The notes under the pieces were generated by a model. The model was not told the DNA's origin and did not search any database. It was given only the letters and a program-made list of their open reading frames with translations. A stretch of 64,000 bases of DNA from Malacoraja senta (taxonomy: Eukaryota): contig JAXLNO010005773.1 of the NCBI GenBank assembly GCA_038087875.1, positions 1 through 64,000 of the forward strand. The letters run 5' to 3'. The position numbers were made by a program, and so were the translations under genes. Every line of letters begins with the position of its first letter. Within the stretch, counting starts at the first letter, position 1. Below, piece by piece: positions 1 through 64,000 of this stretch.

Positions 1-362
1 CGCTAGAATTTAGAAGATTGAGGGGGGATCTTATAGAAACTTACAAAATTCTTAAGGGGTTGGACAGGCTAGATGCAGGAACATTGTTCCCGATTTTGGG
101 GAAGTCCAGAACAAGGGGTCACAGTTTAAGGATAAAGGGGAAATCTTTTAGGACTGAGATGAGAAAAACATTTTTTACACAGAGAGTGGTGAATCTCTGG
201 AATTCTCTGCCACGGAATATAGTTGAGGCCCGTTCATTGGCTATACTTAAGAGGGAGTTAGATGTGGCCCTTGTGGCTAAAGGGATCAGGGGTTATGGAG
301 AGAAGGCAGGTACAGGATACTGAGTTGGATGATCAGCCATGATCATATTGAATGGCTCGAAG
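1..362 (+). mobile_element. CR1 LINE 3' fragment (ORF2 C-terminus), lacking its terminal tail
   Basis: ORF 18..323 GDLIETYKILKGLDRLDAG...RTRGHSLRIKG...FFTQRVVNLWNSLP is the typical CR1 ORF2 C-terminus. It is nearly identical to 1137-1500 and 62337-62700. Confidence 0.9.
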
Positions 363-1546
363 ACTTTCAGAAGGCTTTCGACAAGGTACCACATAAGAGA
401 TTAGGATACAAACTTAAATCACACGGTATTGGGGGTTCAGTATTGATGTGGATAGAGAACTGGCTGGCAAACAGGAAGCAAAGAGTAGGAGTAAACGGGT
501 CCTTTTCACAATGGCAGGCAGTGACTAGTGGGGTACCGCAAGGCTCAGTGCTGGGACCCCAGCTATTTACAATTTATATTAATGATCTGACGAGGGAATT
601 GAAAGCAACATCTCCAAGTTTGCGGATGACACTAAGCTGGGGGCAGTGTTAGCTGTGAGGAGGATGCTAGGAGACTGCAAGGTGACTTGGATAGGCTGGG
701 TGAGTGGGCAAATGTTTGGCAGATGCAGTATAATGTGGATAAATGTGAGGTTATCCACTTTGGTAGCAAAACGGGAAGGCAGACTATTATCTAAATGGTG
801 GCCGATTAGGAAATGGGGAGATGCAGCGAGACCTGGGTGTCATGGTACACCAGTCATTGAAAGTAGGCATGCAGGTGCAGCAGGCAGTGAAGAAAGCGAA
901 TGGTATGTTGGCCTTCATAGCAAGAGGATTTGAGTATAGGACCAGGGAGGTTCTACTGCAGTTGTACAGGGTCTTGGTGAGACCACACCTGGAGTATTGC
1001 GTACAGTTTTGGTCTCCAAATCTGAGGAAGGACATTATAGCCATAGAGGGAGTGCAGAGAAGGTTCACCAGACTGATTCCTGGGATGTCAGGACTTTCAT
1101 ATGAAGAAAGACTGGATAGACTTGGCTTATACTCGCTAGAATTTAGGAGATTGAGAGGGGATCTTATAGAAACGTACAAAATTCTTATGGGGTTGGACAG
1201 GCTAGATGCAGGAAGATTGTTCCGATGTTGGGGAAGTCCAGGACAAGGGGTCACAGCTTAAGGATAAGGGGGAAATCCTTTAAGACCGAGATGAGGAAAA
1301 ACTTTTTCACACAGAGAGTGGTGAATCTCTGGAACTCTCTGCCACAGAGGGTAGTTGAGGCCAGTTCATTGGCTATATTTAAGAGGGAATTAGATGTGGC
1401 CCTTGTGGCTAAAGGGATCAGGGGGTATGGAGAGAAGGCAGGTACGGGATACTGAGTTGGATGATCAGCCATGATCGTATTGAATGGCGGTGCAGGCTCG
1501 AAGGGCCGATTGGCCTACTCCTGCACCTATTTTCTATGTATCTATG
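363..1546 (+). mobile_element. 5'-truncated CR1 LINE (RT domain to 3' tail), frameshifted
   Basis: [31 protein letters not shown] and RPHLEYCVQFWSP motifs are spread over ORFs 329..652, 821..1261 and 1225..1455. It ends in a TTCTATGT-type tail. Confidence 0.92.
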
Positions 1547-1707
1547 AAGGGCCGAATGGCCTTCTCCTGCAACTATATTCTGTGTTTCTATGTTTCTAAA
1601 AGCAGGAATGGGTTACTGATTCTAGATGCAGGCATGATCATATTGAATGGCGGTGCTGGCTCAAATGGCCGAATGGCCTATTCCTGTGCCTATTTTTCTA
1701 TGTTTCT
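1547..1707 (+). repeat. Two additional CR1-type 3' tail fragments
   Basis: GAAGGGCCGAATGGCC...TTTCTATGTTTCTA at 1546-1598 and CATGATCATATTGAATGGCGGTGC...TTCTATGTTTCTA at about 1633-1707. Confidence 0.75.
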
Positions 1708-2316
1708 ATAATTAGTATACATTCGGCTAATTGTGGTGTTTCTTGAAAACACGAAAACGAGAGAATGTAAAGGATCTGCAGAACAACTAAAAGACTGCAG
1801 AAAGCAGCTTGAAAAGGAGGCTCTTCATCTATACAACATAAGTATGTTTTATTCAGCTATCATTGTTTGTAGAGTTTCTTATTGGAATGAAAACATCATC
1901 CAAGTTTTGACCCTTCCTTGTTACTCCTGGTCCCAGGGGAATGGTTGGCATTAGCTCATTACCTTCATCCTAATAAAGGGTTGTTGTTCACAGTTGTGCC
2001 TAGGTTTTTATCAGTTATAACCTTGAGTTCACAAACTGTTCTTTGTCTGGGCTAAAGTTCACAGACTCTCCTTTTCAAGGAGTGAGCAGTTTTAAGCAAA
2101 CTGACTTCAGCAAATCCTTACAAATTCCATCACCCCCCCCCCCCCCCCCACTTTGATTCATCAATCAATGCCAGAGGGAATGAATCATCTAAGTAAAGGG
2201 GCCTGTCCCACTTACGTGTCCTTGGCACGCATATTACGCGTTGAGCCACGATGGTCCGGCGAAGGTCGGGCGCGATTACATGCGTACGTACAGCCGTCTG
2301 GAGCGCGTGACGTCAT

Positions 2317-2513
2317 TTGAAGATGGACACAAAGCTGGAGTAACTCAGCGGGATCGGCAGCATCTCTGGAGAGAAGGAATAGATGACGTTTCATGTCGAG
2401 ACTCTTCTTCAGTCTGAAAAGAAGGGTCTTGACCCGAAACATCACCCATTGCTTCTCTCCAGAGATGCTGCCGGTCCCGCTGAGTTACTCCTGCATTTCG
2501 TGTCTATCTTCAA
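2317..2513. repeat. ~195-bp inverted repeat (two Penelope-type terminal sequences, centre at ~2413) inside the MITE
   Basis: TTGAAGATGGACAC...CTCTTCTTCAG-T-CTGAAAAGAAGGG...GTGTCTATCTTCAA: the arms are reverse complements with a few mismatches. The same sequence ends the Penelope copies at ~22290-22390 and 28551-28632. Confidence 0.8.
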
Positions 2514-2531
2514 TTTTCTTGGCCCCGCTCT

Positions 2532-5500
2532 TTTTTTTTTTTTTTCTTTTTTTTTCCGTAAATTTTTTTTATTAGATTTTTAAACAAATGTACAATTTAC
2601 AAGGAAGGGTAGAAAGCTCACACAATTTAAAAAACATTTACACAAAACTATCAAATTAAAATATTAACATTTTTATCTATAATATATTCAACCTCCTGCG
2701 GTGACCAGCGTTCACAGAAGGCCTCCACAGTCCCCGTGGACACCGCGTGTTCCCTCTCTAGGGACACGCGGGCACGGACGTAACCCCGGAAAAGGGGCAG
2801 GCAGCCGACCGCTGTGCGGCCATCGACCGCCCGCTGCCTGGACCCGTGAATGGCCATCTTGGCCAGGCCCAGGAGCAGACCGACAGGGAGACCCCCTCCT
2901 CCCTCCCGACCCTCCCCCCTCTGTACCGGGTGCCCATAGATTAATAGCGTTGGACTAAAATGTAGCCAAAACTTGAGGAGCAGCCCTTTCAGATACTCGA
3001 ACAGGGGCTGCAACCTCTCGCACTCTATATACACGTGGAACACGGTCTCTTCCTCACCGCAGAAATGACACGCAGGGGAAGAGTCCGTGAACCGGCTCAA
3101 GTACCTATTACAGGCCACGGCTTTGTGCAAAACTCTCCACCCCAGGTCCCCGATGTAAAGGGGGAGGACTCCCTTGTAGAGAGACCTCCACTAGGGACCG
3201 CTCCCCTCGTCAGGTGGTAACACGGACCGCCAGGGTGTGTCTGGACGGAAGACGAGGGCGAGGAAGTGGAGAGTGTGCAAGAGCAGCCTGTACAGTACAC
3301 GCCTCTCCGCGCCACGGAATGGCACACTGGGCATCTCAGAAAGGCGGCTCATGTTGCATGGGGCCGGCTCTTGGGGAGGGTCCCGGGCCATGGGCCCTAT
3401 GAACAATTCCGACTAAGCGGGGGTAAGCTCGTCCGGAATCGCTCCATGCACACGCCTCTCCTCGACACCCACCGTCACAGCCACGACACCCCCCTCCCCC
3501 TGAGGAGCAGGGCCCTGGCTGAAGTTGACCAAATTCCTGGCCTTCAGGAGTTCACGGTAAAAGCCAGGCAACTCCCGCCTAGCGCGTCGACTCATGCCCG
3601 CTACCGGGAGCCGGGAGCCTTCCTGAAGGCACCGCCCCTGACGGAAAAAGTACGTCGCCAGCACGTGCCATTTAGGAGGGTAGTCCGAGTAGACGTACCT
3701 CCGCAGGGTCCTGAGTCGGAGAGCCGCCACCTGGGTACGAATACAGACCAGCGCCTGACCACCCTCCTCCAACGGGAGACTCAGAACCCCAGCAGAGACC
3801 CAGTGGTTCCTCTCCCCCAGAAGAAGTTGACCAATCTCCTCTGTAACATGGTTATAAAATAAGAGGATGGGACCATAGTGGCCATCCGGTACCACAGCAG
3901 AGAGGCCACCAGCTGGTTTATAACTACAGCCCTTCCCCGGTAAGAGAGCACACCAAGTAAGCCTGACCAACGTCCCAGCCGGGCGACCACTTTCGCCTCC
4001 AGCTCCTGCCAGTTCGCCGGCCACCCCTCCTCAGCGGGACTCAGGTAGACCCCCAGATAGAGGAGGTGCGTGGTACTCCACGCAAAACCTGCCATCTCCT
4101 CCGGCAGGGAGCCCACCTGCCACCCACCCACCAAGAGACCAGAACACTTCCCCCAGTTGATCCTGGCGGAAGATGCAGCCGAGAAAACCTGCTGGCACTC
4201 ACGCATCCTCCGCAGGTCAACAGGGTCGGTGAACATCAGAAGGACATCATCGGCGTAGGCCGAGAGAACCACCTCCATCCCCGGCCCCGGTAAAACCAGG
4301 CCTGTCAACCTCCTCCGGAGAAGGCACAGGAAAGGCTCGACACAGATGGAATACAGCTGGCCGGACATGGGACATCCCTGACGAACCCCCCTCCCAAAGG
4401 GAATGGGGGCCAACAAAGAGCCGTTGACCTTAACAAGGCATTCTGCAGCAGTATATAACAGTCGGACCCAGGCCACAAAATGCGGTCCAAATCCGAACAC
4501 CTGCAGTGTCCCAAGAAGGTAGTCGTGCTCCACCCTGTCAAACGCCTTCTCCTGGTCGAGGGAGAGAAAGGCGACCGACTGACCAGCCCCCTGGGACAGA
4601 TGGATCAGGTCCCGGAGCAGATGGATATTGTCCTGGATGGACCGGCCCGGGACTGTGTACGACTGGTCAGGGTGGATCACCTGGGACAGCACGGGACCCA
4701 GGCGATTCGCCAATGCCCGTGCAAAGACTTTATAGTCCGTGCTGAGGAGAGAGACCGGGCGCCAGTTCTTCAAAAGGCGAAGATCGCCCTTCTTGGGCAG
4801 CAGGACAACAACTGCCCTGCGCCAAGAGAAAGGCATCTCCCCGGTCGCCAGGCTCTCCCCCAGGACCTTCATATAGTCGCCCCCCAGGACATCCCAGAAG
4901 GCTCTAAGGTACTCCACAGTCAGCCCATCCAGCCCTGGAGACTTGCCCCTCCTGAGCTGGTGCAGGGCAACAGTCAACTCCTCCAGAGTTAGGGGATCAT
5001 CCAGGTGTTCAGCCACATCATTGCACACAGCGGGTAAGCCCTCCCACAGGACTTCTTGTGCCTCCCCACTCGATGTGCCAGCCGAGAACAGAGTCCTGTA
5101 GAACGACCGAACTGAGGCACCAATGCTCTCTGGATCTGTGACAGAGGAGCCATCATCCGCAAGCAACTCTACAAGCTGCCTGCGGGCTCCTCGCCCCTTC
5201 TCCAGAGAAAAGAAAAAGGGGGAGGCGCGGTCCAGGTCGTGCAACATCTGGACCCGCGACCTCACATACGCACCCCGGGACCTCCTAAGCTGCAAGTCCC
5301 TCAGTGCTCCCTTCTTCTCCTGGTATTCCTCCCACTCACACGAAGCCCCACCAGTCTGATCCAGACGAGCCTCCGAGTCGAGCAACTCTCTCTCAAGCCG
5401 TCCGATCTCGGATTCCCGCCCCTTGGTCGACCCCCTCGCATAGTCCTGGCAAAACTGACGGTCGTAGACCTTCCCCACGTCCCACCACTGCCTTAGGGAA

Positions 5501-8500
5501 AGGAAACGCCCCTGCCTCTCTCTCCACCTCGCCCAGAACTGCCTGAATGAATCCCGGAATCGGCAATCCTCCAACAGCTGGCTATTAAAATGCCAGTACG
5601 CGGACCCTGCCCGTGTGCGCGCTGGGATAAAGTCCACTCGCACCAGGCAATGGTCCGAGCATGGCGCCGGCTGCATGGAGGCCGCCGAAACACAGGAGAC
5701 ATAGGCCTTGGACACGTATAAATGATCAATACGGGAACCACCACCCTCAAACCTGTACGAGAAGGCGTTAGAGTCGGGATGGAAATTCCGCCAAGCATCT
5801 ACCAGCTCAAAAGAGTCCACCATCTCCCTCAAAGTCTTCACTGCTCCCGGGTCACGCTGTACGCCAGAGCGATCTCTTGTCTCGAGGGCACAATTAAAAT
5901 CTCCCCCAAGGAAAACACACTCCCCACGGTCGATAGTATTCAACAACGTGGTCACTTCCCTTGTTAAGCGCGTCTGCATTGCGCCGATCTTGGGGGCGTA
6001 CACATTAACGAAGTGTAATGGCACGCCATCCAAGCGCACGGCCAGATACAGCAAACGGCCTGGTACAACCTCCTGCACTTTGAGGATCTCTGGCTGGAAA
6101 GACGGGGCCAACAGGAAGGCTACTCCACTCGATTTGGAGCTGAGATGACTCATGTAGACCCCACCTTCCCACTCCAGGAGCCAGGTGGGTTCATCACTAG
6201 CCACAGTGTGTGTTTCCTGCAGGAAGCTCACCGCATACCTCCCGTCCCTGAGCACTGAGAGATGGTGAAACCTACGGAGAGACCCCCTGCCCCCATTGAT
6301 ATTCAGGCTGGCTATAGTGAGCTACATTTTGAAAGTACACTAGATCTTTTACCCTCCCCGGTGATGGGTTGGAGCCGCCCCTACCCTTCTTCCCTCTCTT
6401 TAGGGTCTTAAAAAGCTCTTGGAACTGGCGCCTCTCATTTCTTACCAGCCCCGCCTCATTCCCCTTCTTCTGAAGGATGGCATGAATAGACTGCATGGGC
6501 TCCATCAGGTCCGACCAGCGGTCAACAGCCAAATCCACCTTATTCCTACTCCCTCTAGTTTCCTTTAAGAACTTCCGAAGTTCCCAGACTTCGACAAGTC
6601 GAGACACGGGGCCACGGGTGGAGCAGTCCGTCAACTCACTGTCAACGTACTCCGCGTACCCTTCCTCCTCGCACTCAATGTCCGAGCCCGAGTCCAGAAG
6701 GTTACTACTTTCATCCGCCTCGCTCACCCCTCCCTGTGAGGTGGGCATTCCAGCCACATCACACAGTCCCTCCTCTGTCACCATCCCACCCCCAGGATCA
6801 GTGACAGGGGCAGGTACCGGTGCCTCTGACCGCGGCAATCTATCTGACAATTTGCCAGTCTCCTGCACGCTCCCATCGCCCTCTGTAACCGGATTGGGAA
6901 AAGTGAAGTCAGAGCAAGTCTCCGGGCCTTGCTGTAAGCAGGTCTGTCTGGAGTCCGACCTAAGGACACGATCCAAAACGATCTTGCCCTCCTCCGCACC
7001 CAGGGTATCCGCCCCTGCACCGTCACCCAGAGAGTCCCCGTCCCCCACCACCAGGTGAATCCCCCCACTGTGGCCCTCAGGGGCCGATGTTACTGGAGTC
7101 TCCCCTGCTCCCTCAACCAGTGGGGCATCACACCCCTCAACTGGGCTTGTAGCCTCAACGGGGAGCTCATGCTGGGGACCCACCCCCTCACCCAAGTCCC
7201 CCCCCCTTCAGGCTGCCCCTGGTCACCCACTAAGCTAGCAGACGTGTTTTCTGGGGGAACAGCCCCCAAGAGCAATATATCTCCACTCTCAGGTGGTCCC
7301 AGACCTACAAAGGCATCCTCCCCCTCAGAGGAAACCTGCCCTGGGTACCCCACCTCAACACGAGGGGAAGGCTCCCCTTCAGGTTGCCCCTGAACTTCAG
7401 GGCCCTTCTCTGTATCGGAGGACCCATGCCTCCTCCTCTTCGAACCACTGGCGTACGGTGGTACGGTGAGCTCCCAGCAGAAGCCTCTACCTCCACACTA
7501 CCGTCTATCTCAGAGGCGAGCATGAAATTATCTGCTGCCTGTGGTCCCGCTTGGAGGTGATCATCTTCTAGGGGATCAGCCTGGAGATGTTTCTTCTTTT
7601 TCTTGACTTTCCTCCCCTGCTGATGCTCCCAAACCTTCCCATCCACCCTACGCAATTCTCCGGCATCCACCGCCACAGGTACGGGACATGGGGGTGGTGG
7701 GGGGATAGGGGTTGGGGGTAGGGGAGTAAAGCCTTCACGGGCCACCGTGATAAAACCAGCAGCCCCAGATGGGCCTGTAGTGCTTTCCCGTGCCATCGTG
7801 GTTGAACTGGCAGCCCGGGTCCTGGGACAATTCTTGCGAAAATGCCCCACCTTTTTGCAAGCGTGACAACGCACTTGGCCCGCATTCCAGAACACGCGAT
7901 AGGAGAAATCATCCACCTCCACCTCAAAACTCCCCTCCGTGTCCGTCCCCTGTGCCAACTGTATATACACGCGACGCTTGAACGTATATATATGCTGCAT
8001 CTCAGGATCGTCAAACCTGTACAACAGTTTGGTGAGCCCTGACCGCACCTCCCCCAGCTTCCTTACATGTGGGAGCAGGAGCGCATCCGGAACAAAAGTG
8101 GGAACGTTGGACAGAATGACCGGCAAAACGGGACCCCCCCATGGGTCCACCGCCGCGAAAATCCCCCCTGCTGTTACCCCCCTTTCCAGAGCCAGAGCCA
8201 CCGCCTGTTCAGTCTTTAGTATAACCACAACCTTCCCACTGACCACCGCGCCCGAGACGATGGCTTTCTTGCCAACAGTCTCACCCAACGCATCTAGAAA
8301 GGCCTTTAAGGGCAGGTTGCTCTTCATGTACATTTTTACACCATATGTGCGCCCCATCAACTCGTGGCCCTCAGTCTCGGAGACTGCCGACCGTGCAGCA
8401 GCTGCATAACTCTGAGGGGCCGCCATCTTTAGGGCGTGGCACAACACACAAAGTATCAGTAGTTTATATCCAAAGCAGTCTTTCTGCTGTTGCTGCACCT

Positions 8501-8988
8501 CCACTCTTTTCCAGCAGTTAAATAGTCTTGTGAAGGCTTTCTTGGTAAGCAACAGAAGCAGTCTCCTCCTGATAAGATAGGAATGTCCGTGCCAATCCTC
8601 CCCGTCGTCAAAAATGGAGCTTCCTTATGCTTCTTCCCCGGCTTCAACGAAATCCAAGGCACTGTTGCCGTTCTTACCCAGCCCACCTGGACCGGGCAAG
8701 TCGGTGTAGGAGGGAGCTTTCCGATGTTACTGACCACAAACACCGCTCTAGACTCAGCTCCCACTCGTTCAAGTGTAACTTGGCCTTCCGCCAGCCACTG
8801 CCGCTCCTACGACTTTACAGATACACGGACAAATCCTCCCTAATTAGAGGAATCTTTGAACAAAGAAAGTCTCTGCAGATCGACAAAGCTCTGAACTGCA
8901 AAGTCTGACTGCTTTTGTTTCTCCCCGCCAAACAAAACCTTCCGAAAAGTTCATCCAATCCTCCCCGCCAGCAGAACAGCTCCTCACC
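2532..8988 (-). mobile_element. Tx1-clade non-LTR retrotransposon, full-length copy A (defective)
   Basis: On the minus strand it has a 5' end GGTGAGGAGCTG and ORF1 from ATG 8426 with a CCHC knuckle CHACKKVGHFRKNC (frameshift ~7472). ORF2 carries APE endonuclease and RT (LQETH, GGDFNC, DQEKAFDRV, GVRQGCP, YADD) and a C-terminal CHFC..H..C ending at 2651, followed by AATAAA and poly(A). ORF2 starts ATG-TAG, has a frameshift at ~3816 and a stop at 3413-3415. It is flanked by TGGCCCCGCTCT at 2520-2531 and 8989-9000. Confidence 0.95.
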
Positions 8989-9119
8989 TGGCCCCGCTCT
9001 TTTTTTTTTTTTTTTTTTTTTTCCGTAAATGTTTTTTTATTAGATTTTTAAACAAATGTACAATTTACAAGGAAGGGTAGAAAGCTCACACAATTTTAAA
9101 AACCATTTACACATAATTA

Positions 9120-12100
9120 TCAAATTAAAATATTAACATTTTTATCTATAATATATTCAACCTCCTGCGGTGACCAGCGTTCACAGAAGGCCTCCACAGT
9201 CCCCGTGGACACCGCGTGTTCCCTCTCTAGGGACACGCGGGCACGGACGTAACCCGGAAAAGGGGCAGGCAGCCAACCGCTGTGCGGCCATCGACCGCCC
9301 GCTGCCTGGACCCGCGAATGGCCATCTTGGCCAGGCCCAGGAGCAGTCCGACAGGGAGACCCCCTCCTCCCTCCCGACCCTCCCCCCTCTTTACCGGGTG
9401 CCCATAAATTAATAGCGTTGGACTAAAATGTAACCAAAACTTGAGGAGCAGCCCTTTCAAATACTCGAACAGGGGCTGCAACCTCTCGCACTCTATATAC
9501 ACGTGGAACACGGTCTCTTCCTCACCGCAGAAATGACAAGCAGGGGAAGAGTCCGTGAACCGGCTCAAGTACCTATTACAGGCCACGGCTTTGTGCAAAA
9601 CTCTCCACCCCAGGTCCCCGATGTAAAGGGGGAGGACTCCCTTGTAGAGATACCTCCACTGGGGACCGCTCCCCTCGTCAGGTGGTAACACGGACCGCCA
9701 GGGTGTGTCTGGACGGAAGACGAGGGCGAGGAAGTGGAGAGTGTGCAAGAGCAGCCTGTACAGTACTCGCCTCTCCGCGCCACGGAATGGCACACTGGGC
9801 ATCTCAGAAAGGCGGCTCATGTTGCATGGGGCCGGCTCTCGGGGAGGGTCCCGGGCCATGGGCCCTATGAACAATTCCGACTGAGCGGGGGTAAGCTCGT
9901 CCGGAATCGCTCCATGCACACGCCTCTCCTCGATACCCACCGTCACAGCCACGACACCCCCCTCCCCCTGAGGAGCAGGGCCCTGGCTGAAGGTGACCAA
10001 ATTCCTGGCCTTCAGGACTTCACGGTAAAAGCCAGGCAACTCCCGCCTAGCGCGTCGACTCATGCCTGCTACCGGGAGCCGGGAGCCCTCCTGAAGGCAC
10101 CGCCCCTGACGGAAAAAGTACGTCGCCAGCACGTGCCATTTAGGAGGGTAGTCCGAGTAGACGTACCTCCGCAGGGTCCTGAGTCGGAGAGCCGCCACCT
10201 GGGTACGAATACAGACCAGCGCCTGACCACCCTCCTCCAACGGGAGACTCAGAACCCCAGCAGAGACCCAGTGGTTCCTCTCCCCCAGAAGAAGTTGACC
10301 AATCTCCTCTGTAACATGGTTATAAATAAGAGGATGGGACCATAGTGGCCATCCGGTACCACAGTAGAGAGGCCACCAGCTGGTTTATAACTATAGCCCT
10401 GCCCCGGTAAGAGAGCACACCAAGTAGGCCTGACCAACGTCCCAGCCGGGCGACCACTTTCGCCTCCAGCTCCTGCCAGTTCGCCGGCCACCCCTCCTCA
10501 GCGGGACTCAGGTAGACCCCCAGATAAAGGAGGTGCGTGGTACTCCACGCAAAACCTGCCATCTCCTCCGGCAGGGAGTCCACCTGCCACCCACCCATCA
10601 AGAGACCAGAACACTTCCCCCAGTTGATCCTGGCGGAAGATGCAGCCGAGAAAACCTGCTGGCACTCACGCATCCTCCGCAGGTCAACAGGGTCGGTGAA
10701 CATCAGAAGGACATCATCGGCGTAGGCCGAGAGAACCACCTCCATCCCCGGCCCCGGTAAAGCCAGGCCTGTCAACCGCCTCCGGAGAAGGCACAGGAAA
10801 GGCTCGACACATATGGAATACAGCTGGCTGGACATGGGACATCCCTGACGAACCCCCCTCCCAAAGGGAATGGGGGCCAACAAAGAGCCGTTGACCTTAA
10901 CAAGGCATTCTGCAGCAGTATATAACAGTCGGACCCAGGCCACAAAATGCGGTCCAAATCCGAACGCCTGCAGAGTCCCAAGAAGGTAGTCGTGCTCCAC
11001 CCTGTCAAACGCCTTCTCCTGGTCGAGGGAGAGAAAGGCGACCGACTGACCAGCCCCCTGGGACAGATGGATCAGGTCCCGGAGCAGATGGATATTGTCC
11101 TGGATGGACCGGCCCGGGACTGTGTACGACTGGTCAGGGTGGATCACCTGGGACAGCACGGGACCCAGGCGATTCGCCAATGCCCTTGCAAAGACTTTAT
11201 AGTCCGTGCTGAGGAGAGAGACCGGGCGCCAGTTCTTCAAAAGGCGAAGATCGCCCTTCTTGGGCAGCAGGACAACAACTGCCCTGCGCCAAGAGAAAGG
11301 CATCTCCCCGGTCGCCAGGCTCTCCCCCAGGACCTTCATATAGTCGCCCCCCAGGACATCCCAGAAGGCTCTAAGGTACTCCACAGTCAGCCCATCCAGC
11401 CCTGGAGACTTGCCCCTCCTAAGCTGGTGCAGGGCACCAGTCAACTCCTCCAGAGTTAGGGGATCATCCAGGTGTTCAGCCACATCATTGCACACTACGG
11501 GTAAGCCCTCCCACAGGACTTCTTGCGCCTCCCCACTCGATGTGCCAGCTGAGAACAGAGTCCTGTAGAAAGACCGAACCGAGGCACCAATGCTCTCTGG
11601 ATCTGTGACAGAGGAGCCATCATCCGCAAGCAACTCTACAAGCTGCCTGCGGGCTCCTCGCCCCTTCTCCAGAGAAAAGAAAAAGGGGGAGGCGCGGTCC
11701 AGGTCGTGCAACATCTGGACCCGCGACCTCACATACGCACCCCGGGACCTCCTAAGCTGCAAGTCCCTCAGTGCTCCCTTCTTCTCCTGGTATTCCTCCC
11801 ACTCACACGAAGCCCCACCAGTCTGATCCAGATGAGCCTCCGAGTCGAGCAACTCTCTCTCAAGCCGTCCGATCTCGGATTCCCGCCCCTTGGTCGACCC
11901 CCTCGCATAGTCCTGGCAAAACTGACGGACGTAGACTTTCCCCACGTCCCACCACTGCCTTAGGGAAAGGAAACGCCCCTGCCTCTCTCTCCACCTCACC
12001 CAGAACTGCCTGAATGAATCCCGGAATCGGCAATCCTCCAACAGCTGGCTATTTAAATGCCAGTACGCGGACCCTGCCCGTGTGCGCGCTGGGATAAAGT

Positions 12101-12794
12101 CCACTCGCACCAGGCAATGGTCCGAGCATGGCGCCGGCTGCATGGAGGCTGCCGAAACACAAGAGACATAGGCCTTGGACACGTATAAATGATCAATACG
12201 GGACCCACCACCCTCAAACCTGTACGAGAAGGCGTTAGAGTCAGGATCGAAATTCCGCCAAGCATCTACCAGCTCAAAAGAGTCCACCATCTCCCTCAAA
12301 GTCTTCACTGCTCCCGGGTCACGCTGAACGCCAGAGCGATCTCTTGTCTCAAGGGCACAATTAAAATCTCCCCCAAGGAAAACACACTCCCCACGGTCGA
12401 TAGTATTCAACAACGTGGTCACTTCCCCTGTTAAGCGCGTCTGCATTGCGCCGATCTTGGGGGCGTACACATTAACGAAGTGTAATGGCACACCATCCAA
12501 GCGCACGGCCAGATACAGCAAACGGCCTGGTACAACCTCCTGCACTTTGAGGATCTCCGGCTGGAAAGACGGGGCCAACAGGAAGGCTACTCCACTCGAT
12601 TTGGAGCTGAGATGACTCATATAGACCCCCCCTTCCCACTCCAGGAGCCATGTGGGTTCATCACTAGCCACAGTGTGTGTTTCCTGCAGGAAGCTCACCG
12701 CATATCTCCCGTCTCTGAGCACTGAGAGATGGTGAAACCTACGGAGAGACCCCCTGCCCCCATTGATATTAAGGCTGGCTATAGTGAGCTTCAT
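9120..12794 (-). pseudogene. Tx1 ORF2 (APE endonuclease-RT-CCHC), frameshifted
   Basis: It starts MKLTIASLNINGG and gives an 824-aa open frame covering EN and RT. The C-terminal part continues in other frames (HWVSAGVLSLPLEEGGQ, CHFCGEEETVFHVYIEC). Confidence 0.9.
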
Positions 12795-14893
12795 TTTGAA
12801 AGTACACTTGATCTTTTACCCGACCCCGGTGATGGATTGGAGCCGCCCCTACCCTTCTTCCCTCTCTTTAGGGCCTTAAAAAGCTCTTGGAACTGGCGCC
12901 TCTCATTTCTTACTAGCCCCGCCTCATTCCCCTTCTTCTGAAGGATGGCATGAATGGACTGCATGGGCGCCATCAGGTCCGACCAGCGGTCGACAGCCAA
13001 CTCCACCTTGTTCCTACTCCCTCTAGTGTCCTTTAAGAACTTCCGAAGTTCCCAGACTTCGACAAGTTGAGACACGGGGCCGCGGGTGGAGCAGTCCGTC
13101 AACTCATTGTCGATGGACTCCGGGTACCCCTCCTCCTCACACTCAATGTCCGAGCCCGAGTCCAGATGGTTACTACTCTCAGCCGCCTCGCTCACCCCTC
13201 CCTGTGAGGTGGGCATTCCAGCCACATCACACAGTCCCTCCTCTGTCACCATCCCACCCCCAGGATCAGTGACAGGGGCAGGTACCGGTGCCTCTGACCG
13301 CGGCAAGCTTTCTGACAGTTGGCCAGTCTCCTGCACGCTCCCATCGCCCTCTGTAACCAGATTGGGAACAGTGAACTCAGAGCAAGTCTCCGGGCCTTGC
13401 TGTAAGCGGGTCTGTCTGGAGTCCGACCTAAGGACACGATCCAAAACGATCTTGCCCTCCTCCGCACCCACGGTATCCGCCCCTGCACCGTCACCCAGAG
13501 AGTCCCCGTCCCCCACCACCAGGTGAATCACCCCACTGTGTCCCTCAGGGGCCGATGTTACTGGAGTCTCCCCTGCTCCCTCAACCAGTGGGGCATTACA
13601 CCCCTCAACTGGGCTTGTAGCCTCAACGGGGAGCTCATGTTGGGGACCCACCCCCTCACCCAATTCCCCCCCTTCAGGCTGCCCCTGGTCATCCACTAAG
13701 CTAGCAGACATGTTTTCTGGGGGAACAGCCCCCAAGAGCAATATATCGCCACTCTCAGGTGGCCCCAGACCTACAGAGGCATCCTCCCCCTCAGAGGAAA
13801 CTTGCCCTGGGTACCCCACCTCAACAGGAGGGGAAGGCTCCCCTTCAGGTTGCCCCTGAACTTCAGGGCCCTTCTCTGTATCGGACGACCCATGCCTCCT
13901 CCTCTTCGAACCACTGGCGTACGGTGGTACGGTGAGCTCCATTGCAGAAGCCTCTACCTGCACATTACCTTCTATCTCAGAGGCGAGCATGAAATTATCT
14001 GCTTCCTGGGGTCCCGCTTGGAGGTGATCATCTTCTAGGGGATCAGCCTGGAGATGTTTCTTCTTTTTCTTGACTTTCCTCCCCTGCTGATGCTCCCAAA
14101 CCTTCCCATCCACCCTACGCACTTCTCCGGCATCCACCGCCACAGGTACGGGACATGGGGGTGGTGGGGGGATAGGGGTTGGGGGTAGGGGAGTAAAGCC
14201 TTCACGGGCCACCGTGGTAAAACCAGCAGCCCCAGATGGGCCAGTAGTGCTTTCCCGTGCCATCGTGGTGGAACTGGCAGCCCGGGTCCTGGGACAATTC
14301 TTGCGAAAATGCCCCACCTGTTTGCAACCGTGACAACGCACTTGGCCCGCATTCCAGAACACGCGATAGGAGAAATCATCCACCTCCACCTCAAAACTCC
14401 CCTCCGTGTCCGTCCCCTGTGCCAACTGTATATACACGCGACGCTTGAACGTATATATATGCTGCATCTCAGGATCGTCAAACCTGTACAACAGTTTGGT
14501 GAGCCCTGACCGCACCTCCCCCAGCTTCCTTACATGTGGGAGCAGGAGCGCATCCGGAACAAAAGTGGGAACGTTGGACAGAATGACCGGCAAAATGGGA
14601 CCCCCCCATGGGTCCACCGCCGCGAAAATCCCCCCTGCTGTTACCCCCCTTTCCAGAGCCAGAGCCACCGCCTGTTCAGTCTTTAGTATAACCACAACCT
14701 TCCCACTGACCACCGCGCCCGAGACGATGGCTTTCTTGCCAACAGTCTCACCCAACGCATCTAGAAAGGCCTTTAAGGGCAGGTTGCTCTTCATGTACAT
14801 TTTTACACCATATGTGCGCCCCATCAACTCGTGGCCCTCAGTCTCGGAGACTGCCGACCGTGCAGCAGCTGCATAACTCTGAGGGGCCGCCAT
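12791..14893 (-). CDS. Tx1 ORF1p (700 aa from the Kozak-context ATG MAAPQ), gag-like CCHC zinc knuckle and long acidic/Pro-rich C-terminal half
   Basis: Open frame 12791..15019 in the track. The context is AAGATGGCG at 14893, and the protein contains CHGCKQVGHFRKNC. Confidence 0.85.
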   Translation of the reverse strand: MAAPQSYAAAARSAVSETEGHELMGRTYGVKMYMKSNLPLKAFLDALGETVGKKAIVSGAVVSGKVVVILKTEQAVALALERGVTAGGIFAAVDPWGGPILPVILSNVPTFVPDALLLPHVRKLGEVRSGLTKLLYRFDDPEMQHIYTFKRRVYIQLAQGTDTEGSFEVEVDDFSYRVFWNAGQVRCHGCKQVGHFRKNCPRTRAASSTTMARESTTGPSGAAGFTTVAREGFTPLPPTPIPPPPPCPVPVAVDAGEVRRVDGKVWEHQQGRKVKKKKKHLQADPLEDDHLQAGPQEADNFMLASEIEGNVQVEASAMELTVPPYASGSKRRRHGSSDTEKGPEVQGQPEGEPSPPVEVGYPGQVSSEGEDASVGLGPPESGDILLLGAVPPENMSASLVDDQGQPEGGELGEGVGPQHELPVEATSPVEGCNAPLVEGAGETPVTSAPEGHSGVIHLVVGDGDSLGDGAGADTVGAEEGKIVLDRVLRSDSRQTRLQQGPETCSEFTVPNLVTEGDGSVQETGQLSESLPRSEAPVPAPVTDPGGGMVTEEGLCDVAGMPTSQGGVSEAAESSNHLDSGSDIECEEEGYPESIDNELTDCSTRGPVSQLVEVWELRKFLKDTRGSRNKVELAVDRWSDLMAPMQSIHAILQKKGNEAGLVRNERRQFQELFKALKRGKKGRGGSNPSPGSGKRSSVLSK

Positions 14894-16189
14894 CTTTAGG
14901 GCGTGGCACAACACACAAAGTATCAGTAGTTTATATCCAAAGCAGTCTTTCTGCTGTTGCTGCACCTCCACTCTTTTCCAGCAGTTAAATAGTCTTGTGA
15001 AGGCTTTCTTGGTAAGCAACAGAAGCAGTCTCCTCCTGATAAGATAGGAATGTCCGTGCCAATCCTCCCCGTCGTCAAAAATGGAGCTTCCTTATGCTTC
15101 TTCCCCGGCTTCAACGAAATCCAAGGCACTGTTGCCGTTCTTACCCAGCCCACCTGGACCGGGCAAGTCGGTGTAGGAGGGAGCTTTCCGATGTTACTGA
15201 CCACAAACACCGCTCTAGACTCAGCTCCCACTCGTTCAAGTGTAACTTGGCCTTCCGCCAGCCACTGCCGCTCCTACGACTTTACAGATACACGGACAAA
15301 TCCTCCCTAATTAGAGGAATCTTTGAACAAAGAAAGTCTCTGCAGATCGACAAAGCTCTGAACTGCAAAGTCTGACTGCTTTTGTTTCTCCCCGCCAAAC
15401 AAAACCTTCCGAAAAGTTCATCCAATCCTCCCCGCCAGCAGAACAGCTCCTCACCTGGCCCCGCTCTGGGAGTAGAAGTGGGGGCGGATCTGGACCGCAA
15501 CGGCCGTGAGCCCCAGGCCGAGTTCGGCGATCGTTTGCCTGCTTCTGCTCCTGTTGAAAGTGAGACTTTGCGTCGCGCCAGGGTCTTGGGCCTGTCCCAC
15601 TTTGGCCGTCAGTTCCGCGACAGGCCGTTGGCGCGCGAAGATTTCGTTCACTACAAAATTATTGGAGCCCCGCGCGATGTCGCGCACAACTACATACCCC
15701 TCCGCGCTTCTCAGTGAGACCGGTCCCGCGCGGCCATACGATGCCCGTGAGCCTCAACGCGACCACGAGGTCGCATAATTTGTGTGCCAAGGACACGTAA
15801 GTGGGACAGGCCCTTAAAAATACCAAGGAAGGGTAGCGCAGCTACACATCACTGGATATCTTTAACCTGTTTAATCACTGGATATCTTTAACCTGTTCAA
15901 TGCCACCGCCGAGTACACTAAGGATCATGGCCAATAGTGAAAAATAAACTTGGCAGTGAACAGCTTAATGGTCTCCATATTTTAGAGAAAGCCTTCAATG
16001 CCCATGAGGGGTGAGCCTTATTATATCTATGTTTCTCTAAATATAGGAAGCACTTTTGTGGTAATAGATGGGGCAGCTCGGGCCTCGAAAAGATCCAACC
16101 TTATGTGCAGCTTTACATTTGTTTATATGCAATAAGCAAAAAGAAGACAATAGAAGATAAAACATGATAATAATTATAAGCAAAGCCAA

Positions 16190-16396
16190 GAGATCGTGGC
16201 CTTACACGAGTTGCTGCCTTGCAGCACCTGAGACCCGGGTTTGAACCTGACTACGAGTGGTGACTGTACGGAGTTTGCATGTTCTCCCCGTAACCTGTGT
16301 GACTTTTCTCTGAGATGTAGGTAAATTGGCTTGGTATAATTGTAAATTGTCCCTAGTATGGGCTGAAGGGCCTGTTTCAGCAATGTATCTCCAAAG
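16190..16396 (+). repeat. HE1/V-SINE-like SINE whose 3' tail is interrupted by a hAT transposon (tail resumes ~20725)
   Basis: GACCCGGGTTTGAACCTG (B-box-like), the core GGAGTTTGCATGTTCTCCCCGT, and the tail GAAGGGCCTGTTTCAGCAATGTATCTC. Confidence 0.7.
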
Positions 16397-16837
16397 CAGT
16401 GGTTCTTAACCTGGGGGTCATGACCCCCATGGGGGTCACTTGGGGTTTTTCCGGGGGTCATGAAGGGGTTGTAAAGAACATCAATTTGTTGAGCCTATTT
16501 TGAGGAACCTAACAAAGGTACATACCACACACAGTATTTTGTTCACGAATGCGCGTACGTATACACAGGGCCTATGAGAGGGGGGTGCAGGGGGTACATC
16601 GTACCCGGGCCCAGAGTCCAATAGGAGCCCGGGAGCTGAAGGAGGGGGGGTGTGAATTTCGTGAAATCTCAGAAAATGTTTGCATATATTTTGTGAAGAC
16701 TAGCATTCACATTTTGTGCCTTCAGAGTTTTATATATCGTAATTCGTAGAAATTGTGATCCATAATATAGCAGGGAATTTTAACTGGCGGGTGTGTGGTC
16801 GGGGTAACCTGATTAAAAGAGGGGGAAGGGGAAGAAC

Positions 16838-17085
16838 CATCACTACTCATGGGTCTTCCCTGTAGGAGGAGGGAGAGCACTAGGACCCAACAGAGTCATC
16901 ACTACTGATGGATCTTCCCTGTAGGACAAGGAGGGGGGAGAGCACTAGGACCCAGCAGAGTCATCACTACTGATGGATCTTCCCTGTAGGAGAAGGAGGG
17001 GGGAGAGCACTAGGACCCAGCAGAGTCATCACTATTGATGGGTCTTCCCTGTAGGAGGGAGGGGGGGAGCACTAGGAGCCAGCAA
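16838..17085 (+). repeat. Minisatellite, 4 units of 59-65 bp
   Basis: CATCACTACTGATGGATCTTCCCTGTAGGA..GGAGAGCACTAGGACCCAGCAGAGT units start at 16838, 16897, 16962 and 17027. Confidence 0.9.
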
Positions 17086-17369
17086 TCAGACCATGTGCTG
17101 TCTGCATGGTTTAGGTTGTGGGCCTGGTGCTATGCTGGGAACTCTGGTGAGGTGACGGGTCTGGCCCGCTGGTGGCCGGTGGAGAGGCGAGGGTCGGCAG
17201 AGTCGCTGGTGGAGGCCCGTGGAGAGCTGGAGTAGAGATATGGGCAGCAGCATCATTGGCTTTCTGAAGACAGTGAAGGTCGGCGACAGTGGCTGCGGTG
17301 GCCTCGCCCGGGGTGGTGGTGAGAGTCGGCAGCCGCGTCTGTTTCAGTGGTCCGGGCCTGGGTTTGGGT

Positions 17370-17520
17370 CAGTGTGTGGATGGGTGTGTGTGAGTGAGTG
17401 GGTGAGGGTGTGTGTATGTGTGTGGATGTGTGTGGCTGAGTGCGTGGGTGAGGGTGTGTGTATGTGTGTGGGTGTATGTGAGTAGGTGAGTGAGTGTGTG
17501 TCTGAGTGTATGTGTGTGTT
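17370..17520 (+). repeat. Degenerate (GT)n/GTGA microsatellite
   Basis: Low-complexity GT-rich run. Confidence 0.85.
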
Positions 17521-17748
17521 AGTGGGAGGGTGAATTTTATAAATGAAGTTAAAACCATTAGATCTGTTGAACTTGTTAACAGACTATTGACTTGGTAACC
17601 TGTTTCCAAATGTTTGTGTTAGCTTCAGAATACTATTAACAATTCCAGCAACAGTAGCTTCTGCAGAGAGGTCATTTAGCAAACTCAAGCTGATTAAGGT
17701 CGACAATGTCTCATGATCGTCTTGTGGATTTGGCCAGGCTAAGTATTC

Positions 17749-18221
17749 AAAGTTAAAGTCAGTTTTATTCATCACATACACCCGAAGGTGCAGTGAAGTG
17801 AATTTGCCAGCAGTGATACACGTAAAAAGAACACACAATACACAATAAAATTGAACACAAACATCCACTACAGCATTTTTCACTGTGGTAGAAGGCAACA
17901 AGTTTCAGCCAGTCTTCCTCCTTTGTTCACCCGTGTTCGGAGCCATAACCCCTCCGTAGTCGCATCCAGGGACGGCCCGATGTACAAGGCCCTCTCGTCG
18001 GGATGATCCAAACTCCGACGTTGGGACGGACAAACACACTCTGCGGCTTGGAGGTCCCGACTCGGCACTTTCCTGCTGGAGACCGCAGCTTCAGGATGTG
18101 AGCCAGCGGTTCGAGCTCGTCTCTGGTGATCCCCGGCGAGGGATCCCAGGATCCGGATGGTAAGTCCACGCCACGCCCGCGGTTAGAAGCTCCGCAGACC
18201 ACAGCTCCACGGTGTCAACGT
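17749..18221. repeat. Unclassified interspersed repeat inserted in the hAT remnant; related sequence at ~20810-21500
   Basis: It interrupts the hAT dimerisation reading frame. It shares motifs (TTTATT..CACAT, AACATCCAC.ACAG, GCGGCTTGGAGGTCCCG, GATGGTAAGTCCAC) with 20810-21500. Confidence 0.55.
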
Positions 18222-18833
18222 ATTGAATCAATAGTATTGAATCATACATTGCCAGAACAATACATTTTTATGCTGTGATTTGACATTTTTCACAAAAAAA
18301 GGCCAGGAAACCTCTTTATATAAAATAAATTTATATAATAAATCTTTTACTTTTTACAAATAATTATGTCTTTTGATGATATGAACTGCATTGAAACATA
18401 AAAAGATGTTTCAATGTGAATTCTTTCTCCTTATCTGTATTGTAGCATAAACAAAGATGTTCAAAACAAAGCTAGATTAAATGCTGGAGAAACTCAACGG
18501 GTGAGGCAGCATCAATAGAGTGAAGGAAAACCAATGAGCTTTCTGATCCTTTTATTTTATTTATACTTATTTATATTTATCATGGAGGGTGTATAGGGAC
18601 ATAAGGCCTCAAATGCAGAAAATCAACAGAGCGCCCCATCCCACCCCTCTCTCATCTTCCATACCCCTTTTTGCCGTGCAGTCTCCAGCTCATGGCATAA
18701 AACTGTAGCATAGTGGATAAAAACAGGATGACTAATGGAGAAGGGAATGAGGCCCAAAATAAACTTTGTACCCACTGATAAAATTCCTCTCAGGCCCTGC
18801 GTATACACGCACAAACAGTGTGTGTTGTGAACC

Positions 18834-20600
18834 ATGTCTTCCAAGACGCGCACGTATAGTGAAACATTTCTCAAGTTGGGCTTCACAAGCATTGTTCAAA
18901 ATCCGTGGTCAAGCCGCGATGTGTTCTCTGTGCCAAGGTTTTGAGTCACGAGAGCATGAAGCCCAGCAAACTGAAGATCCATTTGGAGTCTTGTCACAGT
19001 AACCTGGCGGGGAAGAGCGGGGACTATTTCAAACGAAAAGAAGCCGTACTCAAGGGATCCCGCATCTATTCAATGGGTAACTGTGCTCATCAAAATGAAG
19101 CAGCGTTGGAGGCTTCATACCGGATTGCTTATCGAATCGCACAGACTAAGAAACCTCACAGCATCGGTGAAGAGCTTATCAAGCCACGCCTTCTCGAAAC
19201 AGCGAAGTTGGTGCTGGGGGAAGAGCAGTCAAACAAGTTCAGGCAGATTTCCCTTTTGAATGACACAGTCAAAAGTTGAATCTCGGATATGAGTAATGAT
19301 ATTCTGCTGCAAGTAGTGAGGGCTGTGACGAGCAGTCCAGTGTATTCACTGCAACTGGGAGAGTCAACAGATGTTGCCTCATGTTCCCAACTGCTAGTCT
19401 ACGTTCATTACCTCAATGGAGAAGCCATGCGGAGGAGTACCTGTTCTCGGACCCATTGGCTACTACCACTCGGGGAGAAGATGTGTTCAGAATGCTGGAA
19501 GCCTTCCTCATCAAACATGAGCTTGGTGGGAATGCCTTGTCGGGATGTGTACAGTTGGGGCACCTTCCATGGTCAGCTGCAGATCCGGTTTCCAAGCCTT
19601 CGTGAAGGATGTCGCTCCCCATGTCTCCTTCACCCACTGCATGATACATCACCATGCTTTAGTGATGAAGACTCTCCCTCTTGGTCTTCGAGAAGTGCTT
19701 TCAGATGTGGTGAAGATTGTGAACCACATCCGAGAGAGTGCAACAAACTCAAGAATCTTCAAAGCGATGTGTGAAGAAATGGGCGCCGATTTCACTATTC
19801 TGTTATTCCACACAGAAGTGCGCTGGCTTTCGCACTGGTAAATTTCTCAATCATGTGATTCAACGTTGAGAGGAAATAGCGCTGTTCTTGGAGAGAAGGG
19901 GTACTGAGAAGGAGAATCCGCTTCATGAAAAGATGCAGGTTGAACTGTTCGTGATGAAGGTTGCTTACTTGGCTGACTTCTTCACCGAGGTGAATTCCTT
20001 GAACCTGTCACTTCAAGGAAACCTCCCAATGGCAAAGTGGCAGCATTCAGGAGGAATCTTTACCAGAGAAGAGTCCAGGACGGTGACTCAACTATCTTCC
20101 CTGAGATGACGACTCTCCTCCATGCTACGCCTGATGCTGAATGCCACTTCCATGAGGAGATCTCAACCCACCTTCTGGCAATTAGTGAAGCCATCGAATG
20201 TTACTTCCCCAGACTGGACGACCGCTCTCGTGATCAGTGGATCTTCCGACCCTTTTCCGTTGAAGGCGGTGCCATCAGTGATACTGACGTGACTGCGAAG
20301 GTTGAATTTTACCGAATTTGTGAAGATGCGCAACTCAAGAGTGACTTCATGGAACAAGAGCTCGCCACGTTTTGGCTGAAAGTGAAGGACTGTCCTGCTC
20401 TTTCGAAGAGGGCCCTGACCCTATTGGTCCAGTCCCCCTCAACCTCTCACTGTGAGGGTGGATTCTCCACTATGGTAACTCTGAAAACGAAGGTACGCAA
20501 TAGGCTTGTGATCGACACTGACATGAGATGCTGCCTGTCGAGCATTCGTGCTCGTTTTGATTGCGTGATGACTGCGAAGCAATTTCAGCCATCCCATTGA
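18834..20600 (+). pseudogene. Charlie/Buster-type hAT transposase pseudogene
   Basis: MSSKTRTYSETFLKLGFTS.. / KPRCVLCAKVLSHESMKPSKLKIHL (BED-like finger), KKPHSIGEELIKP, ESTDVAS, HCMIHHHAL, HTEVRWLS and STSHCEGGFSTM are split over ORFs 18905, 19289, 19545, 19888 and 20037 by stops and frameshifts. Confidence 0.9.
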
Positions 20601-21519
20601 CTGAGCAATGGCAGACATGTTTTAATAAATCGGGCTGTTTTTTTTCAAATTTTGTTTCAGAGGTCATGGTACTGATCAAGAATGCCCGATGGGGTCGTGG
20701 GGCCAAAAAGATTAAGAACAACTGCTCTAAAGCTTAAAATTAAAGGGGCTAATAAAGGCCACAAAGTGGCTTTAGTGAGTCGGATTACAGAAAATCCCAC
20801 ATCTTTTTCAAGGTTTCATGGTTAGTTTATTGTCACATATACCAATTAAGGTACATTGAAATGCAGACTACCATACACCATACTAAAAAAAGCAACAAGA
20901 CACACAATAACATAAAAGTTAACATAAACATCCACAACAGAGGAGCCCGCACGTTCCTCACTGTGATAGAAGGCAATAAAGTCTAATCTCCTTCCTCTTT
21001 ATCTCCTGCGGTCGGGGCAGTCAAACAATCTGCAGTCGGTGGTCGAAACCCCCATTGGGGAATCGAAACTCCCACATCGGAGCGGTCGGAGCGGTCGAAA
21101 CTCCTGCGGCTTGGAGGTCCCGGATGTCGGTCTCGACCTGGGACCGCGGGCTCCGCGATGTTAAAGTCTTGCAGGCTCTCACAGTTGGAGCCCTAAAGTC
21201 GATCCCCGACAGGGATCACGAGCTCCATGATGGTAAGTCCACAGGCTCCTGCGATGGATCTCCCGGTCGATCTCTAGCAAAGGCCGCCATTCCTCAATGT
21301 TAGGCCGCATTGTGGACGGAGATACGATACAAAAAATATCGCATCAACGTCGAGGTAAGAGATTAGGAAAAGTTTCCCACAACTCCCCCAACCCCCCCCC
21401 CCCAAAACAAGCAAAAGAACACGAAAGAATATACATTTAACACATACAAAATGGACACAAAGAAGGAAGGGACAGACATACTGTTGGCGAGGCAACCATT
21501 GCAGCAAAAGGTGGATTGC

Positions 21520-22430
21520 TTAAGGATATAGAAGGGAATATGTGCTTGGAGTTTGTGGATATAGGCGAGGTTTGGTTTCACCAAGGAAGACATGGAGAAT
21601 AGTAAGGACTATTAATAGTACGTACATCATAAAATCCTCCATCATTTTTGCCACCTCCAACGGGATCCCACTACTGATCACATCTTCCCATCTCCACCCC
21701 TTTCTGCTTTCCGCAGAGACCGTTCCCTCCGAAACTCCCTGGTCAACTTGTCCCTTCACACCCAAACCACCCGCTCCCCGGCTACTTTCCCCTGCAACCG
21801 CCGGAGATGCAACACCTGTCCCTTTACGTCCCCCCTCGACTCCGTCCAAGGACCAAAAGTCTTTCCAGGTGAGGCAGAAGTTCACTTGCACCTCTTCCAA
21901 CCTCATCTACTGTATCCACTGTTTCAGTTGTCAACTTCTCTACATCAGTGAGACCAAGCGCAGGCTCGGCGATCGTTTTGCTGAACACTTCCCCTCAGTC
22001 CGTCTTACCCTACCCGATCTCCCGGTGGCTCAGCACTTCAACTCCCCCTCCCATTCCCAATCTGACCTTTCTGTTCTGGGCCTCCTCCATTGTCAGAGTG
22101 TGGCCCAGCACAAATTGGAGGAACAGCACCTCATATTTCGCTTGGGTAGTCTATACTCCAGCGGTATGAACATTGACTTCTATAACTTTCGATAGCCCTT
22201 GATTTCTCTCTCCATCCCCTCCCCCTTCCCAATTCTCCCACCAGTCTTACTGTCTCCGCCGACATTCTATCTTTGTCCCTCCCCTGACATCAGTATGAAG
22301 AAGGGTCTCGACCCAAAACGATGCCCATTCCATCTCTCCAGGGAAGCTGCCTGACCCGCTGAGTTACGCCAGCATTTTGTGTCTCTCTTCGATTTTAACA
22401 TCTGCAGCATCTGCAGTTCTTTCTTACACA
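21520..22430 (+). mobile_element. Penelope-like element 3' fragment (GIY-YIG endonuclease and terminal repeat)
   Basis: PCNRRRCNTC / FTCTSSNLIYCIHCFSCQLLYISETKRRLGDRFAEH..PVAQHFN..EQHLIFRLGSL..GMN, followed by TGAAGAAGGGTCTCGACCC... Confidence 0.9.
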
Positions 22431-22574
22431 TGGAGAATCAATGTGGAGAATGCTAACATGCAGGGACACTTTGAAGTTAAGCAAGAAGGAGATGTTGGAT
22501 CACTTGAAGAGAAATGTGGATAAATCCTCAGGACAGAGGGGTGTAGTGGATGATAATAATAATCATTGAAAACA

Positions 22575-22990
22575 TTAGTGCCGTGCTGGTTTCCGACGGG
22601 CACGGTGACGGATGCACCACACATCTCTCCTTCATGCAACTGGCAAGCGCCTTTTTTATCTCTACACATGCGTCTTCCATCAACGTCTTCACCATCATCT
22701 TGATTGGCCATCCTGGGTCAAGTCTTCCATGGGTGGGTTCCCACAGCACAACCTTGTTCGCTGGCATTTCTGGGTAACGGAGCCAGTGACCTGCGAGCCT
22801 CATCCTTCTCAACGTGATCTTCTCGGTCAGAGGTGGATTCTCCCCATAGAGCTGGGCGTTGGTGATGTGGTCCCTCCATCTGACATTTTAAACTTTTCCG
22901 AGCATTCGGGTGTAGGTACCATCAAGAGACTAGGACAGTGCTGGAGTGAGAGTCCATGCATCACACCCATACAATAATATGGTCTCTACA
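22575..22990 (-). mobile_element. RTE-type LINE C-terminal fragment
   Basis: ORF 22528..22812 RRMRLAGHWLRYPEMPANKVVLWEPTHGR resembles the RTE post-RT LRxAGH..R motif. Confidence 0.6.
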
Positions 22991-23164
22991 GTTGTACGGA
23001 AGGCCAAATATTCAGGCTGTAGTTCAGTGACAAGTAGAGTTGTCACAGGGATCTATGCTGTGACCCTTGCTACTTGTGACATATATAAATAACTTGTACC
23101 CTGGTGTTCAGAAATTACCCAGTCATAACAATTAATCAAATAATGATTTTTATTTTTATTTCAG

Positions 23165-23440
23165 ATTATCACTACGTTCAAGGACAGTTTGGTTGTGAGG
23201 TGGACGATCACAGTCCCACTGTAGGGATATTGAAGTTGGCTTTTGATGGAAGATATGCATTTAGTTTTGATAAGGACAAACTAAAGTGGACGGTGCATGA
23301 TCCAATAGCTGAGCCCTTCAAAGAGAAATGGGACAAGAATGAAAAAATGAACCGTTATTTCAAGAGCTTGTTAGAACATGACTGTGTGGATCTATGGCTT
23401 ACATACTATGCAATTGGAAAGACATACATGACCAGAAAAG
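23165..23440 (+). CDS. MHC class I-like heavy chain, alpha-2 domain exon (276 bp, phase 1/1)
   Basis: The acceptor is TTTTATTTCAG|23165 and the donor 23440|GTGAGT. It encodes DYHYVQGQFGCEVDD..AFDGR..KWT..KEKWD..LEHDCVDLWLTYYAIGKTYMTRK. Cys spacing is 63, as in C101-C164, and H93, Q96, G100, D119, G120, W133, K146 and W147 equivalents are present. Confidence 0.92.
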
Positions 23441-23779
23441 GTGAGTTCAGAACAAAGGATGTTGTTTTGTGATGGTAGGCAATGAGTAATATTTCACTCT
23501 GAGGCAATGAGTCATATTATCTCTGACCCAATCATGACAGAGGGAAAGGTCATTCGGCCCATTGATTCTATGCTAGTTTTCTATGCAATGTCGACAAACC
23601 GTTCCACTGCTCTCTCTCACAACTTGCACTCAGCTCCCTCGGATTCTCCTTACATTCAGCTCCACGACGGATAATTTGCAATGTCCAACTAACTCACTGG
23701 CACGTCTTTGGTATATGGAACAAAACTGGAGCACATGGAGGAAGCCAACTGAGTCATAAGGTCATAAGTGATGGGTGCA

Positions 23780-24090
23780 GCATTAGAACATTCGGCCCAT
23801 CAAGTGGACTTCGCCCGTCAATCATGGCTGATCTATCTCTCCCTCCTAACCCCATTCTCCTGCCTTCTCCCCATAACCCCTGACGTACATACTAATCAAG
23901 AATTCAAAATATCCATTGACGGACTCCACAGCCTTCTGTGGCAAATAATTCCACAGAATCACCACCCTCTGACAAAATAAATTCCTCCTCATCTCTTTCC
24001 TAAAGGAATGTCCTTTAATATTGAGACTATGACCTCTCGTCGTAGACTCTCCCACCATTGGAGACATCCTCTCCACATCCACATCTATCC
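23780..24090 (-). mobile_element. Degenerate CR1 3' fragment
   Basis: ORF 23846..24082 GESTTRGHSLNIKGHSFRKEMRRNLFCQRVVILWNYLP. Confidence 0.75.
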
Positions 24091-24104
24091 AAGCCTTTCA
24101 CTAT

Positions 24105-25490
24105 TTTTAAAATTTATTTTAAATATTTTTATTAGAAGCATGTGCATATCATAATACAAACATTTCTTATATATCAATCCTACTTTGCTAATAGGTGGGA
24201 GTCCAGCTATCAAAATAATAGTGGTCCTCCTTTATCAATTGTATATTAAATCAGCTTCTATTTAGTTTTGTTTTATAGATAGAAAGTGAGAAATTTAAAA
24301 GCATGATAAAGAAGAATGGAATAATTTACCAATAATACAACTTTGGAGATAGGTCCGTAGGTTATAAAGCATAACTATTCATCTAATCCTGAGCTTGGAT
24401 TTCAGTCAGATTCCCGTGCTGAACCAATTTACCCTTTCAAAAAATCAATACATGGAGACCATATTCCATTAAATAATTCATGTTTGTCAATTAAGACAAG
24501 TCTAGTTCTTTCCAAATGTAAGGTCTCTGACATTTCCATAATCCACATTTTAATTGTGGGGTTTATAGGACCTTTCCAAAATTTTAATATTAATTTTTTC
24601 CCAATTATTATACTATAATCAAGAAAGCTTCTTTGGTTTATTGTAAGTCTTAGGCTTTGTTCTGATATTCCTAATATTATTAGTTTTGAGTCGGGATCCA
24701 ATTGGGTATTGACTACTTCAGAAATTATTCTGAAAATGTCCTTCCAGAAATTTTTGATTTTTATACAATTTACAAAGGTTAGCCTCTAAATGCTGGCATT
24801 TATCACAAATAGGAGAGATATGTGGGAAGATTCTATTTAATTTTGTTTAAGAATAATGTAATCTATGTAATACTTTAAATTGTATTAAGGCATGTCTGGC
24901 ATTTAACGAGCATTGATGTATATATTGTAGACTTTCGTCCCAAATATCTTTCGTTAAGGGTTGGCCTAATTCATTTTCCCATGTGTGTCTATATAAATCC
25001 GTTGGCAGGACCTCACTATCTAAGAGGGTATTATAAATATGAGATATTAATTTTTCTGTATTAGGATGTTTATTCAAACATTCATCAACGATTTCTGGTT
25101 CCCTAGTTCTGTAATCTTGTGTATTTGATTTAATGTAATCTCTAAGTTGTAAATATCTGAAAAAGTTATTTGAGTGTAGTCCGTAAATCTGTTGTAACTC
25201 CTGAAATGAAAGAAAAGTGCCTTTCCTATAAAGATGACCCTTCTTTTTAATTCCATAATTTTTCCATTGTGTAAAGCCTTTATCCAACATGGAAGGTTTG
25301 AATAAAGGGTTGTTTATAATGGGGAGACAGAGTGATAAATTATCCAATTTTAAAGTCTTTTTTAATTGTTTCCAAATTCGTATACCACTATATATTATAT
25401 GATTTTCACTATAGGTTTTTTAATGCAATTTTGTGGGAGCAAACATAATCGAACCAATTTCAAAAGCAAACAGTCTTTCACTATTTTGTA
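24105..25490 (-). mobile_element. L1-clade LINE 3' fragment (ORF2 C-terminal part), carrying the duplication start point at 24913
   Basis: NLSLCLPIINNPLFKPSMLDKG..FFRYLQLRD..ALIQFKVLHRLHYS is homologous to the L1 ORF2 at 58800-59400. Only the 24913-25490 part recurs, at 36253-36830. Confidence 0.88.
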
Positions 25491-26040
25491 TGATTCAATG
25501 AGGTCCCCCCTTATGCTTCTAAACTCCAGCAAGTACAGGCCCACTGACATCAAATGGTCATCATATGTTAACCCATTCATTCCTGGGATCATTCTTGTAC
25601 TCCTCTGGACCCTCTCCAGAGCCAGCACATCCTTCCTCAGATATGGTGCCCAAAATTGCTCACAATGCTCCAAATGTGGCTTGACTGGTGCCTTATAGAA
25701 CCTCAGCATTACATCCCTGTTTGACAGGGAGAAAATGCAATTGATGTCTTTCATATTAGTTAACCATGGATTTTCTTGACCACAGTTGACAGCCCCTAAT
25801 GGGATTGCATGTCTATCACACATCTCAAAAGAGCACAGCGTTAAGCTTCGAAGGGCAAAATTTACACGAGATGTGCAGGTCAAGTGTTTTTTTGCACAGA
25901 GAGAGCTTGATACCTAGAATGCGCTACCAGGAGTGGTGGTAGAGGAGGAAATGATAATGGTGCTTAAGAAAGTTTTGGACAGGCTCGTGGGTATGCAGGG
26001 AATACAAGAATATGGATCACATGCAGGCAGTGGAGATTAG
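25490..26040. mobile_element. Degenerate CR1 fragments in both orientations (duplicated at ~36830-37380)
   Basis: Minus strand gives VKPHLEHCEQFWAPYLRKD..GDLIESYKI; the plus strand carries a CR1 3'-end-like stretch at ~25830-26040. Confidence 0.7.
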
Positions 26041-26330
26041 TTTTGGTTTAGTTTAGAGAAACAGGAACCTTGGGCCACTGAGTCCACACTGACCAGCAAT
26101 TGCCCATTCACTATTTCTGTCCTACAAGCTAGGGACAATTTACAGAAGCCAATTAACCTGCATGTCTTTTGTATTTGGGAGGAAACCGGAGCCCCCAGAG
26201 AAAACCCACAGGGTGACAGAGAGAACGTACAAACTCCGTCCAGACAGCATTCTAGTCAGGATCAAACCCGGGTCTCTAATGCTGTAAGACAGCCACTCTA
26301 TCACTGTGCCTCTGTGTTGCCTTAGTTTAA
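26040..26330 (-). repeat. HE1/V-SINE-like SINE (copy at 37380-37670). Further members at ~23490-23760(-), 28645-28870(-), 29215-29340(+), 30295-30580(-), 35155-35485(-), their duplicates, and 46905-47200(-), 47340-47600(+), 48080-48310(+), 63812-64000(+)
   Basis: Shared core (reverse complement) GGAGTTTGTACGTTCTC...GGTTTCCTCCC..., TGTAAATTGTCCCTAG and a CTAAA-repeat tail. Boundaries are approximate. Confidence 0.75.
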
Positions 26331-28184
26331 CTTGGTATCCTGTTCCACATGGACATTGCAGGCTGAAAGTCCTGTTCTTGTACTGTTCTATGTTCTATAT
26401 ATTCTCATTGGACAGGGCAGGGATATGTTTTCCACTCCTCCAGCCTCCATGTTGAATACTTCATCCCAGTTTAAATCTGATTCAATTAGTCAATCCATTT
26501 CTCCCTCCGCTCCTGCCCTGCTCCCCATTCTATATTTTGAAGTAGTCATTCCCTTTTTCGCTCCCTGGTCTGTCTACTATCCCCACAACTTTCCTCTGCT
26601 TTCCTGTCTTGGTGCAAGCAACATCCATCCATTTACCACTTTCCATAGACCCAGGCAGTTCTTCAAAGTGAAACAGCGTGAAACACAAGCACTTCCAGTC
26701 AAATCTACTGCATTTAGTTTTCATTACGTAATCTTCCACAACGCATCAATGAAACAAATAGAATGGCTGCTTTCTGGAGAACCCGCATTCAATCCATGGG
26801 ACTTTCTAAGATTCCTAATTCCTGCCACTCTAATTCTCCATTCAACACCCACCATGATCCATCCATCTGTACCTCTTACACTAGGATAACAAGGGTGAAA
26901 GTAGCCTTGAGGACCAACAACTCAGCTTCTGTCTGGACATGTTGCAGCCTTTCAAACTCAATTCCACATTCAACGAGTTGCATTCCCTGTCGATAAAAGA
27001 ACTGGTCATTTCAACTGTTAAGTTGAAGACAGAAAGACAAGATGCAAGAAGTATGAAGCAGGATCCCAAGCTGAAACATTACGTAACCATGTCTTCCAGA
27101 TGCTGCCTGAACCACTGAGTTACACCTGCACGTTTTTGTGTTTTTTTTAATTACAGTTAAGTTATCCACCTGCCAAATCAGGACAGCCTGACCTACTTGA
27201 GTACTGCAGTATGTCTGCATTTTATATAACTCTGTTTAATTTCATGCATGCAGAGATGCAGTGAAATGGTTCGGATGGAACAGCAGATGCTGGACACCCC
27301 GTCCCTTCTCTCCAGAGATGCTGCCTGTCCCGCTGAGTTACTCCAGCTTTTTGTGTCTATCTGCAGTGAAATGGTTGTTCTGCATTCTCTCCAGTCAAGT
27401 CATACTGTACATAAGTACAATTCGTCCTCTTCTGGAAAAGCACGCAGAGATCCACCACATTTCAGGACTATCTTGCAGCTTCCAAGTCTCTGAAAAGTCT
27501 GATTTTGCCCCAAGGAAATACCCAATTTCTCATATTCTCATGTTAAGGCCCAGTGTCATAACAGCACTGGATTGATGAAGTAGAGGCGCCTGCCTCAGTT
27601 TAAGATTTTCTGTTTCAAGATGTGATCGAACCCTCGTCACTGGAATTGTGTCGCAGTGCCACCCATTACGTATCAGTCCCAATTATCTTTCAACATGCTG
27701 GAATCACTTGTTTTTTAATCCTTTTAGACTTTTTTTATGAATTGTTCAGCATAAACAGTTATGCTACAACAGTTAAGCCCAGCTACCACTTAGTTCCAGA
27801 GCCGGAACAACACAAGAGATAGTGTTGCAGGGCTCTCGCTTAACTTTTTTCCCCTGTTGCCAGCCGGGCAACCTCGGCAGCTTTTTAGGTTGCCAAATGA
27901 CAGCTTAGGTGGTCATTTAAGATGGCTTGCATGACGCGTGCGATAATGTGCTCGGATGAAGTGCGTAGATACCAGTCAGAATTATGGTCAATGAAACATT
28001 CACATATTATTTCTGCTTCAAATAAAGTCACAAACTAAACATATTCACCAATGAAGACATGATATATACCACAATGACATGCATCAAAATTACAATACAG
28101 TATCTCATCTATGTTTACACGTTGCAATGAATGCAATTTATATTATCTCTTTCCACTTCCAAACAAAAATATGGTTATTCAGCG

Positions 28185-28632
28185 TATGATCAACCTCGGT
28201 GAGACCAAGCGCAGGCATGGCGATCGCTTCGCACAACACCTCCACTCAGTTCGCAATAACCAACTTGATCTCCTGGTGGCTCAGCACTTCAACTCCCCCT
28301 CTGATTCCGAATCCGACCTTTCTGTTCTGGGCCTCCTCCATGGCCAGAGTGAGGCCCACCGCAAATTGGAGGAACAGCACCTCATATTTTGCTTGGGTAG
28401 TTTACACCCCAGCGGTATGAACATTGGCTTCTCCAATTTCAGATAGTCCTTGCTTTCTCCCTCCCCCTGCCTCCCATTCTCAGCTCTCCCACACCCTACT
28501 GTCTCTGCCTCTTCCTTTCTTTTTCGCCCCCCACCCCTCCCGACATCAGTCTGAAGAAGGGTCTCGACCCGAAACGTCACCTTTTTCCTTTGCTCCATAG
28601 ATGCTGCCTCACCTGCTGAGTTTTTCCAGCAT
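28185..28632 (+). mobile_element. Penelope-like element 3' fragment (GIY-YIG C-terminus and terminal repeat); duplicate at 39526-39973
   Basis: GETKRRHGDRFAQHL..LVAQHFNSPS..EEQHLIFCLGSLHPSGMNI, then CTGAAGAAGGGTCTCGACCCGAAACGTCACC. Confidence 0.88.
28551..28580 (+). ncRNA. Candidate minimal hammerhead-ribozyme core in a Penelope terminal repeat (duplicate 39892-39921)
   Basis: CUGAAGA-A-GGGU(CUCG)ACCC-GAAAC-GUC: both conserved core boxes, a stem II and a palindromic ACGU stem III. Only about 2 bp of stem I are evident. Confidence 0.45.
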
Positions 28633-31334
28633 TTGTGTCTACCCATTCACACAAGTTCTGTTATCCCACTTTCCTCACCCACTCCTGCACATTAGGGGCA
28701 ATTTTACAGAGACAAGTTAACCTACAAAGCCAATGCGTCTTTGGGATGTGGGAGGGAACCCACATGATTGCAGGGAGAATGTGCAAATTCAACACAGACA
28801 GTGCCCGAGAACAGGATCGAACACAGGTCTCTGGCGTGTGAGGCAGCAAATCCACCAGCTGTGCCATTATATTTTATTTTCCAACACACAAAAAATTATA
28901 CGTTGATAACTTTGGTTACTAAAAAAAAGAAACTATCCATTTTCAGTCTTAAATCTCTAAGTGACGCTATGTCCCACTTTACAGCTACTGTATGCTTAAA
29001 TCAGTTCAAGGATATTGGGGCAGTACATTGCCCATAAATTGGCTGCCTAATATTGCCAGAGACCCAGAATTGATCCTGAATATGGGTGCTGTCTGTGTGG
29101 AGTTTTGTTTTCTCGTTTATAACATTGTTTACAGAGTACTATGTTTACATATTCTGTTGTGCTGCTGCAAGTGAGGATTTCATTGTTCTAACTGGGACGT
29201 GAGAGAATAAAACAGTCTTGACTTACGTTGCTGATGTGTGGGATAGAACTAGAGTACGGGTGATCGGTGGTCGGCGTGGACTCAGTGGGCCGAAGGGCCT
29301 GCTTCCACACTGTATCTTTAAATTAAACTAAAAACACTAAAACCAGAGGAAATGTAAAGAAGGGTTTCTACCAGAAATGTCACCCAATTTTTTCTATCCA
29401 GAGATGCTGGCTGCTCCATGGAGTTCCCCCGCACAATTAAAGCATGGAATAGTTGTCACCCTACTATAGGTACCCAACCAGACGCAACTAAATTTAAGGT
29501 CGTTTTTTTCCCCCAAGAACCCTTTTTTGCTTAAGTCCAAGTCAAGAGTCAAGAGAGTTTTATTGTCATGTGTCCCAGATAGGACAATGAAATTCTTGCT
29601 TGCTGCAGCACAACAGAATATGTAAACATAATACAGAACAGGAGATAAAAGTTCAGTGTGTCTCTATACTATAGACCATATATATACACAATAAATAAAC
29701 GGATAAAATGCAATAGGCTGTTATTTTTCAGTTTGGAGTTTGGTGGTGGTGGGTCCACCAGTTTAAATTCCATTTCGAATATTTTTGGAGGACCTGGAAA
29801 CCAAGAAGCAAGACTTACTCCAGCTGAGGCAGCGACCGGACAGCAATGGCGGCCAGAACTCCCACAATGCAAAGGGAGGGAGAAAGTGGCCGACGCCGAC
29901 CAGTTCCCGTGGCAGTGCGCATGTGCAGGGCTCGGCGGCCGGCCTTGCTGAGCGGAGACCCGAGACCTGGACACGGATGGCGGGCGGGCGGGTGTCCCGG
30001 TTGCTTGCCAAGCCGGGCAAAATGGCATGGCTTTTAGGTTGCCATTGGCACCGGGCAACAGCTAATTTCGAGCCCTGTGTTGGAAAAATGATCAAACTCA
30101 CACATAGTGGTTAAAATCCATAGTCTTTTATTAGTAACTCTGCAGAGGAAACACAAGGTGCTTTCTTCTCAGCATGCTTACTACCAGTCTACCCGAGAGA
30201 GAGAGAGAGCTGTCTAACAAGCCTGTGGGCGGAGCCACAGTATGAGTGACACTAATCTACAGATAGGCACAGGGATAAGTTTCGGTTTATTATTGTCACG
30301 TTTAGTTTCGAGGTAAAGCATGGAAATAGGCCTTTTGGCCCACTGAACCTGTGCTGACTAACGACCACCCAAATATTAGTTCTATCCTACACACTAGGGA
30401 CAATTTACAGAAGCCAAAAAACTTACAAACCTGCACTTCTTTGAATGTGACGGAACTGTAACACCCGGAGATAACTCACATGGTCACAGGGAGAATATAT
30501 GAACTCTATATAGACAGCACCCATTGTCAGGATTGAACTTTGGTCTGTGGTACTGTAAGGCAGCAACTTTCCAGGTACAGTTCCATGATATCCAATTGGA
30601 TGAGATAACGACATACATATATATGATCAAGTCAACTCAAGTACTGTAGGTAGAGCAAAGGGGAAGGTACAGACTGTGGCATATAGTTCTCAGCAATGTA
30701 GCACACCAGTTCCATTAGATATGAGTTTCGACTCAAAACGTAACACATTCCTTCTCTCCAGAGATGCTGCCTGACCCGTTGAGTTACTCTAGTATTTTGT
30801 GTCTATCTGCGGTTTAAACCAGCATCTACAGTTCCTTCCTGCATAGTTCCATAAACAAAGTCCACTGTCTGTAATGGGGTAGTGGTCAATTGGACAGAAC
30901 CCTAGCTTATGGAACGATCATTCAGAAGCCTGATTTTCTCCTCGGTTATCAAGTTTCCGAGTAAGCCATTTGGTCCTCTAACCTGCCCACCATTCAATAT
31001 GACCATGGCTGACGTTCCTCAGGCATCAACTCCTGATCGGTGCCAGTTCCTCATTGCACTCAATTCTCCAATCTTTCAAAAGTTTAACTACCGCCACATT
31101 AAATACTTCCAATGATTTTGTCTTCACAAATCTCTGGGGTCAAGAGCGCCAGAGAATGACCACACTCTGCAAAAAGAGATTTTGTAAACAAATGACTGGT
31201 CTCTTTTATCTCTTATTGAAGAGGAGAGAAAATACTGCCAATTTTAAGCTTGTCCCCTCCCCAATTGACCCTCATTTCATAACATGTCAATTATTTATTA
31301 TTGTCAATAATATGCCATAGTGAAAAGATTTGCC

Positions 31335-31680
31335 GTTGGTATTAGTTTATTGTTGTCACGTGAACTGAGATATAGTCAAAAGTGTGTCTGTGTTATCCAA
31401 TCAGATCATACTACACATGTGCAATCAAGCCATCCACAAGTAGAACAGTGCCAAGAAAAAAATACTCAGAGTGCAGAATATCGGGTTACAATATCATAGC
31501 ATTACAGTTACAGAGAAAGTGCAGATCAAAAAGAGTTGCAAGGATCACAATGAGATTGGTTGGAAGATCAGGGCAACATCTTATCTTACATGAGAATCAT
31601 CCAGTAGTCCAATAACAGCGGGGAAGAAGCTGTTCCTGAATTTAATGGTACGTGCTTTCAAACTTTCTTGTGTACTGTCT
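31335..31680 (-). mobile_element. Rex1/Babar-like LINE 3' remnant (duplicate ~42675-43020)
   Basis: The reverse complement reads ..KARTIKFRNSFFPAVI, a typical Rex1 C-terminus. Confidence 0.6.
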
Positions 31681-31857
31681 TAACAGGGAGCGTACAATCC
31701 CTTTTAAACCACGTGGTTGGTTGATGGTGACGAAAGAGGCAAAATGGGGCAGATGTAGACAGTAACTTGGTGGTTGTAGTAGACTGAAGAATATTTTGTG
31801 TTGGGTGACTGTGCAAGTTTTACTGAAGATGAAAATAACCATCTTACTGTCTTGTAG

Positions 31858-32124
31858 TTTCCCCTGAGGTCACTCTCGCTGCCCGCCCTGATGATCATTC
31901 AGTCCTGTACTGCACTGTGTTTGGATTTTACCAACCGGCCATCAATGTCAGCTGGTTGCAGAATGGTCAACATGTCTCTGAGACCAAATCTTCTGGGGTC
32001 ACACCCAACAACGATGGAACATATCATCTAAAGTCTGTCCTTCAGTATGATCCGTATGATGGGAAACAGTATTCCTGTCATGTCGATCACAGGAGCCTGC
32101 CCGGTGGGAAGACCATCATCTGGG
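31858..32124 (+). CDS. MHC class I-like alpha-3 (Ig C1) exon, copy 1 (267 bp, phase 1/1)
   Basis: The acceptor is TCTTACTGTCTTGTAG| and the donor |GTAAGA. It encodes VSPEVTLAARPDDHSVLYCTVFGFYQPAINVSWLQNG..GVTPNNDGTYHLKSVLQYDPYDGKQYSCHVDHRSLPGGKTIIW and joins in frame to the alpha-2 exon (G+TT = Val). Confidence 0.93.
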
Positions 32125-32469
32125 GTAAGAACGTTAAATATTCTTTCATAGATAATCATTATCTTCTGTTGTATCCATTTTAACCATTGTGACTACATCC
32201 CATATTCCAAGATGCTTAAACTTTCTTTGTTTAGTGGTGTTGCTCTAAGCAATCACATAATCAGCACCCACTCTCCACATGAGCAGAAGACTTTGTCAAC
32301 AGAACATTTATCAAAAATAAATAAATAACTAATATACAAGGAAGGAGTATTTGAGATTCTCAGTGGTGGAACTGAAATCCATGAAAGGTATGCTTAAATA
32401 ATAAATGAATCTTTCCTCATGATGTGATTAACAGCAAGGCACTGGGGGAGTACATGCCCCAATGCGAAT

Positions 32470-33150
32470 CAGTGGTCCAAAGTGGAAATGATTGAGAGCT
32501 TTGTGTTCCTTGGCATGAATATATCCAATATTCGGTCATGGACTGGCCACATAGCCAAGGGGGCACACCGACACCTCTACTTCCTCAGGAGACTGAGAAT
32601 ATTCATCATGTCTCTGGTGACTCCAGCAAACATCTATAGATGCTGCTAGAGACAGCATGTTGTTGGGTTGCATCACATCTTGATTTGGGAACTGCACTGC
32701 CCAAGACTGCAAGAATATACAAAGAGTTAAAGATCATCACACAGGCCAGACTTCCCACTATTGATGGTTGCCTTGGAAACCGAGACGTATCCCACCCCGG
32801 TCATTCCTCCTTCCTGCTCCCATCAGGCAATAGGTACAGAAAATTGAAAATATGCACTGCCAGACTCAGGAACACCCCCTTTCCATCTCTTATCAGGCTT
32901 CAGAAGGGTCCTTCCATAATGTAGGTTTAATGCCCGATTCACCTCAACCTCATTGCACATTGAACATTGTCTATGGAACTGATGCGTTACAATGCTGAGA
33001 ACTATATTCTGTACTCTGTATCCTCCTCTTTGCTCTATCTATTGTTTTTTAGTTTTTTATTTATCTATAGTATTATCTAATTTGTTTGGATAGCATACAA
33101 AACAAACCTTTGCACTATCTTGAAACATCTGGCATTAATAAAACTAAACC
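32470..33150 (+). mobile_element. Rex1/Babar-like LINE 3' fragment (duplicate ~43810-44490)
   Basis: VEMIESFVFLGMNIS..AHRHLYFLRRLRIF..GCITS.FGNC and ARLRNTPFPSLIRL motifs. Confidence 0.7.
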
Positions 33151-33616
33151 TAATGAAGTAAGTTCTGTGACGCAAGTTACAGCTTCAGCAACAAAAAAAT
33201 ATAACTGCCTGACAAACAGCGATCGTAGTAGTTTGATTCCAGGTATGCTGCACTAACCCACACAAATGTTCACTTTTGAAGATTCCCTCGAACAATGCAC
33301 AAATAAGGAATCTGATGTTTCACTCTGAAGACTGTTGACATACTCCAGAACTTAATTTTCAACCTATCTATGTATCATCAGCAATCTAGGCTACAGCACC
33401 ACCAGGCCCTTCATCTGCTCTTAATACCAACGATAAGTAGTTCACTTTCTTGCAATGATTCCCATCCTGCAGTTGCAGTTTCCCAACTTAAACACTCCTT
33501 TAAGACTCTGCTTGCTCTTAATTGTTTTTCCATTCATGCTAATTATTACCCCCAATGTCATAAGCCATTTGCCTTTGCATCACTTGATCAGATAACTTAT
33601 GAAAATCCAGATATTC

Positions 33617-33686
33617 TGGCGACATCTGGTGGTCAGGCCACTTATTGCTAGAACCCTCGTCACGGGAGCTGGGACTATCACGTGAC
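33617..33686. promoter_or_regulatory. Candidate CTCF site (33617-33635, minus strand) and ATCACGTGAC E-box (33677-33686); duplicate at 44957-45026
   Basis: The reverse complement TGACCACCAGATGTCGCCA is close to the CTCF consensus TGGCCACCAGGGGGCGCTA. This is a motif match only. Confidence 0.35.
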
Positions 33687-34810
33687 AGGGTTTTGGTGGG
33701 AGTTGGTGATGAGTTAATCGCCAGTCAACTGGTGTGCCCGATAACAACGGCAGGAACTTTGCTCAAGTCCTTACTAAACGCGAGTGGGCCAAAACTGTAT
33801 TTCTTAAAAAAACATTGATTTGTTCACGACGCTTGGATCTCTACAATATATTGTATTTCTTTTGTTTCTCATTCCAATTTTGTTACCTATTCTGCTTTTC
33901 CATCATTTTGTTTTTAAATTTTAGGCTGTGCACACCTGCAAACTACTGCTGCTCAAATATACATTGTCTACGGGTTCCTGTTGCATTTTCAAAGAATTCT
34001 AATCAATTTCTCAAACAAAGTTTGAAGAAGGGTCCGTAAACGAAATGTCACCTGTCCATGTGTAGGGAGAAATTGCAAATGCTGGTATACACCGAAGATG
34101 GACACAAATTGCTGGAATAACTCAGCTGGTCAGGCAGCATTTCTGGAGAAAAGGAATAGGTGATGTTTCGGGTCACGATCCTTCTGACTGAGTCCATGTT
34201 CGCCAGAGATGTTGCCAGTTACTCCAGCATTTTGTGTCTATCATGTATATTCTTTCCACTGACTGGTTAGCATGAAACAAAAGCTTTTCACTGCACCTCA
34301 GTACTCGTGACAATAAACGAAACTAAAGCTTTTGTATAAATCAGTATCTGCATCTCTTTCTTTCTACAATTTTCCTGTTAATGCACTTTATTGTTTTGTT
34401 ATTACTTAAATGTTCTGCCATTACTGAAAGGAATCCAACATTTTCCCCAAAACAGATGATAGTTTATATAGGGTTAAAGCTTTCTGCTTTCAATTCACCT
34501 TCTTTCTTGAATTAAGTTGTGGCTGTGATGGTGCCATAGATCATAGAGTTGTACAGAACATATATTGTCCCTTTGCCATGTTGCAGAATTCCATGATTCA
34601 AAACAACATATTTATATATGTTGAAAAGTGCCAAAGATAGACACAAAATGCTGGAGTAACTCAGTGGTCAGGTAGCATCTCTTGAGAAAAGAAATAGGAG
34701 GCATTTCGGGTCGAGACCCTTCTTCACCCTGAAGTCTTCAGACAGTGCCAATCTATTTAGCTGCACAGCTTAACAAATGATATGTAAAATTATGCATTCT
34801 TATTTTTCAG

Positions 34811-34918
34811 AAGGAAATGGGAAGAAAGACAGGCACATAGGCCTTATTGCCGTGTGTGTGCTGATATTGCTGGCTATTGTCTTGGCAGTAATTGTTTGGT
34901 GGAGAAAAAAGAGGAGAG
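34811..34918 (+). CDS. MHC class I-like connecting peptide/transmembrane exon, copy 1 (108 bp, phase 1/1)
   Basis: The acceptor is TTCTTATTTTTCAG| and the donor |GTAAGA. It encodes EGNGKKDRHIGLIAVCVLILLAIVLAVIVWWRKKRR, a hydrophobic span followed by a basic stop-transfer cluster. Confidence 0.85.
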
Positions 34919-37900
34919 GTAAGATGGAAAAATTGTGATGAACTGTTGCTAGTAAAGGTATTGGGCTTGAAGAAATGATCGATCTCAAGTAGGATAAGGC
35001 AGCAGCTACACTTCAAATGCTTCGACAGTCACCACTGTCAACTAGCCTTTGTGCTGTTGTTAAATGTTTCTGATGATCAGATATTTGAAAATTGTGAATT
35101 CAGTGTAAAAAAAAAAGTTAAACATTATGGATTCACTGCACCAAATCCTAGAGATATCATTGAGTCATTAAAAAGTACAGCATGGAAGCAGTCCTTTCGG
35201 CCCACCGTGTCCATGCCAACCACCAACCACCTGTTCTCATGAATTCTATCTCATTGCACCTTCTCATCCAGTCACCCACCCACTAGGGGCAATTTACAGT
35301 GGCCAATTAAACTATAAACTGACACATCTTAGGATGTGTGAGGAAACCGGAGCCCCTGGAGGGATCCAATGCGGTTACACGGAGAACGTGCAAACTCCAC
35401 ATAGATGGCACTCAAGGTCAAAATTGAACCCGGGTCTGTGTCGCAGTGAGGCAGCAGCTCTACCAGTTGTGACACTGTGCTGCTCTGTTGGGGGCTCGCA
35501 CTGTTCATGATCCAAGTCAGTTACGAGGCAGATTGGTTGCAGTTTAACATTTACTAGTTTTGTTTAGTTTAATTTAGAGATACAGTGACGAAACAGGCCC
35601 TTCGGCCCATCGAGTCTGCGCTGACCAGTGATCCCCGCACATGGTTTGGAGGTTAGTTGTCCCTGGATTGTGCATGATACAATGTGGGGAGAGCTGATGA
35701 GAATGTAGGACAAATGTAGGATTAGTGTACATGAATGGTTGGTGCAGGTCAGTGGGACAAAGGCCATGTTTATATATTTCCATGACTCTTTATGATGTAG
35801 ATGCTGACTATTTTTGAATTATAAGATTGGAAAAGACTGTGAGGGATGGTGCTAGAGTAACTCAGCAGGTCAGGCAACATATAGGTGACATTCTGGTTCG
35901 AGACTCTTCAGGCAAATTACAATGGGTATTCCTCCGCTTAAGTCTGAAAGTAGTGCACAGATGCACCTCGACCACTGACGTGCTCAACAAGTGCCCCAAT
36001 GAGTTGAATTAAAGTATGTTTGGAGTAACATGCAGCAGTCCTTAAAATCTACAATTTCCTAAATCCCAAGAGAGCTGGATGATCAGGGTTTTAGTGTAAA
36101 TTCAGTCATCTATATCACTGGTTTCTTGCCTGTGATCACACTGTTGTAAGATATATTCTGGTGATGAATTGCAGTTCACTTTCCTCCTGTGTAAAGGAGT
36201 TATTGTGTTGAATATAACAAGTGGAAGGGAAAGTCAGTGTAGGATTTAGAGTTTGATGTATATATTGTAGACTTTCGTCCCAAATATCTTTCGTTATGGG
36301 TTGGCCTAATTCATTTTCCCATGTGTGTCTATATAAATCCGTTGGCAGGACCTCACTATCTAAGAGGGTATTATAAATATGAGATATTAATTTTTCTGTA
36401 TTAGGATGTTTATTCAAACATTCATCAAGGATTTCTGGTTCCCTAGTTCTGTAATCTTGTGTATTTGATTTAATGTAATCTCTAAGTTGTAAATATCTGA
36501 AAAAGTTATTTGAGTGTAGTCCGTAAATCTGTTGTAACTCCTGAAATGAAAGAAAAGTGCCTTTCCTATAAAGATGACCCATCTTTTTAATGCCATAATT
36601 TTTCCATTGTGTAAAGCCTTTATCCAACATGGAAGGTTTGAATAAAGGGTTGTTTATAATGGGGAGACAGAGTGATAAATTATCCAATTTTAAAGTATTT
36701 TTTAATTGTTTCCAAATTCGTATACCACTATATATTATATGATTTTCACTATAGGTTTTTTAATGCAATTTTGTGGGAGCAAACATAATCGAACCAATTT
36801 CAAAAGCAAACAGTCTTTCACTATTTTGTATGATTCAATGAGGTCCCCCCTTATGCTTCTAAACTCCAGCAAGTACAGGCCCACTGACATCAAATGGTCA
36901 TCATATGTTAACCCATTCATTCCTGGGATCATTCTTGTACTCCTCTGGACCCTCTCCAGAGCCAGCACATCCTTCCTCAGATATGGTGCCCAAAATTGCT
37001 CACAATGCTCCAAATGTGGCTTGACTGGTGCCTTATAGAACCTCAGCATTACATCCCTGTTTGACAGGGAGAAAATGCAATTGATGTCTTTCATATTAGT
37101 TAACCATGGATTTTCTTGACCACAGTTGACAGCCCCTAATGGGATTGCATGTCTATCACACATCTCAAAAGAGCACAGCGTTAAGCTTCGAAGGGCAAAA
37201 TTTACACGAGATGTGCAGGTCAAGTGTTTTTTTGCACAGAGAGAGCTTGATACCTAGAATGCGCTACCAGGAGTGGTGGTAGAGGAGGAAGTGATAATGG
37301 TGCTTAAGAAAGTTTTGGACAGGCTCGTGGGTATGCAGGGAATACAAGAATATGGATCACATGCAGCCAGTGGAGATTAGTTTTGGTTTAGTTTAGAGAA
37401 ACAGGAACCTTGGGCCACTGAGTCCACACTGACCAGCAATTGCCCATTCACTATTTCTGTCCTACAAGCTAGGGACAATTTACAGAAGCCAATTAACCTG
37501 CATGTCTTTTGTATTTGGGAGGAAACCGGAGCCCCCAGAGAAAACCCACAGGGTGACAGAGAGAACGTACAAACTCCGTCGAGACAGCATTCTAGTCAGG
37601 ATCAAACCCGGGTCTCTAATGCTGTAAGACAGCCACTCTATCACTGTGCCTCTGTGTTGCCTTAGTTTAACTTGGTATCCTGTTCCACATGGACATTGCA
37701 GGCTGAAAGTCCTGTTCTTGTACTGTTCTATGTTCTATATATTCTCATTGGACAGGGCAGGGATATGTTTTCCACTCCTCCAGCCTCCATGTTGAATACT
37801 TCCTCCCAGTTTAAATCTGATTCAATTAGTCAATCCATTTCTCCCTCCGCTCCTGCCCTGCTCCCCATTCTATATTTTGAAGTAGTCATTCCCTTTTTCG

Positions 37901-39168
37901 CTCCCTGGTCTGTCTACTATCCCCACAACTTTCCTCTGCTTTCCTGTCTTGGTGCAAGCAACATCCATCCATTTACCACTTTCCATAGACCCAGGCAGTT
38001 CTTCAAAGTGAAACAGCGTGAAACACAAGCACTTCCAGTCAAATCTACTGCATTTAGTTTTCATTACGTAATCTTCCACAACGCATCAATGAAACAAATA
38101 GAATGGCTGCTTTCTGGAGAACCCGCATTCAATCCATGGGACTTTCTAAGATTCCTAATTCCTGCCACTCTAATTCTCCATTCAACACCCACCATGATCC
38201 ATCCATCTGTACCTCTTACACTAGGATAACAAGGGTGAAAGTAGCCTTGAGGACCAACAACTCAGCTTCTGTCTGGACATGTTGCAGCCTTTCAAACTCA
38301 ATTCCACATTCAACGAGTTGCATTCCCTGTCGATAAAAGAACTGGTCATTTCAACTGTTAAGTTGAAGACAGAAAGACAAGATGCAAGAAGTATGAAGCA
38401 GGATCCCAAGCTGAAACATTACGTAACCATGTCTTCCAGATGCTGCCTGAACCACTGAGTTACACCTGCACGTTTTTGTGTTTTTTTTAATTACAGTTAA
38501 GTTATCCACCTGCCAAATCAGGACAGCCTGACCTACTTGAGTACTGCAGTATGTCTGCATTTTATATAACTCTGTTTAATTTCATGCATGCAGAGATGCA
38601 GTGAAATGGTTCGGATGGAACAGCAGATGCTGGACACCCCGTCCCTTCTCTCCAGAGATGCTGCCTGTCCCGCTGAGTTACTCCAGCTTTTTGTGTCTAT
38701 CTGCAGTGAAATGGTTGTTCTGCATTCTCTCCAGTCAAGTCATACTGTACATAAGTACAATTCGTCCTCTTCTGGAAAAGCACGCAGAGATCCACCACAT
38801 TTCAGGACTATCTTGCAGCTTCCAAGTCTCTGAAAAGTCTGATTTTGCCCCAAGGAAATACCCAATTTCTCATATTCTCATGTTAAGGCCCAGTGTCATA
38901 ACAGCACTGGATTGATGAAGTAGAGGCGCCTGCCTCAGTTTAAGATTTTCTGTTTCAAGATGTGATCGAACCCTCGTCACTGGAATTGTGTCGCAGTGCC
39001 ACCCATTACGTATCAGTCCCAATTATCTTTCAACATGCTGGAATCACTTGTTTTTTAATCCTTTTTAGACTTTTTTCATGAATTGTTCAGCATAAACAGT
39101 TATGCTACAACAGTTAAGCGCAGCTACCACTTAGTTCCAGAGACGGAACAACACAAGAGATAGTGTTG

Positions 39169-41418
39169 CAGGGCTCTCGCTTAACTTTTTTCCCCTGTTG
39201 CCAGCCGGGCAACCTCGGCAGCTTTTTAGGTTGCCAAATGACAGCTTAGGTGGTCATTTAAGATGGCTTGCATGACGCGTGCGATAATGTGCTCGGATGA
39301 AGTGCGTAGATACCAGTCAGAATTATGGTCAATGAAACATTCACATATTATTTCTGCTTCAAATAAAGTCACAAACTAAACATATTCACCAATGAAGACA
39401 TGATATATACCACAATGACATGCATCAAAATTACAATACAGTATCTCATCTCTGTTTACACGTTGCAATGAATGCAATTTATATTATCTCTTTCCACTTC
39501 CAAACAAAAATATGGTTATTCAGCGTATGATCAACCTCGGTGAGACCAAGCGCAGGCATGGCGATCGCTTCGCACAACACCTCCACTCAGTTCGCAATAA
39601 CCAACTTGATCTCCTGGTGGCTCAGCACTTCAACTCCCCCTCTGATTCCGAATCCGACCTTTCTGTTCTGGGCCTCCTCCATGGCCAGAGTGAGGCCCAC
39701 CGCAAATTGAAGGAACAGCACCTCATATTTTGCTTGGGTAGTTTACACCCCAGCGGTATGAACATTGGCTTCTCCAATTTCAGATAGTCCTTGCTTTCTC
39801 CCTCCCCCTGCCTCCCATTCTCAGCTCTCCCACACCCTACTGTCTCTGCCTCTTCCTTTCTTTTTCGCCCCCCACCCCTCCCGACATCAGTCTGAAGAAG
39901 GGTCTCGACCCGAAACGTCACCTTTTTCCTTTGCTCCATAGATGCTGCCTCAGCTGCTGAGTTTTTCCAGCATTTGTGTCTACCCATTCACACAAGTTCT
40001 GTTATCCCACTTTCCTCACCCACTCCTGCACATTAGGGGCAATTTTACAGAGACAAGTTAACCTACAAAGCCAATGCGTCTTTGGGATGTGGGAGGGAAC
40101 CCACATGATTGCAGGGAGAATGTGCAAATTCAACACAGACAGTGCCCGAGAACAGGATCGAACACAGATCTCTGGCGTGTGAGGCAGCAAATCCACCAGC
40201 TGTGCCATTATATTTTATTTTCCAACACACAAAAAATTATACGTTGATAACTTTGGTTACTAAAAAAAAGAAACTATCCATTTTCAGTCTTAAATCTCTA
40301 AGTGACGCTATGTCCCACTTTACAGCTACTGTATGCTTAAATCAGTTCAAGGATATTGGGGCAGTACATTGCCCATAAATTGGCTGCCTAATATTGCCAG
40401 AGACCCAGAATTGATCCTGAATATGGGTGCTGTCTGTGTGGAGTTTTGTTTTCTCGTTTATAACATTGTTTACAGAGTACTATGTTTACATATTCTGTTG
40501 TGCTGCTGCAAGTGAGGATTTCATTGTTCTAACTGGGACGTGAGAGAATAAAACAGTCTTGACTTACGTTGCTGATGTGTGGGATAGAACTAGAGTACGG
40601 GTGATCGGTGGTCGGCGTGGACTCAGTGGGCCGAAGGGCCTGCTTCCACACTGTATCTTTAAATTAAACTAAAAACACTAAAACCAGAGGAAATGTAAAG
40701 AAGGGTTTCTACCAGAAATGTCACCCAATTTTTTCTATCCAGAGATGCTGGCTGCTCCATGGAGTTCCCCCGCACAATTAAAGCATGGAATAGTTGTCAC
40801 CCTACTATAGGTACCCAACCAGACGCAACTAAATTTAAGGTCGTTTTTTTCCCCCAAGAACCCTTTTTTGCTTAAGTCCAAGTCAAGAGTCAAGAGAGTT
40901 TTATTGTCATGTGTCCCAGATAGGACAATGAAATTCTTGCTTGCTGCAGCACAACAGAATATGTAAACATAATACAGAACAGGAGATAAAAGTTCAGTGT
41001 GTCTCTATACTATAGACCATATATATACACAATAAATAAACGGATAAAATGCAATAGGCTGTTATTTTTCAGTTTGGAGTTTGGTGGTGGTGGGTCCACC
41101 AGTTTAAATTCCATTTCGAATATTTTTGGAGGACCTGGAAACCAAGAAGCAAGACTTACTCCAGCTGAGGCAGCGACCGGACAGCAATGGCGGCCAGAAC
41201 TCCCACAATGCAAAGGGAGGGAGAAAGTGGCCGACGCCGACCAGTTCCCGTGGCAGTGCGCATGTGCAGGGCTCGGCGGCCGGCCTTGCTGAGCGGAGAC
41301 CCGAGACCTGGACACGGATGGCGGGCGGGCGGGTGTCCCGGTTGCTTGCCAAGCCAGGCAAAATGGCATGGCTTTTAGGTTGCCATTGGCACCGGGCAAC
41401 CGCTAATTTCGAGCCCTG
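39169..41418. mobile_element. Duplicate of the CAGGGCTC/TGTTG element
   Basis: Same termini and TSD at offset 11341. Confidence 0.7.
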
Positions 41419-43198
41419 TGTTGGAAAAATGATCAAACTCACACATAGTGGTTAAAATCCATAGTCTTTTATTAGTAACTCTGCAGAGGAAACACAAGGT
41501 GCTTTCTTCTCAGCATGCTTACTACCAGTCTACCCGAGAGAGAGAGAGAGCTGTCTAACAAGCCTGTGGGCGGAGCCACAGTATGAGTGACACTAATCTA
41601 CAGATAGGCACAGGGATAAGTTTCGGTTTATTATTGTCACGTTTAGTTTCGAGGTAAAGCATGGAAATAGGCCTTTTGGCCCACTGAACCTGTGCTGACT
41701 AACGACCACCCAAATATTAGTTCTATCCTACACACTAGGGACAATTTACAGAAGCCCAAAAACTTACAAACCTGCACTTCTTTGAATGTGACGGAACTGT
41801 AACACCCGGAGATAACTCACATGGTCACAGGGAGAATATATGAACTCTATATAGACAGCACCCATTGTCAGGATTGAACTTTGGTCTGTGGTACTGTAAG
41901 GCAGCAACTTTCCAGGTACAGTTCCATGATATCCAATTGGATGAGATAACGACATACATATATATGATCAAGTCAACTCAAGTACTGTAGGTAGAGCAAA
42001 GGGGAAGGTACAGACTGTGGCATATAGTTCTCAGCAATGTAGCACACCAGTTCCATTAGATATGAGTTTCGACTCAAAACGTAACACATTCCTTCTCTCC
42101 AGAGATGCTGCCTGACCCGTTGAGTTACTCTAGTATTTTGTGTCTATCTGCGGTTTAAACCAGCATCTACAGTTCCTTCCTGCATAGTTCCATAAACAAA
42201 GTCCACTGTCTGTAATGGGGTAGTGGTCAATTGGACAGAACCCTAGCTTATGGAACGATCATTCAGAAGCCTGATTTTCTCCTCGGTTATCAAGTTTCCG
42301 AGTAAGCCATTTGGTCCTCTAACCTGCCCACCATTCAATATGACCATGGCTGACGTTCCTCAGGCATCAACTCCTGATCGGTGCCAGTTCCTCATTGCAC
42401 TCAATTCTCCAATCTTTCAAAAGTTTAACTACCGCCACATTAAATACTTCCAATGATTTTGTCTTCACAAATCTCTGGGGTCAAGAGCGCCAGAGAATGA
42501 CCACACTCTGCAAAAAGAGATTTTGTAAACAAATGACTGGTCTCTTTTATCTCTTATTGAAGAGGAGAGAAAATACTGCCAATTTTAAGCTTGTCCCCTC
42601 CCCAATTGACCCTCATTTCATAACATGTCAATTATTTATTATTGTCAATAATATGCCATAGTGAAAAGATTTGCCGTTGGTATTAGTTTATTATTGTCAC
42701 GTGAACTGAGATATAGTCAAAAGTGTGTCTGTGTTATCCAATCAGATCATACTACACATGTGCAATCAAGCCATCCACAAGTAGAACAGTGCCAAGAAAA
42801 AAATACTCAGAGTGCAGAATATCGGGTTACAATATCATAGCATTACAGTTACAGAGAAAGTGCAGATCAAAAAGAGTTGCAAGGATCACAATGAGATTGG
42901 TTGGAAGATCAGGGCAACATCTTATCTTACATGAGAATCATCCAGTAGTCCAATAACAGCGGGGAAGAAGCTGTTCCTGAATTTAATGGTACGTGCTTTC
43001 AAACTTTCTTGTGTACTGTCTTAACAGGGAGCGTACAATCCCTTTTAAACCACGTGGTTGGTTGATGGTGACGAAAGAGGCAAAATGGGGCAGATGTAGA
43101 CAGTAACTTGGTGGTTGTAGTAGACTGAAGAATATTTTGTGGTGGGTGACTGTGCAAGTTTTACTGAAGATGAAAATAACCATCTTACTGTCTTGTAG

Positions 43199-43465
43199 TT
43201 TCCCCTGAGGTCACTCTCGCTGCCCGCCCTGATGATCATTCAGTCCTGTACTGCACTGTGTTTGGATTTTACCAACCGGCCATCAATGTCAGCTGGTTGC
43301 AGAATGGTCAACATGTCTCTGAGACCAAATCTTCTGGGGTCATACCCAACAACGATGGAACATATCATCTAAAGTCTGTCCTTCAGTATGATCCATATGA
43401 TGGGAAACAGTATTCCTGTCATGTCGATCACAGGAGCCTGCCCGGTGGGAAGACCATCATCTGGG
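43199..43465 (+). CDS. MHC class I-like alpha-3 exon, copy 2
   Basis: Same splice sites as copy 1. It differs by GVTPNN>GVIPNN (ACA>ATA) and one silent change (CCG>CCA). Confidence 0.9.
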
Positions 43466-46150
43466 GTAAGAACGTTAAATATTCTTTCATAGATAATCAT
43501 TATCTTCTGTTGTATCCATTTTAACCATTGTGACTACATCCCATATTCCAAGATGCTTAAACTTTCTTTGTTTAGTGGTGTTGCTCTAAGCAATCACATA
43601 ATCAACACCCACTCTCCACATGAGCAGAAGACTTTGTCAACAGAACATTTATCAAAAATAAATAAATAACTAATATACAAGGAAGGAGTATTTGAGATTC
43701 TCAGTGGTGGAACTGAAATCCATGAAAGGTATGCTTAAATAATAAATGAATCTTTCCTCATGATGTGATTAACAGCAAGGCACTGGGGGAGTACATGCCC
43801 CAATGCGAATCAGTGGTCCAAAGTGGAAATGATTGAGAGCTTTGTGTTCCTTGGCATGAATATATCCAATATTCGGTCATGGACTGGCCACATAGCCAAG
43901 GGGGCACACCGACACCTCTACTTCCTCAGGAGACTGAGAATATTCATCATGTCTCTGGTGACTCCAGCAAACATCTATAGATGCTGCTAGAGACAGCATG
44001 TTATTGGGTTGCATCACATCTTGATTTGGGAACTGCACTGCCCAAGACTGCAAGAATATACAAAGAGTTAAAGATCATCACACAGGCCAGACTTCCCACT
44101 ATTGATGGTTGCCTTGGAAACCGAGACGTATCCCACCCCGGTCATTCCTCCTTCCTGCTCCCATCAGGCAATAGGTACAGAAAATTGAAAATATGCACTG
44201 CCAGACTCAGGAACACCCCCTTTCCATCTCTTATCAGGCTTCAGAAGGGTCCTTCCATAATGTAGGTTTAATGCCCGATTCACCTCAACCTCATTGCACA
44301 TTGAACATTGTCTATGGAACTGATGCGTTACAATGCTGAGAACTATATTCTGTACTCTGTATCCTCCTCTTTGCTCTATCTATTGTTTTTTAGTTTTTTA
44401 TTTATCTATAGTATTATCTAATTTGTTTGGATAGCATACAAAACAAACCTTTGCACTATCTTGAAACATCTGGCATTAATAAAACTAAACCTAATGAAGT
44501 AAGTTCTGTGACCAAGTTACAGCTTCAGCAACAAAAAAATATAACTGCCTGACAAACAGCGATCGTAGTAGTTTGATTCCAGGTATGCTGCACTAACCCA
44601 CACAAATGTTCACTTTTGAAGATTCCCTCGAACAATGCACAAATAAGGAATCTGATGTTTCACTCTGAAGACTGTTGACATACTCCAGAACTTAATTTTC
44701 AACCTATCTATGTATCATCAGCAATCTAGGCTACAGCACCACCAGGCCCTTCATCTGCTCTTAATACCAACGATAAGTAGTTCACTTTCTTGCAATGATT
44801 CCCATCCTGCAGTTGCAGTTTCCCAACTTAAACACTCCTTTAAGACTCTGCTTGCTCTTAATTGTTTTTCCATTCATGCTAATTATTACCCCCAATGTCA
44901 TAAGCCATTTGCCTTTGCATCACTTGATCAGATAACTTATGAAAATCCAGATATTCTGGCGACATCTGGTGGTCAGGCCACTTATTGCTAGAACCCTCGT
45001 CACGGGAGCTGGGACTATCACGTGACAGGGTTTTGGTGGGAGTTGGTGATGAGTTAATCGCCAGTCAACTGGTGTGCCCGATAACAACGGCAGGAACTTT
45101 GCTCAAGTCCTTACTAAACGCGAGTGGGCCAAAACTGTATTTCTTAAAAAAACATTGATTTGTTCACGACGCTTGGATCTCTACAATATATTGTATTTCT
45201 TTTGTTTCTCATTCCAATTTTGTTACCTATTCTGCTTTTCCATCATTTTGTTTTTAAATTTTAGGCTGTGCACACCTGCAAACTACTGCTGCTCAAATAT
45301 ACATTGTCTACGGGTTCCTGTTGCATTTTCAAAGAATTCTAATCAATTTCTCAAACAAAGTTTGAAGAAGGGTCCGTAAACGAAATGTCACCTGTCCATG
45401 TGTAGGGAGAAATTGCAAATGCTGGTATACACCGAAGATGGACACAAATTGCTGGAATAACTCAGCTGGTCAGGCAGCATTTCTGGAGAAAAGGAATAGG
45501 TGATGTTTCGGGTCACGATCCTTCTGACTGAGTCCATGTTCGCCAGAGATGTTGCCAGTTACTCCAGCATTTTGTGTCTATCATGTATATTCTTTCCACT
45601 GACTGGTTAGCATGAAACAAAAGCTTTTCACTGCACCTCAGTACTCGTGACAATAAACGAAACTAAAGCTTTTGTATAAATCAGTATCTGCATCTCTTTC
45701 TTTCTACAATTTTCCTGTTAATGCACTTTATTGTTTTGTTATTACTTAAATGTTCTGCCATTACTGAAAGGAATCCAACATTTTCCCCAAAACAGATGAT
45801 AGTTTATATAGGGTTAAAGCTTTCTGCTTTCAATTCACCTTCTTTCTTGAATTAAGTTGTGGCTGTGATGGTGCCATAGATCATAGAGTTGTACAGAACA
45901 TATATTGTCCCTTTGCCATGTTGCAGAACTCCATGATTCAAAACAACATATTTATATATGTTGAAAAGTGCCAAAGATAGACACAAAATGCTGGAGTAAC
46001 TCAGTGGTCAGGTAGCATCTCTTGAGAAAAGAAATAGGAGGCATTTCGGGTCGAGACCCTTCTTCACCCTGAAGTCTTCAGACAGTGCCAATCTATTTAG
46101 CTGCACAGCTTAACAAATGATATGTAAAATTATGCATTCTTATTTTTCAG

Positions 46151-46258
46151 AAGGAAATGGGAAGAAAGACAGGCACATAGGCCTTATTGCCGTGTGTGTG
46201 CTGATATTGCTGGCTATTGTCTTGGCAGTAATTGTTTGGTGGAGAAAAAAGAGGAGAG
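46151..46258 (+). CDS. MHC class I-like TM exon, copy 2
   Basis: Identical to 34811-34918 by eye, with intact AG/GT. Confidence 0.85.
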
Positions 46259-49059
46259 GTAAGATGGAAAAATTGTGATGAACTGTTGCTAGTAAAGGTA
46301 TTGGGCTTGAAGAAATGATCGATCTCAAGTAGGATAAGGCAGCAGCTACACTTCAAATGCTTCGACAGTCACCACTGTCAACTAGCCTTTGTGCTGTTGT
46401 TAAATGTTTCTGATGATCAGATATTTGAAAATTGTGAATTCAGTGTAAAAAAAAAAGTTAAACATTATGGATTCACTGCACCAAATCCTAGAGATATCAT
46501 TGAGTCATTAAAAAGTACAGCATGGAAGCAGTCCTTTCGGCCCACCGTGTCCATGCCAACCACCAACCACCTGTTCTCATGAATTCTATCTCATTGCACC
46601 TTCTCATCCAGTCACCCACCCACTAGGGGCAATTTACAGTGGCCAATTAAACTATAAACTGACACATCTTAGGATGTGTGAGGAAACCGGAGCCCCTGGA
46701 GGGATCCAATGCGGTTACACGGAGAACGTGCAAACTCCACATAGATGGCACTCAAGGTCAAAATTGAACCCGGGTCTGTGTCGCAGTGAGGCAGCAGCTC
46801 TACCAGTTGTGACACTGTGCTGCTCTGTTGGGGGCTCGCACTGTTCATGATCCAAGTCAGTTACGAGGCAGATTGGTTGCAGTTTAACATTTACTAGTTT
46901 TGTTTAGTTTAATTTAGAGATACAGTGACGAAACAGGCCCTTCGGCCCATCGAGTCTGCGCTGACCAGTGATCCCCGCACATTAACACTATCCTACACAC
47001 ACACACACACCATGCCAATTAACCTACATACCTGTACGTCTTTGGAGTGTGGGAGGAAACCTTAGATCTCGGAGAAAACACACGCGGTCATGGGGAGAAC
47101 GTACAAACTCTGTACAGACAGCATCAGTAGTCGGGATCGAACCCGGGTCTCCGGTGCTGCAAGCGCTGTAAGGCAGCAACTCTACTGCTGCACACAGTAG
47201 CTGCCACCAAGGCCGCTGTTGCTGGAAGACTCTATGTTTCTATGACTCAAAATTAAGTGGGAATGTGAGTAGTGGGAGAAATGGTTCAAAGTGGAAAGTC
47301 GAATGAATGAGCAACAACATGACAGGTGGACTACAATGTGAAACAGGGCAGCACTGAGTCAGAGACCTTAATTAAATACCGACATCTGTGGAGTTTGCAT
47401 GTAGTTCCTGTGACCATGTGCGTTTCCCCAGGTGCTCTGGTTTCCTCCCACATCCCCAAAACATGGTTTGGAGGTTAGTTGTCCCTGGATTGTGCATGAT
47501 ACAATGTGGGGAGAGCTGATGAGAATGTAGGACAAATGTAGGATTAGTGTACATGAATGGTTGGTGCACGTCAGTGGGACAAAGGCCATGTTTATATATT
47601 TCCATGACTCTTTATGATGTAGATGCTGACTATTTTTGAATTATAAGATTGGAAAAGACTGTGAGGGATGGTGCTAGAGTAACTCAGCAGGTCAGGCAAC
47701 ATATAGGTGACATTCTGGTTCGAGACTCTTCAGGCAAATTACAATGGGTATTCCTCCGCTTAAGTCTGAAAGTAGTGCACAGATGCACCTCGACCACTGA
47801 CGTGCTCAACAAGTGCCCCAATGAGTTGAATTAAAGTATGTTTGGAGTAACATGCAGCAGTCCTTAAAATCTACAATTTCCTAAATCCCAAGAGAGCTGG
47901 ATGATCAGGGTTTTAGTGTAAATTCAGTCATCTATATCACTGGTTTCTTGCCTGTGATCACACTGTTGTAAGATATATTCTGGTGATGAATTGCAGTTAA
48001 CTTTCCTCCTGTGTAAAGGAGTTATTGTGTTGAATATAACAAGTGGAAGGGAAAGTCAGTGTAGGATTTAGAGTTTGTATGTAATGCAGCATGGTAGTGC
48101 AGCTGGTAGAACTGCCTCACAACGCCTGAGACCCAGGTTCAATCTGGACCTCGGGCACTGTCTACGTGGAGTTTGCACAGGTGTGCAGGTAATCATCCTC
48201 GGTAAGTCACCCTGACAGTGTAGGGGGTGGATGGGAAATCTATTATGAATGGGTGATTGCTGGTTAGTATGGATTTGGCGGCACAAATGGCCTGTTTACA
48301 CACTGTATCACTGTTTTCAAGAGAGAGTTAGATTTAGCTCTTAGGGCTAAACGAATCAAGGGATATGGGGGAAAAGCCAGATCGGAGTACTAATTTTAGA
48401 TGATCAGCCATGATTGTATTGAATGGCGGTGCTGGCTCAAAGGGCCGAATAGCCTATTCCTGCACCTATTTTTTTATGTTTCTATCTTTCTATTAAATAA
48501 ACTATATTGGAAGACAGAAGGTATTGACTGATGCATCTTCACGCCAGCTGTAAATGTCATAAACTGAGAATTGATTGCAAATGTTATACAATATTATAAA
48601 CTAAACTGGGTGATCAAAATGTCAAGATGGATGAAGAGCAGAGTTTTCATTGAAATAACAGACGTGCTGCTTTCTCGAGCACTTGGCCTTGGTTGTGTAA
48701 TATTTCCTCTTCAAAATACAATGTTCCCTGGCATTGCTGGTCTGAGACACCATTCAGCAAGTATATTTCCTGAAACGGAGGTTATGCTTTCATGGTATCA
48801 AGATGCCTAACAGCTCCAGCACCCAGATCAGAACCAAGTCATTTCTCACCTTGCCAAAACTAAGAATGCAGCAACAATTTAGTCATTGAACATCAACTAC
48901 ATGCATATTTGAACTGAGGCAATGGTTAGCTTATTATCACTGTAAACCAGTCATGGTCATGGGTCTGCCATTGTGGTCACTATTAGTGAGGGTGATTAAC
49001 TGTCATTTAGCAGTGAAACGGAAAAGAATTGGCTTTTCAAGCCCACGGAGCCATAGAGT

Positions 49060-49587
49060 CATACGGCATGGAAATGGGCCCATTGCCTCAACTTGGCCAT
49101 GTCAACCAAGATGCCATGTTTGAACTACTACTTTCCTGCAATTGACCCATATCTCACTGAACCTTTCCTATCTACAGTATGTACCTGTCCAAGTGTGTTC
49201 TAAAATGTTTTTTAATACCTGCCTCAACTCCTTCCCCTGGAATGTTCTTCCATATTTCCACTTCCTCTGGTTCCAAGTAACTCGTTTCCTTCTCACCTTA
49301 AACCTAAGTCCTCTGGTTCTTGATTACATAAGGCTGGTTAAAAGATTCTGTGCATTCAATCTAACTATGCTCCTTGATTTTATAAATTTCTATAAGATCA
49401 CCCCTCAGCCTCTTGCGTGCCAAGGACTAAAGTCCAAGCATTCTCATCCTCTCCCTGAATCACAGGCCCTGTTAATGACATCCTTCCGATAGTGGAGTGA
49501 CCAAAACTTAACACAATACTCCAAATGTGACCTCACCAACATCTTGTACAACTGTAGCAGAACATCCCAACTTTTTTATTCAGTACC
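49060..49587 (-). mobile_element. Degenerate CR1-type LINE fragment
   Basis: CTCACCAACATCTTGTACAACTGTAGCAG and the preceding sequence resemble the reverse complement of the CR1 RT-to-3' region. Confidence 0.55.
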
Positions 49588-52500
49588 TTTCTTTTAAAAT
49601 CTTTTTATTGTTTTTTTTCCAAAAAACAAAAACAAAAATAAAACATAAAAAACAGAGCAAAAAGAATAATGATAAACATAACAATGGTATTGATACATAG
49701 GGATCAGGATTACATTAATAACAGGTATAAACTAATATGAGACCAGTGTCAAAATACCCAATGAATATAGACCTCTCCGTCTCTATGTAAATATAGTTAA
49801 ATCTTTAAAAGGAAACATAAATGTTTAAAAAAAAGCAAAGATAAAAAGACAAAAAGAAAAACGAAAACAAAACCCCCCTAAACTAAAAAAAAATTAAAAA
49901 AATTGGATAATAATAAAATAAGAATAAAAATAAAATAAATAAATAAAAACAAAACAGAGCAAACCCGAATCTGAACTGAGAAATTCAACAATTTAAGTCT
50001 GTTTGTCGTCAAGTCCGTTCCACTCTATGAAGGTAAAATAATTTTTATAACGGTTAAAGAGGGAACAATTTATGTTGTATGAAAGTGTTCAATAAATTTT
50101 CCCCAAGTCTTATCAAATTTAACCAAGGGTTCAACAATGTCACCTGATTTTTTCTAAATTTAAACATGATATCGTTTCAGAATACCACTGGAGTGTGGTC
50201 GGAGGGTTGGAATCTTTCCATTTAATGAAAATAAATCTTCTGGCAATTAATGTGGTAAAAGCAATCAACCGATGGGCGGAGTGGGACAAATGAATAGAAT
50301 CTAACATTGGTAACCCAAAAATTGCAGTAATAGGATGAGGTTGTAAATCTATACCTAAGACTACCGAAATAGTATCAAAAATTTATTTCCAATATTTTTC
50401 CAAAAGAGGGCAGGACCAAAACATATGGGTCAGTGATGCCACTTCAGAGTTACATCTGTCACAGGTAGGATTTATATGACCATAAAAACGAGCTAACTTA
50501 TCTTTTGACATATGAGCTCTGTGAACCACCTTCAATTGTATCAAAGTGTGTCTTGCACACATTGAAGAGGTATTAACTAATTGAAGGATCCTCTCCCATT
50601 TCTCTATAGATAAAGAAATTTGGAGTTCTCTTTCCCAGTCATTCTTAATTTAATCAAATGTATCTATTTGTAATTTTAAAATCAACTCATGAATAGTCGT
50701 TATTAATCCTTTCTGATAAGGGTTCAACTGTAAAAAAAAATCCAAAATTTCGGGTTGATGTGGTAGCGGAAAAAGAGGTAGTTCCTTTTGTCTAATTTGT
50801 AAATATCTAAAAAAGTGTGAATTAGGTAAGTTATATTTATTGGAGAGTTGTTCGAAAGACATAAAACAACCCTCCAAAAACAAATCACGAAAAGCTACTA
50901 ATCCCTTCCTCTTCCATAACAAAAAAACTTGATCAGTACTAGATGGTTGGAAGAGAAATTTGGATAACATCAGATAGTCCAAAAAACTTATGAAATTGAA
51001 ACCGTATTCGGAACGTATGTCTTATTATTGGGTTCATCATATATTTATTCAATCTCGTAATTGTAAAAGGTAACGAGGTCCCTAGAATAGAAGCCAATTA
51101 TAGCCCTTGTAAGGAATCACGTTCTAGGTTTATCCATCCAGGGCATTGGGTATCTTCTAAATCTTTTGTCCAAAATGTTAAATAACGAACATTGACTGCC
51201 CAATAGTATAGTCTACGGTTCGGCAATGCCAAACCACCAACTTTTTTTGATTTCTGTAGGTATTTTTTACCTAGTCTGGCATTTTTATTCTGCCATATAT
51301 ATGAAGAAATTTTAGATCTATAATATCAAAGAAAGATTTGGCAATAAAAATTGGTATCGTCTGAAATAAATACAGAAATTTAGGTAAAATGAACATTTTA
51401 ATAGTATTGATTCGGCCAATTAAGGATAAGGACATTGGTGACCATTTAGTGAACTGATGTTTAATATGGTCAATTAAAGGAATAAAATTAGCTTTAAATA
51501 AATCCTTGTGTTTCTTGGTGATCTTAATACCTAAATAAGTAAAACTTTCGGTAGTCAATCTAAATGGAAACTGTCCATAACTCGAAACAAAATTATATAA
51601 TGGGAAAGCTCACTCTTACTAAGATTTAGTTTATAACCAGAAAAACTACTGAATTGATTAAGTAATGCTACTATTGCCGGAATAGATTTCTCAGGGTTAG
51701 AAATAAATAATAACAGATCATCTGCATAAAGAGATAGCTTATGTGTCTTATTCCCGCGGACAATACCAAAAATATTAGGGGATTCCCTAATAGCAGTGGC
51801 TAAAGTTTCCAAAGCAATATCAAATAGTAAAGGACTTAAGGGACAGCCCTGTCTAGTACCTTGAAAGAGCCTGAAAAAGGGGGATCTCTGATTATCAGTA
51901 AATACAGAAGCCTGAGGTATAAGATATAGCAGTTTGATCCAAGAGATAAATTTTGGACCAATCTTAACTTTTTCAAGTATATTGAATAAGTATTCCATTC
52001 TACTCTATCAATAGCCTTCTCGGCATCAAGTGAGATGACACTTTCTGGGGTTTTATTAGACGCTGTATATACAATATTTATTAATCTCCTAACATTAAAG
52101 AATGAGTAACGATTTTTAATAAAACCTGTCTGATCTTCAGAGATAATTTGCAGTAAAATCTTTTCCAATCTCATAGCTAATATTTTGGAAAGAATTTTAA
52201 AATCTACTTTTAACAGTGATATAGGTCTATATGATGTCACTTCAGTAGGGGCTTTATCTTTTTTTTAAATTAAAGAAATAGAAGCTTCATAAAAAGATTG
52301 TGGTAATCTATTCCTTAAAAAGGCTTCTTTAAATACCTTGCATAGCCATGGAGACAATAAATTTGAGAAATGCTTTAAAAATTCTACTGTAAACCCATCT
52401 AAACCGGGAGCTTTACCAGAATTCATTGAAAAAATTGCTTTCTGTATTTCTTCTTCCGTGATGGGTTCATCTAACAACAGAGACTCATTGTATGGTAAAT

Positions 52501-53837
52501 TTGGTAAGTTCAGTTTCTTTAAAAACTCATGCATTATATTGGAATCAGTAGGAAAATCTGATTGGTATAGGGAGGTATAAAATTCCTGAAAGGATTTATT
52601 AAGTTCGTCATGGTCTACAGTTACTGTACCATCCCGTTTACACACTTTTGTAATCTGACGCTTGGCCAACACTGCTTCAATTGATTAGCAAGTAATTTAC
52701 CAGATTTTTCGCCATTTATATAAAATTGACTTTTGGTTTTAAGTAACTGGTTCTCAATCGGTGATACTAATAACAAATCATATCTCAATTGAAGTTCAAC
52801 TCTATTCTTATAGAGCTCTAAACTAGGAGCTTTTGAATATTTTGTATCAATTTCTTTAATCTCGTCAGCCAATGTGCGTATTTCTTTTTGTGTTTGTTTT
52901 TTTAATCCTGCGGAGTATGAAATAATTTGTCCACGAATATATGCCTTAAAAGCATCCCAAACTATACCATTGGATATCTCTTCATTAGAGTTTGTCAAGA
53001 AGTAAAAAGCAATCTGATCTTTCATAAACTTAATAAAGTTTAAGTCTTGAAGCAAAGTAGCATTAAATCGCCATTGTTTAGCACTAAACTTGGAATCAGG
53101 TAGTTTGATCAATAGTTTCACTGGTGCATGATCAGAAATAGCAATTGTATCATACTCACATGCAATGACCGATGGAACTAGCCGAGAATCTAGTATAAAA
53201 TAGTCGATCCTAGAATAACTATGATATACATGAGAGAAAAATGAAAATTCTTTGTCATTTGCGTGTAAGAATCTCCAAATTTCTAACATTCCCGAGTCAA
53301 GTAAAAAATAATTAATAAAATTAGCTGATTTATTTGGAAGCACATGATCAGATGTAGACCTATCAATCGAGGGATTCAAACAGCAATTGAAGTCTCCACC
53401 CATTATTAAAAAGTGTTCATTTAAATTAGGAAAGGATGCAATTAACTGTTTAAAAAACTCAGGGTGATCAATATTTGGTGCATAGACATTCACCATATGA
53501 CTTTTTGCCTATAAAGGACACTGGTAATCACTAAGAATCTGCCATATGGATCAGAAATTGTTTCATGGTGAACAAACGGAATTGAGGAGTCAATAAAAAT
53601 AGAGACTCCTTTCACCTTAGCCTGTGAATTTGAATGAAACTGCTGTCCTCTCCAAAACTTGAAAAATCGTGACTTGTCATCTTGCCTTACATGAGTTTCC
53701 TGAACAAAGATAATCTGAGCATTTAGTCCGTGAAGAACTTTTAAAATAAATGTCCTCTTAATGGGATGGTTCAAGCCATTCACATTCCATGAAAAGAAAT
53801 GAGTAACTTTATCCATATTGCTTGTAAAAAATCATGT
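49588..53837 (-). mobile_element. L1-clade LINE, ORF2 (fragmented) and A-rich 3' UTR; 3' part of a minus-strand host L1
   Basis: ORF2 runs from 53816 (MDKVTHFFSWNVNGLNHPIKR, VQETH) through GGDFNC, ISDHAP, APGLDGF, LDAEKAIDRVEW, GTRQGCPLSPLLF and LYADD to about 50073, with many frameshifts. AATAAA lies near 49605 on the minus strand. Confidence 0.9.
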
Positions 53838-56800
53838 GGGACTTCCGGTAGCGTCATGGAACATTGAGGACGCTGCAGTGAGCTTCACTCCCGTAAAAAT
53901 TATCAAAAAGCCGTTTTAAAGTAAAAAATAACTCAACGGAGCTGCTTGGTTTGCATAACGAAAACATCATTAGATAACGGACTTTTAAATGAGCAAGAGG
54001 ACTTGTTCACGCGCACCAAAAAAAACTACTATAAGCCTCCAGCTGAAAAGTGTGTTGGATACTCTGCAAACAACTGAAGAAGGTTCTGAGGAGGAGCCCG
54101 ATAGCCAAGGAGTTGTGCTGGAAATGGCTACAAAAGGAGGAAAGAAAGAGATGGAGGTAAAGGAAATGTTTGTAGAAATTACTACTACAATTAAGAGTAT
54201 GGAGAATAATATGGAAATATTTTCTCATAAAATTGATGGTGCCTGTGATGAGTTAAAGGAGCTGAAGAAGCAACATAATGAGTTTGATAAAAAACTTAAC
54301 TCAGAAATTGTTAGAGTCGAAAAGGATTATAATAAGAAGCTTTCTGGGGTAAATGCTAAGATGGACAACATTGACGAGAGAATGGAAGAGATGGAAAGTG
54401 ATATGAAAGAGATGATCACGGAAATAAACAGTCTGAAAAGATCAAATAAAGATGAAGCAGAAAAGCTGGCAAGAATGACTGACAAATGTTTGGACTTGGA
54501 AGCGAGATCAAGGAGGCAGAATTTGAGAATTGTTGGAGTAAGAGAAGGACGAGAAGAACATGTATCTCAAACACGTACTTTCGTTACTGAATTACTCAAA
54601 GAGGTTCTTAAACTGCCGGGAGAACTAAGAATAGATACTGTTCAATGAGTTGGATGTGTCTCAAGAGGCATAAATGCTGCTCCAAGACAGATAATTGTGA
54701 AATTTCATGATATCTCTTCAGTGGAAACTATACTGAAGAAGATTGTTCATGGTGAAAATTTGATATATCGTGGGGAAAAGATCCGATTTTTCCGTGATTA
54801 TCCTCCAGAGATTGTCCAGAGAATGAACCTGTTTACACCGACAAGAAACATATTGAGGGGTATTTCTAAAGTCAGATATGGTATTGTTTTTCCTGCAAAA
54901 ATGAAAATTACATATAAGGAAATTGAGCGCTCATTTACGGACCCAGAAAAAGCAGAAGATATCATGAGGAAAGCATCCAAAACTTCAGAAGAAGACAACT
55001 AAAGGAATGAACATGGAACTTTTTAATTTCTAAGATGGAGCTGGAACCGGCGGATTTCTCAGACAGTTACTGAGCTTATCTGTCTGGAATGTATTGGACA
55101 ATATTGTTTAACCTTGAATGAAAAGCTCTCGTACAAAGAACGAGATAACCTGAGTATTTAACTATTATATGCTAATTACAATTAACTAACTAACTTTAAC
55201 AAAACTAATGTGAGTGTGTGTAGTAAATATGTATATTCATGAATAAACCATTGCTTATAAATTGTAATTAACCAAAATGTCTATAACATTACTAACATTT
55301 TCTCTCTTTCTTTTTGAGTGGGAACGCAACATAAACTTGGAAAAAAGCCAGGAATGAGGTTAACCCCTCGGTATCTGCTTGTAGGGTAGCTGGCTAGATA
55401 AATTGGTACAGTACAAATACTTATAGAAATTAGAATAGGTTGTGGTTTATATTTGGATTTGGGGTTTAATTACATTAATGTTTTCTTTTTTTTTAACTCT
55501 TTAATATTTTATTTTTGCATATTTTTGTTATTATTATTATTATTATTACTAATTTTTTAAAAAATTAAATTAATTTTTTGGGGGGCATTTTACTAACGCT
55601 AGTTTGATAAAGTTATACAAGAATAAACGAGACGGTTTGTAGGTTTTTTTTTAAATTATTTTTTACGAGGTGTTAATAAGGGATTGGGGCTCACTGTAAA
55701 ATAACATCAATGGAAGTCGATAATTCTTTCGCCACCTTAGGTGGCTATTTGTCTTTAAGGTACCTGCTTTTAGATACCTTAATTTCACTTTTTTTTTTAA
55801 ATCACTTAATTAATTGTAAATCACAACTTTTCTTGCTTTATCTAAGGCACTTTTGGAGATGGAGATGTAATGTAAACTTAAAAATTTGGAATGACCACCC
55901 AACGTCCAGAACACGGAGGTATTTGTTTGCACCATATGTTTCAAGAACATCACTTTGATATACAATGCAGGACGATAGGCAAATAAAGAATGGAGGAATC
56001 ACATTCTGTAGTTGGAATATAAGGGGTGCCAATGAACCAATAAAGAGGGGTAAAATTTTTGCTCACCTAAAATCTTTGAAAAGCGACATAATCTACTTGC
56101 AAGAAACTCACATGAAACAGGAAACACAAATGAGATTAAAGGCAAAGTGGATAGGCCAAACATATTATTCGTCATTTACTTCTAAATCTAGAGGTACGGC
56201 TATTCTTATTTGAAAAGGTATACCGTTCAAATTAAAGAATACTATATCAGATAAAGAGGGAAGGTATATTATAGTTTCGGGAGAAATTTATGCTACCCCA
56301 ATAACTATGGTAAATATTTACGCTCCGAATTTTGATAACCCTCAATTTTTTGAGAAAATTATAGATATAATACTGGAGTTTAATTATCAAAATGTCATAA
56401 TAGGAGGGGATTTTAATTGTGTTTTAGATCCTTACTTAGACAAATCAGCAAAACAAAGAAGGAGTAATACAAAATCTAAGACTAGTGAATTTCTAAATAC
56501 ATATATAAAAAATACTAACATAACAGATGTATGGAGATCTGCTAACCCAGCAGGAAGGGAATACTCGTTTTACTCTTCGGTACATAAAACATACTCAAGA
56601 ATTGTTTATTTTTTAGTGGATAGGAAATTAATGCCATATATAATTAACCCAACTTACCAGATTAGTAGTATTTCTGATCACTCTCCATTGACTTTTTTAG
56701 TAAAATTTGAAGGAATGCCGGGAAAATTTTTTTTTTGGAGGTTTAACACATATATATTAAATGACCTACAGGGTTATCAATATTTGAAACAACAAATGAT

Positions 56801-59570
56801 ATCATTTCTTGAGATAAATGATACACCAGGTACCTCACCTTCTTTAATATGGGAAACTTTTAAAGCATTTATTAGAGGAATTATAATTTCATATGAAATT
56901 TTTCAAAATAAGAAGAATAAAACTGAACAGATGCTGTTAGAACAAGAAATAAGACAGTTAGAGTTAGATAATGCTAAAGATCCCACTATAGATAAACATA
57001 ATAAGATAATACTACTGAAATTTAAACTTAACCGAATTCTCTCGGCAAGAGTAATAAGATTATTCCAAATTACAAAACAGGAACATTTTGAGTTTGGTGA
57101 CAAACAACATAAGCTGTTGGCGCGTCAATTGAAAAAACAGGAAAAGGAAAATACTATAAATAAAATTAAATCTGAGAATGGTGAATTACTAACACTACCT
57201 AAAGATATCAATAAAAGATTTGTTCAATTTTATCAGAATTTATACACATCAAAAACCAAAACAGAAGATAGTAAAATTACAAATTTTTTAGATAAATGTA
57301 ATCTACCAAAACTTGACCTTTTGGAACAAGAAGAACTAGGAGCGCAAATTACAATCGAAGAAATAGGTGAAACAATAAAATTGCTGAAAAATGGTAAGAC
57401 ACCGGGACCAGATGGTTTTAGTAATGAATTTTATAAAAAGTTTCATGAGATAATGACCCCCTATCTATTTAATTTATATACTCACGTTTTTAAAGAAAAT
57501 AAATTACCTGAAACATTAGCAGAATCAACTATTACGCTTATTCCAAAGAAAGATAAAGATCTAGAGGAACCGGGTTCATATAGAGCTATATCACTTCTAA
57601 ATACCGACCAGAAAATTCTAGCAAAGACCTTAGCTAGAAGACTAAGCAAATATATTAGTAAATTGATAAACCCTGATCAAACGGGGTTTATACCCAAAAG
57701 ATATTCATTTAATAATTTGAGACGCCTGTTTAATATAATGTACTCACATAAAAAGGAAGAAAAAGACTTAGCAATTATTTCTTTGGACGCAGAGAAAGCA
57801 TTTGATCAGGTAGAATGGCAGTATTTATACATAGTATTACAAAAATTTAATATGGGAGAGAATTTTATTGCATGGGTGAAATTATTATATGATAAACCGA
57901 TGGCAAGAATATTAACTAACAGCATGTTATCTCAAAAATTTCAATTATCAAGGGGTAATAGGCAGGGATGTGCTTTATCACCCCTGCTATTTGCCCTTAT
58001 GATAGAACCTCTGGCTGAAAGTATAAGAAGCCATCCGAATATTCAGGGTTATAATACTAGGGACTCAAATAATAAAATTTCATTGTATGCAGACGATATT
58101 TTGTTATATATAACAAATTCACAAACGAGTATACCAAATTTATTAAATTTAATAGAGGAATTTGGGTCCTTTTCAGGATATAGAATAAATTGGAACAAAA
58201 GTGAAATTATGATGTTAAAACCTCAAGAATCCACACACTTATTGAAATTCCCCTTTAAAATAGCAACAGAAAAATTCAAATATCTGGGTATACAGATTAC
58301 TAGAAAACATAAAGCTTTATTCAACGCTAATTTTATACCCTTAATAAATAAACTTAATATAATGATAAAATTTTGGAAAACACTCCCTTTATCATTAATA
58401 GGCAGAATAAATGCTATTAAAATGAGCTTCTTACCACAGTTATTATACTTATTTCAATCTATACCAGTATATGTACCAAAATATTTCTTCTCTAAACTGA
58501 ATGCTAATATTACTAATTTTGTTTGGGATTACAAATCACATAGAATTAAAAAAGAACACTTATGTAAACCAAAAGATGTCGGGGGACTTTCACTCCCTAA
58601 TTTTTTGTATTACTATTGGGCAATACATATTAAGAATATAATTTACTGGTTGGATAGTTCAACTCAACAGACAGAATGGATAAAAATGGAGAAAGAGGAT
58701 TGTTATCCTTGTAATATAGGAACAATCCTCTTCTCCCCGAAAAAAATGAACAATACAATATATAAGAAAAACCCAATTATACAAGATACAATAAGAATAT
58801 GGAAACAAATAAAACTATCCTTAAAATTAAGAAACCTATCATTGTTAACACCGATAGCGAATAATCCTTTATTTAAACCATCTATGATGGATAAAATATA
58901 TAATCAATGGGAAAGTTTAGGAATTAAAAGGATCGGGGATATGTATGAAATGGGAGATTTATTATCATTTCAACAATTACAATTAAAATTTAAACTGAAA
59001 AACACTCATTATTTTAAATATTTTCAGATTTGTAATTTTTTGAAGACATACATACAGGGATATCAAAAAATAACTCCTGATTTACTAGAAGAAGTAATGA
59101 ATATAAAAGCTGATACACAAAAATTAATAGCATATTTATATAATAGTATCTTAAATATAGATTTACCTGTGACCGAGGTAATTAGAGAAGAGTGGGAACG
59201 GGAATTATTGATAAAAATTACGAAGGCTACATGGGAAAAGTATTTGACATACATTCACAAGTGTTCGATTAACGCAAGACATAATCTAATCCAATTTAAA
59301 ATTTTACATAGATTATATTACTCAAAAACAAGATTAAATAAATTTTATCCAAATATATCGCCCATTTGCGATAAATGTTTAATCCAAGAAGCAACTATAA
59401 CACACTCTTTTGTTTCTTGTATAAAACTTCATGGATTTTGGAGTGATATTTTCGAAATATTTACAAAATTATTTAAGACAAAAATGGAACCCAATAATGA
59501 ATTGATTATATTTGGGGTAATGGAAGACGGGAACAAATTGAGCTCATCTCAAAAGTCAATTTTTAATTAT
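53838..59570 (+). mobile_element. L1-clade LINE, 5'-complete, 3'-truncated, nearly intact
   Basis: The 5' end is GGGACTTCCGGT. ORF1 (53989-55002; coiled coil, LEARSRRQNLRIVGV, RFFRDYPPE) has one in-frame TGA at 54646-54648. A ~960-bp spacer follows. ORF2 (55965-59570; APE plus RT plus CDKC..H..C) has one in-frame TGA at 56211-56213. The last ORF2 codons, 3' UTR and poly(A) are missing. Confidence 0.93.
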
Positions 59571-59573
59571 TGA
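55965..59573 (+). pseudogene. L1 ORF2p (endonuclease/reverse transcriptase), one premature stop, C-terminally truncated
   Basis: ORFs 55965..56213 and 56307..59573 are in the same frame, with motifs SWNIRG, LQETH, GGDFN, LDAEKAFDQVEW, GNRQGCALSPLLF and LYADD. Confidence 0.92.
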
Positions 59574-60174
59574 GGACTGTTAAAAAATCGAAAGTTACCA
59601 TTGAAAAGCCGAATACGCAATCTAGCTGGAAATAATAGAGCTGGGCGCAGTTTTTTCTTATACAAATCAGACATTACATTATAAAAAGTCTTTCTTATTT
59701 CCAAAAGCTCGTAACTATAATCAGGGACAACCCGAAACTTATATCCTTCATATTCAACCACACCCAACTTTTTTGTTGCCTGGAGAATATTCTTCTTCAT
59801 TTGAAAAAAATGAAACCGAATGATCAAGTGTCTCGGTTTATTACCGGATTTCTTCCCAATCCTGTGTGCCTTATCCATGAACGGAAGGTTTTCATTGTGC
59901 TCAATGTTGAATGTTTCCTTTATCATTTTAGAAGCATATTTTATAACGTTATTTCCTTCTTGGCCTTCCGGCAAACCAACAATTCGTAAATTCAAATGAC
60001 GGCTTCTGTTTTCTAAGTCCATATTTTTAGACTTGTATTGCTGAAGTGTTTTCATTCATTCTCCGTTCCAATTTTTCAATCTTCAAATCTCTCTCCTGTC
60101 CGAGGGTGCGCAAGATATCAATTTGATCCTTTTGTTCACGAAGTTCATCTTGTAACAAAGAGTTTTCCTTGGAC
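59571..60174 (-). mobile_element. L1 ORF1 C-terminal part (minus-strand L1)
   Basis: DLENRSRHLNLRIVGLPEG..DKAHRIG..PRHLIIRF..VVPDYS..PALLFPARL is the L1 ORF1 (Transposase_22-like) signature. It is truncated at FNSPQ. Confidence 0.88.
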
Positions 60175-62752
60175 TTCCTTCAAAGTAGTGGAGTTGGGGA
60201 TGGCATCAAACAGGAAATTAGAAATGCGTGCAACAAAGGTAAAACAGTTATAATGGGTGACTTCAATCTACATATAGATTGGGTGAATCAAATTGGCAGG
60301 GGTGCTGAGGAAGAGGATTTCTTGGAATGTATGCGGGATAGTTTTCTAAACCAACATGTAGAGGAACCAACGAGAGAGCAGGCTATTCTAGATTGGGTAT
60401 TGAGTAATGAGGAAGGGATAATTAGCAGTCTTGTTGTGCGTGGCCCCTTGGGCAAGAGTGACCATAATATGGTTGAGTTCTTCATTAGGATGGAGAGTGA
60501 CATTGTTAATTCAGAAACAAAGGTCCTGAACTTAAAGAAAGGTAACTTTGAGGGTATGAGAAGTGAATTGGCCAAGATAGACTGGCAATTGATTATTAAT
60601 GGGTTGACGGTAGATATGCAATGGAAGGCATTTAAAGACTGCATGGATGAACTACAACAATTGTTCATCCCAGTTTGGCAAAAAAATAAATCAGGGAAGG
60701 TAGTGCATCCGTGGATAACAAGGGAAATCAGGGATAGTATCAAAACAAAAGATGAAGCGTACAAATTAGCCAGAAAAAGCAGCCTACCAGAGGACTGGGA
60801 GAAATTCAGAGTCCGGCAGAGGAGGACAAAGGGCTTAATTAGGAAAGCGAAAATAGATTATGAAAGAAAACTGGCAGGGAACATAAAAACTGACTGCAAA
60901 AGCTTTTATAGATATGTGAAGAGAAAAAGATTAGTTAAAACAAATGTAGGTCCCTTGCAGTCAGAAACAGGTGAATAGATCATGGGGAACAAGGACATGG
61001 CAGACCAATTGAATAACAACTTTGGTTCTGTCTTCAATAAGGAAGACATAAATAATCTGCTGGAAATAGCAGGGGACCGGGGGTCAAATGAGATGGAGGA
61101 ACTGAGTGAAATCCAGGTTAGCCGGGAAGTGGTGTTAGGTAAATTGAATGGATTAAAGGCCGATAAATCCCCAGGGCCAGATAGGCTGCATCCCAGAGTA
61201 CTTAAGGAAGTAGCCCCAGAAATAGTGGATGCATTAGTGATAATTTTTCAAAACTCTTTAGATTCTGGAGTACTTCCTGAGGATTGGAGGGTAGCTAATG
61301 TAACCCCACTTTTTAAATAGGGAGGGAGAGAGAAAACGGGGAATTACAGACCAGTTAGTCTAACGTCGGTAGTGGGGAAACTGCTAGAATCAGTTATTAA
61401 AGATGGGATAGCAGCACATTTGGAAAGTGGTGAAATCATTGGACAAAGTCAGCATGGATTTATGAAAGGTAAATCATGTCTGACGAATCTTATAGAATTT
61501 TTCGATGATGTAACTAGTAGAGTGGATAAGGGAGAACGAGTGGATGTGTTATATCTGGACTTTCAGAAGGCTTTCGACAAGGTCCCACATAAGAGATTAG
61601 TATACAAACTTAAAGCACATGGTATTGGGGGTTCAGTATTGATGTGGATAGAGAACTGGCTGGCATACAGGAAGCAAAGCGTAGGAGTAAACGGGTCCTT
61701 TACACAATGGCAGGCAGTGACTAGTGGGGTACCGCTATGGCTCAGTGCTGGGACCCCAGCTATTTACGATATATATTAATGATTTGGACGAGGGAATTGA
61801 ATGCAACATCTCCAAGTTTGCGGATGACACATCGCTGGGGGGCAGTGTTAGCTGTGAGGAGGATGCTCGGAGGCTGCAAGGTGACTTGGATAGGCTGGTT
61901 GAGTGGGAAAATGCATGGCAGATGCAGTATATTGTGAATAAATGTGAGGTTGTCCACTTTGGCGGCAAAAACAGGAAAGTAGACTATTATCAGAATGGTG
62001 GCTGATTAGGAAAAGGGGAGATGCAACGAGACCTCGGTGTCATGGTACACCAGTCATTAAAAGTAGGCATACAGGTGCAGCAGGCAGTGAAGAAGGCGAA
62101 TGGTATCTTAGCATTCATAGCAAAAGGATTTGAGTATAGGAGCAGGGAGGTTCTACTGCAGTTGTACCGGGTCTTGGTGAGACCACACCTGGAGTATTGC
62201 GTACAGTTTTGGTCTCCTAATCTGAGGAAATACATTCTTGCCATAGAGGGAGTACAGAGAAGGTTCACCAGACTGATTCCTGGGATGTCAGGACTTTCAT
62301 ATGAAGAAAGACTGGATAGACTCGGTTTGTACTCGCTAGAATTTAGAAGATTGAGGGGGGATCTTATAGAAACGTACAAAATTCTTAAGGGGTTGGACAG
62401 GCTAGATGCAGGAAGATTGTTCCCAATGTTGGGGAAGTCCAGGACAAGGGGTCACAGTTTAAGGATTAAGGGGAAATCCTTTAGGACCGAGATGAGAATT
62501 TTTTTTTCACACAGAGAGTGGTGAATCTCTGGAACTCTCTGCCACAGAAGGTAGTTGAGGCCAGTTCATTGGCTATATTTAAGAGGGAGTTAGATGTGGC
62601 CCTTGTGGCTAAAGGGATCAGGCGGTATGGAGAGAAGGCAGGTACAGGATACTGAGTTGGATGATCAGCCATGATCATATTGAATGGTGGTGCAGGCTCG
62701 AAGGGCCGAATAGCCTACTCCTGCACCTATTTTCTATGTTTCTATGTTTCTA
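60175..62752 (+). mobile_element. 5'-truncated CR1 LINE (part of EN, RT, 3' tail) inserted in L1 ORF1
   Basis: [45 protein letters not shown] and KFADD are present with stops and frameshifts. It ends TTTCTATGTTTCTATGTTTCTA and belongs to the same family as 1-1546. Confidence 0.93.
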
Positions 62753-63100
62753 ATTTGGTCGAAACTCCTTTCACCATTTCTTCCAAACTGCCAAATCTTG
62801 TTTTCATTTCATTTTTCAGCTCATTTTTCAATTCATCGTTCATTTTCGATATTGCTTCTATGATGCTGGAATCAGAAGCTGCAGCTGTGGTTGTGGCTTT
62901 TCCCCAGTTCCTTCTTTGGGGATCCTCCTTTCCTTCTTGTCTCCATCCTTTTCACGATTAAGGCGTGTAAAAGTGTTATCAACACTTTATGAACAGTTAG
63001 ACGGTGTCTTGAAGTCAAATAGTCACCAGTAACATTGAAAGAGTGGTCAGTGGAAGTTAAAAGTTAAGGGAGCAAACGAGTTTGCAACCTTACAGCATGC
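62753..63100 (-). mobile_element. L1 ORF1 N-terminal part and probable 5' UTR (minus-strand L1)
   Basis: The reverse complement reads EAISKMNDELKNELKNEMKTRFGSLEEMVKGVSTKLE, a coiled coil continuing into KENSLLQDELREQKDQI on the other side of the CR1. The 5' boundary is approximate. Confidence 0.65.
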
Positions 63101-63359
63101 TGCCACTAGGAGAGTCTAGTTATTGACATGTTATTGATGTTCATGATTATTCTGTTCTTTGTGCCTGGCCATTTTGACTTTGTCACATTTTACTTGGTTT
63201 ATGATATTGTACAAGATTTGCAATCACACCTCCAAATTGACTAAAATTATCCCAATTAACTAAATGCCTACTATGGCATTTAACTTATTGCATTATATTC
63301 AGTGCAGGGTAGAAGCTGCAGTTTTTAAAAAGGCAAGTTTTAATTACATACTATGTGGT

Positions 63360-63811
63360 GTGTTCAAGTTCAAGTTCAAGAAGTTTATTGCCATGTCAAC
63401 AAGTTGATAGGAATGTGTCTTGGTTCGCTCTCAGACAAATACAATTCAGTACAATACATCCACCACATACACCACAATAAATAATAAATAATACAGACAA
63501 TATCGTACGAAGGACAATATATACAGGAAGGACAGTGTGTGCCTGGAAAGCACTGCCAGGGATGGTGGCGTCTGGCGTGCACCTTCGTGGGTGCATGGAG
63601 ATGCAGGGGTTTGAGGGACATGAATCATTTGCAGGCAGATGCTGCCTAACTGGTGTCTGTCCGACTCATCTGGAGGGATCTGATGGTCAGGCAGGGAATA
63701 TTTCCAGTGACCCAATGGTGCTGAGTTCGCTGAATTTTACGATGAATGGGAATGCCCCTGTAATAGAGGAACAGGTCCTTTGTCCAACAACGTTTGTGCT
63801 GAACATGACGC
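63360..63811 (-). repeat. Degenerate LINE 3' remnant with (CTTGAA)n tail
   Basis: The (AAGTTC)n run at 63363-63380 is preceded on the minus strand by AATAAA. The coding signal is too decayed to classify. Confidence 0.4.
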
Positions 63812-64000
63812 AACCTGAGGCAGAGTGGCGCTGCTCATAGAGCTGCTGCCTCAGTGCGTCATAGACGTCAGTTCAATCATAACCTCGGTTGTCTGCTGTG
63901 TGAAGTTTGCATGTATTCCCTATGACCGCATGGGTTTCCACTGTCCTCCAGTTTTCACACACATACTAAAGATGCCAGGTTTATGGGTTAATTGGTCTCT

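What the first reader, a model, noticed from the sequence alone, without database searches (positions are those of the whole stretch)
2197..15814. Site-specific Tx1 retrotransposon stacked twice at one 12-bp site inside a DNA MITE (retroelement that targets another transposon)
Seen: TGGCCCCGCTCT occurs three times (2520-2531, 8989-9000, 15456-15467), before, between and after two full-length ~6.46-kb Tx1 copies that start at exactly the same nucleotide. Removing them rebuilds a ~680-bp element with ~43-bp TIRs and a TAA TSD. Known: Tx1-clade elements use an APE endonuclease and are often sequence-specific, and Xenopus Tx1L/Tx2L insert at fixed sites in the DNA elements Tx1D/Tx2D. Inference: this is an elasmobranch Tx1 family whose target is a multicopy Harbinger-like MITE, with the TSD regenerating a target so that insertions stack. 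It would be an independent parasite-of-a-parasite system. I do not know whether this target has been described.
Basis: partly seen in the sequence, partly recalled or inferred. Interest (0 to 1): 0.82.

Follow-up and report, generated by a model that had tools for sequence, protein, structure and literature searches.

The report
Site-specific Tx1 LINE inside Harbinger MITE
A young retrotransposon closely related to the frog element Tx1 inserts almost only at one 12-base site inside an old, abundant DNA-transposon relic, and here it has done so twice at the same copy; the case is real and clean, but it is a new example of a known behaviour.

Summary
TGGCCCCGCTCT occurs three times. It brackets two full-length LINE copies on the minus strand (6,457 and 6,455 nt, 97.9% identical). 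These sit inside a 682-bp MITE with 42-nt TIRs and TAA duplications.

ORF2 (APE endonuclease, RT, zinc finger) is 52% identical over its full length to Xenopus Tx1L ORF2, and scores far below that against human L1.

Across the 1.94-Gb genome:
- All 128 exact full-length 5' ends lie at this target. Of the 100 listed, 87 follow the MITE flank and 13 follow the poly(A) of another copy.
- At least 153 of about 259 3' ends are on target. The off-target copies I could inspect are all 5'-truncated.
- About 2,476 empty sites exist.

The LINE copies differ by about 1.4%, while their host MITE arms differ by about 15%. These are therefore recent independent insertions into old MITEs. The two stacked copies belong to different sublineages, so the stack is not a local duplication or an assembly error.

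The kind is already known. Tx1L inserts in Tx1D. Tx1-Mar inserts in Mariner. Alligator Tx1-9_AMi inserts about 300 bp into Harbinger elements, and tandem insertions around a TSD have been described (Kojima 2015). Verdict: a new member of a known kind. Another first-stage note (s1-140600) records the same family elsewhere in this genome.

The parts
2194..2196 (.). TAA target-site duplication of the host MITE (left)
   Evidence: In 14 of 20 unique empty copies the 3-bp flanks are identical TAA, TTA or GTA.
2197..2531 (+). Left arm of the host Harbinger-type MITE. It ends with target copy 1 (2520-2531) and contains the TIR 2199-2240.
2331..2497 (.). Palindromic module inside the MITE (79-nt arms, 86% complementary). 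It also occurs alone about 14 times in the window.
   Evidence: (I1).
2520..2531 (-). Target/TSD copy (AGAGCGGGGCCA on the element's sense strand), downstream of LINE copy 1.
2532..8988 (-). Tx1-type LINE copy 1, full length, 6,457 nt. Its poly(A) is 2532-2555 with one interruption. ORF1 is broken by indels. ORF2 is open across APE and RT (3781-6255) and then changes frame.
8989..9000 (-). Middle target/TSD copy, between the poly(A) of copy 2 and the 5' end of copy 1.
9001..15455 (-). Tx1-type LINE copy 2, full length, 6,455 nt. Its poly(A) is 9001-9022 and pure. ORF1 is open (12791-15019). ORF2 covering APE and RT is open (10320-12794). The C-terminal zinc-finger part (9227-10240) is in another frame.
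15456..15814 (+). Right arm of the host MITE. It starts with target copy 3 (15456-15467) and contains the TIR 15772-15813.
   Evidence: Contigs from four runs break exactly at 15456 and at 15815/15817.
15815..15817 (.). TAA target-site duplication of the host MITE (right)

Best explanation
A young family of Tx1-clade non-LTR retrotransposons (about 260 copies, about half full length) integrates by target-primed reverse transcription at one fixed site in a roughly 690-bp Harbinger-type MITE. Inferred mechanism: the ORF2 APE endonuclease nicks the bottom strand at 5'-...TGGCCCCGCTCT^GGGAG-3' (sense strand CTCCC^AGAGCGGGGCCA). The freed 3' end primes cDNA synthesis on the poly(A) tail. The top strand is then cut 12 bp away (12-17 bp in truncated copies), which duplicates AGAGCGGGGCCA. 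Each insertion therefore leaves a target copy on both sides, and a later, independent insertion can land beside the first. That is what happened in this window: two copies from different sublineages sit at one MITE copy. Shown here: the anatomy, the site specificity, the TSDs, the independence of the stacked copies, and the age gap between the LINE and the MITE. Inferred only: the nick positions, that specificity lies in the endonuclease, and which regenerated target copy is reused.
For: ORF2 carries Exo_endo_phos, RVT_1 and zf-RVT. It is 52% identical over 100% of its length to Xenopus YTX2_XENLA (933 bits), against 264 bits to human L1 ORF2p. The 5'-end 17-mer with a purine at -18 gives 128 genomic matches. 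All 100 listed are preceded by ACTCCC+AGAGCGGGGCCA or by poly(A)+AGAGCGGGGCCA. With a pyrimidine at -18 there are 0 matches. There are 259 3' ends, 138 poly(A)+target+MITE junctions and 15 poly(A)+target+5'-end stack junctions. The empty-site 24-mer occurs 2,476 times. Truncated on-target copies have TSDs of 12-17 bp that all begin at the same base. One off-target copy has a 13-bp TSD, and another sits at cTCCCAGAGt. LINE copies differ by 1.39% on average, while copy 1 and copy 2 differ by 1.84%. Thirty-eight other copies score closer to copy 1 than its stack-mate does, and copy 2's nearest relative is on another contig. MITE arms beside LINE copies differ by a median of 15%. The endonuclease beta-hairpin loop differs from that of Tx1L, and this loop is known to affect target choice (PMC1950540).
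Against: No biochemistry was done, so the nick sites are deduced from junctions alone. Roughly a quarter of the 29 youngest 3' ends inspected are not at the target, so specificity is not absolute for truncated copies. Both window copies carry a frame change before the C-terminal part of ORF2, so neither can be called functional. No RNA run was found. The observed stacks (about 15-20) are about three times what a simple random-reuse estimate gives, and this is unexplained.
Confidence: 0.9

Rival explanations
1. The MITE plus its LINE cargo spread as one composite unit, by Harbinger transposase or by segmental duplication. The constant flanks would then reflect common descent, not site-specific retrotransposition.
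For: Composite Tx1 elements were first discussed in this way for Xenopus (Garrett et al. 1989, cited in PMC1950540). A few loci are true duplicates: L012/L013, L018/L019 and L045/L046.
Against: MITE arms next to LINE copies differ by a median of 15% from each other, as empty copies do (10.8%), while the LINE copies differ by 1.4%. Two MITE sub-variants of the flank (AGAAAATTGAAG and AGACGATTGGAG) are both occupied. Truncated copies with their own TSDs lie at the same site.
Confidence: 0.02
2. The two-copy stack arose from one insertion by local tandem duplication, unequal crossing-over or an assembly error, not from a second retrotransposition.
For: The 12-bp repeats could in principle mediate slippage. 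This contig is one of 6,182 contigs in the assembly.
Against: The copies differ at 125 positions and 10 indel positions. They are further apart (1.84%) than the family mean (1.39%). Each has closer relatives elsewhere in the genome. Their poly(A) tails differ. The same junction is present at 14 other loci, including a triple stack on C7.
Confidence: 0.04
3. The 12-mer is part of the LINE transcript (a terminal repeat of the element) rather than duplicated host DNA. Its presence at both ends would then say nothing about target choice.
For: Full-length copies always show exactly 12 bp. This would also fit read-through transcripts that carry upstream target sequence, as proposed for R2-like elements (discussion in PMC4494074).
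Against: Empty MITEs contain one copy of the 12-mer at exactly this position. The sequence beyond the 12-mer is MITE on both sides. Truncated copies have duplications that extend 2-5 bp further into the MITE.
Confidence: 0.03

Closest known systems
Xenopus laevis Tx1L in Tx1D (Garrett et al. 1989; Christensen et al. 2000; as summarised in PMC1950540 and PMC4494074)
   Same: ORF2 is 52% identical over its full length. Both are APE-type LINEs that insert at one fixed site within a multicopy non-autonomous DNA transposon, with a target duplication and with empty copies present.
   Different: The host element there is a piggyBac-type transposon, not a Harbinger type (PMC4494074). The target sequence differs. 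The EN domain is only 33-53% identical, and its beta-hairpin loop is 4 residues shorter here. From my own recollection, not checked here, the Tx1L duplication is 23 bp, against 12 bp in this case.
Tx1-9_AMi of Alligator mississippiensis (Kojima 2015, PMC4494074)
   Same: A Tx1 family preferentially inserted about 300 bp from the end of Harbinger DNA transposons. Here the site is 324-335 bp from one end and about 350 bp from the other.
   Different: The host lineage is different. Whether the two Harbinger targets or the two Tx1 lineages are homologous could not be tested, because the supplement is not held and there is no Repbase access.
Crocodilian Tx1-Mar / SINEU-3 in Mariner-N4_AMi (PMC4494074)
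   Same: These target a fixed site in an old abundant DNA transposon. Tandem insertions that sandwich a TSD are interpreted there as sequential insertions.
   Different: The target is a Mariner element and the lineage is Keno-related. A SINE partner exists there, whereas the junction counts here leave no room for an abundant poly(A) partner at this site.

Membership tests
Tx1 clade of APE-type non-LTR retrotransposons | ORF2 with an N-terminal APE endonuclease, a central RT and a C-terminal zinc-finger region | tested here: met
   PF03372 at E 2.6e-14, PF00078 at E 1.3e-40, and PF13966 at 27.4 bits against a cutoff of 27.5.
Tx1 clade of APE-type non-LTR retrotransposons | RT/ORF2 groups with Tx1L rather than with L1 or other clades | tested here: met
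   933 bits and 52% identity to YTX2_XENLA, against 264 bits to human L1 ORF2p and 89 bits or less to R2. No formal phylogeny with clade references was built.
Tx1 clade of APE-type non-LTR retrotransposons | A separate ORF1 upstream of ORF2, with CCHC knuckles expected in this group | tested here: inconclusive
   ORF1 is open for 742-766 codons in copy 2. The zf-CCHC hit (18.5 bits) is below the Pfam cutoff and appears only in the copy 1 fragment. ORF1 matches turtle and sturgeon elements at 30-37%.
Sequence-specific LINE that targets a DNA transposon (Tx1L/Tx1D type) | Most copies lie at one position and orientation in one repeat family, and unoccupied copies exist | tested here: met
   128 of 128 full-length 5' ends, at least 153 of 259 3' ends, and 2,476 empty sites. 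Kojima's criterion is more than 20% of flanks (PMC4494074).
Sequence-specific LINE that targets a DNA transposon (Tx1L/Tx1D type) | The encoded endonuclease cleaves the target sequence specifically | not testable with these tools
   This needs a nicking assay. Only junction anatomy is available.
PIF/Harbinger superfamily (non-autonomous MITE) | 3-bp TWA target-site duplication | tested here: met
   14 of 20 unique copies have identical 3-bp flanks (TAA, TTA, and one GTA). The rest differ by one base. The window copy has TAA on both sides.
PIF/Harbinger superfamily (non-autonomous MITE) | Terminal inverted repeats shared with an autonomous element that encodes a DDE_Tnp_4 transposase and a Myb-like protein | not tested
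   The TIRs are confirmed (42 nt; 20,491 TIR matches genome-wide). No autonomous partner was sought because genome fetches were exhausted.

The most novel reading that the evidence does not exclude
The pairing of this Tx1 lineage with a Harbinger target about 300 bp from the transposon end may be ancient and shared with alligator Tx1-9_AMi. That would mean a LINE and a DNA transposon have been tracked together across jawed vertebrates. Separately, stacks may grow in one direction only, because only one of the two regenerated target copies keeps the full endonuclease recognition site. That would map the recognition footprint from genome data alone.
Probability: 0.12. Interest if true: 0.65.

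Novelty: new member of a known kind. Interest (0 to 1): 0.45.

Why it matters
This is an unusually clean natural example of APE-endonuclease sequence specificity. The family is young (about 1.4% divergence) and about half its copies are full length. There is a defined 12-bp duplication, about 2,500 empty targets to serve as controls, and a few informative off-target events. That makes it a practical system for working out how Tx1-type endonucleases read DNA, including the role of the divergent beta-hairpin loop. It is also relevant to targeted integration into harmless multicopy sites. It extends the 'LINE that lives inside a DNA transposon' strategy to another vertebrate genome, and it suggests the strategy is widespread in the Tx1 clade.

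Tried and rejected
- **Full tabulation of flanks.** The tabulation therefore rests on pattern rows and 60 loci of 3 kb.
- **Pattern length.** I used 35-place patterns instead.
- **Targets in other species.**
  - The Caretta locus L061 shows one Tx1-like element with poly(A) but no flanking TIRs and no similar target.
  - The horn-shark hit gave no DNA.
  - The sturgeon locus L062 holds nested and inverted copies. Its only similarity to the MITE is a 13-nt match inside a repeated GC-rich segment, which I judged to be chance.
- **Order of the two insertions.** Counts of private substitutions suggested copy 2 is older. That sample had been chosen by similarity to copy 1. The reciprocal search showed copy 2 has nearer relatives than copy 1 does. 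The order, and which target copy is reused, remain unresolved. In 3-4 of 5 mixed stacks the copy-2-like sublineage is upstream, which is not significant.
- **Expression.** No RNA run holds the stretch. The single read-laying run used contigs only and gives no expression evidence.
- **Literature.** The Christensen 2000 and Garrett 1989 papers and the Kojima 2015 supplement are not held. The Tx1L target sequence and the alligator Harbinger target could therefore not be compared.
- **SINE partner.** The junction counts (138 + 15, against 259 LINE 3' ends) leave no excess for an abundant poly(A) partner at this site.
Full report
**1. Observation**

The 12-mer TGGCCCCGCTCT occurs exactly three times in the window, at 2520, 8989 and 15456. 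Chance expectation is 0.01.

The DNA between the 12-mers forms two units, 2532-8988 and 9001-15455. They align end to end at 97.9% identity, with 125 mismatches and 10 indel positions.

Both units lie on the minus strand. Each begins, in sense orientation, with GGTGAGGAGCTGTTCTG directly after the 12-mer. Each ends in a poly(A) tail that abuts the next 12-mer.

The outer sequences, 2197-2531 and 15468-15814, join into a 682-bp element. It has 42-nt terminal inverted repeats that are 93% complementary and is flanked by TAA on both sides.

**2. The inserted element**

Copy 2 has an open ORF1 (742 aa from the first start codon). Its ORF2 is open for 824 aa and carries Exo_endo_phos (E 2.6e-14) and RVT_1 (E 1.3e-40). 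A C-terminal zf-RVT segment follows in another frame.

Copy 1 has further indels in ORF1. Both copies change frame near sense position 5130, before the zinc-finger part. I report this only as a description.

The second-best database hit of ORF2 is the Xenopus laevis Tx1 149-kDa protein itself (52% identity, 100% coverage, 933 bits). A sturgeon protein (57%) and sea-turtle proteins (52%) rank alongside it. Human L1 ORF2p scores 264 bits and R2 proteins score 89 bits or less.

The element is therefore a close relative of Tx1L within the Tx1 group. I did not build a formal clade phylogeny.

Identity to Tx1L is 67-68% across the RT but only 33-53% across the endonuclease. The beta-hairpin loop, which in Tx1L carries RDGH, is four residues shorter here. 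That loop is known to influence target choice in APE-type endonucleases (PMC1950540).

**3. The host element**

- The contiguous empty-site 24-mer TTCTTGGCCCCGCTCTGGGAGTAG occurs 2,476 times in the 1.94-Gb genome at up to 2 mismatches. The reversed control gives none.
- Twenty-two of the 30 fetched loci align to positions 3-682 of the rebuilt element at 81-92% identity.
- Their ends read A-GGGCCTGTCCC...GGGACAGGCCC-T. In 14 of 20 unique copies the 3-bp flanks are identical TAA, TTA or GTA, and in the rest they differ by one base. A 3-bp TWA duplication is the signature of PIF/Harbinger elements (established knowledge).
- The TIR 20-mer occurs 20,491 times, and elements of about 270-695 bp are visible among the listed pairs. 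The target-bearing 690-bp form is thus one member of a much larger MITE population.
- The internal 79-nt-arm palindrome is present in the family. It also occurs alone about 14 times in this window.
- I did not look for an autonomous partner.

**4. Site specificity**

*5' ends.* The 17-nt 5' end of the LINE, preceded by a purine at -18, matches 128 places. All 100 listed rows read either ACTCCCAGAGCGGGGCCA (MITE flank plus target, 87 rows) or AAAAAAAGAGCGGGGCCA (poly(A) of another copy plus target, 13 rows), with occasional single-base variants. The same pattern with a pyrimidine at -18 matches nothing. Every detectable full-length copy is therefore at this site and in this orientation.

*3' ends.* A 25-mer near the 3' end matches 259 places, so about half of the copies are full length. 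The poly(A)+target+MITE junction matches 138 places. The poly(A)+target+5'-end junction matches 15 places, including the window's own. Together these give at least 153 of 259.

*Flanks read in full.* Among the 29 youngest 3' ends whose flanks I could read, about 20 are at the target. Two more (L045 and L046, near-duplicate loci) are a stack whose downstream flank is rearranged.

*Off-target copies.* The off-target copies (L035, L036, L038, L048, L054, L055) are all truncated to under 900 nt. L038 has a clean 13-bp TSD at an unrelated site. L048 sits at cTCCCAGAGt, which resembles the target around the inferred nick.

*TSD geometry.* On-target truncated copies have duplications of 12-17 bp. These always start at the same base and extend variably into the downstream flank. 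This pattern points to a precise first (bottom-strand) nick at CTCT^GGGAG and a less precise second nick.

**5. Independent insertions, not a composite and not a duplication**

- Over the 3' 1.8 kb, 20 copies differ by 1.39% on average. The two window copies differ by 1.84%.
- With copy 1 as query, 38 other genomic copies score higher than its stack-mate.
- With copy 2 as query, the nearest copy lies on contig C796 and copy 1 ranks 34th.
- The MITE arms next to LINE copies differ by a median of 15%, much as empty copies do (10.8%).

The LINE family is thus a recent burst into old, already diverged MITE copies, and the stack consists of two separate events. Stacks recur elsewhere, including a triple stack on C7.

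A rough random-reuse estimate is n^2/2N, with about 175 insertions and about 2,650 sites. It predicts about 6 re-hits, or about 12 if both regenerated copies are usable. About 15-20 are seen. This modest excess is unexplained.

**6. Order of insertion**

Counts of private substitutions suggested copy 2 is older. That sample had been selected by similarity to copy 1, and the reciprocal searches reverse the impression. Copy 2 also has the purer tail and the more open frames.

In several mixed stacks the copy-2-like sublineage is the upstream member: the window, C796, C7 and C1 at 373.0 Mb. The C8 stack appears to be the reverse. I leave open which regenerated target copy is reused.

**7. Other genomes**

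Contigs from four coded organisms break exactly at 15456 and continue with the other MITE arm, which is the empty form. They also break at 15815/15817. MITE depth exceeds LINE depth by 50- to 1,000-fold. LINE-like contigs are present in three of the organisms. No RNA run was found.

Attempts to read the targets of turtle, sturgeon and horn-shark relatives gave nothing usable.

**8. Comparison with what is known**

- Tx1L inserts at a fixed site in Tx1D, a non-autonomous piggyBac-type element.
- Many Tx1-clade families are target specific.
- Crocodilian Tx1-Mar families target Mariner-N4_AMi.
- Tx1-9_AMi is preferentially inserted about 300 bp from the 5' end of three Harbinger families.
- Tandem insertions that sandwich a TSD are interpreted as sequential insertions.

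All five points are from PMC4494074. Tx1L endonuclease is itself sequence specific and recognises about 10 bp around the bottom-strand cut (PMC1950540, PMC1919474).

The present system matches this pattern point for point. I found no paper that describes it in cartilaginous fishes, but Repbase and Dfam could not be consulted.

**9. Verdict**

It is a new member of a known kind. Its value is as a very clean, young and probably recently active model of APE-endonuclease site specificity.

Another first-stage note (s1-140600) reports the same arrangement elsewhere in this genome. Two further notes (s1-140482, s1-141495) report other Tx1 stacks at other fixed sites. I did not test those two.

Noticed in passing
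window 24913-35642 and 36253-46982: A 10.7-kb segment is duplicated at 99.7% identity with a period of about 11.34 kb. A further 623-bp piece (35639-36260) repeats at 47461-48083. This may be a recent tandem segmental duplication or an assembly repeat.
   Followed up: no
window 2331-2497, plus about 14 solo copies (e.g. 22290-22396, 27304-27365, 34094-34185): A palindromic module of about 100-200 nt (GCTGGAGTAACTCAGCGGG...CCCGCTGAGTTACTCCAGC) is part of the MITE. It is also scattered on its own through the window, so it is a separate and very abundant hairpin repeat.
   Followed up: partly
L048 (G000:C16 near 3,899,000): An off-target, 5'-truncated copy is inserted at ...tttCTCCCAGAGtagaaat... 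with a TSD that begins at AGAG. The site shares the 9 bases around the inferred nick with the true target, which hints at the core recognition sequence.
   Followed up: partly
L035 and L055: Truncated young copies lie about 100-180 nt upstream of an older, 84-86% related 3' fragment of the same region. This suggests an older sister family, or a different repeated target.
   Followed up: no
window 362-1546 and 61558-62746: A 1.2-kb repeat occurs at both ends of the window at 93% identity. I did not identify it.
   Followed up: no
L062 (sturgeon contig, 19 kb): Three or more copies of a Tx1-like element (54-57% aa identity to the window's ORF2) are packed head-to-head and in tandem within 17 kb. 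A 339-nt duplicated 3' end is also present. Clustering may therefore also occur in that lineage.
   Followed up: no
G000:C7:46861931-46880816: Three full-length copies are stacked at one MITE site. The upstream copy is of the copy-2-like sublineage. The two downstream copies are of the copy-1-like sublineage and differ by 0.44%.
   Followed up: partly

Follow-up and report, generated by a model that had tools for sequence, protein, structure and literature searches.

We found that an MHC class I-like gene of the skate Malacoraja senta carries an ~11.3-kb block, containing the exons for the alpha-3 domain and the transmembrane segment (TM), twice in head-to-tail orientation. The reading we prefer, to which we assign a probability of about 0.6, is that this block arose very recently by genuine tandem duplication in a non-classical class I gene, and that it represents a neutral-to-damaging structural variant rather than a new architecture. 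The window, the whole stretch of DNA analysed, comprises 64,000 nucleotides (positions 1 to 64,000 of the forward strand of contig JAXLNO010005773.1, assembly GCA_038087875.1).

Extent and junction of the duplicated block

Self-BLAST and pairwise comparison defined two adjoining units on the forward strand, copy 1 at 24913-36252 (11,340 nt) and copy 2 at 36253-48083 (11,831 nt). Positions 24913-35642 correspond to 36253-46982 over 10,731 nt with 99.74% identity, the differences being 26 mismatches and two one-base indels, and positions 35639-36260 correspond to 47461-48083 over 623 nt with 99.5% identity. Because the match extends over 11 kb at 99.7% identity, a chance origin is excluded. Copy 2 is longer by 479 nt (46983-47460), which have no counterpart in copy 1. 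These 479 nt are ancestral and are present in both outgroup skates described below; the corresponding deletion site in copy 1 (35639-35642, forward strand) shows ACAT microhomology.

At the junction between 36252 and 36253 (forward strand, delimited here as 36250-36255), the end of one unit is joined to the start of the next. The two breakpoints have TTG alone in common, plus ATGTA offset by one base, and there is no gap at the junction and not a single N across the whole window. A preliminary description of this DNA had placed the junction at about 36255 and the end of the block at 48077, which agrees with the measured positions, 36252|36253 and 48083, to within a few ambiguous bases. Its central claim, an intragenic tandem duplication that leaves out alpha-2, was also borne out by the pairwise comparison, in which the alpha-2 exon falls outside the unit and both alpha-3 and TM are copied. 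The intragenic tandem duplication of the block as seen in the assembly is therefore confirmed.

Exon structure of the two copies

All exons in this part of the gene are on the forward strand and are of phase 1/1. The alpha-2 exon (23165-23440, 276 nt) is present in one copy, upstream of the duplicated unit. Copy 1 contains the alpha-3 exon (31858-32124, 267 nt) and the connecting-peptide/TM exon (34811-34918, 108 nt), and copy 2 contains the corresponding alpha-3' exon (43199-43465, 267 nt) and TM' exon (46151-46258, 108 nt), the last being identical in sequence to TM. The TM exons were recognised by a combination of a hydrophobicity scan, splice sites, tblastn with orthologues and the family alignment. 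TM ends in WWRKKRR, and in both TM copies RKKRR forms a strongly positive C-terminal flank.

Exon comparison upheld the earlier proposal that both copies retain intact splice sites and phase 1/1 exons. All five exons have AG acceptors and GTAAGA or GTGAGT donors, the splice signals are the same in both copies, and the nearest flanking differences between the copies lie 57 nt (alpha-3) and 222 nt (TM) upstream of the exons. The two alpha-3 exons had been described as differing by a single Thr/Ile residue, which is correct at the protein level; at the nucleotide level they differ at 32002 (C/T), where copy 1 encodes the derived Thr and copy 2 the ancestral Ile, and additionally at 32054 (G/A), which is silent. 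No stop codons or splice defects occur in the exons of either copy. Each splice combination tested was open and in frame, as had been anticipated for any combination of these exons.

Assignment to a class I lineage

The alpha-2 exon matched the Pfam MHC_I family (PF00129) with an E value of 5.5e-13 and 49.3 bits (cut-off 28.3), and the alpha-3 and alpha-3' exons matched the C1-set family (PF07654) with E values of 8e-19 and 5.5e-19, respectively. Both conserved disulfide cysteines are present in alpha-2 (GC...DC), as are both cysteines in each of the alpha-3 copies. Alpha-2 showed 70% identity to chain A of a shark class I-like molecule (9ch4_A; E 6e-34, with the runner-up at E 8e-12), and the top library matches were skate, ray and shark proteins, all of one family. 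Judged by these matches, the gene is a member of the non-classical elasmobranch class I lineage of PDB 9CH4. This lineage is conserved as a single lineage in sharks and rays; the shark molecule is 63% identical to the orthologue from the skate Amblyraja over the whole ectodomain, compared with about 30-40% for MR1 and classical class I molecules. We know of no duplicated alpha3-TM block in this lineage.

The PDB 9CH4 molecule is probably one of the CD1-like lineages UFA and UGA. In the parts of the literature covered here, UFA and UGA are named as CD1-like class I lineages with crystal structures (PMC12562908, PMC10751288). Within the same partial coverage, a search for a key to the lineages found reviews that name UDA, UEA, UFA and UGA without sequences or PDB codes, and a search by PDB code returned nothing relevant.

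Residues that depart from the family pattern occur in alpha-2 and in both alpha-3 copies. The Thr of copy 1 sits where 24 of 24 relatives have Leu, Val or Ile, and this non-conservative difference at an always-aliphatic position looks like drift. Both alpha-3 copies have FYQ in place of the invariant FYP (Pro to Gln) and HRSL in place of HSSL (Ser to Arg), and in the family alignment alpha-2 has Met instead of Leu at an invariant position.

Orthologous loci in other skates and the order of events

Orthologues in Amblyraja radiata (XP_032898133.1, locus L001) and Leucoraja erinacea (LOC129716032, locus L002) have the same exon set, exon order and phase 1 as the window gene. Their exons are 87-92% identical to those of the window gene (92% for alpha-2), and their large, transposon-filled introns are colinear and 88-90% identical. 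In these orthologues a tail of 13 residues, DYQNI(P/Q)PNQNVPC, which contains a Tyr-x-x-Ile motif, comes after the RKK(R/N)RR at the end of TM. Both loci are colinear with each of the two window copies at 88-90% identity, but each has the alpha-3 and TM block once, where the window gene has it twice. The duplication is derived and recent, since alpha-3 and TM each occur once in the two other skates.

The left breakpoint (24913) lies inside a lineage-specific LINE fragment on the reverse strand (24107-25475), which we take to be L1/Tx1-like on a reading of its ORF and which is absent from the Amblyraja and Leucoraja loci, where the flanks are contiguous. Diverged copies of an ORF that resembles the C-terminal part of ORF2 (24847-25347, reverse strand) lie at 58827-59324 and 50506-50970. 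Since the left breakpoint falls within an insertion that both outgroups lack, the order of events can be read from the locus: insertion of the LINE would have come first, followed by the duplication and then by the 479-nt deletion in one copy.

Two properties of the differences between copies were considered as diagnostics. Polarisation with Amblyraja assigned 8 derived changes to copy 1 and 8 to copy 2, a ratio that does not separate paralogues from alleles. The transition:transversion ratio of the copy differences, evaluated as a signature of error, was 11:17 compared with about 1.0 between species, which is not significant (p about 0.3).

Origin of the duplication

We consider it likely that the duplication is real and not an assembly artefact. 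One breakpoint lies in the alpha2-alpha3 intron, inside the LINE fragment, and the other in the TM-tail intron. Non-homologous, microhomology-type joining, for example by replication template switching or end joining, would have created the duplication. Recombination between repeats did not create it, because the breakpoints have TTG alone in common; non-allelic homologous recombination between repeats was ruled out by a sensitive BLAST comparison of the 2 kb round each breakpoint, which gave chance matches of at most 22 nt alone.

A rather unlikely alternative is that the copies are the alternative haplotypes of a single heterozygous stretch of 11.3 kb, or a pair of paralogous stretches, placed in series by the assembly, so that the true gene has a single alpha-3 and TM. 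A divergence of 0.26% together with one 479-nt indel would not be unusual between alleles, and the derived changes are evenly split between the copies. The class I family is multi-copy in skates, with about 10 genes in Rhinoraja, and assemblies are error-prone in such regions; in addition, copy 2 begins within the LINE fragment, a type of site where contigs break. The continuity of the sequence, which is free of N and of gaps at the junction and elsewhere, argues against such an artefact, as does the junction itself. There, non-homologous sequences meet at a microhomology of 3 nt, as is usual in true tandem duplications, and an overlap assembler would hardly generate such a join. Moreover, in the assembly graph no edge connects the end of one arm of a heterozygous bubble with the start of its second arm. 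A real event is favoured because an overlap-based assembler cannot make a non-homologous join without reads containing that join. An exact look-up of a 183-aa ORF spanning 36252|36253 and a word-based search with its junction part in public assemblies were both blank, a result that is uninformative.

Gene parts beyond the window and prior state of the gene

Neither tblastn with three orthologues nor an approximate-match search for the tail peptide in all six frames found a leader, alpha-1 or tail exon in the window. Intron DNA at 63127-64000 (forward strand) is colinear with positions 86587-87226 of the Amblyraja locus L001, shortly before the tail exon of that locus, which is at 87707-87745. 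By colinearity with the two skates, the tail exon should lie ~0.5 kb beyond the end of the window. At the other end, the 23 kb upstream of alpha-2 contain 13.6 kb of stacked Tx1 LINEs together with other transposons. The alpha1-alpha2 intron of Amblyraja is already 11.3 kb long and, given the Tx1 insertions here, alpha-1 is expected to lie off-window.

These observations bear on the possibility, which we regard as unlikely, that the duplication is real but arose in a paralogue already decaying as a pseudogene, in which case it would have no consequence for a protein. Consistent with earlier decay, the Pro to Gln and Ser to Arg substitutions in FYP and HSSL are shared by both alpha-3 copies, alpha-2 carries the Leu to Met change, and the leader and alpha-1 are missing from a transposon-filled 23 kb. 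However, every exon within the window has an open reading frame and good splice sites, and there are few unusual substitutions. Given the length of the Amblyraja intron and the Tx1 insertions, alpha-1 is in any case expected outside the window.

Predicted transcript and protein

With the young duplication as the preferred reading, the transcription unit would now have the order alpha2 - alpha3 - TM - alpha3' - TM' - tail. Since the copies have the same good splice sites, with nothing to direct a choice between them, inclusion of all exons is expected, and the main mRNA would contain all four duplicated exons in frame. The encoded protein would have a normal outer part (alpha1-alpha3) and a first membrane anchor, after which a second Ig domain would be placed in the reducing cytosol. 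The RKKRR flank would oppose the orientation required of the second hydrophobic segment, and the four-exon product would probably be mis-inserted or degraded. The alpha3-TM-alpha3'-TM' product is thus predicted to be probably defective. Predictions of this kind for splicing and topology rest on two general principles, exon definition and the positive-inside rule.

The products envisaged in the preliminary description were two near-equivalent normal forms, a form with two tandem Ig domains and a two-TM form. All of these are open and in frame, but the normal and two-Ig forms need specific exon skipping for which there is no directing signal. The further suggestion that an unusual MHC-I architecture has been caught early in its evolution is unsupported, as there is no sign of expression or selection and the default product is alpha3-TM-alpha3'-TM'.

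We therefore consider it very unlikely that the duplication is both real and used, with regulated splicing choosing between the Thr and Ile versions of alpha-3 or producing a two-Ig alpha3-alpha3'-TM' form with a longer stalk. In favour of such use are the phase 1/1 exons, which keep each combination in frame, and the intactness of both copies, which are free of stops and splice defects. At 0.26% divergence, however, intactness of both copies says nothing, the exons and splice sites are essentially alike so that no signal sets the copies apart, and the useful forms depend on one or two exons being skipped precisely. In addition, the sole amino-acid difference is the drift-like, non-conservative one at the always-aliphatic site. 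Transcript fragments of the alpha-3 exon and full-length relatives were searched for among proteins, and none was from Malacoraja senta. It is likewise very unlikely that a real duplication has become fixed and is expressed, placing two tandem Ig domains between groove and membrane or providing alternative Thr and Ile versions of alpha-3. If it were true, this would be the first natural class I heavy chain to extend or diversify its stalk by duplication of an exon block.

Significance and comparison with known class I variants

The duplication is most likely a private or polymorphic variant affecting one paralogue. If real, it provides a clean and datable case of partial duplication inside a class I gene of an expanding birth-and-death family in a cartilaginous fish, with readable breakpoints, an order of events and a product that is in frame yet topologically awkward. 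The symmetrical phase-1 exons of class I genes make such accidents translatable, so that new domain layouts could arise from them. On its own the duplication opens no long-standing question; it marks a spot in the assembly worth checking against reads.

In mammals, HLA-G isoforms are in-frame class I variants generated by exon skipping, and in intragenic tandem exon duplications, such as those of DMD, the repeated exons are normally all kept in the mRNA. As in these cases, the symmetrical phase-1 exons of the window gene keep skipping or repetition in frame, although its splicing is predicted.

A literature search for a second alpha-3 domain in class I genes found one case, a saltwater crocodile pseudogene that has an additional alpha-3 domain and is without alpha-1 (PMC4263668). 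Like the window gene, the crocodile locus acquired its extra alpha-3 exon by partial duplication in a birth-and-death cluster. In contrast to the crocodile locus, for which no TM duplication is described (PMC4263668), the window gene has intact visible exons and a duplicated TM as well.

Exon organization and extent of the duplication

Self-comparison of the window, which contains no N bases in its 64,000 nt, revealed a single long direct repeat, with its copies arranged head to tail around a junction at 36252|36253. By self-comparison and pairwise comparison, 24913-35642 matched 36253-46982 (10,731 nt, 99.74% identity), and 35639-36260 matched 47461-48083 (623 nt, 99.5% identity). Between copy 1 (24913-36252) and copy 2 (36253-48083) there are 28 substitutions and three single-base indels, and copy 2 alone carries a 479-nt block (46983-47460). 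Apart from a few ambiguous bases, the self-comparison bears out the limits given in the preliminary description, which had proposed an intragenic tandem duplication in a class I-like gene.

Translation, Pfam and tblastn with relatives defined five exons, all on the plus strand: alpha-2 (23165-23440, 276 nt; MHC_I, E 5.5e-13), alpha-3 (31858-32124, 267 nt; C1-set, E 8e-19), the connecting peptide/TM exon (TM; 34811-34918, 108 nt, ending WWRKKRR), alpha-3' (43199-43465, 267 nt; C1-set, E 5.5e-19) and TM' (46151-46258, 108 nt), which is identical to TM. All five are phase 1/1, with acceptors in which AG is preceded by a pyrimidine tract and donors that read GTAAGA or GTGAGT, and none is broken within the window. 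Two sites distinguish the alpha-3 exons: 32002, where copy 1 encodes Thr and copy 2 Ile, and the silent site 32054. The five exon combinations spliced by script were all open. These results confirm in every particular the proposed structure, in which alpha-3 and TM are copied with intact splice sites, phase 1/1 boundaries and a Thr/Ile difference and join in frame.

Orthologues have six coding exons, encoding a leader, alpha-1, alpha-2, alpha-3, TM and a 13-residue tail, DYQNI(P/Q)PNQNVPC. Searches of the window by tblastn with three orthologues, and in six frames by fuzzy matching to the tail peptide, found no leader, alpha-1 or tail exon. Alpha-1 is expected off-window, since it lies 11.3 kb upstream of alpha-2 in the Amblyraja gene (span 77.7 kb) and 13.6 kb of stacked Tx1 LINEs lie upstream in the window. 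The tail exon is expected ~0.5 kb past the window end, because 63127-64000 is colinear with 86587-87226 of L001, the orthologous locus of Amblyraja radiata (XP_032898133.1), where the tail exon is at 87707. The duplication thus falls between alpha-2 and the tail exon, wholly within the transcription unit.

Breakpoints, polarity and age

The sequence reads ...GAGCA|TTGATGTATAT before the unit, ...TAGAGT|TTGATGTATAT at the junction and ...TAGAGT|TTGTATGTAAT after copy 2. The breakpoints have only TTG in common, followed by ATGTA at a one-base offset, and the 2 kb surrounding each showed no further homology in a sensitive comparison, ruling out recombination between repeats. The breakpoints instead fit joining at microhomology, through end joining or template switching during replication, which is how simple tandem duplications usually arise.

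An artefact of assembly could also place two such copies side by side: their 0.26% divergence and one indel resemble those of alleles, the gene family is multi-copy, and copy 2 begins within a LINE. However, there is no gap at the junction, the junction is non-homologous and an overlap assembler needs reads containing such a join, and the graph of a heterozygous bubble does not connect one arm's end to the other arm's start. We consider an artefact unlikely, and put the probability that the duplication is real at about 0.8. Searches of public collections for the junction or for transcripts were blank, which is uninformative for either reading, and the transition:transversion ratio of inter-copy differences (11:17) was not different from the between-species value of ~1.0.

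Both window copies are colinear (88-90%) with one stretch each of L001 and of L002, the Leucoraja erinacea locus (LOC129716032). At both loci alpha-3 and TM are single and there is no long internal repeat, so the duplication is a derived state of the lineage to which the window belongs. Neither locus contains an equivalent of the minus-strand L1/Tx1-like LINE fragment at 24107-25475; the sequences that flank it in the window adjoin each other there or are separated by other insertions. The LINE insertion preceded the duplication, since the left breakpoint (24913) lies inside it. Both outgroups retain the 479 nt absent from copy 1, indicating a deletion in copy 1, with ACAT microhomology. With Amblyraja as outgroup, eight derived differences fell in copy 1 and eight in copy 2. 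Substitution divergence is ~0.25% between copies and ~6.8% between the window and Amblyraja, so that the duplication, if the copies are paralogues, would be ~1/27 as old as the split from Amblyraja.

Four of the 31 inter-copy differences cluster within 80 nt (27722-27802); all three substitutions in the cluster are copy 1-derived, and either a small conversion tract or one multi-base mutation may account for it.

Predicted messages and proteins

Splice signals of the four duplicated exons are identical between copies, and the nearest inter-copy differences lie 57 nt upstream of alpha-3 and 222 nt upstream of TM. Because nothing steers the choice between copies, exon definition should include all four exons; in intragenic tandem duplications all repeated exons are usually included. 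The message with all four is in frame by scripted splicing and would encode alpha1-alpha2-alpha3-TM-RKKRR-alpha3'-TM'-RKKRR-tail, 125 residues above normal. The first anchor would stop transfer, leaving its RKKRR cytosolic; this would place the second Ig domain in the cytosol, where its disulfide could not form, and the second anchor would either span the membrane in an orientation that leaves its five positive charges on the wrong face or remain outside it. The predicted topology suggests a poorly behaved protein, whichever fate the second anchor meets. The normal forms and the two-Ig form put forward in the preliminary description are in frame, but each requires precise skipping of one or two exons. 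Exon-skipping in-frame isoforms are well known for class I genes.

Read-through of the alpha-3 donor (32125-32183 and 43466-43524) yields GKNVKYSFIDNHYLLLYPF-stop, almost identical to the C-terminus of an annotated Leucoraja model of 311 residues (P0157); a Rhinoraja model of 298 aa (P0180) is similar. Intron retention may yield a conserved secreted isoform of this kind, or the resemblance may simply follow from ~90% intron identity; the soluble form, if real, would be untouched by the duplication.

Relatives, constraint and overall reading

In a full HMMER scan, the alpha-2 exon matched proteins of the skates Leucoraja erinacea and Amblyraja radiata at 92% identity, and a further search added a 10-member set in Rhinoraja longicauda, along with rays and sharks with single genes. 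No member of this group matches the window exactly, which assigns the window to a different skate. The closest solved structure, 9CH4 chain A, shares 70% identity with the window's alpha-2 and 63% with the whole ectodomain of the Amblyraja orthologue; MR1 and classical class I gave far weaker matches. Reviews (PMC10751288; PMC12562908) mention two CD1-like lineages of elasmobranchs, UFA and UGA, for which there are crystal structures.

At the Thr/Ile site, 24 of 24 relatives carry Leu, Val or Ile, making the Thr of copy 1 a derived, non-conservative change. In both copies Gln replaces the invariant Pro of the alpha-3 motif FYP and Arg replaces Ser in HSSL, and in alpha-2 Met replaces an invariant Leu. 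These unusual substitutions hint at relaxed constraint on this paralogue.

A full-text literature search for class I genes carrying a second alpha-3 domain yielded just one saltwater crocodile pseudogene, which has an extra alpha-3 and is without alpha-1 (PMC4263668). The gene lineage is already known and the mutational mechanism is ordinary; what is new is the layout, a duplicated alpha3-TM block within an otherwise intact-looking class I gene. The suggestion that this is an unusual MHC-I architecture caught early in its evolution finds no support, and we regard an expressed new architecture as highly improbable. Most likely, the duplication is a real, very recent and possibly polymorphic structural variant, damaging or neutral for one paralogue.

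Repeats and neighbouring sequences

Tandem ~6.5-kb copies (2520-9000 and 8989-15467; 97.9% identical, with a long minus-strand ORF) are stacked Tx1 LINEs that occupy much of the presumed alpha1-alpha2 intron. Also in the intron upstream of alpha-2, a plus-strand run of ORFs (18905-20600), with a BED-finger-like start and a hAT dimerisation-like end, resembles a decayed hAT/ZBED-type transposase. Three plus-strand fragment copies (21542-22195, 28111-28446 and 39512-39787; DNA identity 80-83%), one in each duplication unit and one upstream, carry a GIY-YIG-like motif (ETKRRxGDRFAEH...), as in Penelope-like elements. A ~5.7-kb LINE-like element (53840-59570) is 84% identical, in inverted orientation, to an element of the Amblyraja orthologue located in its alpha2-alpha3 intron (L001 54357-59754); members of a single family have inserted independently into this gene in the two skates. 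A 1.2-kb repeat with two copies in the window (362-1546 and 61558-62746, 93%) also occurs several times in the Amblyraja and Leucoraja loci (92-95%) and represents a young, abundant skate repeat family. Finally, RefSeq models of 574-663 aa at L002 join the class I gene to a downstream GPR139-like 7TM receptor by way of a read-through exon that follows TM, and are probably annotation chimeras.
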